A stretch of DNA of 64,000 nt from a bacterium (GCA_963674595.2 CAXXFV010000015.1:256001-320000), one strand, 5' to 3'. Counted from the first letter of the stretch, positions 1 to 64,000 are shown. The notes: a model not told the origin generated them from the sequence alone. Translations and numbers: made by a program.

Positions 1-2
1 AC

Positions 3-269
3 CAGTCCATTCAGCCGACAGCCGATATGGATATTTGTTATCTTAAAGGATATTTTGGTGATAAAATTACCCTTTGGGGTGGTGTATCTGTTGAAAAAAT
101 GGTAGGCGGGACCATGGACGAGGTTCGGCAAGATGTTCAACGCGCTATGCAATGTGCAAAACCAGGCGGTCGTTTTATTCTTGGAACCAGTCACTCTATT
201 GCGGTTGGAAGCCAATATGATAATTATATGGCCATGCTGGATGAATATCACAAATTATGTGACTATTAA
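3..269 (+). CDS. UroD/MtaA-CmuA (COG0407) family protein, C-terminal fragment truncated at window start
   Basis: Frame is open from nt 3 (QSIQPTADM...). Family C-terminal motifs LWGGVS...GT..EV and PGGRFILGTSHSI. Confidence 0.8.
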   Translation, partial: QSIQPTADMDICYLKGYFGDKITLWGGVSVEKMVGGTMDEVRQDVQRAMQCAKPGGRFILGTSHSIAVGSQYDNYMAMLDEYHKLCDY

Positions 270-281
270 CCGGAGTTTTCT

Positions 282-1241
282 ATGGACTTTGCCCCGTCAG
301 TTTATGAACATGCTGCTAAAATAATTGACAAAACACCCTGGGAGGTATCCAGAGATGCCGAATTGCTGTTTCAGTCACATAGAGAAGCTTATTTGAAATA
401 TCAACACAAGCCCATTACTGTCGGTATTGATATCTATAATTTGGAAGCTGAAGCCTATGGCGCTGTTGTAGAAAAACCGGATGATACGGGTGTTCCTTCT
501 ATACAAAATCATATTTGCAGCTCTGTGTCTGATATTTTGGCATTACCAGATTTAGATATCGTTACTTCTCGTATAAGCATGATTATTGAGGTTGGCGAAC
601 GATTAAAAAAAGAGTTTCCCCGGGCAGATGTTAGAATACCGGTTAGCGGACCTGTGTCTATAACCGGTACCCTGGTTGGTATGGAAAATCTTTTGATTGA
701 ATCTGCTTTTAATCCAGAAAGTATAAAAGAAGCTTTTGAATTTTTATGTAAGGGGCAGTTAAATTTTTGTAAAGCTGTTACAGATGCTGGACTTGACGTT
801 ACCTTTTTTGAATCTGCTGCTGCTCCGCCTTTATTTTCTCCGGCTCAATTTAAGGATATGATTGCCCCGGTTTTAACTCAATTAATGCAGAACATTTTTA
901 AAATTACTCAAAAACCTGTTGCCTTGATTATTGGTGGGAATACGGAACCAATTTTAGAATCCATTATTGCTACCGGGTCAAAATATGTTATTTGTCCTTC
1001 TGAAACTGACCAAAAAGCTTTTATGGAAAAAATTTGGGACTGTTCTGATATTATGGTACGTATTAATATGGACCCTAAAATAGTTGCCTTTGGAACCTGG
1101 GACGAAATTAAACAGGAAATAGATCGTGTTTTACAAATTGTAAAAGGACGAGATATGGTTTGTTTGGGTTCCGGTGTTCTGCCCTATGAAACACCTGTTG
1201 ATAATGTTTTAAAAATTATTGAATATATGTCTACCTTGTAA
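282..1241 (+). CDS. UroD/MtaA-CmuA family TIM-barrel protein (methylcobamide methyltransferase-like)
   Basis: DIYNLEAEAYGA, SGPVSI, FESAAAPPLFSPAQF and LPYETPVDNV resemble MtaA/CmuA. The canonical HxC zinc motif is absent (LIIGGN). Confidence 0.75.
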   Translation: MDFAPSVYEHAAKIIDKTPWEVSRDAELLFQSHREAYLKYQHKPITVGIDIYNLEAEAYGAVVEKPDDTGVPSIQNHICSSVSDILALPDLDIVTSRISMIIEVGERLKKEFPRADVRIPVSGPVSITGTLVGMENLLIESAFNPESIKEAFEFLCKGQLNFCKAVTDAGLDVTFFESAAAPPLFSPAQFKDMIAPVLTQLMQNIFKITQKPVALIIGGNTEPILESIIATGSKYVICPSETDQKAFMEKIWDCSDIMVRINMDPKIVAFGTWDEIKQEIDRVLQIVKGRDMVCLGSGVLPYETPVDNVLKIIEYMSTL

Positions 1242-1260
1242 CCTAAAAAAGGAGGTTATT

Positions 1261-2472
1261 TTGAATAAAGTATCCATAGCTGTTGTAGCACTCGGAGGAT
1301 ATGGGTTGGTTTACCTTGAAGGTCTTTTAGACAAACCACAGGATGATAATTATGAAATCGTTGGTGGTGTTGACCCGGAACCCGAACGTTGCACGCGGCT
1401 GCAAGACCTGAAAAATTTAAACATACCTATCTATTCTTCACTTGAAGAATTTTACGAAAATCATTCTGCCGACCTTGTTATATTATCTTCACCGATCCAT
1501 TTGCACGTTCCGCAAACGGTTTTGGCTTTGTCAAAGGGAAGTAATGTTTTATGTGAAAAACCGTTGGGAGCAACTATTCAGGAAGCCAGAGAAATGATTA
1601 ATGCTGAAAAGGCCTCCCCCCATTTTGCAGCAATCGGTTATCAATGGTCTTTTACTGATGCTATTCAAAGTTTGAAAAAAGATATTTTGGATGGCGTTTT
1701 AGGGAAACCTAAACTTTTAAAAACTATTGCGCTTTGGCCCAGAAATGAATCCTATTATAATCGTAACAATTGGGCAGGTGGTAAAAGAGATAGTCGTGGA
1801 AACTGGATACTTGACAGTCCGGCTAATAATGCCGTGGCTCATTATCTTCACAATATGTTTTATGTTCTTGGGCCTGACCGGGAATCCAGTGCTGTTCCGG
1901 TTTCGGTAGAAGCAGAATTATATCGCGCCAATAAAATTGACAATTTTGATACTGTTGCTTCCCGAATCATTACAGATAATGGCGTTAAAGTTCTTTTTTA
2001 CGGCGCTCATCCTGTTGATAAACCAAAAGAATATGGACCCTTTGTATCCTATGAATTTGAAAACGCAACTGTTACTTTTGACGGACTTTTTTCCGACTTT
2101 AAAGCTGTTTTTAAAGATGGTTCTGTTAAAAATTATGGAAAGCCGGATGAACAGCAAATCAAAAAAATGTGGGATTGTATTAGCGCTGTTCGTACAGGAG
2201 AACCTGTTGCCTGTGCTTCTCAGGCTGCCAGCTCACAAACGTTGTGTATAAACGGTATGCAGGATTCGACACCGGAAATTATTACTTTTCCCGAGGAACT
2301 CGTTAAAGTTAAAGGCGAACCGGGTACAAGACTGACCTATGTTGAAGGACTTGTTGAAGATTTTATTAATTGTTATGAGAAAAATATTTTACCGAATGAA
2401 GCCGGTATTTCATGGAGTAAAAAGCCGGCCAAGATTGATCTGACTAATTATCAAAAATTCCCAAGTGTATAA
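1261..2472 (+). CDS. Gfo/Idh/MocA family NAD(P)-dependent oxidoreductase
   Basis: Rossmann motif ALGGYG, VLCEKP motif. Start reassigned to TTG at 1261 because GGAGG lies at 1251-1255. Confidence 0.9.
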   Translation: MNKVSIAVVALGGYGLVYLEGLLDKPQDDNYEIVGGVDPEPERCTRLQDLKNLNIPIYSSLEEFYENHSADLVILSSPIHLHVPQTVLALSKGSNVLCEKPLGATIQEAREMINAEKASPHFAAIGYQWSFTDAIQSLKKDILDGVLGKPKLLKTIALWPRNESYYNRNNWAGGKRDSRGNWILDSPANNAVAHYLHNMFYVLGPDRESSAVPVSVEAELYRANKIDNFDTVASRIITDNGVKVLFYGAHPVDKPKEYGPFVSYEFENATVTFDGLFSDFKAVFKDGSVKNYGKPDEQQIKKMWDCISAVRTGEPVACASQAASSQTLCINGMQDSTPEIITFPEELVKVKGEPGTRLTYVEGLVEDFINCYEKNILPNEAGISWSKKPAKIDLTNYQKFPSV

Positions 2473-2477
2473 AAAAG

Positions 2478-2510
2478 AAAAGGCCTGAAATTTTATTTCA
2501 GGCCTTTTTT
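2478..2510. terminator. Bidirectional intrinsic terminator
   Basis: AAAAGGCCTGAAAT-ttt-ATTTCAGGCCTTTT with A and T tails, between convergent genes. Confidence 0.85.
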
Positions 2511-2529
2511 GTATGTATCAATTAGATTG

Positions 2530-4635
2530 TTACTTTATTGAAGTCATAAAAATTAAGAGTGCAATAATAACACCTACCAAAATCCAGCTTCCACCAAAAC
2601 CGTAAATGTCTTGTTTTGAGGGTTTGAGTATTTCCCAATTTGAGCCGGGCCATATTTTGTCCTTTTCAAATTTATCGGGATTATCATAAGAGTCTTGTAA
2701 TGCTTTTTCTTCTTCTTCCTCTGTCGGCAGTACAGGTGTGTGCAGCTTGCCAAAGAACCTGTCCATCCTTTCTTTTTTCACCGGTTTGGTTAAATAAGAA
2801 AGTATAAAAAGAAGGAGGAACGGGAATAACGCATCAAAGAAAAATCGTGTTGACACAAGTTGGGCTTTTGTGAATTTTGTAAAATCAATACCCAGCCATG
2901 ACAAGACCCATATTTCTGCATGAAAACGTCCAATTCCTATTTTGGCTGAATTGGGATCTTCCGGGTTGATACGTGCAACTGTCTCAAAAAAGACACCAGT
3001 CGGTTCAATGGTATGTTGTCTTTCAATCGGTTGACCAACTTTTTGGGCAAGTCCGGCGTCAACATCTTCCTGAAGCGCGCCGATGGTGATCATAACCTGT
3101 TTTGGGCTTGTTTCCAGTAAATAATAATCGCTATATTTTACAGAATCCATATACTGAAAAATATTTGGGATGATAGCATAAATTGTCAGACAAATAAACA
3201 TCTGGATGATAACAGCCCATTTGGTGACCCTTCTCCAAATAAAACCCAGCCAGATGGAGGCACCAAAAATAGCCGGTATAGAAATAAAGTATTTAAAAAG
3301 ATCCAGCAAGTTGCCGACAAAAACTGCCGCCCAGATACCGCCCAATAGGACAACACCAATAATAACTCTACCGACGTTAATGTAATGTTTTTCGCTTTTG
3401 TTGGGTAACAGCGGTTCATAAATATTTTTTATAAAAAGCGCTGAATTTGAAACTGATGTTGCATCCAGGGTTGACATATTGGCTGCTAAAATACCGGCCA
3501 GCATTAATCCGATGGCTCCCGGAACCAGCAGGTCTCTGGTCATAAATCCCCAGATAAGATCCGGGTCATGAATTTGACCGGCATAAAGACCGATGGCTAA
3601 TAATCCTGCCAATGCCCAGAACATCATTAAAAATCTTTTAAAGAACATACCGCCTATCATACCAAAACGTGCCGTATTCTCATTTGTGGCAGAACCGGCT
3701 GTTGCCATCATGGGTGCACTGGCAATGATGGACACAAGGTTAGCGACAATCATGGCAAGGATCGTGTACCAGGCATATTCACTCATGGTTACTGACCCAA
3801 ACAGCTCAAACATATAGTCCGGAACAGAGGCGTGCAGCCCGCTAAATCCTCCTATTTTCATAAGTCCAAGTGGGATCAGTAAAAAGGAAAAGATGATCAT
3901 CAAAATTCCCTGGATCGCATCTGTTATTGCCGCCGCTGTAAATCCTCCAAGCATGGTGTAAATAGCAACAATAATAGCATAAATAAAATAAAAACCGATT
4001 TCATTTGTATGAGAAACAAATGAACGAAGTTCGCCTTTTTTATTTTTTTCGTTGAGGACCTGGTATCGGGCTTCTTGTTCAGGAGACAAGCCAAGTTTTA
4101 ATTCGCTTTTTAAAGTCTGATACTCTTTAAACTCTTCAATACTAACGCGTTCTTCAACAGTACATTGTTCCAATGTTTTAGGTGTTAAGGCCATCATTGT
4201 TTTAGCAGCAACCATATAACCAACGCCGCCTCCGATAAAAGCCATTAAAAGTGTAAATACTGCAAAACTTCCACCTAAAAATTTGCTGTCAAAACGTTCT
4301 GTAAAATAATCACCGATAGTAGTTAACCGAACACGTCTAAAAAACAAAGTTGTAAACCAGTAGAACGGCGTGAGAAATAGGACAAGATATTGTATCCACA
4401 TACCGCCAATTCCTTGTCGGTAAATTTCCCGGGACACAGCAACTGCCTGGTCTGCATTCGTTGAACAGCCAAAGTTTAGAAAAAACTGGTAAAATTTACC
4501 CAGTTTTCTTCCGGCGAGATAAAAGTCTCCGGTGTCTTTAGTTTTCTGACCTGCTCTATGTCCCACCCAAAGAATAAATACAACGTAAATAAGGATGACT
4601 GAGAGGTCAAGGATGTGAAGTCCAAAAATGTGCAT
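2530..4635 (-). CDS. Sodium:solute symporter (SSS) family transporter
   Basis: DFYLAGRKLG, YTMLGG..AAAITDAIQG and AGILAANMSTLD motifs; many TM helices. ATG at 4635 follows GAAAGGGA. Confidence 0.92.
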   Translation of the reverse strand: MHIFGLHILDLSVILIYVVFILWVGHRAGQKTKDTGDFYLAGRKLGKFYQFFLNFGCSTNADQAVAVSREIYRQGIGGMWIQYLVLFLTPFYWFTTLFFRRVRLTTIGDYFTERFDSKFLGGSFAVFTLLMAFIGGGVGYMVAAKTMMALTPKTLEQCTVEERVSIEEFKEYQTLKSELKLGLSPEQEARYQVLNEKNKKGELRSFVSHTNEIGFYFIYAIIVAIYTMLGGFTAAAITDAIQGILMIIFSFLLIPLGLMKIGGFSGLHASVPDYMFELFGSVTMSEYAWYTILAMIVANLVSIIASAPMMATAGSATNENTARFGMIGGMFFKRFLMMFWALAGLLAIGLYAGQIHDPDLIWGFMTRDLLVPGAIGLMLAGILAANMSTLDATSVSNSALFIKNIYEPLLPNKSEKHYINVGRVIIGVVLLGGIWAAVFVGNLLDLFKYFISIPAIFGASIWLGFIWRRVTKWAVIIQMFICLTIYAIIPNIFQYMDSVKYSDYYLLETSPKQVMITIGALQEDVDAGLAQKVGQPIERQHTIEPTGVFFETVARINPEDPNSAKIGIGRFHAEIWVLSWLGIDFTKFTKAQLVSTRFFFDALFPFLLLFILSYLTKPVKKERMDRFFGKLHTPVLPTEEEEEKALQDSYDNPDKFEKDKIWPGSNWEILKPSKQDIYGFGGSWILVGVIIALLIFMTSIK

Positions 4636-4855
4636 AAAGGTTTCCCTTTCGTTAGTTCGCAAATTGATTGGAAATGGATATTAAGGTTTTATAATAAAAT
4701 ATGATTTTTACGCCGTTAGTAATTGGAAATATTGTATTCCAAAATCTTGTTTTTGATAAGCCTTACAAGGTATAAATTTTCGAAATTAAAAACAAATTTT
4801 TTTTAAAAAGTTGACAAAGTACGCGTTTAAGCTACCGGTTACGTAATTTGATTGT

Positions 4856-4884
4856 TTGACATCTTGTCAGGAAATACTTATCTT
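4856..4884 (+). promoter_or_regulatory. Sigma-70-type promoter overlapped by palindrome TGACAtctTGTCA
   Basis: TTGACA (4856) - 17 bp - TATCTT (4879). Inverted repeat at 4857-4869 covers the -35 box. Confidence 0.55.
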
Positions 4885-4935
4885 TTACAGTTTTGGTTTA
4901 CTTTAGTTTTAGTACATAATGAAAGGACTTTTATA

Positions 4936-6519
4936 ATGCCGTGTCCAGAGATTTCCATCAAGACCGGAAAAAAAGAGTTTGATGATTTTATACCTCAAAT
5001 AAAAAAGTTTTTGGAAAAAGACTATCTAGATGTGGTTATTGATTCTCAAAAAATCAGGGGCTATCGTTCACCCGATGCCAAATCCATTTGGATTCGGGAC
5101 CACAGCGATATTATGAGAGGATTTAAATATTTTGAACAGGATATGAAATCAACTGTTCAGCATTTTGCTGATACTCAGGCAGCAAATGGCCGTATTTTCG
5201 ATTATTTTACTGTTTTCCCTGAAAAATTACCTTCTGAACGTGAAAATTGGACAAAGTATGTCCGCGTGCCTGTAGAAGCCGACGTTGAATATCGTTTTGT
5301 CAATGCTGCTTATTTAGCCTGGCAGGCAACAGGTGATGATACCTGGGTTAAGAAACTTTTACCGAGTTTGGAAAGAGCTTTAAATTACACGCTTACACAT
5401 CCTTGGCGATGGGATGAGAAGACACAGCTCGTTAAACGTCCTTATACCATTGACACATGGGATTTTGCCTACACAGCCGGTTCGCATGACTGGCTGCAGT
5501 TTCAGATTGATGATAACACTTTTTGGGGGATTATGCATGGTGATAATAGCGGCTTTTATCAGGCATTTTTGCGTCTTTCAAAGCTCTATGATCATTTTGA
5601 TGAAAAAGGTAAAGCCGGTTACTGGGCAGAAAAAGCCCAGCTTCTTAAAGATCAGGCACAGAAAGTGTGCTGGAATGGTTCCTTTTTTACCCATTTTGTA
5701 AAATTAACACCGGTAACAATTGATGGTGTTGACGAAGCTTCCCAGTTGAGTATGAGTAATCCGATGGATATTAACCGGGGAATGGCTACTCACGAAATGG
5801 CTGTTTCCATTATTAAAGAGTATCAAAAACGAAAAGAAACATCCGGCTCCTTTGCCGAATGGTTTTCCATACATCCTGCTTTCCCTGATAATATTTTCGG
5901 AGATGAATTATTAGTGCCGGGTGCTTATATAAACGGCGGTATATATCCTCTGGTCGGCGGTGAATTGGCAAAAGCAGCCCTGGACCATGGTTTTGAAGAG
6001 TATGGAATAGATATATTAAAACAATATTATAAACTTGTTTCTGAAACCGGTGAAACATTTTTATGGTATTTCCCGGATGGCTCTGCGTCATCCATTGAAA
6101 CCAGCACCAGCCCGGATGCCACGCCAACGGATGGTTGGGGTTCAAGTGCTATGCTTTATGCTCTTGTTGAAGGTTTGGCCGGTATAGAAGACACCTTTAA
6201 ACTTTATCAAAAAGCCAAAATTTCACCTCGCTGGACCGCTGCCGGTGTTTCCGAAGCTCAGGTAGATGTAAGTTATGCGTCCTCTGAAACCGGTATCGGC
6301 TATACATATTTATTAAAAAATGATTCACTGGAATTAATTGTTACGGCATTAAACAGTGATTTGGATTTTCATGTTCTTTTACCAAAAAATAAATCCTGCA
6401 AAAATGTTACGGCCGGAAAGAAAAACGTCTCTTTCTCTGTTTCAACTTGTGAAAACAGCAATTATGTTGATTTTACTTCAACTGTGCAGGAACAAAAACA
6501 AATTGTTATTCATTTTTAA
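4936..6519 (+). CDS. Putative (alpha/alpha)6-barrel glycoside hydrolase/phosphorylase-like protein
   Basis: IWIRD, AWQATGDD.W, YINGGIYP and LVEGLAGI segments are typical of six-hairpin glycosidases. ATG at 4936 follows GAAAGGA. Confidence 0.65.
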   Translation: MPCPEISIKTGKKEFDDFIPQIKKFLEKDYLDVVIDSQKIRGYRSPDAKSIWIRDHSDIMRGFKYFEQDMKSTVQHFADTQAANGRIFDYFTVFPEKLPSERENWTKYVRVPVEADVEYRFVNAAYLAWQATGDDTWVKKLLPSLERALNYTLTHPWRWDEKTQLVKRPYTIDTWDFAYTAGSHDWLQFQIDDNTFWGIMHGDNSGFYQAFLRLSKLYDHFDEKGKAGYWAEKAQLLKDQAQKVCWNGSFFTHFVKLTPVTIDGVDEASQLSMSNPMDINRGMATHEMAVSIIKEYQKRKETSGSFAEWFSIHPAFPDNIFGDELLVPGAYINGGIYPLVGGELAKAALDHGFEEYGIDILKQYYKLVSETGETFLWYFPDGSASSIETSTSPDATPTDGWGSSAMLYALVEGLAGIEDTFKLYQKAKISPRWTAAGVSEAQVDVSYASSETGIGYTYLLKNDSLELIVTALNSDLDFHVLLPKNKSCKNVTAGKKNVSFSVSTCENSNYVDFTSTVQEQKQIVIHF

Positions 6520-6533
6520 AAAAGGATTCTATA

Positions 6534-7829
6534 ATGAAACGTAGATATTTTTTTAAAACATTAGGCTTTTTATCAGGCGGGCTTGCGTTAACAAAAGTAA
6601 ATAAGTCCAGGGCCGCGTTGCCTCTTGAAGAATCTCTTTCAACAGTATCTCCTTTGAGTAAAAAATATTGGGAATTTGTGCGTGATCAGTTTTTACTACC
6701 AAAAGATTATGCTTATTTAAACACCGGCGGCATCGGTGCTTCGCCAATTTCCGTTTTGGATTTTACCCACCAGGTTACGGAAAAGCTGGAACTTAAACCT
6801 CGCCCTGGTCATGGATATGAGGAATGGTTTACAATTAAAGAAAAGTGTGCTGATTTGTTGGGTGGTAATATTGATTTTAAAAATGAAATACATTTTACTG
6901 CATGTACTACTGAAGGGAATAATATTATTATTAACGGTTTACCGTTAAATAAAGGTGATGAAATTATAACAACCACTCATGAACATTCCGGTTTAATCGT
7001 TCCGTTATTAAATAAAGTGCACCGTTTTGGTGTAAAAATTAAAACATTTCATCCTGATATGAAAAATGGACTGGGAAATGTCGACCGAATTGAGAAATTG
7101 ATTAATAAGAAAACAAAGCTTATATTTGTCAGTCATATTACGTGCACGACAGGACAACGTTTACCGGCAAAGGAAATAAGCGAGTTAGGTCGGTCCAGAA
7201 ATGTATGGGTTGCTTTTGACGGCGCCCAGGTTGCCGGTAATTTACCGCTTGATCTCAAAGATATTGATTGTGATTTTTATGCGACCGGTGGTCATAAATG
7301 GGTATTGGGACCCAAACGTACCGGATTTTCTTATGTAAGGAAAGAGTTGCTCGATGTTATGCTACCGACAACTGTCGGCGCTTATTCAGATGGCGGTCAC
7401 GATATCGAAACAGGAGAATTTAAATATAATCCTTCTGCGGAACGCTATGAATGGGCTACACAAAACGAAGCTCTTTATCAGGGAATGGGAAGAGCAATTG
7501 ATTTTTTAAACACAATCGGCATGGAGAATGTTTGGCAGCATAACAAAAATTTGGCCGAAATGTTTTATCAGGGTTTGTCAAAAATTAAAAATGTTGAAAT
7601 TTTATCACATGAACAGGAAGAATACAGAACGCCACTGATCACTTTTAGAGTAAAAGACAAGAATTTTAAAGAGATTGGTTCCTCTTTGGTTGAAAAAGAT
7701 TTACGTGTTCGGGTTGTTACGGAAGCGAACCTGAATGGTATTCGAGTATCATGTCATATTTATAATAGTGAAGAAGAAATTGAAAGACTATTGTCAGAAA
7801 TTAATAAAATTGCAACGAATAAAATTTAA
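6534..7829 (+). CDS. Class V PLP-dependent enzyme (CefD/PvdN-like) with twin-arginine signal
   Basis: N-terminal MKRRYFFK plus hydrophobic stretch. YLNTGGIG, DGAQ and GHKWVLGP (PLP lysine). No SufS/IscS catalytic-Cys loop seen. Confidence 0.85.
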   Translation: MKRRYFFKTLGFLSGGLALTKVNKSRAALPLEESLSTVSPLSKKYWEFVRDQFLLPKDYAYLNTGGIGASPISVLDFTHQVTEKLELKPRPGHGYEEWFTIKEKCADLLGGNIDFKNEIHFTACTTEGNNIIINGLPLNKGDEIITTTHEHSGLIVPLLNKVHRFGVKIKTFHPDMKNGLGNVDRIEKLINKKTKLIFVSHITCTTGQRLPAKEISELGRSRNVWVAFDGAQVAGNLPLDLKDIDCDFYATGGHKWVLGPKRTGFSYVRKELLDVMLPTTVGAYSDGGHDIETGEFKYNPSAERYEWATQNEALYQGMGRAIDFLNTIGMENVWQHNKNLAEMFYQGLSKIKNVEILSHEQEEYRTPLITFRVKDKNFKEIGSSLVEKDLRVRVVTEANLNGIRVSCHIYNSEEEIERLLSEINKIATNKI

Positions 7830-7874
7830 AATTTTCATGTTTTTAAAATTATCTCATAGGAGGATAATATTTTC

Positions 7875-10208
7875 ATGAACATCAAGCAAGCTTTAGACCA
7901 GGTCAAAACAATTCAGTTTTCGGCCTCAGCATTACCTGTTGTAAAAACCTGTGCACGGGAAATTCAAAAAAAATACCCGTCAATTTCTCTGGTTGAAACG
8001 GAATCTAGTATTGTTTCTTCCGGAAATAATACATTAACTATATCAGTTGAAGATGAGTTGTCGTTTAGCGATTTTGATTTGAATAAAGTATCTGAAGAAA
8101 ATTACATCTATTTTCAATTAAATAATGAGGGTTCCGGAAAAATTGTTGCCTCGAAAAAGTATTATCTTTTTGCTTTTGTCAGCCTTTTATTGGAAGACTG
8201 GGCAGAAAAGGATGTTGACGCTTATAAAAACGGTAAAGTTATTCCGCCGGCGTTTACATGGCAACGAGTTAGTTATGATTATTTTATTGCACAGGAAGGC
8301 CGAATTCAAAGAAAACTTGACCGCGAACTTTATATTCGCGAATTAGCGCGAATGGGTTTTACACATATCGAAGTAAATGGTATGGCAACACCTATGGGCT
8401 TTGAACCCGGCCCCAAAGGTGAAATTTTAAACATGTTTTTTACTTATTGTGCGGCGCTCGACCAGTTTGTTTACAGCAAACTCAACAAAGGTTTATACCC
8501 CACTTATATTTTGTCTGCAAATATGAGAAACCTGAAACACAATACTGATTTAGCGACAAAATATGGTCTGGTTCCCGGATTCACAAGTTTTGAACCCCGA
8601 TGTGTTCCTGAAGAGTTTTTTAACCGATACCCCATGCTGCGGGGTGCCAGGGTAGACCATCCGTTCCGCAGTTTAAAACCGCGATACAATATGACCACAA
8701 CGCATCCCAAGGTTTTGGAACACTATGCGGAAATGGTTTCCAAACTGGTTCAGGAAATCCCGGAACTGGGATTTATAACCGTATGGTCTAATGACAGTGG
8801 CGCTGGTTTTGAACATACAAAGTCGTTGTATGTCGGACGTAACGGCGGCGCTTATATGATCCGGGAATGGAAAAGTGATGAAGAAATTGGCCGATTGGCC
8901 GGTGAAAATGTTATCCGTTTTCTGAGAAATTTGCAGGTTGCCGGTTCTAAAGTCAATCCGGATTTTAAAGTGTTAACACGTATGGAATCCTTTTATGGCG
9001 AACACGATACGGTTTGGAATGGTTTCGGAGACGGGTTGGAAGTGGAAACCGCTTCGCTGGTAGCAAAAGGATGGGCCATGCCTTACAAACATCCTAAATA
9101 TGAAGACAATGACTCTATTAACGCCGGTACAATTTATCAACTGGATTTTGATGAAAGAGAAAAGCAACACATCAAAGACCTGCAAAATCGAAATGCAAAC
9201 GCGCATTATTATTTAACCGTTGGACCGCATATTTGTTTTAATCCGCTGTTGGGCGTTCCATACCCGTCATTGACTTTTAAGCGCATCAGTCTTTTAAAGG
9301 AAAATGGTGTGAGCCATTTGGCCCATCAGGGCGGAACCCAACCACCAAATCTGGTCCCTTTTAATATTAATCATGAAATTACAAAACTCTACCAATACAA
9401 TCCGGATATGGATATTGATACGGAAATTAATCGTATAGCAGTAAAGTGGGCCGGTGAGAAATATGCAAAAGATTTGATTAAAGCCTGGAGAGAAACCGAA
9501 GAAGCATTACTTTCGTTCCCCAATTTGATTGGTCTTTATGTATGCTATGGATTTGCCTGGTATAGAATGTGGGTAAGACCGTTTGTTCCCAATATGGAAG
9601 CTGTTTCCGATGAAGACAGGGCTTTTTATGAAGATTTTATCTGTACCGTACCTCATAATCCGAATAATGTTGATATAAGCCGCGATGTATTGTTTCAACT
9701 GACAACGGCTGAAAAATCTAAAGTTGTTTTGCAGCGTATTGATACAAATCTGTGGACGCCGATGCAAAAGGCAATTGACATACTGGAAGCAGTTGTTGAT
9801 AATGCCACAAAAGACCTTGGTGAAAACAATGTTATTTATGATCAGTTAATTCGTTTAAAAGCTCTCAAATGCTGGATGATGACACAGCGCAATATTGCTA
9901 CATGGATCACCGGTGTTCATGGCTATATGCAGGCAAAAACTGATTCTGAGAAAAAAGAAAATCGTGAATTGGTTAAAGAAATGATTGAAAAAGAAATCGC
10001 CAATACTAAAGAATTGAAAGAATTATGGACCTCTTCCGGTATTGAATTTATGTCTGTTACGGACAAGGGCGAAAATCAATTGGTTTATGGTGACAATATG
10101 GGCGATCTGTTTGATAAACGTATTGCCGTTATGAAAAAACATATTAATGATGAACCCTTTATCGATCCGAATTATATGGAACGCAAAGCCGGTGAATTAT
10201 TAGGATAA
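7875..10208 (+). CDS. Hypothetical 777-aa protein, possibly a glycoside-hydrolase-like barrel
   Basis: Long ORF with strong AGGAGG RBS. ELYIRELARMGFTHIEV and WSNDSG resemble GH20/67/115-like architectures only weakly. Confidence 0.55.
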   Translation: MNIKQALDQVKTIQFSASALPVVKTCAREIQKKYPSISLVETESSIVSSGNNTLTISVEDELSFSDFDLNKVSEENYIYFQLNNEGSGKIVASKKYYLFAFVSLLLEDWAEKDVDAYKNGKVIPPAFTWQRVSYDYFIAQEGRIQRKLDRELYIRELARMGFTHIEVNGMATPMGFEPGPKGEILNMFFTYCAALDQFVYSKLNKGLYPTYILSANMRNLKHNTDLATKYGLVPGFTSFEPRCVPEEFFNRYPMLRGARVDHPFRSLKPRYNMTTTHPKVLEHYAEMVSKLVQEIPELGFITVWSNDSGAGFEHTKSLYVGRNGGAYMIREWKSDEEIGRLAGENVIRFLRNLQVAGSKVNPDFKVLTRMESFYGEHDTVWNGFGDGLEVETASLVAKGWAMPYKHPKYEDNDSINAGTIYQLDFDEREKQHIKDLQNRNANAHYYLTVGPHICFNPLLGVPYPSLTFKRISLLKENGVSHLAHQGGTQPPNLVPFNINHEITKLYQYNPDMDIDTEINRIAVKWAGEKYAKDLIKAWRETEEALLSFPNLIGLYVCYGFAWYRMWVRPFVPNMEAVSDEDRAFYEDFICTVPHNPNNVDISRDVLFQLTTAEKSKVVLQRIDTNLWTPMQKAIDILEAVVDNATKDLGENNVIYDQLIRLKALKCWMMTQRNIATWITGVHGYMQAKTDSEKKENRELVKEMIEKEIANTKELKELWTSSGIEFMSVTDKGENQLVYGDNMGDLFDKRIAVMKKHINDEPFIDPNYMERKAGELLG

Positions 10209-10216
10209 TTAAATAT

Positions 10217-10245
10217 GCCTGATCTGTTTAAATGGCAGATCAGGC
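10217..10245. other. Intra-operon stem-loop without U-tail
   Basis: GCCTGATCTG...CAGATCAGGC. Confidence 0.45.
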
Positions 10246-10270
10246 TTGAATTATTAACATTGAGGTTTGT

Positions 10271-11077
10271 ATGTTCGAAATAGGTATTGTTTCTGATGAG
10301 ATAGCACTTGATATCCATGAAGCTGTCAGGATCGGCAAGGAACTCGGATTCAAAAAATATGAAATTCGTTGTGTGGGCAGCTATGAAAAACGGATTCCAT
10401 TTATTGACGATGACGATTTAAATTTCATTCGTAATCAGGTAAAATCCGGTGAAATGGAATTAACCGCTTTTTCTCCGGGCAGTTTTAAAATAAAACCTTC
10501 GGACACAAAGCAACTGGACCACCATCTCAATTCTATTTTACCAAAAACATTTGAGCTGGCTGCTGAGCTTGGTGTGGAAAAGATTATTAGTTTCAGCTTT
10601 ATTCGGGATGAAACGGATGAAGATAAGGTCGTTGAAATTTTACGTCAGGCCGGTGAACTGGCCGCCAAGTATGGACTTGTTTTTGCCGTTGAAAATGAAC
10701 CCGGATTTTATTGTGATACGTCTGAAAATACGGCAAGGATCCTTGAAAAGATTAATTTGAAAAATGTTGGCGCAAACTGGGACCCAGGTAACGCCAACAG
10801 TGCCGGTGAAATTGCCTATCCAAACGGCTATGAAACCCTCAAACCATATATTGTAAATCTACACATTAAAGATACGCTTTACGGACCAAAGTTGAAAAAC
10901 GAACTGATTTTTGACGGCGGTATTAATTGGGTGGGCCAATTAAATGCTGTTTATAAAGATAAAATTTTACCCTATGTGACTTTGGAAACCCATCTTGTTC
11001 CTTTGGAAGAGATGACCCGTGAGGACTTGAGGCGAATTTATATGATAATTGACATTATAAAAAAAATTAATTCGTAA
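10271..11077 (+). CDS. Sugar phosphate isomerase/epimerase (AP endonuclease 2 / xylose isomerase-like TIM barrel)
   Basis: GIVSDEI, VENE, WDPGN, HIKD and TLETH metal-binding motifs. Confidence 0.88.
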   Translation: MFEIGIVSDEIALDIHEAVRIGKELGFKKYEIRCVGSYEKRIPFIDDDDLNFIRNQVKSGEMELTAFSPGSFKIKPSDTKQLDHHLNSILPKTFELAAELGVEKIISFSFIRDETDEDKVVEILRQAGELAAKYGLVFAVENEPGFYCDTSENTARILEKINLKNVGANWDPGNANSAGEIAYPNGYETLKPYIVNLHIKDTLYGPKLKNELIFDGGINWVGQLNAVYKDKILPYVTLETHLVPLEEMTREDLRRIYMIIDIIKKINS

Positions 11078-11090
11078 CAGTGGAGTACAA

Positions 11091-12248
11091 ATGACTTCAA
11101 AAGAGCGTTTATTAGCAGCCATTAATAATGAAAAACCGGACCGTCTGCCTGTTACAACACATCATTTAATGGATCATTTTCTCAATACGTATATGGGTGG
11201 AATCCAATACCCCGAGTTTTTTGACCATTTTGGGTTAGACGCCATTACATGGACGGTTCCGACAAAGGCGGACGAGGCACAGGGATTTTATGCGGATCCG
11301 ACTGATAGTCGTACTGATTTTTTGTCAAGTAAACGGATTATATCCGACAACTGGCGTATCGAATCCGAAGAAATTGAGGACCCGCAATATAAAACGGTTC
11401 GATATAACATTATCACCCCAAAGGGTGTATTGACGACTGTTTTACAATCAAATGAATACACAACCTGGGTTCAGGAACATTTGATAAAAGAGAAAAACGA
11501 TATTGACCTCATTGAAGAGTTTGTTACCTATCCGCTGTGCGATGTAGAATCGGTAAACAAATCGGCACAGGAATTTGGTGAAAGGGGAATCATTCGCGGA
11601 CATATTTGCTGTTTTGAAATTTTTGGTCAGCCTGGCTGCTGGCAGGATGCCTCCTGTTTGATTGGAATTGAAAAACTGATTATGGCCGTTTATGATGATC
11701 CGGATTGGGTGCACAGCCTTTTAAAAATCCTTCAGAACAGAAAATTAAAATATATCGAATCGCTCAAAGGCGCCAGGTATGATATTCTGGAACTGGGCGG
11801 AGGTGATGCTTCTTCTACAGTCATCTCTCCAAAAATATTTGACGAATACGTTGCTCCTTATGATTCCGTATTGATTGAAGCAGCCCATAAAGCCGGACAA
11901 AAAATTGTTTACCACACCTGCGGCGGAATGATGCCGATTTTGGAAAATATTGTTTCCATGAATCCCGATGCAATGGAAACTTTTACACCCCCGGGAATGG
12001 GAGGTGATACCCGACTTGCAGAGGCAAAAGAACGGATTGGTGACAAGGTCGGTATGATCGGTGGTTTTGACCAGTTTCACTTTTTTAAAGATTGCACGCC
12101 CGAAGAAACCCGAAAGGCCGTTCGCACCTGTTTTGAACAAGCCGGTACAAATGGCGGTTATATCCTGTGTCCTTCTGATCACTTTTTTGACGCAGATCTG
12201 GAACTGATTGAGGCCTTTGCGGATGAAGCGCGGAAATGTGTTTATTAA
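11091..12248 (+). CDS. UroD/MtaA family protein
   Basis: MTSKER...PDRLP start, ISPKIFDEYVAPY, YHTCGG (HxC), MIGGFDQ, GGYILCPSDH. Confidence 0.88.
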   Translation: MTSKERLLAAINNEKPDRLPVTTHHLMDHFLNTYMGGIQYPEFFDHFGLDAITWTVPTKADEAQGFYADPTDSRTDFLSSKRIISDNWRIESEEIEDPQYKTVRYNIITPKGVLTTVLQSNEYTTWVQEHLIKEKNDIDLIEEFVTYPLCDVESVNKSAQEFGERGIIRGHICCFEIFGQPGCWQDASCLIGIEKLIMAVYDDPDWVHSLLKILQNRKLKYIESLKGARYDILELGGGDASSTVISPKIFDEYVAPYDSVLIEAAHKAGQKIVYHTCGGMMPILENIVSMNPDAMETFTPPGMGGDTRLAEAKERIGDKVGMIGGFDQFHFFKDCTPEETRKAVRTCFEQAGTNGGYILCPSDHFFDADLELIEAFADEARKCVY

Positions 12249-12280
12249 AATAAGTTTGACCTTTAAAGATTAGAAACCGG

Positions 12281-12320
12281 TTCCGGGAATTTGAAAATTT
12301 TAATTCCCGGAATTTCATTT
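12281..12320 (+). terminator. Stem-loop followed by T-rich tail (possible partial terminator)
   Basis: TTCCGGGAATT...AATTCCCGGAA followed by TTTCATTT. Confidence 0.4.
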
Positions 12321-12337
12321 TACAAGAGAAACCTAAA

Positions 12338-13363
12338 ATGACAAACGTTGAACGATTTAAAAAGCTGATGAATTTTGAGCCTGTTGATCGTCTGCCGATG
12401 GTGGAATGGGCCATGTGGTGGGACCAAACACTTGATCGCTGGTATAAGGAAGGTCTGCCTTTGGATTTAAAGGAAGAACATGAAATTCGTTCTTATTTCG
12501 GACTTGATTCCTACCGGCAGCTTTGGATTAATCCGATTATGCCGAATGCACCCAAGCCTGCTTTTCACGGAGCAAGTCTGGTAAAAAATCGGGAAGAATA
12601 TCTGGAGTTTAAAAAGTATCTGTATCCCAAACCTGCTTTTGATCAGAAATTAATTGAAACATGGGCAAAAGAGCATGAAGCTGGTGAAACGGTCATCTGG
12701 ATTACGCTGGAAGGTTTCTTTTGGGTACCCAGAGATTTGTTCGGCATTGAAGGGCATATTTACGCCTTTTATGATCATCCTGAATTAATGCATGAAATGA
12801 ACCAGGATGCTTTGGAATTTAATTTGAGAGCGCTTGAAGAATTTTGCAAAATTGTCAAGCCGGATTTTATGACCTTTGCCGAAGACATGTCCTACAATCA
12901 TGGCCCAATGCTTTCCAAAGAAAGTTTTGATGAATTTTTGGCACCCTATTATAAACAGCTTATACCGGAATTGAAAAAAAATGGTGTTGTACCGTTTATC
13001 GATTCCGATGGTGATATTTCAAAACTTATTCCCTGGCTGCTTGAAGTGGGTATGGAAGGAATTTTACCCCTGGAGCGTATGGCCGGTGTTGATGTCAACC
13101 AGTTGCGTAAAGACCACCCGACTTATAAATTTATCGGCGCTTTTGACAAGACTGTTATGCACCTTGGAGAAGAAGCAGTTCGAAACGAATTTGAACGAAT
13201 TTTCCCGGTTATGAAACAGGGAGGATTCATTCCCTCTGTCGATCACCAAACGCCTCCGGGTGTTTCTTTGGAACAGTACAGGCAGTATCTTGTTATACTA
13301 GAAGAATATTGTGAAAAAGCGGCTAAAGAGTTTACCGGAATTCTACATGACAATTCGAGATAA
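12338..13363 (+). CDS. UroD/MtaA family protein
   Basis: MTNVERF...PVDRLP, FAEDMSYNHGPMLS, IDSDGD in place of HxC, FIGAFDK, GGFIPSVDHQTPP. Confidence 0.88.
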   Translation: MTNVERFKKLMNFEPVDRLPMVEWAMWWDQTLDRWYKEGLPLDLKEEHEIRSYFGLDSYRQLWINPIMPNAPKPAFHGASLVKNREEYLEFKKYLYPKPAFDQKLIETWAKEHEAGETVIWITLEGFFWVPRDLFGIEGHIYAFYDHPELMHEMNQDALEFNLRALEEFCKIVKPDFMTFAEDMSYNHGPMLSKESFDEFLAPYYKQLIPELKKNGVVPFIDSDGDISKLIPWLLEVGMEGILPLERMAGVDVNQLRKDHPTYKFIGAFDKTVMHLGEEAVRNEFERIFPVMKQGGFIPSVDHQTPPGVSLEQYRQYLVILEEYCEKAAKEFTGILHDNSR

Positions 13364-14519
13364 AAATATTGATCTGGGCTGGTTTGAGCGCCATATTTTA
13401 ACGGATATTTTACCGGTTTGGCTGCATCATTCACCAACATCGAATGGTTTTTTTTTATCGCATTTCGATGAACATTTTAAATTAATGAATGACAATACCG
13501 GGACGCTTGTTTCGCAAAGCCGGATGATTTATAATTTTTGTATGGGCTATAATTTAACAGGGGACCCCTCTTATTATATGGGTGCTGTTAAAGGGGCTGA
13601 TTTCCTGATAAATAATTTTTATGATAAAAAGTACGGCGGATATTTTTTTTCCTGTGATTCAGATGGAAATGTTATTGATGAACTGAAATTCAGTTATGGT
13701 CAGGTTTTTGTTATTTTTGGACTGGCCCATATTTGTCGATTAACAGGTGAACAGAAATATAAACAGGCTGCAATACAAGCGCTGGATGAGTTGGATAAAT
13801 TTTTTGGTGATGAATTCGGCGGGCTGTATTGGTATATGTCACGGGATTTTAAACCTACTTGTGATTTTAAATCACAAAATTCTCTGATGCATCTTTATGA
13901 AGCCTTATTGGTTCTGGCAGAATTGGACGGCATGTCTTATATACTGGAAAAAGCGCAAACCGTGGCTGAATTTGTATTAAAACTTTCAAGACCGTCATCA
14001 GGTCTGCTGCCGGAGCTGTTTGATGTTGAATGGAAAGAAAAATTCGACGCACCGAATTCACGAATTGATATTGGTCACGCTTTTGAATGGGCCTATCTTT
14101 TATCAGCAGGAGTGGAACGCGGTTTACCGGACCGGTTTTTAACCCATGCTGAAAACTTTTTGGAATACGGAATTGAACTGGGATATGATTCGGAGCAGGG
14201 AGGTATTTATTCGCCAGCCGAACCAAAAACATTAAATGTTGTACAAACTAAAAACTGGTGGGAGCAAACTGAAGCTATTCGGGCCATGTTGAATTTTTAT
14301 TTTTCAAGAGAGCACAAAGAATTGTTTGAACCATTGTCCCGGACTATTGATTTTGTAAAAAACCAAATGATTGATCCGAGAAATGGGGGATGGTTTAGTA
14401 AAATTGATGATAAAAATGATCAGCATCTTCAACTAAAAGGTTTCCCGGGAAAAAATTATTATCACATTATGGGTATGGCTATGGAAGCCATTAGAATTAA
14501 AAAGATTGTTTCAAACTGA
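13347..14519 (+). CDS. AGE family (N-acylglucosamine/cellobiose 2-epimerase) epimerase/isomerase
   Basis: QSRMIY, YGQVF, QNSLMHLYEA, IGHAFEWAYL, WWEQTEA and YH motifs. Confidence 0.9.
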   Translation: MTIRDKNIDLGWFERHILTDILPVWLHHSPTSNGFFLSHFDEHFKLMNDNTGTLVSQSRMIYNFCMGYNLTGDPSYYMGAVKGADFLINNFYDKKYGGYFFSCDSDGNVIDELKFSYGQVFVIFGLAHICRLTGEQKYKQAAIQALDELDKFFGDEFGGLYWYMSRDFKPTCDFKSQNSLMHLYEALLVLAELDGMSYILEKAQTVAEFVLKLSRPSSGLLPELFDVEWKEKFDAPNSRIDIGHAFEWAYLLSAGVERGLPDRFLTHAENFLEYGIELGYDSEQGGIYSPAEPKTLNVVQTKNWWEQTEAIRAMLNFYFSREHKELFEPLSRTIDFVKNQMIDPRNGGWFSKIDDKNDQHLQLKGFPGKNYYHIMGMAMEAIRIKKIVSN

Positions 14520-14569
14520 CTTGGAATAAATCAAATAAATTATTGTTTACTTGACAAAAAGGAGTAAGC

Positions 14570-15595
14570 ATGATACCTTTACAACATATACCTAAAAAAC
14601 CTGAAATACTGACGACAACCGTTGGTTCCTATCCTGTCCCTGATTGGCTGACAGCTTTTCCGAGTGAGCAGGCCGTTATGGATGCCACCCGGGTCATATT
14701 TGATATTCAGCGCCAGGCCGGCATTGATGTTATAACAGACGGAGAGTTATCCCGATTTGATACGAACCATCCGGATACAAATGGCATGATTGATTATTTC
14801 ATTCGTCCGCTAAAAGGTGTTCGTACTGAGGTTGGCCGGAAAGACTGGCTGGATTTTCAAAAAACAAAAACAATGTCGTTTCGTGCAAAACCGGCCGGTG
14901 TTGTTGAAAAGGCATTGGGAGAAGGCGGACTTAATTTAGTACATGATGCAGCCAGGGCTGTTGATGTTGCCGCTGCGCCGTTTAAATTTACCGTCACAAG
15001 TCCTTATATGCTGGCCCGTACATTACTGGATCGATATTATAATGATTTTGAAATTTTAACAATTGAACTTGCCAGAATAATGGCCATGCAGGTTGAAAAT
15101 TTACCGGTTGCCTGTGTGCAAATAGACGAAGCAAATATTCCGGGTAATCCTAAAGACTGGATATTGGCATCAAAATCTATAAACATTATTTTGGATAAAA
15201 TTTCCGTTGAAAAATCAGTCCATTTGTGTTTTGGAAACTATGGCGGCCAGATTATTCAGGAAGGAACATGGAAAACGTTGATTGATTTTATTAACTCTTT
15301 ATATGTCGATCACGTTATTCTGGAATTAGCACACCGACCGGAAGAGGATTTGGATGCCCTTGTGGATATTCGTAAGGAAATTGCTCTTGGGATTGGCGTT
15401 GTGGATATTAAAGTCAACCATGTTGAAACACCGGACGAAATTGCCTTTAGCATTGATAAAGCTGCTAAAAAATTAGGACCGGACCGGATTCGTTGGATAC
15501 ATCCTGATTGCGGTTTCTGGATGTTAAAGCGCAGTATAGCGGACCGAAAGATGGAAGCATTGGTCCGGGGACGAGATAAATATTTATCAGTATAA
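14570..15595 (+). CDS. Core (single-barrel) cobalamin-independent methionine synthase family protein
   Basis: TTTVGSYPVP, ITDGE, QIDEA, HLCFGN, LE, GVVD and HPDCG zinc motifs. At 341 aa it lacks the N-terminal folate-binding barrel. Confidence 0.88.
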   Translation: MIPLQHIPKKPEILTTTVGSYPVPDWLTAFPSEQAVMDATRVIFDIQRQAGIDVITDGELSRFDTNHPDTNGMIDYFIRPLKGVRTEVGRKDWLDFQKTKTMSFRAKPAGVVEKALGEGGLNLVHDAARAVDVAAAPFKFTVTSPYMLARTLLDRYYNDFEILTIELARIMAMQVENLPVACVQIDEANIPGNPKDWILASKSINIILDKISVEKSVHLCFGNYGGQIIQEGTWKTLIDFINSLYVDHVILELAHRPEEDLDALVDIRKEIALGIGVVDIKVNHVETPDEIAFSIDKAAKKLGPDRIRWIHPDCGFWMLKRSIADRKMEALVRGRDKYLSV

Positions 15596-15597
15596 TG

Positions 15598-15625
15598 AAA
15601 AGCCGGTGTTAAAACCGGCTTTTTT
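15598..15625. terminator. Bidirectional intrinsic terminator
   Basis: AAAAGCCGGT-gttaaa-ACCGGCTTTTTT between convergent genes. Confidence 0.8.
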
Positions 15626-16268
15626 AATAAATAGGCAGCAGAACAAAAATAAGGGGATCCCATAACATGTGGGATAAAATAATGGGGAAAAGAGATTTTG
15701 TCTTCCAGTATAATGCTCCCCAAAACAATCCGCAGACAAAAGCCGCTAAAATCAATATGGGATTCAATGTGGGGACATGAACGGCTGTGTAAATTAATGT
15801 TGTAAGGACAAATCCGTAAAACGGGGAAAATTTACCGGACAGCTCTTTTTGAATAAAACCTCTCCAGAAAAATTCTTCACCAAAACCAATAGGAAAAAAC
15901 AGTAAGGCACTAATGATCCATGGACTCAGGTTTCCACGGTTTCCGTATATGCTGTCCAAATGTCCCATACGGTTTGATAAAATTTGAGGGAACAGGTTTG
16001 AGAAAATGACAAGTAATTTATTTCCAACCCAAAAGACTAAATATAACGCCAGTGCATATATCAAACCAAGCAGAATGCTTTTTAAAAGTTTGTCTGTTTT
16101 TATGGATGGTTTGCCAAATACAAAAGCAATTATTGATAGAATTAAAGTATTGGCGCTCATCATCATCCAAAAGTTAAACGGATGAATGACAAAAGTGATG
16201 AACCACAATACTGTTGTCAATACAATACTTGTCCATAAAATACGGGTGTTGTTTTTTGATTTTATCAT
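15624..16268 (-). CDS. CPBP (CAAX/Abi) family intramembrane metalloprotease
   Basis: EEFFWRG, YTAVH and SHMLWD motifs; hydrophobic. Confidence 0.9.
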   Translation of the reverse strand: MIKSKNNTRILWTSIVLTTVLWFITFVIHPFNFWMMMSANTLILSIIAFVFGKPSIKTDKLLKSILLGLIYALALYLVFWVGNKLLVIFSNLFPQILSNRMGHLDSIYGNRGNLSPWIISALLFFPIGFGEEFFWRGFIQKELSGKFSPFYGFVLTTLIYTAVHVPTLNPILILAAFVCGLFWGALYWKTKSLFPIILSHMLWDPLIFVLLPIY

Positions 16269-16271
16269 TAA

Positions 16272-17189
16272 TTAAGCGACAATAAAATGTTGGACCAGTA
16301 ACGCCACAATAAACAAAACACCATAGGCGGAATGCAACTGGGCCGTTGCCGCATCAATCATAACGAATTGTTTCGGATCGATTTTATCTTTATTGTGGAC
16401 AATTTTTGCAACTTTGATCGCTAACGGCAGCGAAAGGATCGTTACCAGTGTTACAGCGGGCATACCGGCCAGCAGCACCAACAGGACCGTTAAAATATAA
16501 GCCCCAAATACCAGAAAATAATACATTTTTTTAGAACCACTTTCACCGATAGCCATTGCCAGTGTGGTAATTTTTACCTTTTTGTCATTTTCAATGTCTC
16601 TCAGGTTATTACTGTGTAGAACAGCATCGACCAGTAATGCCAGTGGTAAAGCATATAAAACCGGTGACCATGAAAGCTGGGATGTTTGTACAAAATAGGC
16701 GCCCAGGGTCATGGCTGATCCGAATGATACAAATACAGCAATATCTCCCAAAGCATGGTATTTGAACTGGATAGGCCCGGCCGTATAAAAAACGGCAAAA
16801 ATAGCGCCGATTGCAATAATCCAAAGCAGCGTCATACTGTTTGGAATTGTTAATAAAAAGTATAATCCTATTAATCCGGAAATTCCAAATGCTATCCAGG
16901 CGCCTCTTAATACCTGTTTGGGGGTTAACAGTTTTTCCACCAAAACACCGCTTGAGCCGAATGTTCCTTCACGGTCCACTCTTTTTCGATAATCGTAATA
17001 ATCTGATATTAAATTAGAACCAATATGTGCGATAACACACCCTAAAAGGGCCAGTATAAAATAAAACCAGTTGAATTTTAATGAAGGCTGATCAATCGCT
17101 GCCAAGATGCCTCCCAAAACAGGGGGAATAATACTCACCGTTAATGAGAATGGGCGAGCGCCTTGCCACCATATTGCAGTTTTTGTCAC
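16272..17189 (-). CDS. menA: 1,4-dihydroxy-2-naphthoate polyprenyltransferase (UbiA family)
   Basis: ARPFSL, NLISDYYDY.KRVD, YTAGP..FKY.ALGD and NNLRDIEND...KITTLA. Confidence 0.85.
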   Translation of the reverse strand: MTKTAIWWQGARPFSLTVSIIPPVLGGILAAIDQPSLKFNWFYFILALLGCVIAHIGSNLISDYYDYRKRVDREGTFGSSGVLVEKLLTPKQVLRGAWIAFGISGLIGLYFLLTIPNSMTLLWIIAIGAIFAVFYTAGPIQFKYHALGDIAVFVSFGSAMTLGAYFVQTSQLSWSPVLYALPLALLVDAVLHSNNLRDIENDKKVKITTLAMAIGESGSKKMYYFLVFGAYILTVLLVLLAGMPAVTLVTILSLPLAIKVAKIVHNKDKIDPKQFVMIDAATAQLHSAYGVLFIVALLVQHFIVA

Positions 17190-17923
17190 AATATTCCTCC
17201 GTTATTTTTCGTTTTTTCTGCTATAATTAAATGCACAAGACCAAAGAAAAAGGATTGTGTTTCTATTGTTTTAAATTGACATTCATTTAACAGTGTCGAA
17301 AATTCTTCAGGTGTCTTGAACCGCACAATGGATGAAAACAAATACTTGTACGGCCAAATTTGCCCTGTCAGCAAAAAGCCCAAAAGAGGGAATAACGTTT
17401 TTTTATAAATTTTTAACAGCCGGTCAGCAATTTTTGTTTTGGGCTGGAAAAATTCCAGTGCATAAATACGGCCGTTATCGTTTAAAAGACGGTAGAGTTC
17501 TTTAAAATCGTCTTTCAGGTGGGTAAAATTTCGAAAACCAAATGCGCAGATAACTGCGTCAAAAGAGGCATTCGGAAAGGCAAGCCGACTAACAGTGTTT
17601 ACCAGTGAAATTGAATTTTGATGATTTTGTTCTAGTTTTTCTTTACCGATAAACAACATTTCTCTGCTTGGGTCCGTACCGATAATTTTTACGTTTGTGC
17701 ATATTCGTCCGATAGTTATGGCCATATCACCTGTTCCTGTTGCCAAATCCAGAACAAATGTTTTGGATTTACGGGTAGACAAAAAAGATTTCAGGTGTTT
17801 GGCTGTTGCCTTTCTCCAGCGAATATCCTGACCGGCACTGGCAAGATGATTGAACCGGTCATAACCTTGCACCATTGCGCCTTTAAATTCAAAAAAAGTA
17901 TGTTTTTTCATTCTGTTTGTCAT
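17186..17923 (-). CDS. ubiE: UbiE/MenG demethylmenaquinone methyltransferase
   Basis: YDRFNHL.S.GQD.RWR, LDLATGTGD and AFGFRN motifs; stop overlaps the menA start. Confidence 0.85.
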   Translation of the reverse strand: MTNRMKKHTFFEFKGAMVQGYDRFNHLASAGQDIRWRKATAKHLKSFLSTRKSKTFVLDLATGTGDMAITIGRICTNVKIIGTDPSREMLFIGKEKLEQNHQNSISLVNTVSRLAFPNASFDAVICAFGFRNFTHLKDDFKELYRLLNDNGRIYALEFFQPKTKIADRLLKIYKKTLFPLLGFLLTGQIWPYKYLFSSIVRFKTPEEFSTLLNECQFKTIETQSFFFGLVHLIIAEKTKNNGGIL

Positions 17924-18155
17924 GATTTTTATATAACCGAATATAAAATATATTTATTTCATTGTGAATATAATGAAATATAGTGATAGAAAAAAGCAAA
18001 GTCCGTTTCCCGGAAAAATTTATTTATTGATACGGGTATATAGGATGGTATAAAACAGATATTCGTTGTGATTAAATATCCTGGTGCAGTTTTTTTTATG
18101 TTTATTTGGTCGTAAATTAGAATATTTGCTGAAAGGTCTATTGGGATTGACGATT

Positions 18156-20636
18156 TTAATTACTTGTTGGTGAAACGGTTAAAACACATTTTACACCATT
18201 GTCACTTTTCATGGTAAAATTTGCATCGATCTGGCTGGTAAGAGCATTTATTAATGTCAAACCCAGACTTTTGCCGGATAAAATATCGATATTTTCCGGT
18301 AATCCGACACCATTATCAGATAACATGATTTTAAATCCATTTTTAGTTTTTTTCAACTTGATCGTTATCCTGCCGTTTCTGCCATCCGGAAAGGCATGTT
18401 TGATGGAATTTGTAAGCAACTCTGAAATGATCAAACCGATTGGTATTGCAATATTTACCGGTATGGTAATAGTATCAAGCTCGTCTTTAATTACTATTAA
18501 AGATGAAGTGGCTAAAAATGAAGAAATTAACTTTTGCAGATAGTGATCAAGTTGAATTGTATTGATGGATTTTGTTGAATAGAGCAGGTTATATATATCA
18601 GCAACAGCGTTTATTTTTGTTTGAATTTCTTCAAGTTTATCTTTTGCACCAGGTGTTTCACAGGAATTTTTTACAAGGTTTATCATACTGGTGATCATTA
18701 AAAAACTGTTTTTTACCCGATGTTGAAGTTCTTTTAAAAGGTTTTCGTTTTCAAACAGAGCTTTCTGTAATTTTTCTTCTGCTTCTATCTGAGAGCTAAT
18801 ATCATGAATGATTGAATAGAGTAATAATTTACCGTTAAACTCAACCTTTCCCGAATAAACAGCTACGTTTTTTATTTGATTGTTTGCTAATTTATGCCTA
18901 AAGATGAAATAGGTTTTATTGCCTTTTACGGCGTTCCGCATTTCCTCTTTTAACTCTTTTTCGGATAATATGTTTAGATCATTAATTTTTAAAGATGTTA
19001 TTTCATTGTATGTATAACCGTAAAACTCGAGTGCTGAACTATTTGCATCTTTAATTTCTCCGGTTTCAGGATCAATAAGAAGCATATTTGATTTGCTGTT
19101 TGTAAATATGGATCGATAACGTTCTTCGCTTTCTTTTAATGCTTCTTCTGCTTTTTTACGTTCCGTAATGTCGGTACTTATCCCCAACATCCCGATCGGC
19201 TTTTTAAATTCATCATAAATGAGTTGAACTCTGCTGTCAAAGATGATTTTATCTCCATTTGCAGCTATATTAGCAACTTCGCCTCGCCATCGACCGGATC
19301 TGCGAGTTGTTTCTATTATTTTTTCCTGTGTTACACCTTGAAGGGGATCATCCCCATACTGTTTAACACTTTGTTTACCCAACTCTTCTTTTGATTTTTG
19401 AAAAAGCCGACACTCTGCTTCATTAACATATGTAATTTTTCCATCCAAATCAGTCGCTGTAATGGCATCTTGTATTTGGTCCAGTAGTTGTGATTGAAAG
19501 GCAAGTTGTTTTTCTGCCAGTTTACGTTCTGTAATATCATTGGCAAATCCCAGATATCGGGTTTCTGATAGTTTAACAGCTTTGATTTGCCAGAAACAAG
19601 TTTCGCCACTTTTTTTGATATTACGGAATTCTGCTGTTATTGGATTACCATTCTTAATTAAATTTGAAAAAGCTTTAATAGCTGATTGTTTATCTTGTTC
19701 TGCTGTTAACTCTATTGAGTCCATTTTTAACAGTTCATTCCTGGTGTATCCTGTTAGTTCCTCTGCCATTTCATTTATATCAATAAATTTCCTTTTTTCA
19801 TCAACGACTAAAATAGCATAGGGAGCATTTTGGATATAGCTTTTGAATTTTTGTTCACTTTCTTTTAATCGGTTATCTGCTTTTTTACGCTGTGTAATAT
19901 CCCGTCCAATGATTTGAGCTGCTGGTTTACCTTTATAACGAAAAGGCATTCCAATTATTTCAAGAATCCGATCATTACCATCAAAACACTTTATTTGTCT
20001 TTCTATTAATGTTGATTTTACTCCTTTTTTTATAAAATTTGCCCATTTCTCGTCGCTGGGGACGGGTTCATTCGAAGGGATAAATTCACTTATATCGCAT
20101 CCGATGAGTTGTTCCGGCGTATCTGCACCGAGAAGCTTTACTCCTGCTTTATTTATAAATACAATTTTTTTATCTTGAATTATACCAATGAAATCAGGTG
20201 ATATTTCGACAAGCTGGCGATATTGTTCTTCGTTTTCTTTTTGCTGCATTTTTGCTTCAAAAAGTCTAAAAGCCATTTTTATGGATGTTATTAGAACCAT
20301 ATCACCGGAATCTTTTACAATATATCCATAAGATGTTATACCCTCTGTTTTTTGGACGATTTCCGGTTCGGTGTGTGAGGACAAGAATACGATAGGTAAT
20401 TCATGTTTTTGCAGGATTATTTCAGCGGCCCTGGTACCGTCCATTCCTTTGCCCAGGTCAATGTCCATTAATATTAAAGAAATTTTTGAGTCTTTTTCAA
20501 CTGCGGCAATTGCTTTTTCCCCTGTGAAAGCGGCAACAACCTCAAATCCGTGTTGTTCCAGTACCATCGTTTCAGACATGACAATAGCTGCTTCATCTTC
20601 AACCAACAGTATCCTTTTGGGCTCTATTTCTGCCAT
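18156..20636 (-). CDS. Cytoplasmic REC + 4 PAS + HisKA_2/HWE-type histidine kinase
   Basis: N-terminal LLVEDE...MDIDLG receiver; repeated DITERK PAC ends; ELQHRVKN, ELLTNSIKHAF and DNGVG. Confidence 0.92.
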   Translation of the reverse strand: MAEIEPKRILLVEDEAAIVMSETMVLEQHGFEVVAAFTGEKAIAAVEKDSKISLILMDIDLGKGMDGTRAAEIILQKHELPIVFLSSHTEPEIVQKTEGITSYGYIVKDSGDMVLITSIKMAFRLFEAKMQQKENEEQYRQLVEISPDFIGIIQDKKIVFINKAGVKLLGADTPEQLIGCDISEFIPSNEPVPSDEKWANFIKKGVKSTLIERQIKCFDGNDRILEIIGMPFRYKGKPAAQIIGRDITQRKKADNRLKESEQKFKSYIQNAPYAILVVDEKRKFIDINEMAEELTGYTRNELLKMDSIELTAEQDKQSAIKAFSNLIKNGNPITAEFRNIKKSGETCFWQIKAVKLSETRYLGFANDITERKLAEKQLAFQSQLLDQIQDAITATDLDGKITYVNEAECRLFQKSKEELGKQSVKQYGDDPLQGVTQEKIIETTRRSGRWRGEVANIAANGDKIIFDSRVQLIYDEFKKPIGMLGISTDITERKKAEEALKESEERYRSIFTNSKSNMLLIDPETGEIKDANSSALEFYGYTYNEITSLKINDLNILSEKELKEEMRNAVKGNKTYFIFRHKLANNQIKNVAVYSGKVEFNGKLLLYSIIHDISSQIEAEEKLQKALFENENLLKELQHRVKNSFLMITSMINLVKNSCETPGAKDKLEEIQTKINAVADIYNLLYSTKSINTIQLDHYLQKLISSFLATSSLIVIKDELDTITIPVNIAIPIGLIISELLTNSIKHAFPDGRNGRITIKLKKTKNGFKIMLSDNGVGLPENIDILSGKSLGLTLINALTSQIDANFTMKSDNGVKCVLTVSPTSN

Positions 20637-20806
20637 AGTTTAAATGCTTTCTTAAAATTAGGGTATATATATTAAATGTTAAACTGCATTTAAATTGTAG
20701 GATGTGCTAAAAATAGTAGTATTTGTAGTTTTAAAATAGAACTAGCTGAAATAGATTTTTGAATAAGAGTATACTTAATATCCGATAATTTTTCAAGTAA
20801 AAATGT

Positions 20807-21499
20807 CTATTTAGTATTTATTTTTTTATACTCTAGAATAATTTTTTCAATCTGACTCATTTCAAAATTATACTTTCTTCTTAAATGACCAAGTTTTTGG
20901 TTGTTTGATATTGTATTTGGCAAGTTTAGGTAATTTTTTAAATAATGAGCTGGGACGTTATATTTATTTGAAACTGTCTGGAGAGTCATAAATCCCTGTA
21001 CCTTAATTGAAGGATCAGGATGATGCAATTCAGGTACATTATTTATGTTTTGTGTTTTATGTTTTACTGTCTGGTTCGCGATTACACTCTGATGATTTGT
21101 GGCATTTCGTCCTTTACTTTGCTCTATTACTTTAATGGTTGGATTTATTAGAAATGGAAAGGAAATTAATAAAACAAGTGTAAAAGTGAAAATGAAAGCG
21201 AAAATGTTTTTGACGGTTTTGTGTAAAAGTCTGTTAAAAATACATATAAATCCCTTCCAATGCAGGATGATGTGCAGGATTAACAATCCGATTAAAATGT
21301 ATCCCACAACTACATGGATTGTCCCCCATTCATGTCTGTCCAGGCCAAACAGGTAAAGCTCAACATTTTGATTGTATTTAGTCCATCTTTGTTGACCGGA
21401 AATAAGCGAGTATTTTATTAAAAATCCAATACCTGCAATAAAAGCCATACACAAGAGCATAAATAAATCAATGATCAAGTTCCATGTCGATTTTTTCAT
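20807..21499 (-). CDS. DUF4405-type membrane protein
   Basis: N..ID...and W..IH...LH..LHW His-bearing TM motif. Confidence 0.7.
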   Translation of the reverse strand: MKKSTWNLIIDLFMLLCMAFIAGIGFLIKYSLISGQQRWTKYNQNVELYLFGLDRHEWGTIHVVVGYILIGLLILHIILHWKGFICIFNRLLHKTVKNIFAFIFTFTLVLLISFPFLINPTIKVIEQSKGRNATNHQSVIANQTVKHKTQNINNVPELHHPDPSIKVQGFMTLQTVSNKYNVPAHYLKNYLNLPNTISNNQKLGHLRRKYNFEMSQIEKIILEYKKINTK

Positions 21500-21541
21500 A
21501 ATAAACTCCCAAAAATTATTTTATAAAAGCAATGATGGAAT

Positions 21542-22102
21542 TTATATAAACTGCTTGACAAGGTCAAATTTTTTTTCGTTTGCCAGTTCCAAATGTAAAA
21601 TTCCTCCATAGTCCACACGAATTTTAAAGATCTTAGCAAGAGGAATTTCCAACAGATAGGCCCAGCAGCAACGAATGACCCCGGCATGGGTAATCACCAA
21701 GACTTTATTATAATTTTTTTGTCGCAACATTTCGAAAAATAAAGTTACTCTGTTATATAAACTTATCAAGTTTTCACCGTTTGGTGGTGAAATATGTATA
21801 AAGTTGTTTCCCCATGTATCCAAATCAGATCGATTGATTTTATCCCATTTTTGCATCTCCCAATCGCCAAAATGCATTTCCACAAGATCATCTGATGTAA
21901 TAATATTTTTTGAAAATTGCAGGGCAAGCTGTTTGCATCTTTTTAGCGGGCTCGAGTATACAGCATCAAAATTTTCAGGCAGTTTTGCTTTAATAAGGTG
22001 AAATTCCTTTTTAAAAGTATCTGCTAAATCCAAATCCGATTGTCCATAGCAAATATCTTTTGCAACGTTCACCTGTGTATGCCGAACTAAATAAACTTCC
22101 AT
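21542..22102 (-). CDS. cobC: Alpha-ribazole phosphatase (histidine phosphatase family)
   Basis: LVRHT, YSSPL.RC, E.HFGDWE and THAGVIR motifs; adjacent to cobS. Confidence 0.88.
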   Translation of the reverse strand: MEVYLVRHTQVNVAKDICYGQSDLDLADTFKKEFHLIKAKLPENFDAVYSSPLKRCKQLALQFSKNIITSDDLVEMHFGDWEMQKWDKINRSDLDTWGNNFIHISPPNGENLISLYNRVTLFFEMLRQKNYNKVLVITHAGVIRCCWAYLLEIPLAKIFKIRVDYGGILHLELANEKKFDLVKQFI

Positions 22103-22869
22103 ATTATGATCACACTCAAGTAAAATACAATTTCGCTGACTTGCTGGGCCGCTCCTAAACAGTCACCGGTGTATCCGCCAATGTGTTTTTTAAAATAATG
22201 CCCCAGATAAATTTTAGTCACAAAGCCAACAGGCAAAATTAAAAGGAACAGCCAGTTTTTAAATAAAAGAAACGGCAATAAAGTTAAAGCAAAACTGAAT
22301 AATATTTCCCCAAAAGATAATTTTGAAGTTGCAATCGGTTTGGATTTACTTTTATCCAAATCCTGAACATATTCATGCGTATATATCAGCAACGACGACA
22401 TAAAACGACTTGTTGTATGAGCATTGATCAAACAAATTATCATCAGCAATTTACTCACATGGGCAATTTCAAAAAGAGTGAAAAATTTTAATAATAATAA
22501 AAGGCAGATACCGATAGTACCAAAGGCGCCTATCCGGCTGTCTTTCATAATTGTGAGCTTTTGTTCTTTTGTCCAGCCGCCGCCAAATGCATCACAAGTG
22601 TCTGTAAAGCCGTCTTCATGAAAAGCGCCTGTCACATAAATACTCGCAATCATGGAGAGTATAATACCTATGGATATTGGGAAAACGAAACAGGATATCC
22701 AAAATACCAGGGCTGAGATACCTCCGATTATCCAGCCGATAAGCGTAAAATATTTTTGTGATTTGTTCAATAATTCAGTACTGTATTCGATTTTTTTAGG
22801 GCTTGGAATGCGGGTAAAAAACATCAGCGCTGTTAAAAACAAATTGAGCTCTTTATTAATCAAGTTCAT
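22087..22869 (-). CDS. cobS: Adenosylcobinamide-GDP ribazoletransferase
   Basis: FFTRIP, TGAFHEDGF.DT.D, IMKDSRIG and GGYTGDCLGA. Confidence 0.95.
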   Translation of the reverse strand: MNLINKELNLFLTALMFFTRIPSPKKIEYSTELLNKSQKYFTLIGWIIGGISALVFWISCFVFPISIGIILSMIASIYVTGAFHEDGFTDTCDAFGGGWTKEQKLTIMKDSRIGAFGTIGICLLLLLKFFTLFEIAHVSKLLMIICLINAHTTSRFMSSLLIYTHEYVQDLDKSKSKPIATSKLSFGEILFSFALTLLPFLLFKNWLFLLILPVGFVTKIYLGHYFKKHIGGYTGDCLGAAQQVSEIVFYLSVIIIWKFI

Positions 22870-23876
22870 TTTTTATTTGTGACTCCTGCACTTTGAAAGC
22901 TTGCCATATCGTTTAAAAAGGTTACTGCGCTTTGAATGATCGGATAGACCACAGCACAGCCGGTTCCTTCACCCAATCGCATGTCAAGTTTTAACAACGG
23001 ATCTACGTTTAGACAATCTATTAATAATTTATGTCCCTGCTCCTTTGAAAGATGGCAAAAGATAGCATTGTCTAAAATTTTTGGATTCATTTTACAGGCG
23101 ACCAAAAAGGCACAGGAAGTAATAAAGCCATCGACCATGATGATCATATTATTTTTATAAGCAGCCAGCATTCCCGCACATATTTGGGCTATTTCAAATC
23201 CACCGTAGGTTTGTAAGGCTTTTTGGGGTGTGTTTGCATCATTGCGGTGAAACTCTTTGGCCTTTTCCAATACCTGGATTTTATTTTGATATTGTTTATC
23301 ATTTAATCCGGTACCACGCCCGGTGCATTTTTGTACCGGCAAGTTGCAGAGTGCGCTCATTAACATGGTTGCAGAAGAAGTGTTGCCTATGCCCATTTCT
23401 CCGAATCCGATAATATTGCAGCCATTTTGGTGAATTTGGTTAATTATCATGGTCGCTTTGTTGAAACAATCATCCAATTGGCTTTTTGTCATTGCACTGT
23501 CCGTAAGGAAATTTTTTGTTCCTTTGGCAATTTTTGCATTGATTAGAATCGGATCTTTAGCAAAGTCAGCATTAACTCCGGAGTCGATAACTTTTAAATC
23601 TATATTGTTCTGTCGGCAAAAAACATTAATGGCAGCACCACCTTGTAAAAAATTGATGACCATCTGGTATGTTACTTCCTGTGGGTAGGCGCTTACACCC
23701 TCTTTCGCTATTCCATGGTCTCCGGCAAAAGTTAAGATGGTTGGTTTTTTTAATTCAGGTGAAAGTGTATTTTGAATGGTGCCAATTTGTTGTGCAAGTT
23801 TTTCCAATCGGCCTAATGCGCCCAGAGGTTTTGTTTTTAAATTAATTTTATTAACGAGTTTTTCAGATATATCCAT
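22866..23876 (-). CDS. cobT: Nicotinate-nucleotide--dimethylbenzimidazole phosphoribosyltransferase
   Basis: KTKPLGALGRLE, FAGDHG, GEMGIGNTSSA and MRLGEGTG. Confidence 0.95.
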   Translation of the reverse strand: MDISEKLVNKINLKTKPLGALGRLEKLAQQIGTIQNTLSPELKKPTILTFAGDHGIAKEGVSAYPQEVTYQMVINFLQGGAAINVFCRQNNIDLKVIDSGVNADFAKDPILINAKIAKGTKNFLTDSAMTKSQLDDCFNKATMIINQIHQNGCNIIGFGEMGIGNTSSATMLMSALCNLPVQKCTGRGTGLNDKQYQNKIQVLEKAKEFHRNDANTPQKALQTYGGFEIAQICAGMLAAYKNNMIIMVDGFITSCAFLVACKMNPKILDNAIFCHLSKEQGHKLLIDCLNVDPLLKLDMRLGEGTGCAVVYPIIQSAVTFLNDMASFQSAGVTNKK

Positions 23877-23904
23877 TTTGTCGTAAACCTGCTTTTAATT
23901 TTTT

Positions 23905-24336
23905 TTATTTTATCTGGTTCGGTCCTTTACCGATTACCAGTTTCCCGGTATAATAGGCTTGTTTAATTGTCAAAGATTTTTTTATAAACTTTTCCGCGCC
24001 GTCCTTTTTAATGATACACAAATTATATAATTTCATATTATGCGGTAGAACGTCGGCTCTATCAACGGCAGGGGCCAGATTTGAACAGGGAAATTCAGGA
24101 CACTCTGAACAAAACGAGATTTCTTTTTCTTTAGCACATTCAAAAGTGGCACATTTTTCAGTAAGGATTGGACATTTTCCATCAATGTTGTTACAGCCGT
24201 CACAGGGTAAAATATGTTGAGGAATCCCCTTTGAAATTAAAAAATCGGTTAATTGCTGGTCATCCCGGCACATATATAGCTCGCATATACCGCAATCCAG
24301 ACCACAGGGAGCCACCAGTTTTAAGCGGTCATCCAT
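23905..24336 (-). CDS. DUF3795-like cysteine-rich protein
   Basis: APCGLDCGIC, CDGC and FCSECPEFPC motifs. Confidence 0.8.
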   Translation of the reverse strand: MDDRLKLVAPCGLDCGICELYMCRDDQQLTDFLISKGIPQHILPCDGCNNIDGKCPILTEKCATFECAKEKEISFCSECPEFPCSNLAPAVDRADVLPHNMKLYNLCIIKKDGAEKFIKKSLTIKQAYYTGKLVIGKGPNQIK

Positions 24337-24452
24337 CTTGATATTTCCTCCAATTATGATAATGTATTGGAATTTAGTTTTAAGAGAATTTTATGTGTAA
24401 ATATCGTTTTAATTTAATCTTTTAGGGGAAAGAAGCAAGAATGAAAATTTGC

Positions 24453-24489
24453 AAAAAAAAAAAGCCTGTCAAAAATTTTTGACAGGCTT
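24453..24489 (-). terminator. Intrinsic terminator (28-bp perfect palindrome plus U-tract on the minus strand)
   Basis: AAGCCTGTCAAAAATTTTTGACAGGCTT at 24462-24489 with an adjoining A-run. Lies 20 nt after the selenoprotein stop. Confidence 0.85.
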
Positions 24490-24509
24490 GGCATTTTTCA
24501 GCATAATAT

Positions 24510-24800
24510 TTAGCAGGACACCCCTCTAAAGGCAACGTAAAACCGACCGCCTAAAAAGGTTTTAATATGGTCTATAATAATCTGTCCGTACATTCTGGAC
24601 ATCGTTTCTATTTGGCTGTCCCAAGTAATTTTGGTTTCGCCTACATCTATTGATTTCTGTGAATCAATATTTTCATTCTCAACCTGAACCAGGCCTAAAC
24701 TTGGACCACCTCATCCATATCCCAACATCACAATTTTATAAACGGATGAGTCTTTTAACTCCTGATAAACTTCTTTTGCGCGCTCTGTTATGGTAATCAT
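24510..24800 (-). CDS. HesB/IscA-like selenoprotein, 96 aa, UGA (Sec) at codon 30; not in the supplied ORF track
   Basis: AGGAGA RBS. Translation MITITERAKEVYQELKDSSVYKIVMLGYG-U-GGPSLGLVQVENE...FYVAFRGVSC*. UGA (24711-24713) sits at the Cys position of the HesB G-C-GG motif and the frame continues 66 codons. Confidence 0.88.
24681..24710 (-). promoter_or_regulatory. Bacterial SECIS-like hairpin 3' of the Sec codon
   Basis: mRNA UGA-GGUGGUCCAAGUUUA-GGCCU-GGUUC-AGGUU. The G-initiated apical loop starts 20 nt after UGA. Confidence 0.65.
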
Positions 24801-24878
24801 TTTTTCTCCTTATACCATATTAATATATTTATCCATAGTAATTTGATGGAGCAGAAAGCAAAAAGATTCACAAAAGGG

Positions 24879-25877
24879 TTATTCCAATACCGCTTCGGCC
24901 ATTGCTTTGACATTTTCCGGCGGAACATTTGGCAACACCGCTTCATGACTCGGGCTTACAATTAAATTTGGTCCCAATAATTTTTTTACACGATAAACAT
25001 CCTCTTTAACTTGTTGAGGTGTGGCGTTTACCAGCAAGTCCTGCGTGTCGATACCGCCCATAAAAGCAACCCGTCCGCCAAATTCACGTGACAGTGTTTC
25101 GGCATCCATATTTGCTGCTTTGGCCTGCAGGGGATGAAGGCAGTCAACACCCATATTTATCAGCCTGTCGATAACTTTGTATATCGAACCGCATGAATGA
25201 AGAATAACCTGATACCCATGTTCATGCGCCTGTTTTGTAAATTTTTTAAACCAGGGTAGTACAAATTCATCAAACTGGTCCGGACCGCAAATCAAGTCCA
25301 GTTGTGTGCCGAAATCATTACCAAAGAAAAAGCCGTCAACCAGATCTCCGGCCAAATCATAAAAAATTTCATTTGCTTCATAATAGTATTCACAAACACG
25401 GTCTGTTACTGCGTGTACAAGTTCGGGATTTTGGAACATGTTGACAAGATAGGATTCCATCCCAAAAAGGTCCATAACATTGTGATAAAAACACGTCCAT
25501 AAACCGCTGGCCCGATAATAATCCCCAATATTTTTTAAATAATCGATTGTAGCAGTAAAATCCAGATTTTCAGGTTTCGGCCAGTCATAACTATCCAGAT
25601 CACTCATACTTGTTGCATTTGCAAAAGGTCCACTTGTTCCGTGGGCGGTTTTGTTCGGTATATAAAAGGCCCAGTACCCTTCCGGGTGCTGGTAATCACC
25701 GGCAATTTTCCATCGAAAATCATCACCCAGTTTTTGTCGCAGTTCTTCTTCAGAGTTGGTTTTCATGTATTCATGCAGGATTGGCCAGGTTGCCGGATCG
25801 GGATTCCCGAGCCAGAACCCGCATCGGTCGGCTGCTTCGCCTGAAATAATTGTACGTATTCGTTCGCGACTGTTCAT
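24879..25877 (-). CDS. UroD/MtaA family protein
   Basis: MNSRER, FGNDFGTQ, LHSCGS (HxC), LHPLQ, FMGGIDTQ and SPSHEA..PPEN. Confidence 0.9.
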   Translation of the reverse strand: MNSRERIRTIISGEAADRCGFWLGNPDPATWPILHEYMKTNSEEELRQKLGDDFRWKIAGDYQHPEGYWAFYIPNKTAHGTSGPFANATSMSDLDSYDWPKPENLDFTATIDYLKNIGDYYRASGLWTCFYHNVMDLFGMESYLVNMFQNPELVHAVTDRVCEYYYEANEIFYDLAGDLVDGFFFGNDFGTQLDLICGPDQFDEFVLPWFKKFTKQAHEHGYQVILHSCGSIYKVIDRLINMGVDCLHPLQAKAANMDAETLSREFGGRVAFMGGIDTQDLLVNATPQQVKEDVYRVKKLLGPNLIVSPSHEAVLPNVPPENVKAMAEAVLE

Positions 25878-25958
25878 TTATGGCTCCAATTATGATTTAA
25901 AAATTTGCATCAAATATATAATGATTATAGATGGGAATCAACAACTATCTTGAAACTT

Positions 25959-26660
25959 TTAGTTATGAGACGCCATCCAAAGTAACAGGGGAAGCATAAC
26001 ATTGCACTGTTCAATACATATATCAATGAGTTCGGCGGATTGAAGCTGCTGTATAGTGAGTGCCGGTGCAGCAGCCCAGAGCCCTTTTAAGCGCAGCAGG
26101 TTTTCCCTCGGATGGTCGGGATCATAACCTCTTGGAACACGTTTTAAACTTTCTCCACCTGTGATATAACCGCTGGTTTTATTAATTGTTTCTATTATGG
26201 AATACAGGTCTTTACCAGATTGACCGTTGAAAACAGATTGACGATAGTTTGCCAGCCATTCTTTTGAAAATAAATGAATACCGCAATAGACTCGTCCTCC
26301 GTTAGGTTCAAAAGTGATATAAAATCCGGGATTTTCTGATTTTTTACCGGACCCTTTCCAAAATTTAAATCGTAATTGTGTATTATAGGGTGATTTATTC
26401 CGGCTGAAGCGGATGTCCCGATGAATTCGCATATAGGAACCGGCCCCACTGGTTCTGGTGTCATAATTTATTTCGGGATGGATTTTTTGCAGTTTTTCTC
26501 CCATTATCGATACGAATTGCTGTGCAAAAGGAATGACGAATTTTTTATAACGATCTCTGTTTTCATCAAACCAGGGTTTGTTGTTGTTTTCTATAAGCTC
26601 GGCTAAAAAAGCCAAGGTTTCTGAAGGGATTCCGTTAAATGAATTCATAATTTTTCCCAA
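25959..26660 (-). CDS. DUF2461 family protein
   Basis: FL.EL.ENNNKPWF, RIHRDIRFS.NKSPY and LKRVPRGYDPDHP. Confidence 0.88.
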   Translation of the reverse strand: MGKIMNSFNGIPSETLAFLAELIENNNKPWFDENRDRYKKFVIPFAQQFVSIMGEKLQKIHPEINYDTRTSGAGSYMRIHRDIRFSRNKSPYNTQLRFKFWKGSGKKSENPGFYITFEPNGGRVYCGIHLFSKEWLANYRQSVFNGQSGKDLYSIIETINKTSGYITGGESLKRVPRGYDPDHPRENLLRLKGLWAAAPALTIQQLQSAELIDICIEQCNVMLPLLLWMASHN

Positions 26661-26668
26661 GTTTTAGA

Positions 26669-27397
26669 TCAAGATTCCGGATTTGATTTAAATATATATC
26701 CGGCGCTTCTTACGCTGGTAATATATACTGGTTTCGAGGGATTGGGTTCAAAATATTTTCGTAAACGTGCTATAAAATTATCAATGGTTCGTGTTTCAAT
26801 ATCTGTACTGGTGTGCCAGACATGCTGCAGTAAATTCTGCCTGGTGACGATTTCTCCTTCATTTTCAACCAAAAATTTAAGGACCATAGCTTCTCGATGG
26901 GTCAGTTGAAAAGTGGTTTTAGCATTTGTGGCTTTGAGTGTTGAAAAATCAATTTCATTGTCACCAAACCGAAAAACCGGGTTCAATAGTGTTGTGCTTT
27001 TATACCAGGATTTTCGTTTTAGCATACCTTTCACACGCAGCAACAATTCCTCAAGATTAAATGGCTTTGTAACATAATCATCCGCACCTATTTCAAGGCC
27101 CTGAATCCGGTCTTTTTGAGTTGATTTTGCCGTAAGAAAAAGAATAGGTGTTTGAGGATAAATTTCCCGAATCTTTTCTGCAATCTGAAATCCGTCAAAA
27201 TAGGGAAGCATAATATCCAGTATAACCAGATCAAATTCTTCTTCCTGAATTTTTTTCATGGCTGATTTGCCATCGTTTAGAGTACAAACGCGATAGCCTT
27301 CTTCCTGCAGATTGTATTCCAGTCCCCTGGCCAACGATTCCTCGTCTTCAACCAGTAATATATAGTTGTTTAAAGGCTCTTTATTTAACATCTTCAT
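26669..27397 (-). CDS. OmpR/PhoB family response regulator
   Basis: LLVEDE, LDIMLP, GADDYVTKPF and wHTH TRTIDNFIARLRK. Confidence 0.95.
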   Translation of the reverse strand: MKMLNKEPLNNYILLVEDEESLARGLEYNLQEEGYRVCTLNDGKSAMKKIQEEEFDLVILDIMLPYFDGFQIAEKIREIYPQTPILFLTAKSTQKDRIQGLEIGADDYVTKPFNLEELLLRVKGMLKRKSWYKSTTLLNPVFRFGDNEIDFSTLKATNAKTTFQLTHREAMVLKFLVENEGEIVTRQNLLQHVWHTSTDIETRTIDNFIARLRKYFEPNPSKPVYITSVRSAGYIFKSNPES

Positions 27398-28406
27398 TAG
27401 CTCTTTGTTTGATCCATTTACGTGTAATTTCCAACAGATTATTTATATGCCGTTGTTTTGATAACCGATATATCGGCAGTTCCAATATAAAAGAGGTCCC
27501 CTTGTACAAGCCTTCGCTGTAAACAGTTATTTTACCGCCGTGAAATTTTATAATTTCTTTTACCCAATACAGGCCAAGGCCGGTTCCTTTGACATTGGGA
27601 ATGTGACTGTTATAAATTCTGTGAAATTTACGAAATACATTTTTTTGCTGTTTTTTTTCAATGCCGATACCCTGATCCGTAAAAGTAATTTTAAAATTTT
27701 TAGAATTTTGCTGCAAATTCACATTGATTTGCGGTGATTCGACCGAATATTTTTTAGCGTTATCCACTAAATTATTAAAAACAATTTTCAGAGAGTTTTG
27801 GTCGCATACACACTGTCCGGTAAGTAATCCTTTTATTTCCATGTCTTTTTTTGAGAGTTTGAATTGTTCCTGAGAATCTGCCAGGATCGCCTTAATCGTT
27901 TGGTCTGCCTCATAAACATGAAAATTATAAGCGATTTTTTTCTTTTCCAGACGTGTTAATTCAAGAATTGAATTTATCAATGTCTTTAGCCTGTTTGTAT
28001 CCTGAATCATGACATCCAGAAACTCAACGGATTTTTCTTTGGGGACGTTTCTTGTTTTCAAGGTTTCCAGGTAAAGCTGAATTGAGGCAAGGGGTGATTT
28101 TAGCTCGTGGGTGACATTGGCTATAAAATTGTCATAAAGTTTGGTATAGTTTAATTGTTTGTTTAAAAAGAAAAATATCAGGTAAATTCCTACCAGGATG
28201 GTTACCAGCAGAACGATACCAAAAACAAGGGCGAAAATGTTGATGTTTTTAGAAATGATTTGCGGTGAGACCTTGTCGCCCACTTTGTTGAAAATAATAT
28301 AATTCGACACATACCAGTAAATCCATAAAGCCAGCAAAGAAAACCAGGCAATTTGTGCCAGTGTAAATACCAGAACAGGATGTATGAGCCAACGCCACTT
28401 TTTCAT
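27381..28406 (-). CDS. Small two-TM sensor histidine kinase (intramembrane-sensing type)
   Basis: 341 aa; two TM helices with a ~25-aa loop; NVTHELKSPL, NLVDNAKKY, DQGIG and GTGLGL. Confidence 0.92.
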   Translation of the reverse strand: MKKWRWLIHPVLVFTLAQIAWFSLLALWIYWYVSNYIIFNKVGDKVSPQIISKNINIFALVFGIVLLVTILVGIYLIFFFLNKQLNYTKLYDNFIANVTHELKSPLASIQLYLETLKTRNVPKEKSVEFLDVMIQDTNRLKTLINSILELTRLEKKKIAYNFHVYEADQTIKAILADSQEQFKLSKKDMEIKGLLTGQCVCDQNSLKIVFNNLVDNAKKYSVESPQINVNLQQNSKNFKITFTDQGIGIEKKQQKNVFRKFHRIYNSHIPNVKGTGLGLYWVKEIIKFHGGKITVYSEGLYKGTSFILELPIYRLSKQRHINNLLEITRKWIKQRANEDVK

Positions 28407-28416
28407 AATTATGCAT

Positions 28417-28434
28417 TTTTACATTACTTTTACA
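28417..28434 (+). promoter_or_regulatory. Tandem direct-repeat box TTTTACA-N4-TTTTACA (candidate OmpR-family site)
   Basis: 11-bp periodicity in the divergent kinase/radical-SAM promoter. 16/18 identical to 45187-45204. Confidence 0.6.
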
Positions 28435-28505
28435 AATCTTTATAAAATAAATTAGTAAATATAAGGTGTAGTTCAAAGTAATTTTTAGTTTTTAAGGAAT
28501 GCGAT

Positions 28506-29984
28506 ATGAATATACTGCTGGTTTATCCGGAAACACCTTCGACATTTTGGAGTTTTCACAACGCTTTAAAATTTGTTTCAAAAAAGTCATCCGAGCCCCC
28601 TTTGGGTTTATTAACAGTGGCAGCCATGTTGCCAAAAACATGGGACAAACAATTAGTGGATATGAATGTATCAACACTCAAAGATACTGACCTGGAATGG
28701 GCTGATTATGTTTTTATCAGCGCTATGAATATTCAGATTGAATCGTTTAAAAAAGTTGTTAAACGCTGTAATGAAAGGGGCGTTAAAGTTGTCGCCGGCG
28801 GCCCGTTGTGCACTACGGATTATAAAAGTTTGGAAGGGATTGACCACTTTGTTTTGAACGAAGCTGAAATAACATTGCCCCTGTTTTTAAAGGATCTGCA
28901 AAATGGAACTGCAAAATATGTTTATGAGACCAGCGAGTTCCCGGAAATTGGCTCTACACCTGTTCCTTTGTGGAATTTGCTGGACCGGAAAAAATATGCT
29001 TCCATGAGTATTCAATATTCCCGTGGCTGTCCTTTTGATTGCGAGTTTTGCAGTATCACACTTTTAAATGGCCATAAACCCCGGACGAAAACGTCGGGAC
29101 AATTTTTACAGGAACTGGAAAAATTGTATGATGATGGCTGGCGCGGCGCGGTTTTTATTGTTGATGATAATTTTATCGGTAATAAACGCAAATTAAAAAT
29201 CGATTTATTACCCCTGTTGATCAAGTGGTCAAAAGAACATAATTATCCTTTTTATTTTACAACCGAGGTGTCTATCAACCTGGCGGATGATGATGAGCTT
29301 GTTAAATTGATGGTGCAGGCTGGTTTTAACCATACATTTGTCGGTATTGAAACGCCGAACGAATCGAGCCTGACCGAATGCGGAAAGGTGCAAAATAAAA
29401 GCCGCGATCTGATTGCTTCTGTTAAAAAATTGCAGCAAAAGGGTTTGATTGTTTCCGGAGGATTTATTGTCGGTTTTGATAACGATCCCCCGTCGATATT
29501 TGAACAGCAGATACGTTTTATTCAAAACAGCGGTATTGTTACGGCCATGGTTGGCTTGCTGAATGCACCTTCCGGGACAAAATTGTTTAAACGCCTTAAA
29601 GAAGAGAACCGGCTTTTGCAGATTATGAGCGGTGATAATATGGACGGGTCCATGAATTTTGTGCCAAAAATGAATCATCAAAAGCTAAAGGACGGGTATC
29701 GTCAGGTTTTACAGACGATATATTCTCAAAAAGATTATTACGAACGGGTGAAAACATTTTTAAAGGAATACCAGTTACACAGTACCAATATGACCAAAGT
29801 TCAATTTCAGGAAGTTTTGGCGCTGTTTCGGTCTTTATGGGTGCTTGGTGTTTTGGAAAAAGGAAAACGATTCTTTTGGAAACTGTTTTTTTATAGTTTG
29901 GTCCGGCACCCCAGAAAGTTTCCCGTTGCCATAACGTTGGCGATCTATGGATTTCATTTTCGCCGTGTTACGGAAACAATATAA
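28506..29984 (+). CDS. B12-binding radical SAM protein (DUF4070/HpnP-like class B methyltransferase)
   Basis: PPLGLLTVAAMLP B12-binding N-terminus, SRGCPFDCEFC (CxxxCxxC), VDDNFIGN and GFIVGFD. Confidence 0.92.
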   Translation: MNILLVYPETPSTFWSFHNALKFVSKKSSEPPLGLLTVAAMLPKTWDKQLVDMNVSTLKDTDLEWADYVFISAMNIQIESFKKVVKRCNERGVKVVAGGPLCTTDYKSLEGIDHFVLNEAEITLPLFLKDLQNGTAKYVYETSEFPEIGSTPVPLWNLLDRKKYASMSIQYSRGCPFDCEFCSITLLNGHKPRTKTSGQFLQELEKLYDDGWRGAVFIVDDNFIGNKRKLKIDLLPLLIKWSKEHNYPFYFTTEVSINLADDDELVKLMVQAGFNHTFVGIETPNESSLTECGKVQNKSRDLIASVKKLQQKGLIVSGGFIVGFDNDPPSIFEQQIRFIQNSGIVTAMVGLLNAPSGTKLFKRLKEENRLLQIMSGDNMDGSMNFVPKMNHQKLKDGYRQVLQTIYSQKDYYERVKTFLKEYQLHSTNMTKVQFQEVLALFRSLWVLGVLEKGKRFFWKLFFYSLVRHPRKFPVAITLAIYGFHFRRVTETI

Positions 29985-30007
29985 AAGTTTGTTTTAGGAA
30001 TGATTAC

Positions 30008-30037
30008 AGCAGGTTTGTCCCAAAGGGGCAAACCTGC
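30008..30037 (+). terminator. Intrinsic terminator
   Basis: AGCAGGTTTGTCCC-aaa-GGGGCAAACCTGCT followed by a T-tract. Confidence 0.85.
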
Positions 30038-30044
30038 TTTTTAT

Positions 30045-31625
30045 TTATGAACCCATTATTTGCAACGTTGTATAGATAGCAATCATAATAACAGCCAAAA
30101 TCAGCCACAACCACCAAACCAGTTTTGATTGTTTTTGAAATGTGTCTTTCAGGGACGGTAATGATTTTTCTTCCGGAGAGTTTTTGGTGAACAGTGAAAG
30201 GACAATCATAAAAGCCGACAAACCAACAAACAGGTAAAAGGACAACAGCATAAAATGGGGCCATTTTTCCGGCCATCCGAAAATTGGCTGGTCATTGAGA
30301 TGAAAGTAGCCGATTGTTAAACAAAGGATTGATCCGCCGACAAGTGTTGATAGTGCGGCTTTGGCTGTTGCTCTTTTCCATAAAATACCGATTAAAAACA
30401 CAGCCGCCATGGGCGGTGCCAGAAAAGCAATGATCCCCTGTAACAGATCGAACATGTTTTTTCCCAGTTTTCCCATCCATAACGCAAAGAGTATCGCCGC
30501 CGCTGCAGAAAGAACTGTAACAATCCGGCCGATGAATTTACGTTCCTGTGCAGTAGAGTTGGGACTAAAATAGCGGCAATATATATCCAGTGTAAAAACC
30601 GTGCTGAATGAATTTAAGCCCGAGTCTACCGTACTGATAAGCGCAGATACTAAAACTGCGACAATGAGTCCCGGCATACCTATGGGAAGATAGTTTGTCA
30701 CCATGGTTATAAATGCCTTGTCCGGATTATCAAGGTTTGGGTGCAGAAGGAAACAGAAAACGCCGGGCAGCATAAAAATCAACGGCGGCAGGATTTTTAA
30801 AAATCCTGTAAACACGGCCCCGAGCTGACCGTTGCGAATGTCTTTGGCGCCAAGGACACGTTGAACAATTGTCTGGTCTGTGCACCAGAACCATATCCCC
30901 AGAATCGGGTATCCTAAAAAGACGGCAATCCAGGGATAGGCTTGGTCACTCATTGGACGAATGAGGGTCCAATAGTTTTTTGGTGTGTTTTGTACAAGAC
31001 CATCCAGTCCACCGATTTTATCGAATGCTATAATTGTTAAAATTGTCGAGCCTGCTATCATTAAAATCGATTGAAATGTGTCGGTTACGATAACGGCCGC
31101 CAAACCTCCGGCCACTGTTAAAACAGCAGCAATCGTTGTTAATACAATAAGAGATGTGAGCAAAGGCCATCCCAATATCTGGCTCAATAAAATACCACCG
31201 GCATATAAAGCGCCACCAAGCCAGAGAATTAGTGTGGACAGCAATACATAAAAACTGAGAAAACGGTAGGAAGGTTCACCGAACCGGTGTTTTATAAATT
31301 CAGGCATGGTGGAAATTTTTGTTGTCATATAATGCGGAATGAAAAGCATGGCCAATAAAAACAGGAATATCCAGGCAAGCCATTCAAAATTGGCCGCAAC
31401 CAATCCTGAAGTATAAGCAACACTGCAACCGGCAATCAGGAATGATGGAGAGATGTTTGTGCCGAAAATGGAAAATCCGATATTCGCCCAGCCAAAGGTA
31501 TTGCCTCCCAGAAAAAGGTCTTGAGACCCTTTTCGTCGAAAACTGACAAAAAGGCCGATCCCTATAAGGGTCAGTATGTAAAGTATGATGACACCAAAAT
31601 CCCAGAGTGTTAAACCAAATTCCAT
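30045..31625 (-). CDS. Sodium:solute symporter (SGLT-like sugar symporter)
   Basis: FGTNIS, TMPEFI..RF, GGLAAVIVTDTFQS and WFWCTDQTIVQRVLGA. Confidence 0.93.
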   Translation of the reverse strand: MEFGLTLWDFGVIILYILTLIGIGLFVSFRRKGSQDLFLGGNTFGWANIGFSIFGTNISPSFLIAGCSVAYTSGLVAANFEWLAWIFLFLLAMLFIPHYMTTKISTMPEFIKHRFGEPSYRFLSFYVLLSTLILWLGGALYAGGILLSQILGWPLLTSLIVLTTIAAVLTVAGGLAAVIVTDTFQSILMIAGSTILTIIAFDKIGGLDGLVQNTPKNYWTLIRPMSDQAYPWIAVFLGYPILGIWFWCTDQTIVQRVLGAKDIRNGQLGAVFTGFLKILPPLIFMLPGVFCFLLHPNLDNPDKAFITMVTNYLPIGMPGLIVAVLVSALISTVDSGLNSFSTVFTLDIYCRYFSPNSTAQERKFIGRIVTVLSAAAAILFALWMGKLGKNMFDLLQGIIAFLAPPMAAVFLIGILWKRATAKAALSTLVGGSILCLTIGYFHLNDQPIFGWPEKWPHFMLLSFYLFVGLSAFMIVLSLFTKNSPEEKSLPSLKDTFQKQSKLVWWLWLILAVIMIAIYTTLQIMGS

Positions 31626-31771
31626 ATTATTCTTCCTTTGTGATTCGTGATGGGGGGATGGGGACGTGGATCAATATTTTAAATAAAAGCATATATTAAA
31701 ATAAGGGTTGTTTTTATATTGTTCAAGCTTTTTTGGGAAAAAAGACAGGTATTATAAAATGGAATTGTGAT

Positions 31772-31823
31772 AAAAAAAATGCGATGCAGACATTTTTAAA
31801 AACAGACATGAACCGCATCGCAT
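31772..31823 (-). terminator. Possible terminator after the DUF1080 gene
   Basis: ATGCGATGC...GCATCGCAT 9-bp stem with a long loop and an adjacent A-run. Confidence 0.35.
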
Positions 31824-31836
31824 AAAATAAAAAATG

Positions 31837-32478
31837 CTAAGGTAATGGTTTTACCATGATATTTTTAAAATAAACAATACTATTTGGATCGTGTCCCTGA
31901 AGTGCAAAGGTACCGCTTGATAATTTTCGTTCCGGCCAGCCTTCATAGTTCACACTGTCCGGTTCGGTATAGTCAACAATAACGTTGTCGTTTATTTTAA
32001 CAACAATTTTTTTACCGTTGACAATAATTTCGTGTGTGTACCATTCATTATCCTGTGCGGGTGCTTCTTTAATATTAACAACATCGTACAAGCTCGCCGA
32101 ACGTTTCCAGTCACTGTGGGAGTTGTTGACCTGTGATTCGTAACCTTTATTCGGCCAACCGTCCTGCTGATATTCGGTATGAAAATAAATCCCGGAATTT
32201 GAACCTGGCGTGGTCATAACATCCGCTTTAAATTCGAAATTTTTGAAATTCGCGTTATTAACCTGACCGGTATAGAACAAATGGCTTCTTTTACCGTGCA
32301 CTTTGATAGCACCATTTTCTACAGTAAAAGTGCCCTGATTTTCACTGGCTGTCCAGCCATCCAGATTTTCACCATTAAATAATGATACCCACTCCTGCTT
32401 TGGGGCTTCCTGTTTTTGTTGTGCCTGACAACCTAAAATTGCTGAAATGATTAGAAACACCAACATCATTTTTTTCAT
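31837..32478 (-). CDS. DUF1080 (3-keto-disaccharide hydrolase family) lipoprotein
   Basis: Lipobox ILGC; WVSLFNGENLDGW, NSGIYFH and ALQGHD...YFKNI. Confidence 0.92.
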   Translation of the reverse strand: MKKMMLVFLIISAILGCQAQQKQEAPKQEWVSLFNGENLDGWTASENQGTFTVENGAIKVHGKRSHLFYTGQVNNANFKNFEFKADVMTTPGSNSGIYFHTEYQQDGWPNKGYESQVNNSHSDWKRSASLYDVVNIKEAPAQDNEWYTHEIIVNGKKIVVKINDNVIVDYTEPDSVNYEGWPERKLSSGTFALQGHDPNSIVYFKNIMVKPLP

Positions 32479-32595
32479 CTTGCGCCTCCTTGTGTTTTGG
32501 TTGAAAGGAATTTAGAAACATGTCCCCGGAATTCCAAGCGATAAAATATCTTTTTTCTTTCCGGAGACCAGAGAGTTTCAAAATTTGTGGGGAGA

Positions 32596-33300
32596 TTAGG
32601 GCTTCACCGCTCTTATGGTAACATAATCACCGCGATCATAACCGCTTGATGGTTGTTCTGAACGGTCGTTTGAATAAAGCGGGTGTGTGGTCAACGTCTG
32701 TGCAAATTCAAGGTTTTGGAAGCCGACTTTTTTAACAAGCTCTATTTTTTCAGGTGTTGTCCGCCAATTGGCGCTGACGACAAATTCTATGGGGTAACTG
32801 AATTCCGGCCGGATGTTTATCAACATATCATGGTCCCAGGAACCGGTGGTTTTGGCGAGATTATATAACATTGCATAGCTGCTTTCTTTGGGAACATCCG
32901 CCACAACAATATAGCCGCCGGATTTTAAGGCGTTATAAGCGTGTGTAAAAGCTTTTTCCAAATCTGTAATATAGCTCGGTGTGCCGTTGAATAGGATTGT
33001 ATCAAATTCCTGATCACCAAAAATTGTATCTTCGGCGGTCCCGATTCTTACACTCATACCTCTTTTTTTAGCAATATCGGCCATGCTTTCAGAGGGCTCA
33101 ATACCCTCCTGAATTGTAATATTATATTCTTTTTTTAACAACATTTCAAACAAGCCGCTGCCGCAACCGATAGAAAGCGTTCTGCCGGGTTGTTTCAGGC
33201 TATGGGCAATCAACGCCAGTTCAGACGCCAGAACAGATTTGTTCTTTAAAAACCATTCATCATATTTTTCTGCATATTCATCAAAAGATCGATTATCCAT
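32596..33300 (-). CDS. Class I SAM-dependent methyltransferase (last gene of thi operon)
   Basis: FDEYAEKYDEWF and SIGCGSG motif I; 20 bp downstream of thiD. Confidence 0.88.
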   Translation of the reverse strand: MDNRSFDEYAEKYDEWFLKNKSVLASELALIAHSLKQPGRTLSIGCGSGLFEMLLKKEYNITIQEGIEPSESMADIAKKRGMSVRIGTAEDTIFGDQEFDTILFNGTPSYITDLEKAFTHAYNALKSGGYIVVADVPKESSYAMLYNLAKTTGSWDHDMLINIRPEFSYPIEFVVSANWRTTPEKIELVKKVGFQNLEFAQTLTTHPLYSNDRSEQPSSGYDRGDYVTIRAVKP

Positions 33301-33320
33301 TATATTTTCCTTTATATAAA

Positions 33321-34115
33321 TTACCAGGGACTTTTAACGTCTACGTTATGGTTTGTCGGGCCGTGTCCCTGACCAATATTCAATGATGTTTCGATGGCCC
33401 GTGAAATGAATTTTTTTGCTATGGTTATTGCTTCTATCGGCGAACGGCCTTTTGCCAGACTTGCGGCTATGGCCGATGAAAAGGTACATCCTGTTCCGTG
33501 TGTATTTTTTGTTTCAAAACGTGGTGATTCCAAAAGATGATATGATGAACCATCATAAACAATATCGATGGCGTCCTGATTGTCTTCCAAATGTCCGCCT
33601 TTAATAACCACCCAGGGGCATCCTGTTTCAGCAAGCTGAACGGCGGCTTCTTTCATATCACTCAATGTTTTTATTTTTCGGTCCAGCAAAACTTCCGCTT
33701 CATATAAATTGGGTGTCATGACTGTGGCCAGGGGCAAGAGATTGTCTTTAACTGCTTTTCGTGCTGATTCGGACAGTAACGAGTCACCACTTTTGGCAAT
33801 CATAACCGGATCAACGACAAGGTTTTTTAACTGAAATGTTTTTATTTGATCCGCTACAGCGTTTACAATTTCAGGTGTGGCAAGCATACCCGTTTTTACG
33901 GCATCAACACCGATATCCGTAGCAATACTTTTTATCTGTTCGATAATTATTTCAATGGGCAGTTCATGGACAGCCTGAACGCCGATGGTGTTTTGGGCTG
34001 TAATGGCCGTAATCGCAGACATGCCGAACACGCCGAACGCATGAAACGTTTTAAGATCAGCCTGAATTCCGGCACCGCCTCCGCTGTCTGAACCGGCTAT
34101 GGTTAGTGCTCTCAA
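33321..34115 (-). CDS. thiD: HMP/HMP-P kinase
   Basis: LTIAGSDSGGGAGIQADLKT, VVDPVM and THGTGCTFSSA; TTG start after AGGAG. Confidence 0.96.
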   Translation of the reverse strand: MRALTIAGSDSGGGAGIQADLKTFHAFGVFGMSAITAITAQNTIGVQAVHELPIEIIIEQIKSIATDIGVDAVKTGMLATPEIVNAVADQIKTFQLKNLVVDPVMIAKSGDSLLSESARKAVKDNLLPLATVMTPNLYEAEVLLDRKIKTLSDMKEAAVQLAETGCPWVVIKGGHLEDNQDAIDIVYDGSSYHLLESPRFETKNTHGTGCTFSSAIAASLAKGRSPIEAITIAKKFISRAIETSLNIGQGHGPTNHNVDVKSPW

Positions 34116-34126
34116 TTCTATCTCCT

Positions 34127-35143
34127 TTATTTAAAATGGTCCCAGCTATCTGGAAACAATTGTTGTTTGTTTTTATATTCGTCTACCAGCCACATTTTTT
34201 TATCAGAAATGATTGTTCCGATTTCCGTTAATTTTGTTTTTTTCGAAATCTCTTCTATTACAGATGCCGGAGTGTCCGGTTTAACCGTAAAGAGAAGTTG
34301 ATAATCTTCTCCGCCGTATAATGACCAGTTTAATGTATCTTTTGAAAGCAGGCTTGCCGCTTTGGTTAAAGAGTTCGATATCGGCAATTTATTTTGATAA
34401 ATTTGCGCCCCGACGCCGCTGCTTTTACACAGATGCATTAAATCACCGGCCAGGCCGTCACTGATGTCCAGCATGGCTGTTACATATCCGGACAGGGCCA
34501 ATTGGCGACCCGTCTGCATTTGCGGTTGAGGGAGCAAATGTGCCTCAACAAGTTCCGGAAAAGTGATCCTTAGCGCCGTGTTTTCGTTTTCCAGAATTGA
34601 AAATCCGGCGGCTGATGATCCCAAATGGCCGGTAACAAAAATACGGTCACCGGGTTGGGCGCCTTTCCTGTAAATTATATTTGAGGCTTCAACTTCACCT
34701 AACAGAAAAATATCGATGATTATAATATCACTGGATTTTGAAAGATTGCCTCCGATGATATGTCCTCCGGTTTCGCCGATTTGGTCACATAGACCTTTGT
34801 ATAATTGCTCAAAATGTTCTGTTTTTATATTCGGAGGTATGCCCAATGAAACAAGCGCAAAAAGCGGTGTGCCGCCCATTGAGGCAATATCACTCAAGTT
34901 GACGGCCATGGCGCGTCTGCCCAGATTATAATGTGTTGTGTTTTCAATACGAAAATGTGTGTTCTGAATTTGAATGTCACAGGTGGCAATATAATAGACA
35001 GAATCATTTTTTTTGAAAACAGCCGTATCGTCACCGATACTGAGGACCACATCCGGGTGAACAGTATTTGGTACGATTTTTTGAATCCGTTCGATCAGGC
35101 CGAATTCACCAATATCCGTAACGGTTGTTTGTTTTTTGATCAC
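34127..35143 (-). CDS. thiL: Thiamine-monophosphate kinase
   Basis: GEFGLI, IGDDTAV, NLSDIASMGG.P, DISDGL and GGEDYQL. Confidence 0.95.
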   Translation of the reverse strand: MIKKQTTVTDIGEFGLIERIQKIVPNTVHPDVVLSIGDDTAVFKKNDSVYYIATCDIQIQNTHFRIENTTHYNLGRRAMAVNLSDIASMGGTPLFALVSLGIPPNIKTEHFEQLYKGLCDQIGETGGHIIGGNLSKSSDIIIIDIFLLGEVEASNIIYRKGAQPGDRIFVTGHLGSSAAGFSILENENTALRITFPELVEAHLLPQPQMQTGRQLALSGYVTAMLDISDGLAGDLMHLCKSSGVGAQIYQNKLPISNSLTKAASLLSKDTLNWSLYGGEDYQLLFTVKPDTPASVIEEISKKTKLTEIGTIISDKKMWLVDEYKNKQQLFPDSWDHFK

Positions 35144-35811
35144 AATTTATTCCTGACATTTTGGATGGTGCTGTTCAGATATTCTGTTGCCTCTTTGATA
35201 TTATCAGCCGCAACAATACAGGAAACCACAGCCGCGCAATCCGCACCGTGATGTAAAACATCGGCAATGTTTTGCGGATTAATGCCGCCGATAGCCACAA
35301 TCGGGATATGACAGTTTTGTCTAACCTGTGTTAGCAGCGATAAACCAAGCGGCGCTTTGGCATCCGGTTTGGTGCCTCGTGCTTCGTAAACAGGACCAAC
35401 ACCCAAATAATCTCCCCCGTCTTTTTCCGCCTGGATCGCTTCCTCAAGCGTGGTTGCCGAAACACCGAGAATCATATTATCCGGTAAAAGTTTTCTGGCG
35501 ACAGATGCGGGCAAGTCATCCTGACCGACATGCAAACCGTCGGCCTGACAGGCCAGGGCAATATCCAGCCTGTCGTTTATTATAAACGTTTTTTTACAGG
35601 ATCGGGTCAATTCACGAATTTTTATCGCCTGTTCATACAGTTTTTTTGAACTTGCATTTTTGTCCCGGAGCTGGATAACATCCGCACCACCGGCCAGGGC
35701 CTGTTCAGCAACCTCTATATGCGAACGTCCTTTTGATAACACATCATCTGTTACAAGATATATCCGCCAGTTTTTAATCTGGTTTATATCTACTCTACTA
35801 TTGTCGACCAT
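35140..35811 (-). CDS. thiE: Thiamine-phosphate synthase
   Basis: YLVTD, QLRDK, IINDR.D, HVGQDD and VAIGGI. Confidence 0.95.
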   Translation of the reverse strand: MVDNSRVDINQIKNWRIYLVTDDVLSKGRSHIEVAEQALAGGADVIQLRDKNASSKKLYEQAIKIRELTRSCKKTFIINDRLDIALACQADGLHVGQDDLPASVARKLLPDNMILGVSATTLEEAIQAEKDGGDYLGVGPVYEARGTKPDAKAPLGLSLLTQVRQNCHIPIVAIGGINPQNIADVLHHGADCAAVVSCIVAADNIKEATEYLNSTIQNVRNKL

Positions 35812-36470
35812 AATTCTTTCTTCCAGCTCATTTCAAAAAACAACAGTTCGAAACGGGCGCTTTTGGTGTATGATTTTTGCCAGAGTGCTTTATCATTTTC
35901 TGATGCGTTTACAGCAAAGGTGTTTAATTTTTCGATCAACATATCAGCATAATCGACAAACTCGGGCGCTGAGTATAGCTCAATCCATTCCCTGTAATGG
36001 GGATGGTCGGGCAGTCCTTTTTCTTTTAACTTTTGTGCAATTTCTACATAACCCACAGCACATGGCGTTAGAATTGTAATAATTTCTTTTATAGAACCTT
36101 CGTAACAGGTCCTGATAAGAAAATCAGTATAGGCGGCCGTAATCATTGCCTGAGGGGTATTTTCAAGCTCGATGTCTGTAATACCGAAATCGGCACACGT
36201 ACGACGGTGCAGTTCCATTTCCGTGTTTAATGTAAGATTTAAAAGTTCGGCAAAATAGGCCATATCTTTAAAGTTTTGGGCTTTAACACTTGCCAGTCCA
36301 AATACACGGCTGAATTCGATCAGGTATAAATAATCCTGTTTTAAATAAAACACAAATTTTGACGGATCAAGCGTGCCGGCTCCAATTTCCTTTACAAAGG
36401 GATGTGAATGGACTTTATCCCACAGTTCGTCTGTGTCTTTTCGCAGTTTTTGATAAAATTGTAGAGACAT
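35790..36470 (-). CDS. tenA: Thiaminase II / aminopyrimidine aminohydrolase
   Basis: HPFV..IG.GTL, YLKQDYLYL, catalytic PC, Y..WI..Y and E..FF. Confidence 0.92.
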   Translation of the reverse strand: MSLQFYQKLRKDTDELWDKVHSHPFVKEIGAGTLDPSKFVFYLKQDYLYLIEFSRVFGLASVKAQNFKDMAYFAELLNLTLNTEMELHRRTCADFGITDIELENTPQAMITAAYTDFLIRTCYEGSIKEIITILTPCAVGYVEIAQKLKEKGLPDHPHYREWIELYSAPEFVDYADMLIEKLNTFAVNASENDKALWQKSYTKSARFELLFFEMSWKKELWSTIVE

Positions 36471-36485
36471 TTTTCTGCCTTTATT

Positions 36486-37541
36486 TTAATTTGATGCAGC
36501 CTTACCAAATGCTTCCCAGAAAGGATCCACTCTGGGGTGAACCAGTTCATGTTTAACATTATTTTCAAAAACATTCATTCCTTCGGCCTTATCCACAACT
36601 TCACCGACAATACTGGCGGCAATTCCGTTATCTTTGAGGCGATCAATGACTTCCCGGGCCTTGTGCGGACGGCAGGTGGCAAGGAGCGTTCCTTCACTGA
36701 TGGAACTGTAGGGATCGATATTATACATTTGGCATATTTTATCTACTTTATCATCCAAAATAATTTTTTCCTTATCAATGACCATACCCACCTTTGACGC
36801 CTGTGCTATTTCAAACAATCCACCCCAGACGCCGCATTCAGTTGCATCGTGCATGGTGGTAATGCCGTTTTCGCGTACACCGACAGAAGCCGCAATCATG
36901 GCATCATCAACAACAGACATTTGCCAAAATATTTCTTCAGCATTTTTAGAAAATTCTTGCCCATATTTTTCGGCAATTTTATTTGGGAATGTAACTGCAA
37001 ACAAACCGGCAGCTTCAATAGCTGCGCCCTTGGTAACGATAACAGCATCACCGGGTTGTGCCATTGTTGGTGTAACATATTTATCTTTTGGGCCCACACA
37101 AATAATCGTGGCTCCGCCGATCATCGGATACTCACAGCCTTCGTATCGACCGGTGTGCCCGGAAATTACGGCCATACCGATTTTTTCACATTCTCTGTGC
37201 ATGACTGTCCACAGCGTTTCAAATTGATCACGTGTCATGGAAAGTGGTAAATTTAAATCGATCGTCATATATGAAGGCGCAAGGCCGGATGTAACAGCGT
37301 CAGATGCTAAAATATGAATGGCAAACCAGGCGGACCGTTCCCAGCCATAAGGCGGCACAACAAAAACCGGGTCAGTAGTTGTTGCCATAACTTGATTGTT
37401 GCCAAGGTCGGTAATGCCGACATCTACCCCATGCTGAGGCCCGACAAGTACTTCGGGTCTTTTTTTGCCCAGGTGCCGCAGTATAACTTGATCAAAAATT
37501 TCAGGTGAAATTTTTCCTATATCTGGTAAATCTGATTTCAT
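36486..37541 (-). CDS. AIR-synthase (PurM)-like ATP-dependent protein of unknown function
   Basis: GKIS, GP..GVDVG, TTDP, ASD, GHTG, MHDATECG and SEGTLL. No HypE PRIC C-terminus and no SelD Cys/Sec motif. Confidence 0.88.
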   Translation of the reverse strand: MKSDLPDIGKISPEIFDQVILRHLGKKRPEVLVGPQHGVDVGITDLGNNQVMATTTDPVFVVPPYGWERSAWFAIHILASDAVTSGLAPSYMTIDLNLPLSMTRDQFETLWTVMHRECEKIGMAVISGHTGRYEGCEYPMIGGATIICVGPKDKYVTPTMAQPGDAVIVTKGAAIEAAGLFAVTFPNKIAEKYGQEFSKNAEEIFWQMSVVDDAMIAASVGVRENGITTMHDATECGVWGGLFEIAQASKVGMVIDKEKIILDDKVDKICQMYNIDPYSSISEGTLLATCRPHKAREVIDRLKDNGIAASIVGEVVDKAEGMNVFENNVKHELVHPRVDPFWEAFGKAASN

Positions 37542-37563
37542 AAGTAACCTTTCTTTGTATAAA

Positions 37564-37605
37564 ATAAAAAAACCGTTCCAGCGTACGAAAGAACGGTTTT
37601 TTTAT
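37564..37605 (-). terminator. Riboswitch-controlled intrinsic terminator (expression platform)
   Basis: AAAAAAACCGTTC...GAACGGTTTTTTT between the TPP aptamer and the first start codon. Confidence 0.8.
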
Positions 37606-37633
37606 ACAAATAGAAATTGTATTTGAAAAATAT

Positions 37634-37715
37634 GTTCTGTTTTCCTACGCTGGTATTATCCAGTTCAGGTCCAAAGGATATAATCTCAGGTCTTTCGACC
37701 ACTCCTAACCGAAAA
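37634..37715 (-). ncRNA. TPP riboswitch (THI element)
   Basis: Minus strand reads AGGAGTG-GTCGAAAGAC-CTGAGA...GGACCTGAACTGGATAATACCAGCGTAGGAA, upstream of thi genes. Confidence 0.95.
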
Positions 37716-37775
37716 AGAATATAAAAAAGAAATGAATACAGGTCAACTGTTATTTCACGTCTTTTGAAAAAGACG

Positions 37776-40007
37776 TCAACTGCAACTAAAATCAGGGTGA
37801 ATGGATTTTTCTAAAAAGACGTAAACATCACCCATTTCCATATTCAGATCATGTTGTTGTGCGAGTTTGTTGCCTTGCAGTTCAACCATTGGTTTGTGTA
37901 AAATAAGAGACCGTTTACCGGATGATGTGGCAACTATCATAATGGCATCTTCCGTTCCTGCAACCTGGTCCGCTCTATCGCTCCATAGATTCACACTGGC
38001 TTCACCTGCCAGCCAGCGCAGGATTTCAACAGGCACAGGCGCTGTGCCGACATAAACAGACGTCCAGCCGTTCATTTGTTTTTTAGCAAAGGCAATAGAA
38101 TTATCGTCCTGCCATACACCCAGTATTGTACAATCTGAATTTATCACGGAAAATCGTGGTGCTCTTTGTTCATCGATGCCAAAGAGAGAGGGAATGTTTT
38201 CCGTATATGATTGAATTGCCGGTCGAATGAACAACGATTTGGGATTATTATTAACAGAGAAAGAAAAGCCCGTTAATTTTTGCATCTGTTCTAGATTAAT
38301 TCCGTTTGGATGAACAAATCCCGGGGCGTAATACCAGACAACCGTTGTTTGGCTGTTTTCAAGCATATTATGTATGTGGTTTATTTCATGTTCGTCCATA
38401 TAAAAATGGTTGATCATCAGTAAAAGCTGATATTTTTTCATGTCTGATTTTCCAAGATCAAAGCGATACATGAAATCCACGGGCGCTCCTATCCGATGAA
38501 TCGCCCTGACCTGGGCGTCCATATACCAGTGGCTAAAAAAGTCCATATTATGAGAACCTTTTTTAAAGGGGGCCTCTGCTTGCCAGTAGCGTGTTACAAA
38601 GTAACTTTTGGCGTCATAAATTGCAGCTATTTCGGAGCAGGATGACAAATTCCGCGTTTTGATAAATTGACCTGTTTTAATAAACAGGGTTAAAAGTTTT
38701 TTGATGCTTTTTTCGTCAAACCAGCTTTTATTAAGAGATACAGCCGGTCCGAAATCAAACAACCAGCCGCCGTTGCCTTTTACAAACTGTTGGGCCATGT
38801 CCCGTTTTAAAATTTTTAGGGTCCCTTCTCTGGTGTCACAACCGGTACCGCCAATTTTATAAAACTCACGGTCTATATCATGAATATCCGGCTCATTTGG
38901 AGATTGCGGCCATTTTTGTAAATAGGTGCTTGCATCCAGTTCCACAAAATACATTTTGTTGTGTCTTTTTAATGATTCCAGCAAAACGCGGTACCCTCCG
39001 TCGCCGGCGACACCCCGTGACCTTCCCAGCCAATTATCAGCATCATCGTAAACATCATGTTCCCATGCTGGTTTGTCGGGTTTATTAGTCGTTTGATAGG
39101 AATAGGGACTGGCCAGAAAATCAATGTCCGGGCAGTTTAAGATGATTTCCGGGGCCAAATGCCCGCCGTCATGCATCCATACATTTTCCAGTTGATAACC
39201 GTAAAACACACCACATAAAACACGATTTTTTGTTTTTTCTTTCAAGAGTCGGGCAAGCTTGATAATTGTGCCGGCACAAATTTCTTTATGAAATTTTTTA
39301 TAATATTGTATGACTTCTGTTTCCTGGGCCGGATCACGAAAGAGTCCACAAGAGGTATATAACCTTTTTTCCAATGTGGGGACGTAGCCGATTTTTTCTT
39401 TCATTGCATCACTAAAATCAGGAACAAATTCGGAAAGAAAATAGTGCCATTCGCCATAAATACCAGCACCGATTTGATAACCGATGATACGGTCAGCATA
39501 ATCTGATGATTCAAAATGTTCAAGGAAACTGGAAAATAATGTTAACATATCGCCCTGCCACTGGTTGGAGGCGAATGATGGTTCCTGTGTTTGAATGCCC
39601 CATAACCAGCCGCCCTCTTTATTTTCTCGTACAGGACGATATTGCCGGTCATCTTTGGGTTTGGTTGGTAAAGCACATTTTATCAATTCATGCGGATATT
39701 TTTCTTTCCACCATAAAGGCACATCAAAAAGGATTCGGGGAAGAAATAGGGCGTTGGGATCTGTTTTTAACAGATTTTTAAGTAAAGTTTCAAATGCTGT
39801 AAAGTTATAATGGTCCGGATTTTCCCAGGCTTTATTCATACCAAATACAGGATGTAAAAGATGGATATTTAATTCTTTAAACACCTGTCCGCTTTTTTTG
39901 AAACTCCAGCTCCATGCCAGCAAGGGGTAAACAGATTGGTTGTTAATAACCAATTCAGGTGCACCATTTATATTCCTGATGAAATTTTTTGTTTTTGAGA
40001 TATCCAT
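37776..40007 (-). CDS. Putative glycoside hydrolase (GH42/beta-galactosidase-like architecture)
   Basis: PSFAS..W, IIGYQIGAG.YGEW and DFLASPYSY; C-terminal GATase-like trimerisation-type region; divergent from an SSS gene. Confidence 0.6.
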   Translation of the reverse strand: MDISKTKNFIRNINGAPELVINNQSVYPLLAWSWSFKKSGQVFKELNIHLLHPVFGMNKAWENPDHYNFTAFETLLKNLLKTDPNALFLPRILFDVPLWWKEKYPHELIKCALPTKPKDDRQYRPVRENKEGGWLWGIQTQEPSFASNQWQGDMLTLFSSFLEHFESSDYADRIIGYQIGAGIYGEWHYFLSEFVPDFSDAMKEKIGYVPTLEKRLYTSCGLFRDPAQETEVIQYYKKFHKEICAGTIIKLARLLKEKTKNRVLCGVFYGYQLENVWMHDGGHLAPEIILNCPDIDFLASPYSYQTTNKPDKPAWEHDVYDDADNWLGRSRGVAGDGGYRVLLESLKRHNKMYFVELDASTYLQKWPQSPNEPDIHDIDREFYKIGGTGCDTREGTLKILKRDMAQQFVKGNGGWLFDFGPAVSLNKSWFDEKSIKKLLTLFIKTGQFIKTRNLSSCSEIAAIYDAKSYFVTRYWQAEAPFKKGSHNMDFFSHWYMDAQVRAIHRIGAPVDFMYRFDLGKSDMKKYQLLLMINHFYMDEHEINHIHNMLENSQTTVVWYYAPGFVHPNGINLEQMQKLTGFSFSVNNNPKSLFIRPAIQSYTENIPSLFGIDEQRAPRFSVINSDCTILGVWQDDNSIAFAKKQMNGWTSVYVGTAPVPVEILRWLAGEASVNLWSDRADQVAGTEDAIMIVATSSGKRSLILHKPMVELQGNKLAQQHDLNMEMGDVYVFLEKSIHPDFSCS

Positions 40008-40183
40008 ACGCCTTTTTACTCCTTTTTATTCGATATGGTAATATAATAAAGTTAAAATTTTTTAAAAATGTTGCGTAAATAAATTTTTAATAATATATTA
40101 AAAACTAAAATCCATCCAGGTTGTGGTGTTATGTCCTGAAACGTTCATACTTTTTACCGAATCCGAATTGCAGAGGAGTGCAG

Positions 40184-42139
40184 ATGAGTTACCTAAGTAC
40201 AATGGATTATGCTATTATTCTGATCTATCTGTCGATTTTAATAGGTCTGGGATTTTATCTTGCAAAAAAAGCATCGAACAATTTGAATGAATATTTTTTA
40301 GGTGGGCATAAAATTCCCTGGTGGGCAATGGGCCTTTCGGGAATGGCTTCCTGGCTGGACATTGCAGGAACAATGCTTATTATTTCTTTTATTTTTATGC
40401 TGGGACCCCGTGGACTATATATTGAATTTCGTGGCGGTGTGGGTCTTGTTCTCATTTTTACGCTTTTGTGGACAGGCAAGTGGCATTATCGCTCCGGATG
40501 TATGACCGGTGCAGAGTGGATGGAGTATCGGTTCGGTAGTGGTATTGGTGGACAAGCGGCCAGGATCATGTCTGCTGTTGCACGTATTGTATTAACTATT
40601 GGTTTACTGTCTTATATGATTACAGGTGTTGGGTTGTTTTTGTCCACGTTTTTACCTTTTTCGCCTTTAACCTGTTCTATTATAATGATCGGTGTGGCCA
40701 CAATTTACACCTTGTGTTCCGGTTTTTATGGTGTGGTTTATACGGATATATTTCAGTCTGTTATTATTATGTCAGCCACAATTTTAATAATTGTTTTGGC
40801 TGTTTCTAAAATAGCCAGCCCTGAACAATTGTCACACTTGGCTACCGAAATTACCGGTAATTCACAATGGACCAGTTCTGCGCTTCACTGGAAAACATCC
40901 ATGCCGGCGGGTTATGAAGCTTATCAATATTTAATGTTTTTTGCTATATTTTATCTTTTAAGAAATGTATTGGGTGGAATGGGTGTTGGTGATGATCCCA
41001 AGTATTTTGGCGCCCGAAATGAACGAGAGTGTGGAACACTTTCCTTTTTATGGGGAACCTGTATGGTTGTCCGTTGGCCGTTGATTATGGGAATTTCAAT
41101 TCTGGGATTGTATTTGATGAAGGACTTGTTCCCCGATCAGGGCATATTGTTACAGGCTGCTGAGTTGATAAAATCCTATTTTCCGGATGTAACAAAATCC
41201 GAATGGACAACCTTGTTATCAAGTATTCAGAATGCGCCGCAAAATTATTCAAAGGAGCTCATTTCAGGACTTGAAGGTTTGTTTCATAGCGGCTGGAAGG
41301 AAAGGCTGCTGTTAATAGGGTACGAGGGTGGAGTAAATCCGGAACGTGTAATGCCGGCGGTTCTTTTTTATGTTATTCCTTATGGAACCCGAGGTTTATT
41401 ATTGGTGGCTTTACTCGCTGCATCCATGTCAACATTTGATTCCACAGTTAATTCTGCAACAGCTTTTTTTACACGTGATATTTATCAACGATATTTAAGG
41501 CCAAAGGCAAAAAACAGAGAGCTTATAAATATTTCTTATGTTTTTATTATATTGATGGTTGCTAGTGCATTTTTTATGGCAGAAACCATTAAAAGCATCA
41601 ATGATATTTGGGGATGGATTGCCATGGGATTAACAGCGGGCATGATTATTCCAAATTTTCTTAGATTTTACTGGTGGCGGTTTAACGGAACCGGGTTTGC
41701 TTTGGGAATGATTATCGGTATGCTGGGTGCTTTTATCCAACGGGCCCTATGGCCGGATTTGGTGGAATGGCAGATGTTTCTTATACTGATATTTATAGGG
41801 CTTACCGGATCAATTGTAGCTTCTTTACTGACCTCTCCCACAGACGATAAAACATTGTGGCATTTTTATCAAACAACGCGTCCCTTTGGATTATGGGGGC
41901 GTTATAAAAAACGATTGCCGGAAAATGTTCGCACCAGGATGGAAAAAGAACACAAAAATGATTTATTGGCTGTACCCTTTACATTTTTATGGAATGTAAC
42001 ACTGTTGCTTTTACCGATGCAGCTTTTAATCCGTACGTATAAATCATTTTTTATAACATTGTCTATTTTTCTTTTTGCTCTTGGTGGTATGTACTGGTTT
42101 TGGTACAGGCATTTACCGCCGGCAGAAGAAAAACAGTAA
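40184..42139 (+). CDS. Sodium:solute symporter family transporter
   Basis: YFLGG.KIPWW, TGAEWM..RFG, GVVYTD.FQ and LAASMSTFDS; ATG at 40184 after GAGGAG. Confidence 0.92.
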   Translation: MSYLSTMDYAIILIYLSILIGLGFYLAKKASNNLNEYFLGGHKIPWWAMGLSGMASWLDIAGTMLIISFIFMLGPRGLYIEFRGGVGLVLIFTLLWTGKWHYRSGCMTGAEWMEYRFGSGIGGQAARIMSAVARIVLTIGLLSYMITGVGLFLSTFLPFSPLTCSIIMIGVATIYTLCSGFYGVVYTDIFQSVIIMSATILIIVLAVSKIASPEQLSHLATEITGNSQWTSSALHWKTSMPAGYEAYQYLMFFAIFYLLRNVLGGMGVGDDPKYFGARNERECGTLSFLWGTCMVVRWPLIMGISILGLYLMKDLFPDQGILLQAAELIKSYFPDVTKSEWTTLLSSIQNAPQNYSKELISGLEGLFHSGWKERLLLIGYEGGVNPERVMPAVLFYVIPYGTRGLLLVALLAASMSTFDSTVNSATAFFTRDIYQRYLRPKAKNRELINISYVFIILMVASAFFMAETIKSINDIWGWIAMGLTAGMIIPNFLRFYWWRFNGTGFALGMIIGMLGAFIQRALWPDLVEWQMFLILIFIGLTGSIVASLLTSPTDDKTLWHFYQTTRPFGLWGRYKKRLPENVRTRMEKEHKNDLLAVPFTFLWNVTLLLLPMQLLIRTYKSFFITLSIFLFALGGMYWFWYRHLPPAEEKQ

Positions 42140-42172
42140 TTTTAAATTAAACTGTAATACGAATCTCGTTTT

Positions 42173-44140
42173 TTAATCTGTTTCGACTTGAAAGGTTGCT
42201 TTGGCAACTTTAGATTCTTCGTCCGTTAAAATACGATCAATGTCCAGTAATACCCGGACATGCTGATGACTTTTTGCAATAGCAAGAATGTAATCCGTAT
42301 TTGTATTGACGCCAAAGGATGGAGTGTCTTCCAAATCGTTGACTTTGATGTCAGATATATCTGAAACGGCATCAACAATGACACCTACTTGCACACTGCT
42401 GCCATTTGTGCCGATTTCCAGGATAACAATGACACTTCTGTCTGTATATTCAAATTCCTGCATACCCAAACGAAGTCTTAAATCGATTACCGGAATGATT
42501 CTGTTGCGTAAATTTATCATACCTTTTACTGACGGGGGCGCTTTGGGTATTTTTCGGATCGGCATGAGTCCTATAATTTCGCGGATTTTAAGAATATCAA
42601 TACCGAATTGTTGTTCGCCAAGGAGCAACGTTAAATATTTACCTTCTTTATTAATTAACGATTTGTCACGTTGATCAACACTGGCTGAAGCGCTGCGTGA
42701 AAGCAATTCTCCAACAGCATCTGACGATGTAAGCAGTTGTGTTTTTTTACGGCCGATTTCAGTTTTTATATTTGCGGCATTGGCAAATCGCAGGTCTACA
42801 AATTCTTCCAGATCTATTAAATTTCCTATTCCCATCTGATCGTGCATGTAATGCTGGATTTTATCCAGATCTTCAATGGATGGATACAAGTTATCGGTTT
42901 TAATCCCTTTTGGTTCAGTTAATACATTTTTAAGTAAAGGAACTTTAAGACCAAGTGAGCCGTCCGGGTCTAAGAATTGAACAGCGATTTCAGCAGACAT
43001 GGAAGGTTTTTCTGCAATAAAATTTCCGGCGGTAACCAGCATTTTTGTGAATTCATAAACCGCTGCTTCGTGTTTATTAATGAAATCTTTTTGCATGGTT
43101 ACAACACAACAGGGATGTTGATCCCAAATTTCACTTGATAAAAATTGTAATTCGGCAATCCCGGATGCGATCGCTTTTGTTCCAAGCGGTTCAGCTACGA
43201 GGTAACCACAGGCATTTGGATTGGCTCCTAAAAATTCCGGCATTTTAACCGGCGGAGCAACTTCAAAACTGACATCGACTCCTTTTTGTCCGACTACTCC
43301 GGGTTGAAGGCCGATTCCCTTAAAAAAGATATGTCCCAGCATATTATGAATGGACATTGTATGAGGAATATAAAAGGATTTATTTCTATAAAAGTTTTGA
43401 TAAGGTTCAGAAAATTCGCCGCCTTTTTTATTACGGACTGAGATACTGCCGTTTCGGTGGGCAAATAATATAAGACTTAACGGTACGTTATAGCTGAACA
43501 GGTCCATAGCGATGGGCGCCAATACACATGCCCCGTCTATAGCCCCGTTTTCCAAAGCATCCGAAACAGGATTCCAACTGGACATGCACATTGTTTCCAG
43601 CTCAAAATGTTGAGGATTTAGCTCTCCGGTTTCAATCAAATGTTTTAATACACCAAGTACAAGATGGTCGGTGATCTGTATATGGCCAATACGCATAACA
43701 ACTTTGCCGGACTTGCCGTATTCTGTTTGTCGGCTGACCTGTTTTTCTTTGGTTTTTTTACCAAATGCTTCTTCAATTTTTTCACTTAACTCTTTGGCGT
43801 TAAATGGTTTGGATATAAAGCTGCTTACTCCGGCTTCTGATGCTTTGTTCATTTCCTTCCGTTCGCCGCGTCCTGTTGCCATAATGAAAGGGATATGTTT
43901 TGTTGATTCGTTTTTCCGAATCCAAACCAACAAATCATATCCGCTTACATTCGGCATATTCCAGTCACTGATAACGAGATCAAAATTAGGATTTTTGCCA
44001 AGTAATGTTATTGCCTCATCACCATCTTTTGCTTCGGTAATTTTATTAAAGCCTAATGTTTGAAGAGTTTTTGCCTCCATTTTAAGCATAACGGCTGCAT
44101 CTTCAACTAAAAGTATGCTTATACCATTGTCAACCGGCAT
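42173..44140 (-). CDS. Fusion protein: CheY-like receiver + NrtA/CmpA-type substrate-binding domain + CheW
   Basis: LVED/SDWNMP/KPF receiver; IGHIQITDH, SW..V..AL, AEP and HPCCV binding-protein motifs; FGIDI..IREII...GMINLR..IIPVIDLR CheW domain. Confidence 0.9.
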   Translation of the reverse strand: MPVDNGISILLVEDAAVMLKMEAKTLQTLGFNKITEAKDGDEAITLLGKNPNFDLVISDWNMPNVSGYDLLVWIRKNESTKHIPFIMATGRGERKEMNKASEAGVSSFISKPFNAKELSEKIEEAFGKKTKEKQVSRQTEYGKSGKVVMRIGHIQITDHLVLGVLKHLIETGELNPQHFELETMCMSSWNPVSDALENGAIDGACVLAPIAMDLFSYNVPLSLILFAHRNGSISVRNKKGGEFSEPYQNFYRNKSFYIPHTMSIHNMLGHIFFKGIGLQPGVVGQKGVDVSFEVAPPVKMPEFLGANPNACGYLVAEPLGTKAIASGIAELQFLSSEIWDQHPCCVVTMQKDFINKHEAAVYEFTKMLVTAGNFIAEKPSMSAEIAVQFLDPDGSLGLKVPLLKNVLTEPKGIKTDNLYPSIEDLDKIQHYMHDQMGIGNLIDLEEFVDLRFANAANIKTEIGRKKTQLLTSSDAVGELLSRSASASVDQRDKSLINKEGKYLTLLLGEQQFGIDILKIREIIGLMPIRKIPKAPPSVKGMINLRNRIIPVIDLRLRLGMQEFEYTDRSVIVILEIGTNGSSVQVGVIVDAVSDISDIKVNDLEDTPSFGVNTNTDYILAIAKSHQHVRVLLDIDRILTDEESKVAKATFQVETD

Positions 44141-44162
44141 TTACTGTCCTCCACAATCTTTT

Positions 44163-44801
44163 TTATTGGTCTTCTACTGTCTCATTGTCCGTTTCATATT
44201 CATCAAGGCGTTCCATAATATATTGCTGTGTGTCCAGAACAAGCTGTGGTAACTTTCCACCAAACATTTGTGCCACTTCTGAATATGCCTGATTTATATA
44301 GCCTTTTACATAATCGACATCTATGGGTCCATTTGGATTTTTAGGAACCCAAATATCAAGAATTCGTTGTGCCGTTTTTTCTACCCCAAAATATTCCGGT
44401 ACAATACCATTTTGTACTTTTTCCCAATCTTCAGAATTATTGGCGAAATAATCACCCAGTCCGATAGGATCGGTTTCTTCTCCAATATATTTGGAAGCTT
44501 CGACAAGTCCTTTTTCAAGCTCTGGAAATGCTTCGGTTCCATTGAGTGCTCTATAAAGTAATGTATATGTTTGACGCCAGATTTGTTGTCGAATCTCTTC
44601 TTTGTCAGCAATCTTTTTCTCTTCTTCATTTTGTAAAGCTTCAGTTTTTGAAATCATCGTTCCTTGGGCATCATATCTGTCTGTTTGTTTCTTTTGCGCA
44701 ACTGAATCTTTAGTATATTCGGATTTCTCATTTTTTTGCTTTTTTTGAAGAGCTTGTTTTTCATAATCCGGCTGAACTGAGGAAATGGATGATATGTCCA
44801 T
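44163..44801 (-). CDS. Hypothetical protein, DUF5610-like C-terminus
   Basis: PEYFGVEKTAQRILD...AY.EV..MFGG.LP; ATG at 44801 after AGGAG; 22 bp upstream of the CheW fusion. Confidence 0.6.
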   Translation of the reverse strand: MDISSISSVQPDYEKQALQKKQKNEKSEYTKDSVAQKKQTDRYDAQGTMISKTEALQNEEEKKIADKEEIRQQIWRQTYTLLYRALNGTEAFPELEKGLVEASKYIGEETDPIGLGDYFANNSEDWEKVQNGIVPEYFGVEKTAQRILDIWVPKNPNGPIDVDYVKGYINQAYSEVAQMFGGKLPQLVLDTQQYIMERLDEYETDNETVEDQ

Positions 44802-44907
44802 AATATTAGCTCCTAAATTGCTCAATATAATTGCTTATATACCTGGTTGCCTTTTTGTATATTTATTGTTTTTGGTTGAGATTATTTAAATTAATCATGA
44901 GAGTACC

Positions 44908-44923
44908 AGCAAAATAAATGCCA
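44908..44923 (-). promoter_or_regulatory. Sigma-54 (-24/-12) promoter
   Basis: Minus strand TGGCATTTATTTTGCT matches TGGCAC-N5-TTGCW with exact GG-N10-GC spacing, about 105 nt upstream of the ATG. Confidence 0.75.
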
Positions 44924-45186
44924 TTATTTCCATGTTTTTTGAAATTTAACGATTTTTATGCATTGTAATATATTGTTTTTTATAATTATATTTAAGTGGT
45001 TAATTGATGTGTATGCAAAATATTGAAAAAGTGGCGAGAAAAGGGGATAACGTGTTTATTTAAACGGACAATTTTTTCTGCATCTGTGTCTTTTTGCAAT
45101 CCGGCACATTCTTCCTCCCGGATGGGCCTCTGTTAAATGGAGAATATAATAAGATGCTCTCTTTCTCTTCCTAAAAATTTAGAACA

Positions 45187-45204
45187 TTTTACAATAGTTT
45201 TACA
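45187..45204 (+). promoter_or_regulatory. Tandem box TTTTACA-N4-TTTTACA upstream of the hemolysin-III gene
   Basis: TTTTACAATAGTTTTACA, 20 nt before an extended -10-like TATATT (45225-45230, preceded by TG). Confidence 0.6.
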
Positions 45205-45265
45205 GTACCTTAAAAATATTCTGCTATATTACTAGGTTTAAATATGAACCACATAGGAGATTTTT

Positions 45266-45907
45266 ATGAAACTCAAGTTACGGGAACCGGTCAATGGCTG
45301 GACACATTTTATTGCTGCACTTTTTTCAATTTTGGGATTGGTTTTATTATTAAATCGTGATTATATAACAAATACCATTTGGCACAACATTTCCTTTTCA
45401 ATTTTCAGTGGGGCAATGATTTTATTATATGTATTTAGCACGCTATATCACTGGTTGTCTTTGTCAAAAAAGAACATACAAATATTTAGAAGAATCGACC
45501 ATATTATGATTTTTATTTTTATTGCGGCGACCTACACACCTGTTTGTTTGATTGTTTTGAAAGGAGCATGGGGATGGTCGATTTTTGGTGTTGTTTGGTT
45601 TACGGCTTTGGCCGGTCTGTTTTTAAAACTTTTTTGGCTGAATGCCCCCCGGTTTTTATATACGTTAATATATGTATTGATGGGGTGGATTATTGTAGTC
45701 GGCATTTGGCCGCTTGCTCATATACTTGCAAAAAACGGTTTGATTTTAATGATAACCGGTGGTGTGTTATACACAACCGGCGCGCTTGTTTATGCCTTTA
45801 AATGGCCGAATCCGAAGCCGGGTATTGCCGGATTTCATGAAATATTTCATGTTTTCATTGTTCTTGGTAGTTTTGCCCACTATATAATGATGTATTTTTA
45901 CGTTTAG
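45266..45907 (+). CDS. PAQR / hemolysin III family membrane protein (TrhA/YqfA-like)
   Basis: EPVNGWTH, STLYH, DHIMIF..IAATYTP and HEIFHVF. Confidence 0.93.
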   Translation: MKLKLREPVNGWTHFIAALFSILGLVLLLNRDYITNTIWHNISFSIFSGAMILLYVFSTLYHWLSLSKKNIQIFRRIDHIMIFIFIAATYTPVCLIVLKGAWGWSIFGVVWFTALAGLFLKLFWLNAPRFLYTLIYVLMGWIIVVGIWPLAHILAKNGLILMITGGVLYTTGALVYAFKWPNPKPGIAGFHEIFHVFIVLGSFAHYIMMYFYV

Positions 45908-46044
45908 ATTTTTTTTATTGAATCCTGCAAAATGATACACCCTGAAAAAATATAATTGATCCTGCTTGTGTCATTTCAAAACTCTTGATACATTTCAAAA
46001 GATTGTATATTAATATTTTTATTTACCCTGTCATGGAGGCCATT

Positions 46045-47238
46045 ATGATGACCAAAATTTTATGGGGTTGTTGCACAGTGTTATGCGTTGCATTTTTATT
46101 TTGTGACGATGATAATCCGGCGGAATCTAATGAAAATCTAATCAAAGCATCAGAGGGAGGAACGCTTTCAACAGAAAACGGTATTTCGTTAATTATACCT
46201 CCCGATGCACTGGAAAAGGACACAGAAATTACGCTCACTCCTCTGGACGGCAGTGCTTTTGATGCATCAGCGGTTATTGGTGTCAAGCTGGGACCGGATG
46301 GTTTGGTGTTTAAACTACCTGTTCTGTTAAGATTCCCCTTACCGGCTGATTGGCCTGAAAATGAATTGCCGGCGATTTATGAAGCGCCAGGCACAAATCC
46401 ACAGGATTTTATGCTCACCGGTTTAGCCGCCGGTTTAACCGGGTCTGTCGGCAAGTACAAGGCTGAACTTGAACTGGAGCATTTTACCTCCATTGCCATG
46501 GCCCGTAATTGTCACATGGGCGCCATGACCTATCTAATGAGGCAGTTTGAACAATATGGATGCGATATCGATATAATGACCAATCAAGTACGATTGAAAC
46601 ATGGGAACAAGTTTTCTGTCGATCCTTTTGGCAACCAGCCGGGTGAGTATACAACCGGTAATGTTTCCATGCAATGTTTTTTAGATTACTATTTTGATAA
46701 TGCACGCGGATTCGAAGAGTATGAACAAGTATCGCAAAGTTTTTTAGACAGACTGGAAGGATATATGAAATGGGACGAAAAAGAGATTGTTGTTGCTTTT
46801 AATACAAAATGGGAGGATAATAATTCCGACGGTTTTTATGATGGATTTGCTCATTCGGCTGTTTTGGAGATCGTTAATGGTGAGTTAAAACTGCGCCAGA
46901 GTGTTAGCGCTAAAGACAGTGTTATTGATAAACTCGTTGCGAAAAATGGTGATAATGTTTTTTATTATCCGCAAAGTGGTTCGTTAACAGCCGAACAATT
47001 AAACAGTTTTAGACAGTTAAAATCCGGAGTTGGTGTGGAAATGGAATTGTGCGGAACACCGGGTTGTTTGTTTAAACATAAACTGGAAAACAGGGCAACA
47101 CCCTATAAAGCGATTCGGTTTTATGTGTCAAAATACACACATGATGATAATCCCTGCAATCCCGGTCAGACCTGCATTCAGATTGCCTATCCATTGTCGC
47201 CAGAAGAATCCGTTTTTGACGAGTCATTTCAACCGTGA
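46045..47238 (+). CDS. Putative lipoprotein with ZU5-like domain and uncharacterised C-terminal domain
   Basis: GGAGG RBS; signal ending FLFC; GGTL...SLIIPPDAL...GPDGLVF..PV.L...HFT ZU5-type motif. Confidence 0.7.
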   Translation: MMTKILWGCCTVLCVAFLFCDDDNPAESNENLIKASEGGTLSTENGISLIIPPDALEKDTEITLTPLDGSAFDASAVIGVKLGPDGLVFKLPVLLRFPLPADWPENELPAIYEAPGTNPQDFMLTGLAAGLTGSVGKYKAELELEHFTSIAMARNCHMGAMTYLMRQFEQYGCDIDIMTNQVRLKHGNKFSVDPFGNQPGEYTTGNVSMQCFLDYYFDNARGFEEYEQVSQSFLDRLEGYMKWDEKEIVVAFNTKWEDNNSDGFYDGFAHSAVLEIVNGELKLRQSVSAKDSVIDKLVAKNGDNVFYYPQSGSLTAEQLNSFRQLKSGVGVEMELCGTPGCLFKHKLENRATPYKAIRFYVSKYTHDDNPCNPGQTCIQIAYPLSPEESVFDESFQP

Positions 47239-47248
47239 TTTTATAACA

Positions 47249-47899
47249 ATGGCTGACAAATGTATGAAACGGATATTTATTTTTATATTATTTTCGCTGG
47301 TGTTGAATGAAACTGCTTTTGCTGAAAACCGTGATTCGACCCTGGCTGTTATGAAAAGAAATATTCATTTTATTACCAATGCGGCGGAACAGTTTCATAT
47401 CAATCCAATATATTTGTCAGCCATTATTTATACGGAACGGCACCAAAATTATTCCTGGCAGGACCGAGTGTTCGATATTGATCTTTATAAAAAATTGGGG
47501 AAAAACAGCTCTATCGGATTTTGCCAGATTAAAATTAAAACAGCTTATTTTATCGACTATTGCTACAATACGGATAATTATTTGTATTTCCCGGGGAAAC
47601 AATACGAAAAGATGTTGGTACAAAGTGATAATCCGGATGACTTGATTACACGGCTTGTTGATGATTCTACAAATATTTGCTATGCCGCCGCCTATTTACG
47701 TGTAATTGCCGGCCGATGGGAATCTGCCGGATTTCCAATTGATGACAGACCGGATATTCTGGGGACTTTATATTCAACCGGCCTGTTTTACAAAGACGGG
47801 TCGGAGCGGAAACCACATGCCGTACCGTGTGCAAATGCTTTTGGTAAAGATGTGGATTCGATAACTGACTTTATAAAGAATGAGTTGTTTGATCAATAG
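47249..47899 (+). CDS. Exported lysozyme/transglycosylase-like protein
   Basis: Signal peptide MKRIFIFILF...AFA; AA.QF.INP..L.AIIYTE, SIGFCQIK and NI.YAAAYL. True start is 47249 or 47264. Confidence 0.6.
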   Translation: MADKCMKRIFIFILFSLVLNETAFAENRDSTLAVMKRNIHFITNAAEQFHINPIYLSAIIYTERHQNYSWQDRVFDIDLYKKLGKNSSIGFCQIKIKTAYFIDYCYNTDNYLYFPGKQYEKMLVQSDNPDDLITRLVDDSTNICYAAAYLRVIAGRWESAGFPIDDRPDILGTLYSTGLFYKDGSERKPHAVPCANAFGKDVDSITDFIKNELFDQ

Positions 47900-47916
47900 T
47901 TTTTTATTTATTAAAT

Positions 47917-48444
47917 CTATGTACCAGTAGAGCCTTTTAACACCATTGGTAATCCACACACCATCATAATGACATTATCAGCCAGACACGCAATGTCCTG
48001 GTTAAGCCGTCCTGCTGCATCCCGAAATTGACGTGATAGCTTATGTTCTGGGACAATACCGTTACCAACCTCGTTGGTTACAATTAAGACATCACACCTG
48101 ATATTTTCCAGCTTTTTAAAAAAGTTGTTTATGGTATTAATGCGATGCTCTTTATCTTTATATTGAAAAAAAAGATTTCCAAGCCATACAGTGATGCAAT
48201 CAACAATTATCACATCAACTTTATCCTCAAGTTTTTCAAGAGCCTTGTCTAAATATAAAGGCTCTTCAACAGTGATGTAACCTTTGCGTTCGTTGCGATG
48301 GTTGGCAATCCGAACTTTCATTTCATCATCCATTGCAATGGCCGTTGCAATAAAGCCACGTTTTGCATAGTTTAAAGTATGTTCCAATACATAGCGGCTT
48401 TTTCCGCTGCGGGCGCCGCCGGTTACAAGTGAAATGTTTCCCAT
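47917..48444 (-). CDS. cobU: Adenosylcobinamide kinase / cobinamide-phosphate guanylyltransferase
   Basis: TGGARSGKS, RI..H...R, DCIT.WL.N, VTNEVG.GIVP and FRD..GRLNQ. Confidence 0.95.
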   Translation of the reverse strand: MGNISLVTGGARSGKSRYVLEHTLNYAKRGFIATAIAMDDEMKVRIANHRNERKGYITVEEPLYLDKALEKLEDKVDVIIVDCITVWLGNLFFQYKDKEHRINTINNFFKKLENIRCDVLIVTNEVGNGIVPEHKLSRQFRDAAGRLNQDIACLADNVIMMVCGLPMVLKGSTGT

Positions 48445-48483
48445 TTTGGTAAATACCTTTAAAGCTGGGTTATGGAATATTTT

Positions 48484-49488
48484 TTATTGTTTCTGCATAA
48501 TACGCTTTTCTAAAGAGCCGTTTAAAAGCAGCCAAATGAAAAAGGGCCCTCCAAGAAGAGCCGTTAGTACACCGACAGGGATTTCAGTCGGTGCGATAAT
48601 AGTACGTGCCAAAGTATCACAAAAAACCAAAAATGCACCACCAAACAAAAAGCTGGCCGGAGCAAGAAACCGATGATCTGCTCCGATGATTAATCGACAC
48701 ATGTGTGGGGCCATCATTCCGATAAAACCAATTGGACCACAAACCGAAACAACAGCACCAATTAAAAGAGATGTTGCAAAAAACAGGGTCCTTTTAACGT
48801 GAATGACATTAACGCCACGGCTGATAGCAATATCATCTCCCAGTAGAAAAATATTTAGTTCTTTTATAAAAAATGTGATCACAAAACCACCGATCAGCAA
48901 AAATGGCATCAGCGTTAAAACCGGTCGAAATCCAACAGTTTCAAATCCACCCATCAGCCAACGGATTATGCGAAAGGAACCGGTAAAATCGGAAAGGTAT
49001 TGTATAAAAAGAATGATACTGGAAAAGAAAAAATTCATGGCTACGCCGGTAATGAGCATATTTGCTGTTGAAAAACCTTGCCGAAGCCTGGAAAGGCCAT
49101 AAACCAGAAGGATGGATGTTAATGCACCTAAAAAAGCGCCTACAGATTGACCGACAATACCAAATATTGAAAAAATGGTCCCGATTTTAATAGTCATAGC
49201 GGCACCAAACGCGGCCCCGCTTGATACGCCAAGGGTAAATGGTGTTGCCAATGGATTTCTGAACATGGCCTGAAAAATCATCCCGCAAACACTTAGAGAT
49301 GCGCCGGCTAAAAAAGCAATAATAACGCGAGGTATCCTTATTTGCCAAAAAATATGTGTCTTGATTTGATTATTATTCTGAAAAAGTTCAACTGGTGAAA
49401 TGTGCTGCATACCTAAAAAGGGAGCTATACAAAGGACAATAAGCGAAAACGTTATTATCCACAAGAATGCTTTGCCTCTGTTTTTCAT
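48484..49488 (-). CDS. btuC: Corrinoid ABC transporter permease (FecCD/BtuC family)
   Basis: RIPR, Q.MFRNPLA.P..LGVSSGA and GPIGFIG...PH; under a cobalamin riboswitch. Confidence 0.85.
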   Translation of the reverse strand: MKNRGKAFLWIITFSLIVLCIAPFLGMQHISPVELFQNNNQIKTHIFWQIRIPRVIIAFLAGASLSVCGMIFQAMFRNPLATPFTLGVSSGAAFGAAMTIKIGTIFSIFGIVGQSVGAFLGALTSILLVYGLSRLRQGFSTANMLITGVAMNFFFSSIILFIQYLSDFTGSFRIIRWLMGGFETVGFRPVLTLMPFLLIGGFVITFFIKELNIFLLGDDIAISRGVNVIHVKRTLFFATSLLIGAVVSVCGPIGFIGMMAPHMCRLIIGADHRFLAPASFLFGGAFLVFCDTLARTIIAPTEIPVGVLTALLGGPFFIWLLLNGSLEKRIMQKQ

Positions 49489-49491
49489 ATT

Positions 49492-50277
49492 TTACAAAAC
49501 CTCCGGAGCAATAATACGTTGTCCGGATATCGGATGATCTACAAATGTAAATGGTTTTTCAAAAGCCGGTTCCAGTGTTTTGTTTTGCATCATGTCTTTC
49601 GGAGGACCATTAAATTTTAGATTCCCTGCTTTTAAAATAATAATTCGGTCACTGTGCAGAGCTGCACTGTTGATGTCATGTGTGATGGAAATAATAGTAA
49701 TGCCCATTTTTTTGTTCAGGGTATTTAAAATGTTATGAATATCATTGGTATGTTTTGGGTCCAAAAAACTTGTTGGTTCATCTAATAAAATAACGTTGGC
49801 TCCCTGTGCTAATGCTGCTGCGATAAAAACAATTTGTCGTTCACCCCCGCTTAGTGTATCCAGCGGTCGGTCGGCAAAATTGTTCATTTGCGTTAATGTT
49901 AAAGCCTGTTCTACGGCCTGTTTGTCTTTGGTTTTTAAAGTGCTGAATGGACTGAGATATGGATAACGCCCCATCATAACGAGTTGTTCAACCGTATATG
50001 GAAACAAATGTTCATTACCCTGCGGGACATAACTTAAATATTGTGCTATTTTTTTATGAGTCATGTTTTTGACGGAATGACCCATTAAAAAAATCTCCCC
50101 TTTATAATGGGTATAAATTTGCAGCAGGCATTTTAATAAACTTGTTTTTCCCGCCCCGTTCGGCCCGATGATTGAAATGGATTCGCCCTCGTAAATTGAA
50201 AGAGAGATATTTTGCAAAATTGGTTTTTGCGAAATATGCAGCGATAAATCTTTAATTTCAAGAATTGGTCTTTTCAT
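49492..50277 (-). CDS. btuD: Corrinoid ABC transporter ATPase
   Basis: GPNGAGKT, LSGGERQ and LLDEPT. Confidence 0.85.
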   Translation of the reverse strand: MKRPILEIKDLSLHISQKPILQNISLSIYEGESISIIGPNGAGKTSLLKCLLQIYTHYKGEIFLMGHSVKNMTHKKIAQYLSYVPQGNEHLFPYTVEQLVMMGRYPYLSPFSTLKTKDKQAVEQALTLTQMNNFADRPLDTLSGGERQIVFIAAALAQGANVILLDEPTSFLDPKHTNDIHNILNTLNKKMGITIISITHDINSAALHSDRIIILKAGNLKFNGPPKDMMQNKTLEPAFEKPFTFVDHPISGQRIIAPEVL

Positions 50278-50289
50278 ATCTGTTTTTAT

Positions 50290-51165
50290 TTATTGAATAA
50301 TTTTTGCAAGGTCTTCCAGTAATTGAATAAAACGCGGTCCTGGAATGAAAACATAATCATTGCTGAGGATATTAAGTTTGTTGTTTTTAACGGCATTCAC
50401 CTGCGGCAGTTTTTGCCAATCGTTTAAAATAGAAGATGCCCCGAGCATATTTTGATCATCTTTTGAGATCAGGTCTATAATAATATCCGGATTAATGGAT
50501 AATATCCCTTCGGCTGAAAGCATTGGATAGGTAATGTCGCTATGACTGTAAGCATTTTCACCGCCGCTGATGTTAACGAGTTCGTCGTAAAAGGTGTTTT
50601 TACCGGCAATATACACTTCTTCCAAAGTCCCTGCACCGGCAGTCCGGCCGATACAGATCATTATTTTGGGTTTGTTGGTTTGAGTTGATTTGCTTTTGAC
50701 AGCTTTAATCCTTTGTTCTATGTTTGTGATCAAAGAATCGGCTTTGTTTTTTACACCACACAGGCAGCCGATTGTTTGAATGCTTTGTATTATATCGTCA
50801 ACTTTTTTGTTGTTAACCGTCAGAAAGTTGATTCCAAGCTCCTGAAGATAATTGCGGACATTTTCGTGTTCCGGCAAAAGAATGACAATATCCGGTTTTA
50901 GGATGGCGATGGCTTCATAATTTGGATCCAGGTAGCCACCGACTTTAGGTTTTGTTTGCGCTTCCGGAGGATAATTACAAAACCGGGTGACACCGGCAAC
51001 TCGGTCACCGAGTCCTAGTGCAAATAGAATTTCTGTCGTACTTGGCGACAGTGATATAATACGTTGGCAGGTTTGGTTTGTTTTGGGGAATTCAGATTTT
51101 TGACAATTACAGCAGAGTAAAATAATTTGTAATAATAGGAAGGGTAAAAAAATTTTTCTATTCAT
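50290..51165 (-). CDS. btuF: Corrinoid ABC transporter substrate-binding lipoprotein
   Basis: RIISLSPS.TEILFALG, GVT.FC.YP and PGPR; first gene after the riboswitch. Confidence 0.87.
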   Translation of the reverse strand: MNRKIFLPFLLLQIILLCCNCQKSEFPKTNQTCQRIISLSPSTTEILFALGLGDRVAGVTRFCNYPPEAQTKPKVGGYLDPNYEAIAILKPDIVILLPEHENVRNYLQELGINFLTVNNKKVDDIIQSIQTIGCLCGVKNKADSLITNIEQRIKAVKSKSTQTNKPKIMICIGRTAGAGTLEEVYIAGKNTFYDELVNISGGENAYSHSDITYPMLSAEGILSINPDIIIDLISKDDQNMLGASSILNDWQKLPQVNAVKNNKLNILSNDYVFIPGPRFIQLLEDLAKIIQ

Positions 51166-51172
51166 AAACTTT

Positions 51173-51191
51173 AACCTCGCCCGCGAAGGTT
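51173..51191 (-). promoter_or_regulatory. SD-sequestering hairpin (riboswitch expression platform)
   Basis: mRNA AACCUUCG-cggg-CGAGGUU pairs over the GAGG RBS just before the btuF AUG. Confidence 0.65.
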
Positions 51192-51202
51192 TATATTGTT
51201 AA

Positions 51203-51391
51203 ATTCAATGGCCGGTCTCCTGGCTAGGGTCTGGACGAATACGCCTTCCCATTCCGATTTTTCGGAACAGTGGCTTTTGTATTGTCGTTTGTATCAATCG
51301 AAATGATACACGAACCCATCACAGTTGCGGGGCAGCTCCCGGTTCTAACGGGATTCCCGATTCTTTCCTTTTTTAAGGAACACCACTGAAT
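51203..51391 (-). ncRNA. Cobalamin (AdoCbl) riboswitch
   Basis: Minus strand has GGT...CGGGAA, GCCCCGCAACTGT, GCCACTG, GGGAAGGC and B12 box AGCCAGGAGACCGGCC; P1 is ATTCAGTGG/CCATTGAAT. Confidence 0.96.
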
Positions 51392-51442
51392 GGTTTAAAA
51401 AAATGAATATATGAAAATGAAATGGGATTAGCAAGGAGCTTT

Positions 51443-52159
51443 TCACGTTTCTTTATTTAATAAAATATCACAATACCAAACCCCCGTCTTTTTATCAGAA
51501 TTTCCATCATTCTGAGTGGTATAGGTTTTATGTATTTTTTCTCCTGTTTTTATTTCAATCGGGTATTGGAATATTGGCCCGTCAAAACAAAAAGTATGAA
51601 ACTCACCGTTTTCCCCACAGGGGTCTACATGCTTTGGCAACGCGTTGATAAGAGATTTGTCTATTATTTGTCCAACGAAATCGCTATTTACATGAGAGTC
51701 CATAGCACTTACGATGATCGTTTTAAAACCAAGTTCCAGAAATTTGTAAACAAGCTCACGCGTTTCACGTCCCCATAATGGGAAAACAGGTGTGATGTTG
51801 AAAGGCTGTAATTGTTTTTCCCGATAATTACGAAGATCCTGCAAAAAAATATCGCCGAAACCACAGTGGGTAAAGTTTTCTTCTTTTAATGTCTGAATGA
51901 CCTCGGACAATTTTTGTTCATATAGTTCCATATCGGTATTCTCTGGTAATTCTATAGTCATTGCCGGAATGCCGATGGATTTGACCTGTGCGTTGTAGAC
52001 TTTCCGATGCACACCATGCATGGAAATTCGATTATAATGACTGTTCATGGAGGTGAGTAGTTTCTCAATCGAATACTGTTTATTCTGCATGAGATAATAG
52101 AGGGCAAGGGCAGAGTCTTTACCGCTGCTCCAGTTAAAATAGAGTTTGTGCGAATTCAT
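51443..52159 (-). CDS. Diphthine-ammonia ligase-like PP-loop ATPase (DUF71/MJ0570 family)
   Basis: WSSGKDSALAL, FGDIFL, FPLW and DPCGENGEFHTF. Confidence 0.9.
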   Translation of the reverse strand: MNSHKLYFNWSSGKDSALALYYLMQNKQYSIEKLLTSMNSHYNRISMHGVHRKVYNAQVKSIGIPAMTIELPENTDMELYEQKLSEVIQTLKEENFTHCGFGDIFLQDLRNYREKQLQPFNITPVFPLWGRETRELVYKFLELGFKTIIVSAMDSHVNSDFVGQIIDKSLINALPKHVDPCGENGEFHTFCFDGPIFQYPIEIKTGEKIHKTYTTQNDGNSDKKTGVWYCDILLNKET

Positions 52160-52293
52160 ATTTAGTGATTATTCTCTCTTTTGTGTTTGGTTAATATGAA
52201 TCTCGTTATTTTTTTTAAAATAGAGTTTTTGCATAATCTCTAATTTATAAATTTTTTTTAAAATTTCTACTTTATAAAATAAACAATATGAGT

Positions 52294-53115
52294 TTAATGA
52301 TTCCTGTAAAAATATTTTTGACATAGGTATTGAACCAAATTTGAGTCGTCTTTTACAGCCTTAAATTTATCCGGGTTTATGTTTATTGAATCGGTTTTGA
52401 TCATATAATCATTGGCAAAAATGAAATTTTTCATTGTTTCATATTCAATGTTGTTATGATAAAGATAAACTTTATTTCGACGATTTTTGGGACTCATCTC
52501 TATTTTAAACGGGAGTTGATTGCCCAGAACAGTAAATGTAAAATTTTGACTGGGTGATACCTGTTTACGATTTAACCATCCCTTTTTTGTCATGGTTTTT
52601 AATAAATTCCTCAAATCCTGAAAAGATATTTTTAAGGATGCATCACATTCGGCATAAATATCCGGTCCTGTTGCATCACCTTTTTCCCAAAGTATGGATA
52701 ACACGCCAAATTCTTCGCGGGTGGGCAGCTCATACTTTTTTGCCGGGAAAGGTTTTGGTTGTTTATGGTCTTCCTTAGACTTTATGTTTGGAAGGGAAAA
52801 AATTTTAGACCGGAAGGTTTTGGCTTCAATATCAAATTCTTTTTTAATAATGGGTTGGCTTATAAGGTCTTTGTTTATTTCTTTTAGTAAATTATTTTGT
52901 GAGGATTTATTGACTGAAAAATTTAGAGTATTGTTTATGGGAAAGAACGGACTATACAAAAGCTCATTGTTGAATAATTTGTTGTGATATAGCGTCGTAT
53001 CATTTTTGAACTGTATATAATTTTGCACGGCAATCGTTGTGTCGGGAACTTGACTTGAGAGTATGGATGAAAAAATAATGAGGATCAATAGTATAATGAT
53101 GATTTTGTTCATCAT
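52294..53115 (-). CDS. Hypothetical protein with signal/anchor peptide and BlaI/MecI-like winged-helix segment
   Basis: MMNKIIIILLILIIFSSILSSQ N-terminus; LPTREEFGVLSILWEKGDATGPDIY...LL..M.KKGWLNR. Confidence 0.6.
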   Translation of the reverse strand: MMNKIIIILLILIIFSSILSSQVPDTTIAVQNYIQFKNDTTLYHNKLFNNELLYSPFFPINNTLNFSVNKSSQNNLLKEINKDLISQPIIKKEFDIEAKTFRSKIFSLPNIKSKEDHKQPKPFPAKKYELPTREEFGVLSILWEKGDATGPDIYAECDASLKISFQDLRNLLKTMTKKGWLNRKQVSPSQNFTFTVLGNQLPFKIEMSPKNRRNKVYLYHNNIEYETMKNFIFANDYMIKTDSININPDKFKAVKDDSNLVQYLCQKYFYRNH

Positions 53116-53177
53116 ATTGAGTCATCTCCTAGGTTTCGGTCTATGTAAATACAAGTATATTTAAAACATTTTCTGTT

Positions 53178-54533
53178 CTATTCAGATAAAATATCTTTCA
53201 TCATCAGGTCCAGTCTCATGTTTTGGAAATCAAAAGTCACAGTATAATTTTTTAAAATGTCTTTACCAATAACGCCTTGAGTTATAATGTTGTTATTTTT
53301 CCATTCCGGTAAAAGCTCCAGCTTAAAATTTTCTATGTTATATTTATCAACAACCAGTTTTTTCGGAATAATGTCGTTTTTGAGTTTAATTTTTATTCCA
53401 ACATGATCTCTGATTTTTCTTCGTGATTTTGTATAGTTAAAATTGGTGCTGTCCAGAAATGCCATTGAGTTTTGGACAATAGCGCTGAATTCCGTACCAC
53501 TATCCAGGAGGAAATTTAAATCTGATAATTCATTTATATTTACCTGAATATAAGGAACATTTTGAGCAGAAATCGTCATATTGGGCGTTAAACTATTAGT
53601 CCTTTTATTTTGTGGTAAACTAAACGTTATCTTTTTATCCGGATAATTGACAACGGTTTTAAATTTTTTCATTAATGGTATTCCAATGCCGCCTTCAATT
53701 TTGTACAATGTAATTCCTAATATTTTCAAACTGCTGTGTTTTTCATCCAAAATAGCTGCCGGGACATTGTAAATCTTAAAATCCCCCAGAGTCAGTGAAT
53801 CAATAAATGCATATTGTGCTTTAATTGCTTTGTATTCAGCGTATTGGGTTTTGCCATCATTGTTTGAGGAAAATGATTGAAATGGAGTGATGCCGCATTT
53901 TTTTGCCAATTTGGATGATAATACTACCATATTACATCCGGTATCCAGTATAAAATCATCGGAAGAAATACCATTGACACGGACCTCAAGTTTTGGAAAG
54001 GGTTCCAAATCAACAAGGTCGATTGTTGTTGAGTTTGTTTGGGATTGTATTTGAAAAGGTTTTCGGTCCTCAAAACTTTTTAAAAAATCACCAAATATTT
54101 GATTAGAGTGATTTTTATTACCCGCTTTAAAATATGCCGCCGCAGAAGGATAGTCGTTCATGTTATAATGGACAAGTCCCAACCTGCTCCTCAAGTTTAA
54201 TATATCGGTTGTGTCACCCTGAGCTTCTGCCGCTTGTAACGCTTTTGTGAAATAATAACTTGCGCTATCGAGCTGATTTCTTCGTTCAAATATTTCGCCT
54301 TTTAAAACAGGGAATTCTTTTAATTCATTATTTTTGATTTCTGCTTGATAAATCAAATTTAGCGCATAATCCAGGCGATTATATTTGAGTGCTGTATTGA
54401 TCGAGTCTAAAAGAGATGTGCCGCCAAGTTTTTCATCAATAGATGTTGTAAATGATTTTTCCCTGATTTCCCGGCATAAAAATGGCTGTTGTTTTGAGGC
54501 GCAGGCCATTAAAAAAAGAATGAGGAACATCAA
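53178..54533 (-). CDS. TPR + tandem retropepsin-like aspartyl protease, probable lipoprotein (start region uncertain)
   Basis: FILDTG...GGIG and FLLDSG...GVIGKD.L....VTFD repeats; TPR-like helices; LMAC lipobox. Confidence 0.85.
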   Translation of the reverse strand: MMFLILFLMACASKQQPFLCREIREKSFTTSIDEKLGGTSLLDSINTALKYNRLDYALNLIYQAEIKNNELKEFPVLKGEIFERRNQLDSASYYFTKALQAAEAQGDTTDILNLRSRLGLVHYNMNDYPSAAAYFKAGNKNHSNQIFGDFLKSFEDRKPFQIQSQTNSTTIDLVDLEPFPKLEVRVNGISSDDFILDTGCNMVVLSSKLAKKCGITPFQSFSSNNDGKTQYAEYKAIKAQYAFIDSLTLGDFKIYNVPAAILDEKHSSLKILGITLYKIEGGIGIPLMKKFKTVVNYPDKKITFSLPQNKRTNSLTPNMTISAQNVPYIQVNINELSDLNFLLDSGTEFSAIVQNSMAFLDSTNFNYTKSRRKIRDHVGIKIKLKNDIIPKKLVVDKYNIENFKLELLPEWKNNNIITQGVIGKDILKNYTVTFDFQNMRLDLMMKDILSE

Positions 54534-54800
54534 ACCTGTGTTTTTTTCAATTTTATCCCTTTCAATGGTGATTAATATTGGTTTGTTTAAATACTTTTTG
54601 TGACCATTGACGGGTCACGAGTGTTATATATAAAACATTCAAAAATGTTTACAAACCCAAATCAAACACGAGAAAAATAGAGAAAAAATATTTAACAGGT
54701 TTTGAAGAAAAATTATTAAAATAGCCGTTTTGAATGACTTAATTGTTATACTGTACAAGTCATACAGAGTTCCAGAAGGAGATTTTATAAAAAATAACTC

Positions 54801-54829
54801 TTGCGCTGCGGAGGTTTATTTTGTATAAT
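54801..54829 (+). promoter_or_regulatory. Sigma-70 promoter
   Basis: TTGCGC - 17 bp - TATAAT. Confidence 0.6.
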
Positions 54830-55031
54830 TTTACAGGAGCTATGCATTATTTTTTTTGGAACGGTTGGTCGTCGGCGATTCCGATAAAATATTCTATTGC
54901 AAAATATGGGATTCATTGCAGCACACGAGGAAGTGGTTGCGTTTATATAAAAGCCACATTCAAGTTTTCTCTTTTCCAAAACTATTGGACTGGGTGAGGT
55001 GCGTCTTGGCAGATTACAAAAGGAGAATATA

Positions 55032-56543
55032 TTGTCTTTAAATCTAATTATTGTCATTTCAATAGTACCTGTTATTCTATGTCTGTTTTTTGTCATTTTT
55101 ATTTTGCGTCAATCACGTAAAAATAAAATTAAGCACCCAAAGCTTATCATTGCTGCTCTGGTTTTTTTAACAATTGTGATTGTTTCATATCCTTCTTACC
55201 TGCTGATTAAAAACTTTTCTTTGATACGCATAATGGCCGAAAAAAACGCCCAAATGCAAAAAGAGATAGAGATTTTTAATGGTCTGCAAGATCAGGTTTT
55301 TAAAAGTAAAGAAATAAATTTGAACAAGGTTGAAAATCTTTTAAATGATTATGAATCCATTAAAGAACCCAAACTTTTAGATACATGGCTGCATGATTCT
55401 TTTGCCCAAAGTTTTATGCCCGGGGTAACAGTGAAAGATTCGGTTCAGGTCCTTAAAATGCTTGATATTTTTGGAAAAAACAAAACATCCGGAATTTATA
55501 AAAAATCACAGGCCCTTTGTATCTGGGTTAAAATGCAGCTTTACAAAGACCACCCTGAATATCTTTTAAACCTTGAACCGCAGCTCGTACCATCCAGGGA
55601 AGCCTTGTCCGAACGTTATAGGCTTTTTCTTTATAAAAAACTATCCGGTGAAAATTTATTCTTTGATGGTGGTGAACATATTTTGGACCATGTTATTGTT
55701 AATTCCCTGTCAATTTTAAATACAATAAATCCCGATACAAGGTTACAAAACACCTTAAGGGCCAGACATCGTTATTATATTGCCCATGCTTATTATTTAA
55801 AATCCCTTCATTCTAAAAAACGCCATGATTTGGAAGAGGAAAAATATTATTTGAAAAAGGCCAGTGAGTTTGGTCCGGATGAGGCTGATGAAATGTCAAG
55901 TTTTCAATATGATATTCATTTTTTACAGGGAGAAAAGGATTACTCTTTTATTTATATCGATTATTTATTGTCCAATAAAATGCAAGATGAAGCATTGGAG
56001 GAGATGGCACGGACATCTGTTTTCAATTACAAATATTTTGAAAGATTAAGGGACTTGTTTGACCAATTGCATCCGCAGAAAAGTTTTAGTCAGTACTGGA
56101 ATGAAAATCTGGAATCGGTCCTTTCAAAGGCTCCGAATTTTAAATTGTGTGATTTTAAAAGAGATTCGGTTTCTCTTGCCCACTATAAAGGTAAATGGTT
56201 GCTGGTTGACTTTTGGGGGACCTGGTGTTCGCCCTGTTTACAGGAACTGCCTGCAATACAAAAGTTTTATGAGCAAATGGTGCAAAAATATCCTGAAAAA
56301 GTTGATGTGTTGACGATTGTCTGCAAAGATAAACCTAAAAGTGTGCGCAAATTTTTAAAACAGAATAATTACACGTTCCCTATCGTCATTTCCGATAATT
56401 TGATCGACGAATTATACAAGGTACACGGTTACCCTTCAAAATTTCTAATCACTCCAACAGGGCGTTCTATGTTTTTGCCCTTGCACAGTAATTGGGAACG
56501 TCTTGTCACGTTTCATATATTACAATCGTTGACAGATAGTTAA
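55032..56543 (+). CDS. Membrane-anchored TlpA/redoxin family thiol-disulfide oxidoreductase
   Basis: Two N-terminal TM helices; APNF.L, KGK.LLVDFWGTWCSPC..ELP and V.GYP. TTG at 55032 follows AGGAGA. Confidence 0.88.
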   Translation: MSLNLIIVISIVPVILCLFFVIFILRQSRKNKIKHPKLIIAALVFLTIVIVSYPSYLLIKNFSLIRIMAEKNAQMQKEIEIFNGLQDQVFKSKEINLNKVENLLNDYESIKEPKLLDTWLHDSFAQSFMPGVTVKDSVQVLKMLDIFGKNKTSGIYKKSQALCIWVKMQLYKDHPEYLLNLEPQLVPSREALSERYRLFLYKKLSGENLFFDGGEHILDHVIVNSLSILNTINPDTRLQNTLRARHRYYIAHAYYLKSLHSKKRHDLEEEKYYLKKASEFGPDEADEMSSFQYDIHFLQGEKDYSFIYIDYLLSNKMQDEALEEMARTSVFNYKYFERLRDLFDQLHPQKSFSQYWNENLESVLSKAPNFKLCDFKRDSVSLAHYKGKWLLVDFWGTWCSPCLQELPAIQKFYEQMVQKYPEKVDVLTIVCKDKPKSVRKFLKQNNYTFPIVISDNLIDELYKVHGYPSKFLITPTGRSMFLPLHSNWERLVTFHILQSLTDS

Positions 56544-56588
56544 ATTATTATGGTTCTGAAAATTTTAATTTTAAATCGAGAGGGCACG

Positions 56589-57623
56589 ATGCAAAGAAAT
56601 TGTATTTTTTCCAAAATTATATTGGCTCTTTGTGCGTCATTTTTCACTATCTCATGTGATGAAAAACCGACTGAAGCAGTTATTGAATTGCCGGTGGTAT
56701 CGACATTAGAAATTTCAGCAATACGGGACAGTTCCGTCCAATGCGAAGGCGTGTTAGTATCCGAAGGTGGTGCGCCGGTAACTGAGTATGGCATCTGTTG
56801 GCGAAAGAACCTGATGCCGTCAGTTGAACACGACCGGACAATAATCCAAAGCCAGAACGCAGATAGCTTTAAAAGCCAAATAACCGGCTTGTTGCCGAAT
56901 AAAGTTTACAAGGTCCGGGCTTATGCTACAAATAGTGCCGGTACAAGTTATGGTAAATACAAGGAATTTAAGACCAGGCCTTTACCAACCGGTTTGTTGA
57001 CGGACATTGACGGCAATACCTATATAACTGTGAAAATTGGTGAGCAATGGTGGACTGCTGAAAATCTTAGAGTCACCCATTATCGCAATGGCGACGCTAT
57101 ACCCAATGTTGTTGAAAATTCGGAATGGAGAAATTTGACAACAGGCGCTTATTGTGCTTATAACAATGATGAAAACATTGCCGATATTTATGGTTATTTA
57201 TATAATTGGTATGTTATTAAGGACCAACGTCAAATTGCTCCCGAAGGATGGCATGTTTCAAGTGATGGCGACTGGTTAAAGTTGGAAGAACAAATGGGCA
57301 TGGTAGGGGAATATTTCGGATGGAAATCTGCCTCTCCTAATTTTGATCAAGGTGGAAGATTAAAAGAAGCCGGAACCCTGCATTGGTCAGGGGAAAACAC
57401 TGGTGCCACAGACGAGATTGGTTTTTGTGCGCTTCCCAGTGGTTTTCGAGAAGATAAATATGGTTCATTTAAATGGTTTGGGAATTTTGCCTATTTTGGG
57501 ACCAGAACTTATAATTCTAATAATGAATATTTTATGAGAGCATTGGCTTTCAATAGTACAGAGATTTTTCGAAATTCCCTTAATGTAAAAACAGGACTAT
57601 CCATTCGTCTTGTAAAAGACTAA
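56589..57623 (+). CDS. FN3 + FISUMP (Fibrobacter succinogenes major paralogous) domain lipoprotein
   Basis: TISC lipobox; YKVRAYATNSAGTSYG; DIDGNTY.TVKIG.Q.W.AENL, YGYLYNW and GLSIRLVKD. Confidence 0.9.
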   Translation: MQRNCIFSKIILALCASFFTISCDEKPTEAVIELPVVSTLEISAIRDSSVQCEGVLVSEGGAPVTEYGICWRKNLMPSVEHDRTIIQSQNADSFKSQITGLLPNKVYKVRAYATNSAGTSYGKYKEFKTRPLPTGLLTDIDGNTYITVKIGEQWWTAENLRVTHYRNGDAIPNVVENSEWRNLTTGAYCAYNNDENIADIYGYLYNWYVIKDQRQIAPEGWHVSSDGDWLKLEEQMGMVGEYFGWKSASPNFDQGGRLKEAGTLHWSGENTGATDEIGFCALPSGFREDKYGSFKWFGNFAYFGTRTYNSNNEYFMRALAFNSTEIFRNSLNVKTGLSIRLVKD

Positions 57624-57878
57624 TTGGTTCACTGTTGAAAGGTACATATCATTATATTATTTTTATTCTGTTGGAATTACACAGGGAATAAAATTTGACC
57701 AGAAGGTTGCAGGACGGGTAGAAATTTATATATCTAATGCCCAGAAGCAGCATTTGACAACTTTTATTGCCGGCCTGTTTTTACAAAATCTATTATTATG
57801 TCCGGGATTTTCAAGCGGTCTGTATACCAATAAACTGTGGAAACTTTAGGTAATAAAAAATGGTGTATGTAAAATAGA

Positions 57879-59012
57879 TTAAGAATTCCCCTTGCTGTCC
57901 AGGTATTGTTTGGGTGACATACCGGTTGTTTCTTTAAATATTCGAAAGAAAGAAGACCGGGAATTAAATCCGGCGGCGTCACTGACAGAGTCTATTGTCA
58001 TTTGATTTGGCAGGTTTAATAACAGTTCTTTACTTTTTTCTACCCGATAATAGTTTACAAAACTATGAAAATTATCAAATCCGGAATTTTTAAAAAGTTG
58101 GGGCAATCGGTATTTGGGGATGCCTGTTAATATTGACAATTGTACTAATGTGAGTTTTGGATTTAAAAAGGGTTCTTCAGCAAGCATTATTCCCTCAAGA
58201 TGTTGCTGGTCTTTCTCTTCGTTGTTATTTATTTCGATATTTTTTTTATCAATGGATTTTTCTTCAGAGGATATTATCTCTGCAAGATCTTCATGAAGAA
58301 ATGCATGTAAAAACAAAAACAAAGAAATGGCTACCATGGGTATTGCCGCCATAAAAAATAGAATGGGTATATTATAAATTCCCCAAAAAGACAAACCTTC
58401 AAACACACCATTCACAGCAATAAAAACAGCACCGTATCTTACCCAGGTTGAATAATAATCAGGCATCCAGGATGCATTTTGCTTTATCCTTTTTATGTAG
58501 TTGTGATACAATTTGCTGATCAATATTGTATAGAGAATTGATTGGATGAAAACAATAAAGCGTGTGTTGACAAACAGATTGGAATAATTGCTACATTGTC
58601 TCCAACTCAATGTTAAAAAATTGTTAAAAAATTCATAACTGCCAAGGGATTCCTGTTGTGATTGTGATGGGAAAACAACCAAAGAGACCAAAAGAACCAC
58701 CATAGGCACTGTTAAATGCAGTAAATCAGCGGTACCTGGTTTTTTATTTATCTCCCCAAGTTTCGAAAAATAAAGCCATGTTAGAGGAATGGAAAGAACT
58801 TTTAAAGGTCCTGTGATTAAGGTAATCCACTCTAAATTTTTATCCAGAAATATGAGCACCGGCGCTGCCAGATAAACAGCCCGAAGCAAAATATTAAGAT
58901 ACACATATTCAATGCCCCGCTCTTTATAAAAGCGGCTGATGAAAACGAGAGCAATCCCCAATGTAAAATGGATTATTGCAAGAGTTGAAAAAAGCAGCGT
59001 CTGTATATTCAT
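57879..59012 (-). CDS. Membrane-integral AraC-family transcriptional regulator
   Basis: Multi-TM N-terminus; FLNPKLTL, FVNYYRVE and AGFNSRSSFFRIFKETTGMSP. Confidence 0.92.
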   Translation of the reverse strand: MNIQTLLFSTLAIIHFTLGIALVFISRFYKERGIEYVYLNILLRAVYLAAPVLIFLDKNLEWITLITGPLKVLSIPLTWLYFSKLGEINKKPGTADLLHLTVPMVVLLVSLVVFPSQSQQESLGSYEFFNNFLTLSWRQCSNYSNLFVNTRFIVFIQSILYTILISKLYHNYIKRIKQNASWMPDYYSTWVRYGAVFIAVNGVFEGLSFWGIYNIPILFFMAAIPMVAISLFLFLHAFLHEDLAEIISSEEKSIDKKNIEINNNEEKDQQHLEGIMLAEEPFLNPKLTLVQLSILTGIPKYRLPQLFKNSGFDNFHSFVNYYRVEKSKELLLNLPNQMTIDSVSDAAGFNSRSSFFRIFKETTGMSPKQYLDSKGNS

Positions 59013-59115
59013 TTACTAAAATCGATTCATAAAACTGGTCATAGTTTTAAGATAATAAAACAACATAAAATTTTCAAGTTATTCTATAATCGAAAAATTT
59101 AATTTATTGTAGATG

Positions 59116-59148
59116 TTGGGACTTGTTTTTAGTGTTTTGGGACTTGTT
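59116..59148 (+). repeat. 12-bp direct repeat TTGGGACTTGTT at 21-bp spacing (candidate AraC-family site)
   Basis: Exact copies at 59116-59127 and 59137-59148 in the divergent araC/lectin intergenic region. Confidence 0.7.
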
Positions 59149-59274
59149 ATCTCTGAATAATTTGAAATAATTTTTTAATATACGTTGCATCTCCAGACAG
59201 CCATCCCTTGCATTTTTATCCAAATAATTTCTCCGTAAAGGAGACAAATTTTCAAATTAATATTAGGAGACTCT

Positions 59275-61293
59275 ATGCTTTTTAATCGTCTCATAAAGAT
59301 TTATTGGACAAGTTTTTTTGTTTTGGTAATGATATCGATGATCTCTGCACAAGAGATTACCATTGTACAAAATTCAGGTGATTTCAATTCCTCTCTGTGG
59401 CAGACAACCAACAGCGCTACGGTAACTTCAAATATTATGCTGACGCCGGCGAGTTCGGCCCAAAAGGGAACGGCCTATTATAAACAGCGTGTATATCTGG
59501 ACAATGACAGGTCCTTTTCTGCTTATTTTCAGTTTAGTTTAACCAATTCCGGTTCTTATTCACCGCGCACCCCCGGTGCGGATGGTTTTTGTTTTGTACT
59601 GCAAACAACATCCAATACGGCCGGTAGTGTAGGCAGCGGTATGGGCTATGCCGGTGTAACACCTTCAGTAGCCGTTGAGTTTGATACCTATCAAAATGCA
59701 AGCTCTACAGACCCGGATGAGGGAAATTCCGATGGTCATAATGCAGACGGCGGGTGGTATACTCTTGGTTATAACCATATTTCAATTTTAAGTGACGGAT
59801 CGGTCAGCAACCACTTGAGTTATGAATATTTGGATATGGGTGATGATGGCACTATTGACAGTGATAATCCCCTGCAATCAGGGACCTGGTCTGTTTGGGT
59901 GGATTATAATGGTGAGAGCGATCTATTAGAGGTCCGATATGTTAAAGACTCTACGATCCGCCCTTCATCAGCGAATTTAAGTTATAATATCGACCTGTCA
60001 AACAAATTTTCAGACCGTGATGTATTTGTGGGATTTTCATCCGCTACGGGTAATGCCTGGTCAAAACACTCTATTTTAGAGTTTTTGTTTGAAAATTCAT
60101 ACGCTTCTTCCGGCCTAAGCACCAGTGCGTCTTATACAGCGGCTACACCCCCTGCCGCACCGGATGATCAGGACCTTTCTGTTGTTTCCGGTAATACTGT
60201 TACGATTACGGCGGTCAGCAGCAGCGCGGGCGTGGATGATTATTTTTGGTTTGACAGCTCTACCAGTGAAAATCCCATTGCCACTGGATCGGCTTATACT
60301 ACACCTGAGTTATCTTCCAGCACCATTTATTATGTTACCGCTGTAAACAACGAAGCCGGTTTGCAAAGTACGTCACGCGGTGTTGTTAGTATTACAGTGG
60401 ATTCAAACCCCCCTCCCAATCCGGCGTTGAACCCTGATCCCGAAACGAATTCAACAGATATTGACCCTGGCACCACGTTTTCATGGTCGGCGCCGACAGC
60501 CGGTGAAGCACCTACCGGGTATAAAATATATTTTGGTACGGATGATCCTCCGACTAATATTGTAAATGGTTCGGATTTGGGGAATGTAACGGTTTATGAT
60601 CCTTCTGGTTTGGTGTCTAGTACAACATATTATTGGAAAATCGTACCTTATAATGGTGACGGCGATTGTACAACAGCTCCCGTATGGAATTTTACCACAT
60701 CAGATGCCTCGTTGCCGGTAGAGCTTTCTCTCTTTACCGCCGAACAGCAGGGCGCGTCTGTGCGGCTTGAATGGACCACAGAAAGTGAACGAGATAATGC
60801 CGGGTTTGAAATTCAACGTTCGTGGAATGATAATAACTGGAAAACCATCGCTTCCTACAAAACCCATTCGGCATTGGTCGGGCAGGGCACCACATCATCG
60901 CGAACCGAATACACTTTTACTGATATATCTGCCGACGCTGACGTTTTGTATTATCGTTTACGGGATGTTCATATCAACGGATCAGCGGGAAAGTGGACGG
61001 AAACAAAGATTGTTCGAAATAATTTGCCGCAGCAGTTTGTGTTACATGATGCTTATCCCAATCCTTTTAATCCACAGACAAATATTGATTTTGAACTGCC
61101 GGAAAAATGTAATGTGTGTATAAAAATATTTAACGTTAAAGGTCAATGTGTGGAAGACTTGGCGGAACAGTCCTTTGACGCGGGCGTTCACTCTGTTGTG
61201 TGGACGGCTGTGGACCAACCCAGCGGATTGTATTTCATCCATTTACAGGCCGGAGGATTCAAGGCTGTACGCAGTGTTGTGCTTTTGAAATAA
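59275..61293 (+). CDS. Secreted L-type (legume) lectin-domain protein with Ig/FN3-like modules and FlgD/T9SS-type C-terminal domain
   Basis: Signal peptide; GADGFCF, VAVEFDT and VGFSSATG lectin motifs; YYWKIV; LPVELS.F; AYPNPFNP.T.I.F.LP. Confidence 0.88.
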   Translation: MLFNRLIKIYWTSFFVLVMISMISAQEITIVQNSGDFNSSLWQTTNSATVTSNIMLTPASSAQKGTAYYKQRVYLDNDRSFSAYFQFSLTNSGSYSPRTPGADGFCFVLQTTSNTAGSVGSGMGYAGVTPSVAVEFDTYQNASSTDPDEGNSDGHNADGGWYTLGYNHISILSDGSVSNHLSYEYLDMGDDGTIDSDNPLQSGTWSVWVDYNGESDLLEVRYVKDSTIRPSSANLSYNIDLSNKFSDRDVFVGFSSATGNAWSKHSILEFLFENSYASSGLSTSASYTAATPPAAPDDQDLSVVSGNTVTITAVSSSAGVDDYFWFDSSTSENPIATGSAYTTPELSSSTIYYVTAVNNEAGLQSTSRGVVSITVDSNPPPNPALNPDPETNSTDIDPGTTFSWSAPTAGEAPTGYKIYFGTDDPPTNIVNGSDLGNVTVYDPSGLVSSTTYYWKIVPYNGDGDCTTAPVWNFTTSDASLPVELSLFTAEQQGASVRLEWTTESERDNAGFEIQRSWNDNNWKTIASYKTHSALVGQGTTSSRTEYTFTDISADADVLYYRLRDVHINGSAGKWTETKIVRNNLPQQFVLHDAYPNPFNPQTNIDFELPEKCNVCIKIFNVKGQCVEDLAEQSFDAGVHSVVWTAVDQPSGLYFIHLQAGGFKAVRSVVLLK

Positions 61294-61361
61294 TTTGATA
61301 ATAGAATAAAATTCATAAACAGGTTTTTATTCGTATTTATCTGTCTGTGATGAATATATTT

Positions 61362-61400
61362 AAACGCTGACAGGACTTAAAATCGTGTCAGCGTTTTTTT
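61362..61400 (+). terminator. Intrinsic terminator
   Basis: AAACGCTGACA...TGTCAGCGTTTTTTT. Confidence 0.8.
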
Positions 61401-61502
61401 ATAAATAATATGTTTAAAAAGTAATGCTTTTTTGTTATATTAGTTTTAATTTTCCTGCCAATATAAACATTTTTGTCAATGTTTAATCGCCTGAGGAATA
61501 AA

Positions 61503-64000
61503 TTGACCCGATTTCATCGATTATTGTACTATAGCCTGATTCTTTTTATGGTGGTTTTTTCAAGATCAACTTTTTGTTACAGCACGTTGATGAGCGAACC
61601 CGGTAAAAATTCGAAAACATCAGATGAAATATACAATATCGAGACCGGTTGGCAGTATCGCACAGGTGATTCTCCACAGGATTCAAATGGTCGGTTAACC
61701 TGGCTGGATGATAGTCTTGATTCCAGTGCATGGACATCTGTGGACAAGTTCAGCGATATACCTGTTTCAGGATATAAAAGTCTATGGGTACGAACCCGTC
61801 TTCCGGATATTAAAGTTTTTAACTCGGCGCTCTATTTTCCAAGTGTACGGCAAATAGTTCAAATTTACTTGAATGGACAGCAAATTTATCAATTTGGCGA
61901 TTTCACAACCAAAGATAAAGACCACTTTGTGGGCTGGCGTATTATGCTTGTGCGTTTGCCCGAAGATTATGCTGATGGTATTCTCTGTTTCCGAATCTGG
62001 TCCAGCGGATCTACTATTGGTCTCAATCAGCCTCTCCGGCTTGTTTCGGCAAATGTTGTCTTAACTGACTTGTTCTTAAGAGATGCTGATGAAATTATTG
62101 TTGCGCCGCTTTTTATTATTCTTGGTTTTGTGCTGCTGATTGTTTTTTTGTTTTTTCAGAGAAACAGGCTGTTGATAGGAATTGCTCTTTTTCTAATACC
62201 AATTGGTGTATTTACAGGCAGCAATTCTTACTTTCTTCTAGCCTTGATTGACAAGCCGTATCTTTTTTTTCTGCTGGATTTTTTCTCATTAATGATTTGT
62301 CCCATTGGAGGCCTGTATCTTACAGAGCAGATTATTGTCAAAAATTTCAGGCCTGTTGTCAGGCGGCTTTGGCAGGCACACCTGATTTTGTTACTAATTT
62401 CAATAATATCCACAATTGTTTTTAAGAACCGCTTTACGGACTTGTTTTATCAGCTTTTTTTCATATTGAGTTCAGTGAGCACCATTATAAGTTTTATTTT
62501 GGTCATTAAGAGTTTACACAAAGGCAGGCGGGAGATAAAATTACTTTTTATCGGATTGATTATTTTTTACTTTTTTGGGGGCAGCGAAATTTTCCTGCAC
62601 TATGTAATACATGTGTCATCACATGTTAATTTGCTTCATTTCGGTACCTTTGGTTTTGTTGTCTGTCTGGCCTGGATCGTCATCGACAGATACATTGACA
62701 CCATTCGCCAGCAAGAGATTGCACAGGAAAAAGTTATCGAGTCGGAAAAAATTAAAGAAATCGACAGGATGAAATCCCGGTTTTTTGCCAATATTTCCCA
62801 TGAATTTCGCACGCCCCTGACATTGATTATGGGCACAGCCAAACAGATTTTGGAGACCTCGAAGGATAAAAGCATACGCACAAAATCTCAGCTACAGATA
62901 AAGAACGGAAGGCGACTGCTGAACCTGGTCAATGAACTACTGGAACTGTCCCGGATCGAAGCAGGACGTATGGATTTAAAAATCGAATTGACGGATATAT
63001 TGCCGCTGATAAAAGGGGTTTGCCACGCTTTTGAATCGTATGTATTGCATAATAAAATCGATATGGTTTTTGCATCAGATCTGGATACTGCCCTCATTTG
63101 GATTGATCGCGATAAAATAGAAAAAGTAGTGACCAATCTGGTTTCGAATGCCGTCAAGTTTACACATTCAGGCGGGCAGATCAAAATATCTGTTTCTCAA
63201 TACGAGTGCCTGGAAATAAGGATAGCCGATACGGGTCCGGGAATTGCAGGTCAGCACCTTCCCCATGTTTTCGACCGTTTTTACCAGGTGGACAATGAAT
63301 ATAGACAAGATCAGCAGGGGAGCGGCATTGGCCTTGCGTTGGCCCGTGAACTGGTACATTTGCATCATGGTGAGATTACCGCGCAAAGTGAAATCGGCAG
63401 TGGCAGCACATTCATCGTGCAGTTGCCGATAGGGCGTGAACACTTTTCAGAAGAAGAGTTGGCGGCTTTACCTTTAGTGCCTGCTTTAGAACCTGATCCA
63501 GGGGCTTCAAGTTCAGCAGAATCTCTGACAATTGAGGAGATTAGCGAGGATGTTCCGAATGTGCGTGTCCGGCGTTCAAAGAAAAAGGGTGCACCCATCA
63601 TCCTCATTACAGAGGACAATACCGACCTTCGTGCTTATATCCGTGATATAATAGAGGGGGAATACGAAATTCTGGAGGCCGGGGACGGGAAGGAAGGCTT
63701 TCAACAGGCAATTGAAAGCATACCGGATCTGGTGATCAGTGATGTGATGATGCCCAAAATGGACGGTTACCAGTTTTGTGAAAAACTAAAAACAGATGAA
63801 CGAACCAGTCACATCCCTGTGGTTTTGCTTACCGCCAGGTCGGACAGCGCCAGCAAAATAGAAGGCCTTACGCAGGGCGCCGACGACTATCTCACCAAAC
63901 CCTTTGAACCGGATGAGCTGCAAGTGCGGGTTAAAAATCTTATTGAGCAGCGCCGCAAACTGCGCGAACGGTTCAGCAGACAGATTACCACATCTTTTGC
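61503..64000 (+). CDS. Hybrid sensor histidine kinase (extracellular beta-domain + ~7TM + HisKA + HATPase + REC), 3' truncated; not in ORF track
   Basis: Open frame from TTG 61503 (GAGGA RBS) to the window end; WQYRTGD, FFANISHEFRTPLTLI, NLVSNAVKFT, GSGIGLAL and DVMMPKMDG. Confidence 0.92.
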   Translation, partial: MTRFHRLLYYSLILFMVVFSRSTFCYSTLMSEPGKNSKTSDEIYNIETGWQYRTGDSPQDSNGRLTWLDDSLDSSAWTSVDKFSDIPVSGYKSLWVRTRLPDIKVFNSALYFPSVRQIVQIYLNGQQIYQFGDFTTKDKDHFVGWRIMLVRLPEDYADGILCFRIWSSGSTIGLNQPLRLVSANVVLTDLFLRDADEIIVAPLFIILGFVLLIVFLFFQRNRLLIGIALFLIPIGVFTGSNSYFLLALIDKPYLFFLLDFFSLMICPIGGLYLTEQIIVKNFRPVVRRLWQAHLILLLISIISTIVFKNRFTDLFYQLFFILSSVSTIISFILVIKSLHKGRREIKLLFIGLIIFYFFGGSEIFLHYVIHVSSHVNLLHFGTFGFVVCLAWIVIDRYIDTIRQQEIAQEKVIESEKIKEIDRMKSRFFANISHEFRTPLTLIMGTAKQILETSKDKSIRTKSQLQIKNGRRLLNLVNELLELSRIEAGRMDLKIELTDILPLIKGVCHAFESYVLHNKIDMVFASDLDTALIWIDRDKIEKVVTNLVSNAVKFTHSGGQIKISVSQYECLEIRIADTGPGIAGQHLPHVFDRFYQVDNEYRQDQQGSGIGLALARELVHLHHGEITAQSEIGSGSTFIVQLPIGREHFSEEELAALPLVPALEPDPGASSSAESLTIEEISEDVPNVRVRRSKKKGAPIILITEDNTDLRAYIRDIIEGEYEILEAGDGKEGFQQAIESIPDLVISDVMMPKMDGYQFCEKLKTDERTSHIPVVLLTARSDSASKIEGLTQGADDYLTKPFEPDELQVRVKNLIEQRRKLRERFSRQITTSF

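Follow-up and report, generated by a model that had tools for sequence, protein, structure and literature searches.

The DNA analyzed in this study (hereafter, the window) is a 64,000-nt stretch of contig C15 from an uncultured anaerobe (GCA_963674595.2 CAXXFV010000015.1:256001-320000). As the first-pass annotation had described, its positions 1..15595, together with the upstream flank, contain four genes of the UroD/MtaA fold interleaved with sugar-type genes, and Pfam searches bear this out. The operon indeed runs off the left edge: the first of these genes, UroD0 (378 aa, URO-D fold, plus strand), starts at contig C15:255133, directly 3' of a GH38 alpha-mannosidase gene, and its C-terminal end lies within the window (1..268). 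UroD1 (282..1241, plus strand, 319 aa, PF01208), which among PDB sequences is most similar to MtaA 4AY7, comes next and is followed on the same strand by a Gfo/Idh/MocA oxidoreductase (1219..2472, Pfam) with weak matches to glycoside 3-dehydrogenase-type models. The SSS sodium:solute symporter (2530..4662, minus strand, 710 aa, Pfam) is the sole reverse-strand gene of the cluster, and the gaps between same-direction genes range from -53 to +99 bp.

The two plus-strand open reading frames that had been called GH-like are both glycosidase-like, though without a match to any Pfam family. For the 555-aa protein (4852..6519, probable start 4936), which also lacks a PDB sequence match, language-model features resemble six-hairpin MGH1/GH63/trehalase-like clusters; for the conserved cytoplasmic protein of 777 aa (7875..10208), the predicted structure (pLDDT 80) has a glycosidase-like fold nearest to GH138, GH20, GH67 and GH115, at TM values of merely 0.4-0.5. 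Between them lies a gene absent from the first-pass annotation, encoding a class-V PLP enzyme (6534..7829, plus strand; Pfam and family models) that is SufS/PvdN-like below family cut-offs and carries a twin-arginine-type (RR-type) signal peptide. The rest of the cluster, all on the plus strand, consists of a xylose-isomerase-like TIM barrel (AP_endonuc_2, 10271..11077, Pfam), the key gene UroD2 (11091..12248, 385 aa) and UroD3 (12338..13363, 341 aa), both PF01208 members, an AGE-family epimerase/isomerase of the GlcNAc 2-epimerase, mannose isomerase or cellobiose 2-epimerase type (13311..14519, Pfam), and a single-barrel MetE-like protein (Meth_synt_2, PF01717, 14570..15595, Pfam).

The cobamide-related genes and the fifth paralogue noted earlier in the window were also recovered with Pfam, all on the minus strand. 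UroD5 (24879..25877, PF01208) lies just upstream of DUF3795 and cobT-cobS-cobC, that is, cobT, cobS and a cobC-like phosphatase for cobamide nucleotide-loop assembly (21542..23876). Genes for a BtuF-like protein, an ABC ATPase and a FecCD permease together with cobU form a corrinoid import and salvage set (47917..51165), preceded by a cobalamin riboswitch (51193..51402). As five PF01208 genes fall within 26.7 kb, where ~0.17 would be expected from the 41 matches in the whole genome (6.62 Mb), the clustering of paralogues is not due to chance.

A corrinoid protein might have been expected just beyond the left edge, but none lies in the 20 kb upstream, which hold an outer-membrane uptake set, an ADH, a TIM barrel, an unknown protein, GH38 and UroD0; a solitary DUF1638 gene, 17.5 kb upstream on the opposite strand, is the sole one in that stretch with a corrinoid connection. 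The genome does contain a single stand-alone corrinoid protein, here called CorrP (C6:179078-179710, B12-binding_2 and B12-binding domains), with DxHxxG, SxL and GG motifs that are invariant in 14/14 aligned homologues. It also encodes two RACo activators (one on C14 beside a CODH/ACS cluster and an orphan on C8), that one DUF1638 protein and MetH, as well as MtaA-type His-Cys-Cys paralogues on C14 and, on C16, a UroD-thioredoxin fusion accompanied by CobW, the corrinoid parts being all scattered. The lack of a corrinoid protein or activator in the genome would have counted against the corrinoid reading of the first-pass annotation; since the genome has both, this objection falls away. No corrinoid protein was found among the 124 neighbors (two genes per side) of 33 other paralogues, and the CorrP orthologue is accompanied by a GHMP kinase, a HAD protein and a PRPP synthase, not by UroD, at 24 loci from the phylum sample, one of them that of this genome.

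Results of the family searches showed that the paralogues fit MtaA models better than HemE, yet far under every cut-off. Against PF01208 (gathering cut-off 23.9), UroD1, UroD2, UroD3 and UroD5 scored 104.5, 83.4, 43.6 and 80.3 bits, and UroD0 55.8 in the genome search. Against TIGR01464 (HemE; cut-off 302.95), four paralogues scored 38.2, 21.2, 23.8 and 19.6 bits; against TIGR01463 (MtaA/CmuA; cut-off 235.4), three scored 69.7, 57.3 and 63.6 bits, and UroD3 gave no match. The paralogues share with HemE the Pfam family and the TIM-barrel fold, but true HemE proteins of related genomes reach ~455-480 bits against PF01208 and the best protein of this genome 206. In a quick IQ-TREE analysis (51 rows), the four HemE references formed their own clade (SH-aLRT 99) with none of the 41 paralogues inside; one long-branch paralogue (C16:137562) was placed beside this clade without resolution. 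We therefore rejected the assignment of the paralogues as true HemE.

An assignment as canonical MtaA was rejected as well, considering that the TIGR01463 scores are below cut-off and that the His-Cys-Cys triad (H-x-C ... C) is kept only in the C14 paralogues. Coenzyme M methyltransferases (MtaA/MtbA/MtsA; 4AY7/4AY8) are the best structural or sequence relatives of UroD1 and UroD2, and the H-x-C-G part of their zinc motif is kept by most of the 41 aligned paralogues; however, the third Cys ligand is changed to His or Asp, UroD2 has an additional insertion, and there is no coenzyme M context here. At the zinc-site columns, UroD0 and UroD5 read H-x-C ... H, UroD2 has H, C, then D-H, and UroD3 has D-x-D ... 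D-H. UroD1, which matches 4AY7 with E 3e-11, has I, G and S at the three ligand positions, all replaced. In the quick tree it groups on a long branch with the MtaA-like and UroD-thioredoxin proteins; UroD0, 2, 3 and 5 belong to another, large group whose metal ligands are altered, the MtaA-like 'group A' being a minority. The paralogues are numerous and very distant from one another, and among 29 other paralogue loci of the genome ~17 have glycosidase or sugar-transport neighbors and ~12 have no carbohydrate context.

UroD2 was modeled with a pLDDT of 92.8 as an MtaA/UroD barrel with a beta-rich insertion of ~80 residues, and its top Foldseek matches are MtaA 4AY8/4AY7 (E 1e-13), followed by UroD structures. 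H275, C277, D363 and H364 are invariant in 35/35 aligned orthologues, which are 56-71% identical across many phyla, from Chloroflexota to Bacteroidota. The complex model of UroD2 with CorrP gave an ipSAE of 0.81, against 0.07 for the best of 3 controls, with partner pLDDT of at least 86 and at least 89% of contacts common to the runs; 116 of 157 solved complexes and 2 of 215 mismatched pairs attain the mark that this model reached. In the modeled interface, CorrP turns its B12 face, with the DxHxxG loop and cap helix, towards the mouth of the UroD2 barrel. The model supports, as a prediction, docking of UroD2 to the corrinoid protein of its own genome, and it may also pass through resemblance to other corrinoid-protein complexes.

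Among 80 loci with a UroD2 orthologue, 7 carry a corrinoid protein 49-67% identical to CorrP, and in the other 73 none was found within 10 kb. In 5 of the 7, from different phyla, CorrP and UroD2 apparently lie in one operon. Two of the loci (L035, L032) have the order CorrP, MetH-activation-like domain, PfkB kinase, lyxose-isomerase-like cupin, UroD2; another (L077) has GH38, UroD2, CorrP, TauE, with the identical order without GH38 in L067; and L053 has CorrP followed by UroD2. In L031, UroD2 adjoins a cluster of MtaB, UroD, CorrP, DUF1638, RACo and MtaA-like genes. The last locus (L041) is syntenic with this window and reads GH38, Gfo, UroD-Trx, CobW, UroD, UroD3 orthologue, CorrP, beta-helix protein, UroD2, where the UroD3 orthologue is 58% identical to ours and the corrinoid protein gene begins 59 bp downstream. 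UroD2 and UroD3 orthologues adjoin corrinoid proteins in these other genomes; the linkage of the MetE-like gene to the locus is not conserved. Around the UroD2 orthologues we also found GH38 (20/80 loci), MFS sugar transporters (13/80) and cupin isomerases (6/80), besides kinases, LacI regulators, GH3, sulfatases and fucose isomerase.

A stand-alone CorrP homologue is present in 47/49 UroD2-bearing genomes, in a search that covered 50 of the 80 loci. By comparison, 150 other sampled Bacteroidia have UroD2 in none and a stand-alone CorrP in 1, and 5/6 UroD2-bearing Bacteroidota-labeled MAGs have one (Fisher 5e-8 versus 1/150, relatives not being independent). Those five MAGs contain 9-31 URO-D matches each, and RACo is found in 4/5. 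Across the phylum sample, genomes with a closer CorrP orthologue have more URO-D candidates (Spearman 0.71 for 120 genomes and 0.62 for 23 families). Co-occurrence as such carries little information within this phylum because stand-alone corrinoid proteins are near-universal there (118/121 genomes). The corrinoid link proposed for the locus is partly supported, by the genomic kit, the orthologue neighborhoods, co-occurrence and the complex model, but not by a corrinoid protein beside the locus itself.

We favor, with about even confidence, a cytoplasmic glycan/oligosaccharide catabolic locus whose URO-D-fold proteins would act as corrinoid-dependent 'MT I' methyltransferases on one common corrinoid carrier. 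The MT I role would most likely fall to UroD2 and UroD3 at a minimum, with UroD0 and UroD5 as probable further members. The transfer of methyl groups, the identity of their acceptor and the sugar nature of the substrates are inferences, along the following lines. Each URO-D-fold enzyme would bind one methylated substrate and activate its ether oxygen through a metal site acting as a Lewis acid (in UroD2, His-x-Cys with Asp/His), and the methyl group would pass to Co(I) of the separate corrinoid protein. Judging from the gene context, the substrates would most likely be O-methylated sugars freed by the neighboring glycosidases, for UroD2 one of the mannose type, and the demethylated sugar would enter isomerase/epimerase and kinase steps. 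The other putative parts are the corrinoid protein on C6, the RACo-type reductive activator on C8 and the DUF1638 protein, with the C14 His-Cys-Cys paralogues and the C16 UroD-thioredoxin fusion with CobW as candidate second methyltransferases; as these parts are scattered in the genome, many enzymes with substrates of their own, encoded in different sugar loci, would depend on a single carrier. Against the preferred reading, one carrier for ~40 enzymes is unusual, UroD1 is without any metal ligand, and the corrinoid protein is missing from the locus, from the 20 kb upstream and from 73/80 UroD2 loci. Alkyl methyl ethers are also poorer methyl donors than aryl ethers.

In another reading, the sugar-locus URO-D proteins would not be methyltransferases but would carry out some other sugar reaction, for instance isomerization, hydrolysis or decarboxylation of a sugar ester or sugar acid, and the neighboring corrinoid proteins of a minority of genomes would serve other systems. 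The lack of a corrinoid protein beside UroD2 in 73/80 loci and at all 41 loci of this genome favors this explanation. Scores far under the MtaA/CmuA cut-offs, a cofactor-free decarboxylase of the same fold and a third zinc ligand unlike that of all characterized thiol methyltransferases are in line with this explanation. We nevertheless consider it unlikely, given the CorrP-UroD2 operon linkage in five loci of different phyla, two of them with a MetH-type reactivation domain, the co-occurrence in 47/49 genomes against a background of 1/150, the joint presence of RACo and URO-D expansion in the Bacteroidota MAGs, the complex model that passes its controls, and UroD5 beside cobTSC.

Every corrinoid finding fits equally well with corrinoid-dependent O-demethylases whose donors are not methyl sugars but the methoxylated aromatic aglycones carried by phenolic glycosides of plants. 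The glycosidases and a Gfo/Idh/MocA-TIM-barrel pair would then remove the sugar, and UroD would demethylate the aryl ether like OdmB/VdmB. Pairs of Gfo/Idh/MocA and xylose-isomerase-like TIM-barrel proteins are known in oxidative glycoside cleavage, and both are in the locus. Moreover, in the available portions of PMC10418091 and PMC13222342, the characterized ether-cleaving MT I enzymes of the superfamily all act on aryl methyl ethers. On the contrary, the recurrent partners of UroD2 are free-sugar genes (PfkB, lyxose/mannose-isomerase-like cupin, fucose isomerase, MFS, GH38), the annotated loci showed no genes for aromatic-ring catabolism, and the number and divergence of the paralogues match glycan diversity, so that we hold aromatic donors to be quite improbable.

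The first-pass annotation went further and proposed that the methyl group of methyl-corrinoid passes to homocysteine through the MetE-like barrel at the operon end. Core MetE enzymes using methylcobalamin have been reported; the protein is the sole PF01717 match of the genome (65.5 bits, cut-off 21), its His-Cys-Glu-Cys zinc ligands are kept and align with 3RPD, and 50 bp separate its gene from the AGE gene upstream, both being on the plus strand. It scores below the NCBIfam methionine-synthase cut-offs (best PRK04326, 158.7 versus 406 bits). This full scheme is very improbable, as orthologues occur in only 26 of the 120 genomes sampled from the phylum, 15 related loci have neither UroD nor any locus homologue within 1.5 kb of them (with varied neighbors in the 10 examined with Pfam), none of the 7 CorrP-containing UroD2 loci has a MetE-like gene, and the genome has MetH too.

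Compared with known systems, the preferred reading is closest to the three-component corrinoid O-demethylases (MT I such as OdmB, VdmB or CdmB, corrinoid protein, MT II and RACo/RamA), with which this genome shares a presumed methyl-donor barrel of the URO-D superfamily, a DxHxxG-bearing corrinoid protein of the MtbC/MtgC type, RACo activators, the Wood-Ljungdahl pathway and a zinc triad that is altered or absent. The available text of PMC10418091 describes the S-methyltransferases of the superfamily as His-Cys-Cys and the O-demethylases as having one or both Cys replaced, and that of PMC13222342 describes a UroD-fold MT I without zinc. The known systems form compact operons and use aryl methyl ethers, halomethanes, methanol, amines or thiols, whereas here 41 presumed MT I genes, of separate and very divergent subfamilies, are spread across glycan loci in a sugar context with one carrier elsewhere. 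The mlp clusters of Kountz and Balskus, in which MtaA-like proteins and a corrinoid protein are proposed to act in methyl-sulfur/selenium metabolism (PMC10418091, available portion), are matched here by the C14 His-Cys-Cys paralogues and the UroD-thioredoxin fusion beside CobW. The mlp-like genes of relatives cluster with a second corrinoid-protein type, and the sugar-locus UroD0, 2, 3 and 5, with their altered metal ligands, fall outside the minority 'group A'. In the available text of PMC10418091, sugars go unmentioned (the term occurs 0 times), and our literature searches found no description of a reaction or enzyme for anaerobic B12-based removal of methyl ethers from sugars.

The same task, clearing away methyl ethers that stand in the way of sugar breakdown, is carried out in marine aerobes by cytochrome P450 enzymes, as the available part of PMC6292453 describes for 6-O-methyl-galactose, by oxygen-dependent heme chemistry and with a fold unrelated to the URO-D barrel. 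If our reading is true, the locus would be an anaerobic, B12-based counterpart of these P450 sugar demethylases. More tentatively, and short of even confidence, one carrier and activator may serve at least ~35 UroD-fold methyltransferases in separate glycan loci, as a hub-and-spoke B12 demethylation network whose kit would have spread by gene transfer, considering the 56-71% identity of UroD2 from Chloroflexota to Bacteroidota. In that case, anaerobic polysaccharide degraders of several phyla would free natural sugars of their methyl ethers, and the methyl groups would enter C1 metabolism (Wood-Ljungdahl).

The genome studied here (G000; 6.62 Mb, 37 contigs, GC about 38%) carries the window at C15:256001-320000, and the genes that the first-pass annotation had read were borne out by Pfam. 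The names of homologues suggest KSB1 and adjoining lineages of the FCB group. The cluster was also expected to run past the left edge, and cluster genes were indeed present in the 20 kb upstream; a corrinoid protein, possible there on the first-pass reading, was looked for in the same 20 kb and was absent. Upstream, the series opens with genes for a TonB-dependent-type outer-membrane protein, an unknown protein of 849 aa and a PorV-like protein. Next, all on one strand and 7-99 bp apart, come a Zn-ADH, a TIM barrel, an unknown protein of 769 aa and a GH38 alpha-mannosidase. After GH38 comes a fourth URO-D gene, UroD0, whose final 268 bases form the window start. Downstream of it lie UroD1, a Gfo/Idh/MocA oxidoreductase, an SSS transporter in reverse orientation, a six-hairpin glycosidase-like protein, a class-V PLP enzyme (window 6534-7829, + strand) and a 777-aa protein with a predicted fold nearest GH138/GH20/GH67/GH115. 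The cluster ends with a TIM barrel, UroD2 (window 11091-12248), UroD3, an AGE-family protein and a MetE-like barrel, and its intergenic gaps range from -53 to +99 bp. The PLP enzyme, PvdN/SufS-like at scores below cut-offs and absent from the earlier gene list, carries a twin-arginine-type leader inside an otherwise cytoplasmic sugar operon. A PDB sequence search gave no match for UroD2, the 777-aa ORF or the 555-aa ORF of the six-hairpin glycosidase-like protein.

Further along the window, UroD5 adjoins cobT-cobS-cobC, and cobU and a BtuFCD-like importer are preceded by a cobalamin riboswitch. A B12-binding radical SAM gene with DUF4070 lies at 28506-29984 (+), and about 6 more B12-binding frames of radical-SAM length occur elsewhere in the genome. 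At 30045-32478 (-) we found a second SSS transporter with a protein of the 3-keto-disaccharide hydrolase family, which recurs by other UroD paralogues (loci L088 and L089), and at 32596-37716 (-) a TPP riboswitch (37625-37716) followed by a thiamine operon with two AIR-synthase-related genes (one likely ThiL), TenA, ThiE, ThiD and a methyltransferase. Two ORFs, at 37776-40007 (-, 743 aa) and 44163-44825 (-, 220 aa), matched no Pfam family at E 1e-5. Outside the window, a type III glutamine synthetase is split into two overlapping ORFs of 601 and 176 aa (L001:2793-5059, i.e., C15:238793-241059, +), possibly by a frameshift or assembly error, and on contig C27 (L106:7172-10422, -) a UroD paralogue has a sugar ABC system on one side and, on the other, a glycyl-radical enzyme and its activase.

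An identity of the paralogues as HemE was ruled out by NCBIfam and PF01208 scores and by the tree. UroD1, 2, 3 and 5 reached 20-38 bits against the HemE model (cut-off 303) and 57-70 bits against the MtaA/CmuA model (cut-off 235), and while HemE proper scores about 455-480 bits with PF01208 in related genomes, the maximum among the 41 matches of this genome was 206, obtained by a UroD-thioredoxin fusion. The 41 paralogues and references were placed in a maximum-likelihood tree from a quick search. In it the 4 HemE references formed a separate clade without any paralogue of this genome; UroD1 grouped on a long branch with MtaA-like and UroD-thioredoxin proteins, and UroD0, 2, 3 and 5 fell in a large second group, which also takes in the UroD of locus L031 whose gene lies between those for MtaB and a corrinoid protein.

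Alignment of the 41 paralogues showed that the H-x-C-G of the MtaA zinc site is kept in most, with the third ligand changed from Cys to His or Asp; His-Cys-Cys is retained in only 2, both on contig C14, and in UroD1 the ligands are all absent. According to one report, S-methyltransferases of the superfamily have His-Cys-Cys and O-demethylases have one or both Cys replaced (PMC10418091), and another describes a UroD-fold donor-side methyltransferase (MT I) without zinc (PMC13222342). One of the two main rival readings is that the barrel has a role other than methyl transfer.

The first-pass reading depended on a corrinoid protein and an activator in the genome, and both are encoded. There is exactly one stand-alone corrinoid protein (CorrP; C6:179078-179710), with DxHxxG, SxL and GG motifs, together with MetH, two RACo reductive activators, one adjoining a CODH/ACS cluster and the other an orphan, and a single DUF1638 protein, encoded upstream at 17.5 kb from the window. 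All of these lie outside the locus and none adjoins it; no B12 domain was found among 124 proteins flanking 33 other paralogues of the genome, and tblastn searches using proteins from L031 and L035 as queries detected neither MtaB nor a stand-alone MetH-activation domain in it. We also looked for CorrP adjoining a UroD within the phylum and found no case in 24 loci at 1.5 kb each side, this genome's own included; the neighbours there were a GHMP kinase, a HAD protein and PRPP synthase. This arrangement with GHMP kinase, HAD hydrolase and PRPP synthase is conserved at C6:177978-181451 (L002:7977-11451) and in the relatives' loci L118-L129, where the GHMP kinase is 68-79% identical.

Two fusions were noticed along the way. 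Within the CODH/ACS cluster, adjoining RACo and DUF3786, a 1166-aa ORF (L004:13772-17272, C14, -) joins ACS/CODH beta-subunit domains to a CdhD-like domain. A 540-aa URO-D and Thioredoxin_3 fusion stands beside a CobW GTPase at C16:687321-688943 (L088:7321-8943, -) and at L041:2057-3676; possibly this fusion acts as the methyltransferase on the thiol side in a cluster of the mlp type. Frames of about 540-590 aa, known by length alone, occur at many best URO-D matches in the phylum sample, several with another URO-D match and a corrinoid protein of a second type within 10 kb.

UroD2 is unusually conserved, with more than 4000 homologues below 1e-10. The 80 loci fetched, 56-71% identical to UroD2, come from Chloroflexota, Bacteroidota, Planctomycetota, Verrucomicrobiota, Ignavibacteriota, Spirochaetales, Clostridia, Acidobacteriota and KSB1. 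Synteny of the whole locus was rejected, each of 20 other locus proteins being present in at most 8 of the 80 (weak UroD cross-matches aside), and L041 was the sole syntenic locus. The neighbours were again sugar genes, namely GH38 (20/80), an MFS sugar transporter (13/80) and a lyxose-isomerase-like cupin (6/80), along with ABC sugar systems, LacI regulators, GH3, sulfatases and more UroD paralogues. A corrinoid protein 49-67% identical to CorrP was encoded in 7 of the 80 loci, with gene orders taken from manual coordinates: CorrP, MetH-activation-like domain, PfkB kinase, cupin isomerase and UroD2 in L035 and L032; GH38, UroD2, CorrP and TauE in L077, and the same without GH38 in L067; CorrP and UroD2 in L053; MtaB, UroD, CorrP, DUF1638, RACo and an MtaA-like gene in L031, with aldolase, UroD2 and UroD divergent; and GH38, Gfo, UroD-thioredoxin, CobW, UroD, a UroD3 orthologue, CorrP, a beta-helix protein and UroD2 in L041.

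Across genomes, a stand-alone CorrP homologue was present in 47 of the 49 UroD2-bearing genomes searched, which represent 50 of the 80 loci, picked for longer contigs. In a background of 150 other Bacteroidia, UroD2 was found in none and a stand-alone CorrP in one, the remaining matches having MetH-length frames. Among the Bacteroidota-labelled UroD2-bearing MAGs of the searched set, a count that leaves out 8 more such loci on short contigs, 5 of 6 had CorrP (Fisher 5e-8, relatives not being independent); these 5 hold 9-31 URO-D matches each, and 4 have RACo, in 3 of them within about 3 kb of CorrP. Within the window's own phylum presence alone says little, because stand-alone corrinoid proteins are near-universal there (118 of 121 genomes). 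Even so, genomes of this phylum with a closer CorrP orthologue had more URO-D candidates (Spearman 0.71 over 120 genomes, 0.62 over 23 families). The phylum tallies take in one genome flagged unpublished (G088), and the conclusions are independent of it.

The UroD2 model (pLDDT 92.8) shows a barrel of the MtaA/UroD type, into which a beta-rich segment is inserted at roughly residues 51-129. Modelled with CorrP, it gave an ipSAE of 0.81 in 3 runs, the best of 3 controls reaching 0.07, with partner pLDDT of at least 86 and at least 89% of contacts common to the runs; the docking mark is passed by 116 of 157 solved complexes and by 2 of 215 mismatched pairs. In the predicted complex the carrier's DxHxxG loop and cap helix are turned towards the barrel mouth. 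The modelling supports binding of CorrP by UroD2, and the score could also reflect likeness to other corrinoid complexes.

Taken together, these results are best explained by a methyl-transfer system that depends on a corrinoid and in which the paralogues of the sugar loci would be substrate-specific donor-side enzymes. A single carrier, a single activator and a small number of MtaA-type enzymes, all encoded elsewhere, would serve every one of them. From the gene context we infer that the substrates are O-methyl sugars, the other main rival being that the methyl donors are methoxylated aromatic glycosides. The presence of GH38, of AGE/cupin isomerases and of the PfkB kinase makes a mannose-type sugar the likely substrate of UroD2. 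The MetE-like protein has an intact zinc site; its gene had been proposed as part of the system, and since its orthologues in relatives are unlinked to UroD or the locus, that proposal was not sustained and a role as methyl sink is a guess.

Glycans of algae, plants, fungi and bacteria contain methylated sugars such as 6-O-methyl-galactose, 3-O-methyl-mannose, 4-O-methyl-glucuronate and 2-O-methyl-fucose/xylose, whose methyl ether prevents their normal catabolism. In the literature searched, which did not cover subscription journals, we found neither an anaerobic methyl-sugar demethylase nor a paper on B12- or corrinoid-dependent sugar demethylation, and the sole methyl-sugar demethylases found on record were oxygen-dependent P450s (PMC6292453). 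UroD2, highly conserved and with a high-confidence model and a defined candidate partner, is a good biochemical entry point. If UroD-fold paralogues and a B12 carrier do demethylate sugars, a gap in anoxic carbon cycling would be filled, thousands of 'uroporphyrinogen decarboxylase' labels would be wrong and the genes explained, corrinoid ether cleavage would be widened from aryl to alkyl (sugar) ethers, and cobamide supply would be tied to glycan degradation.
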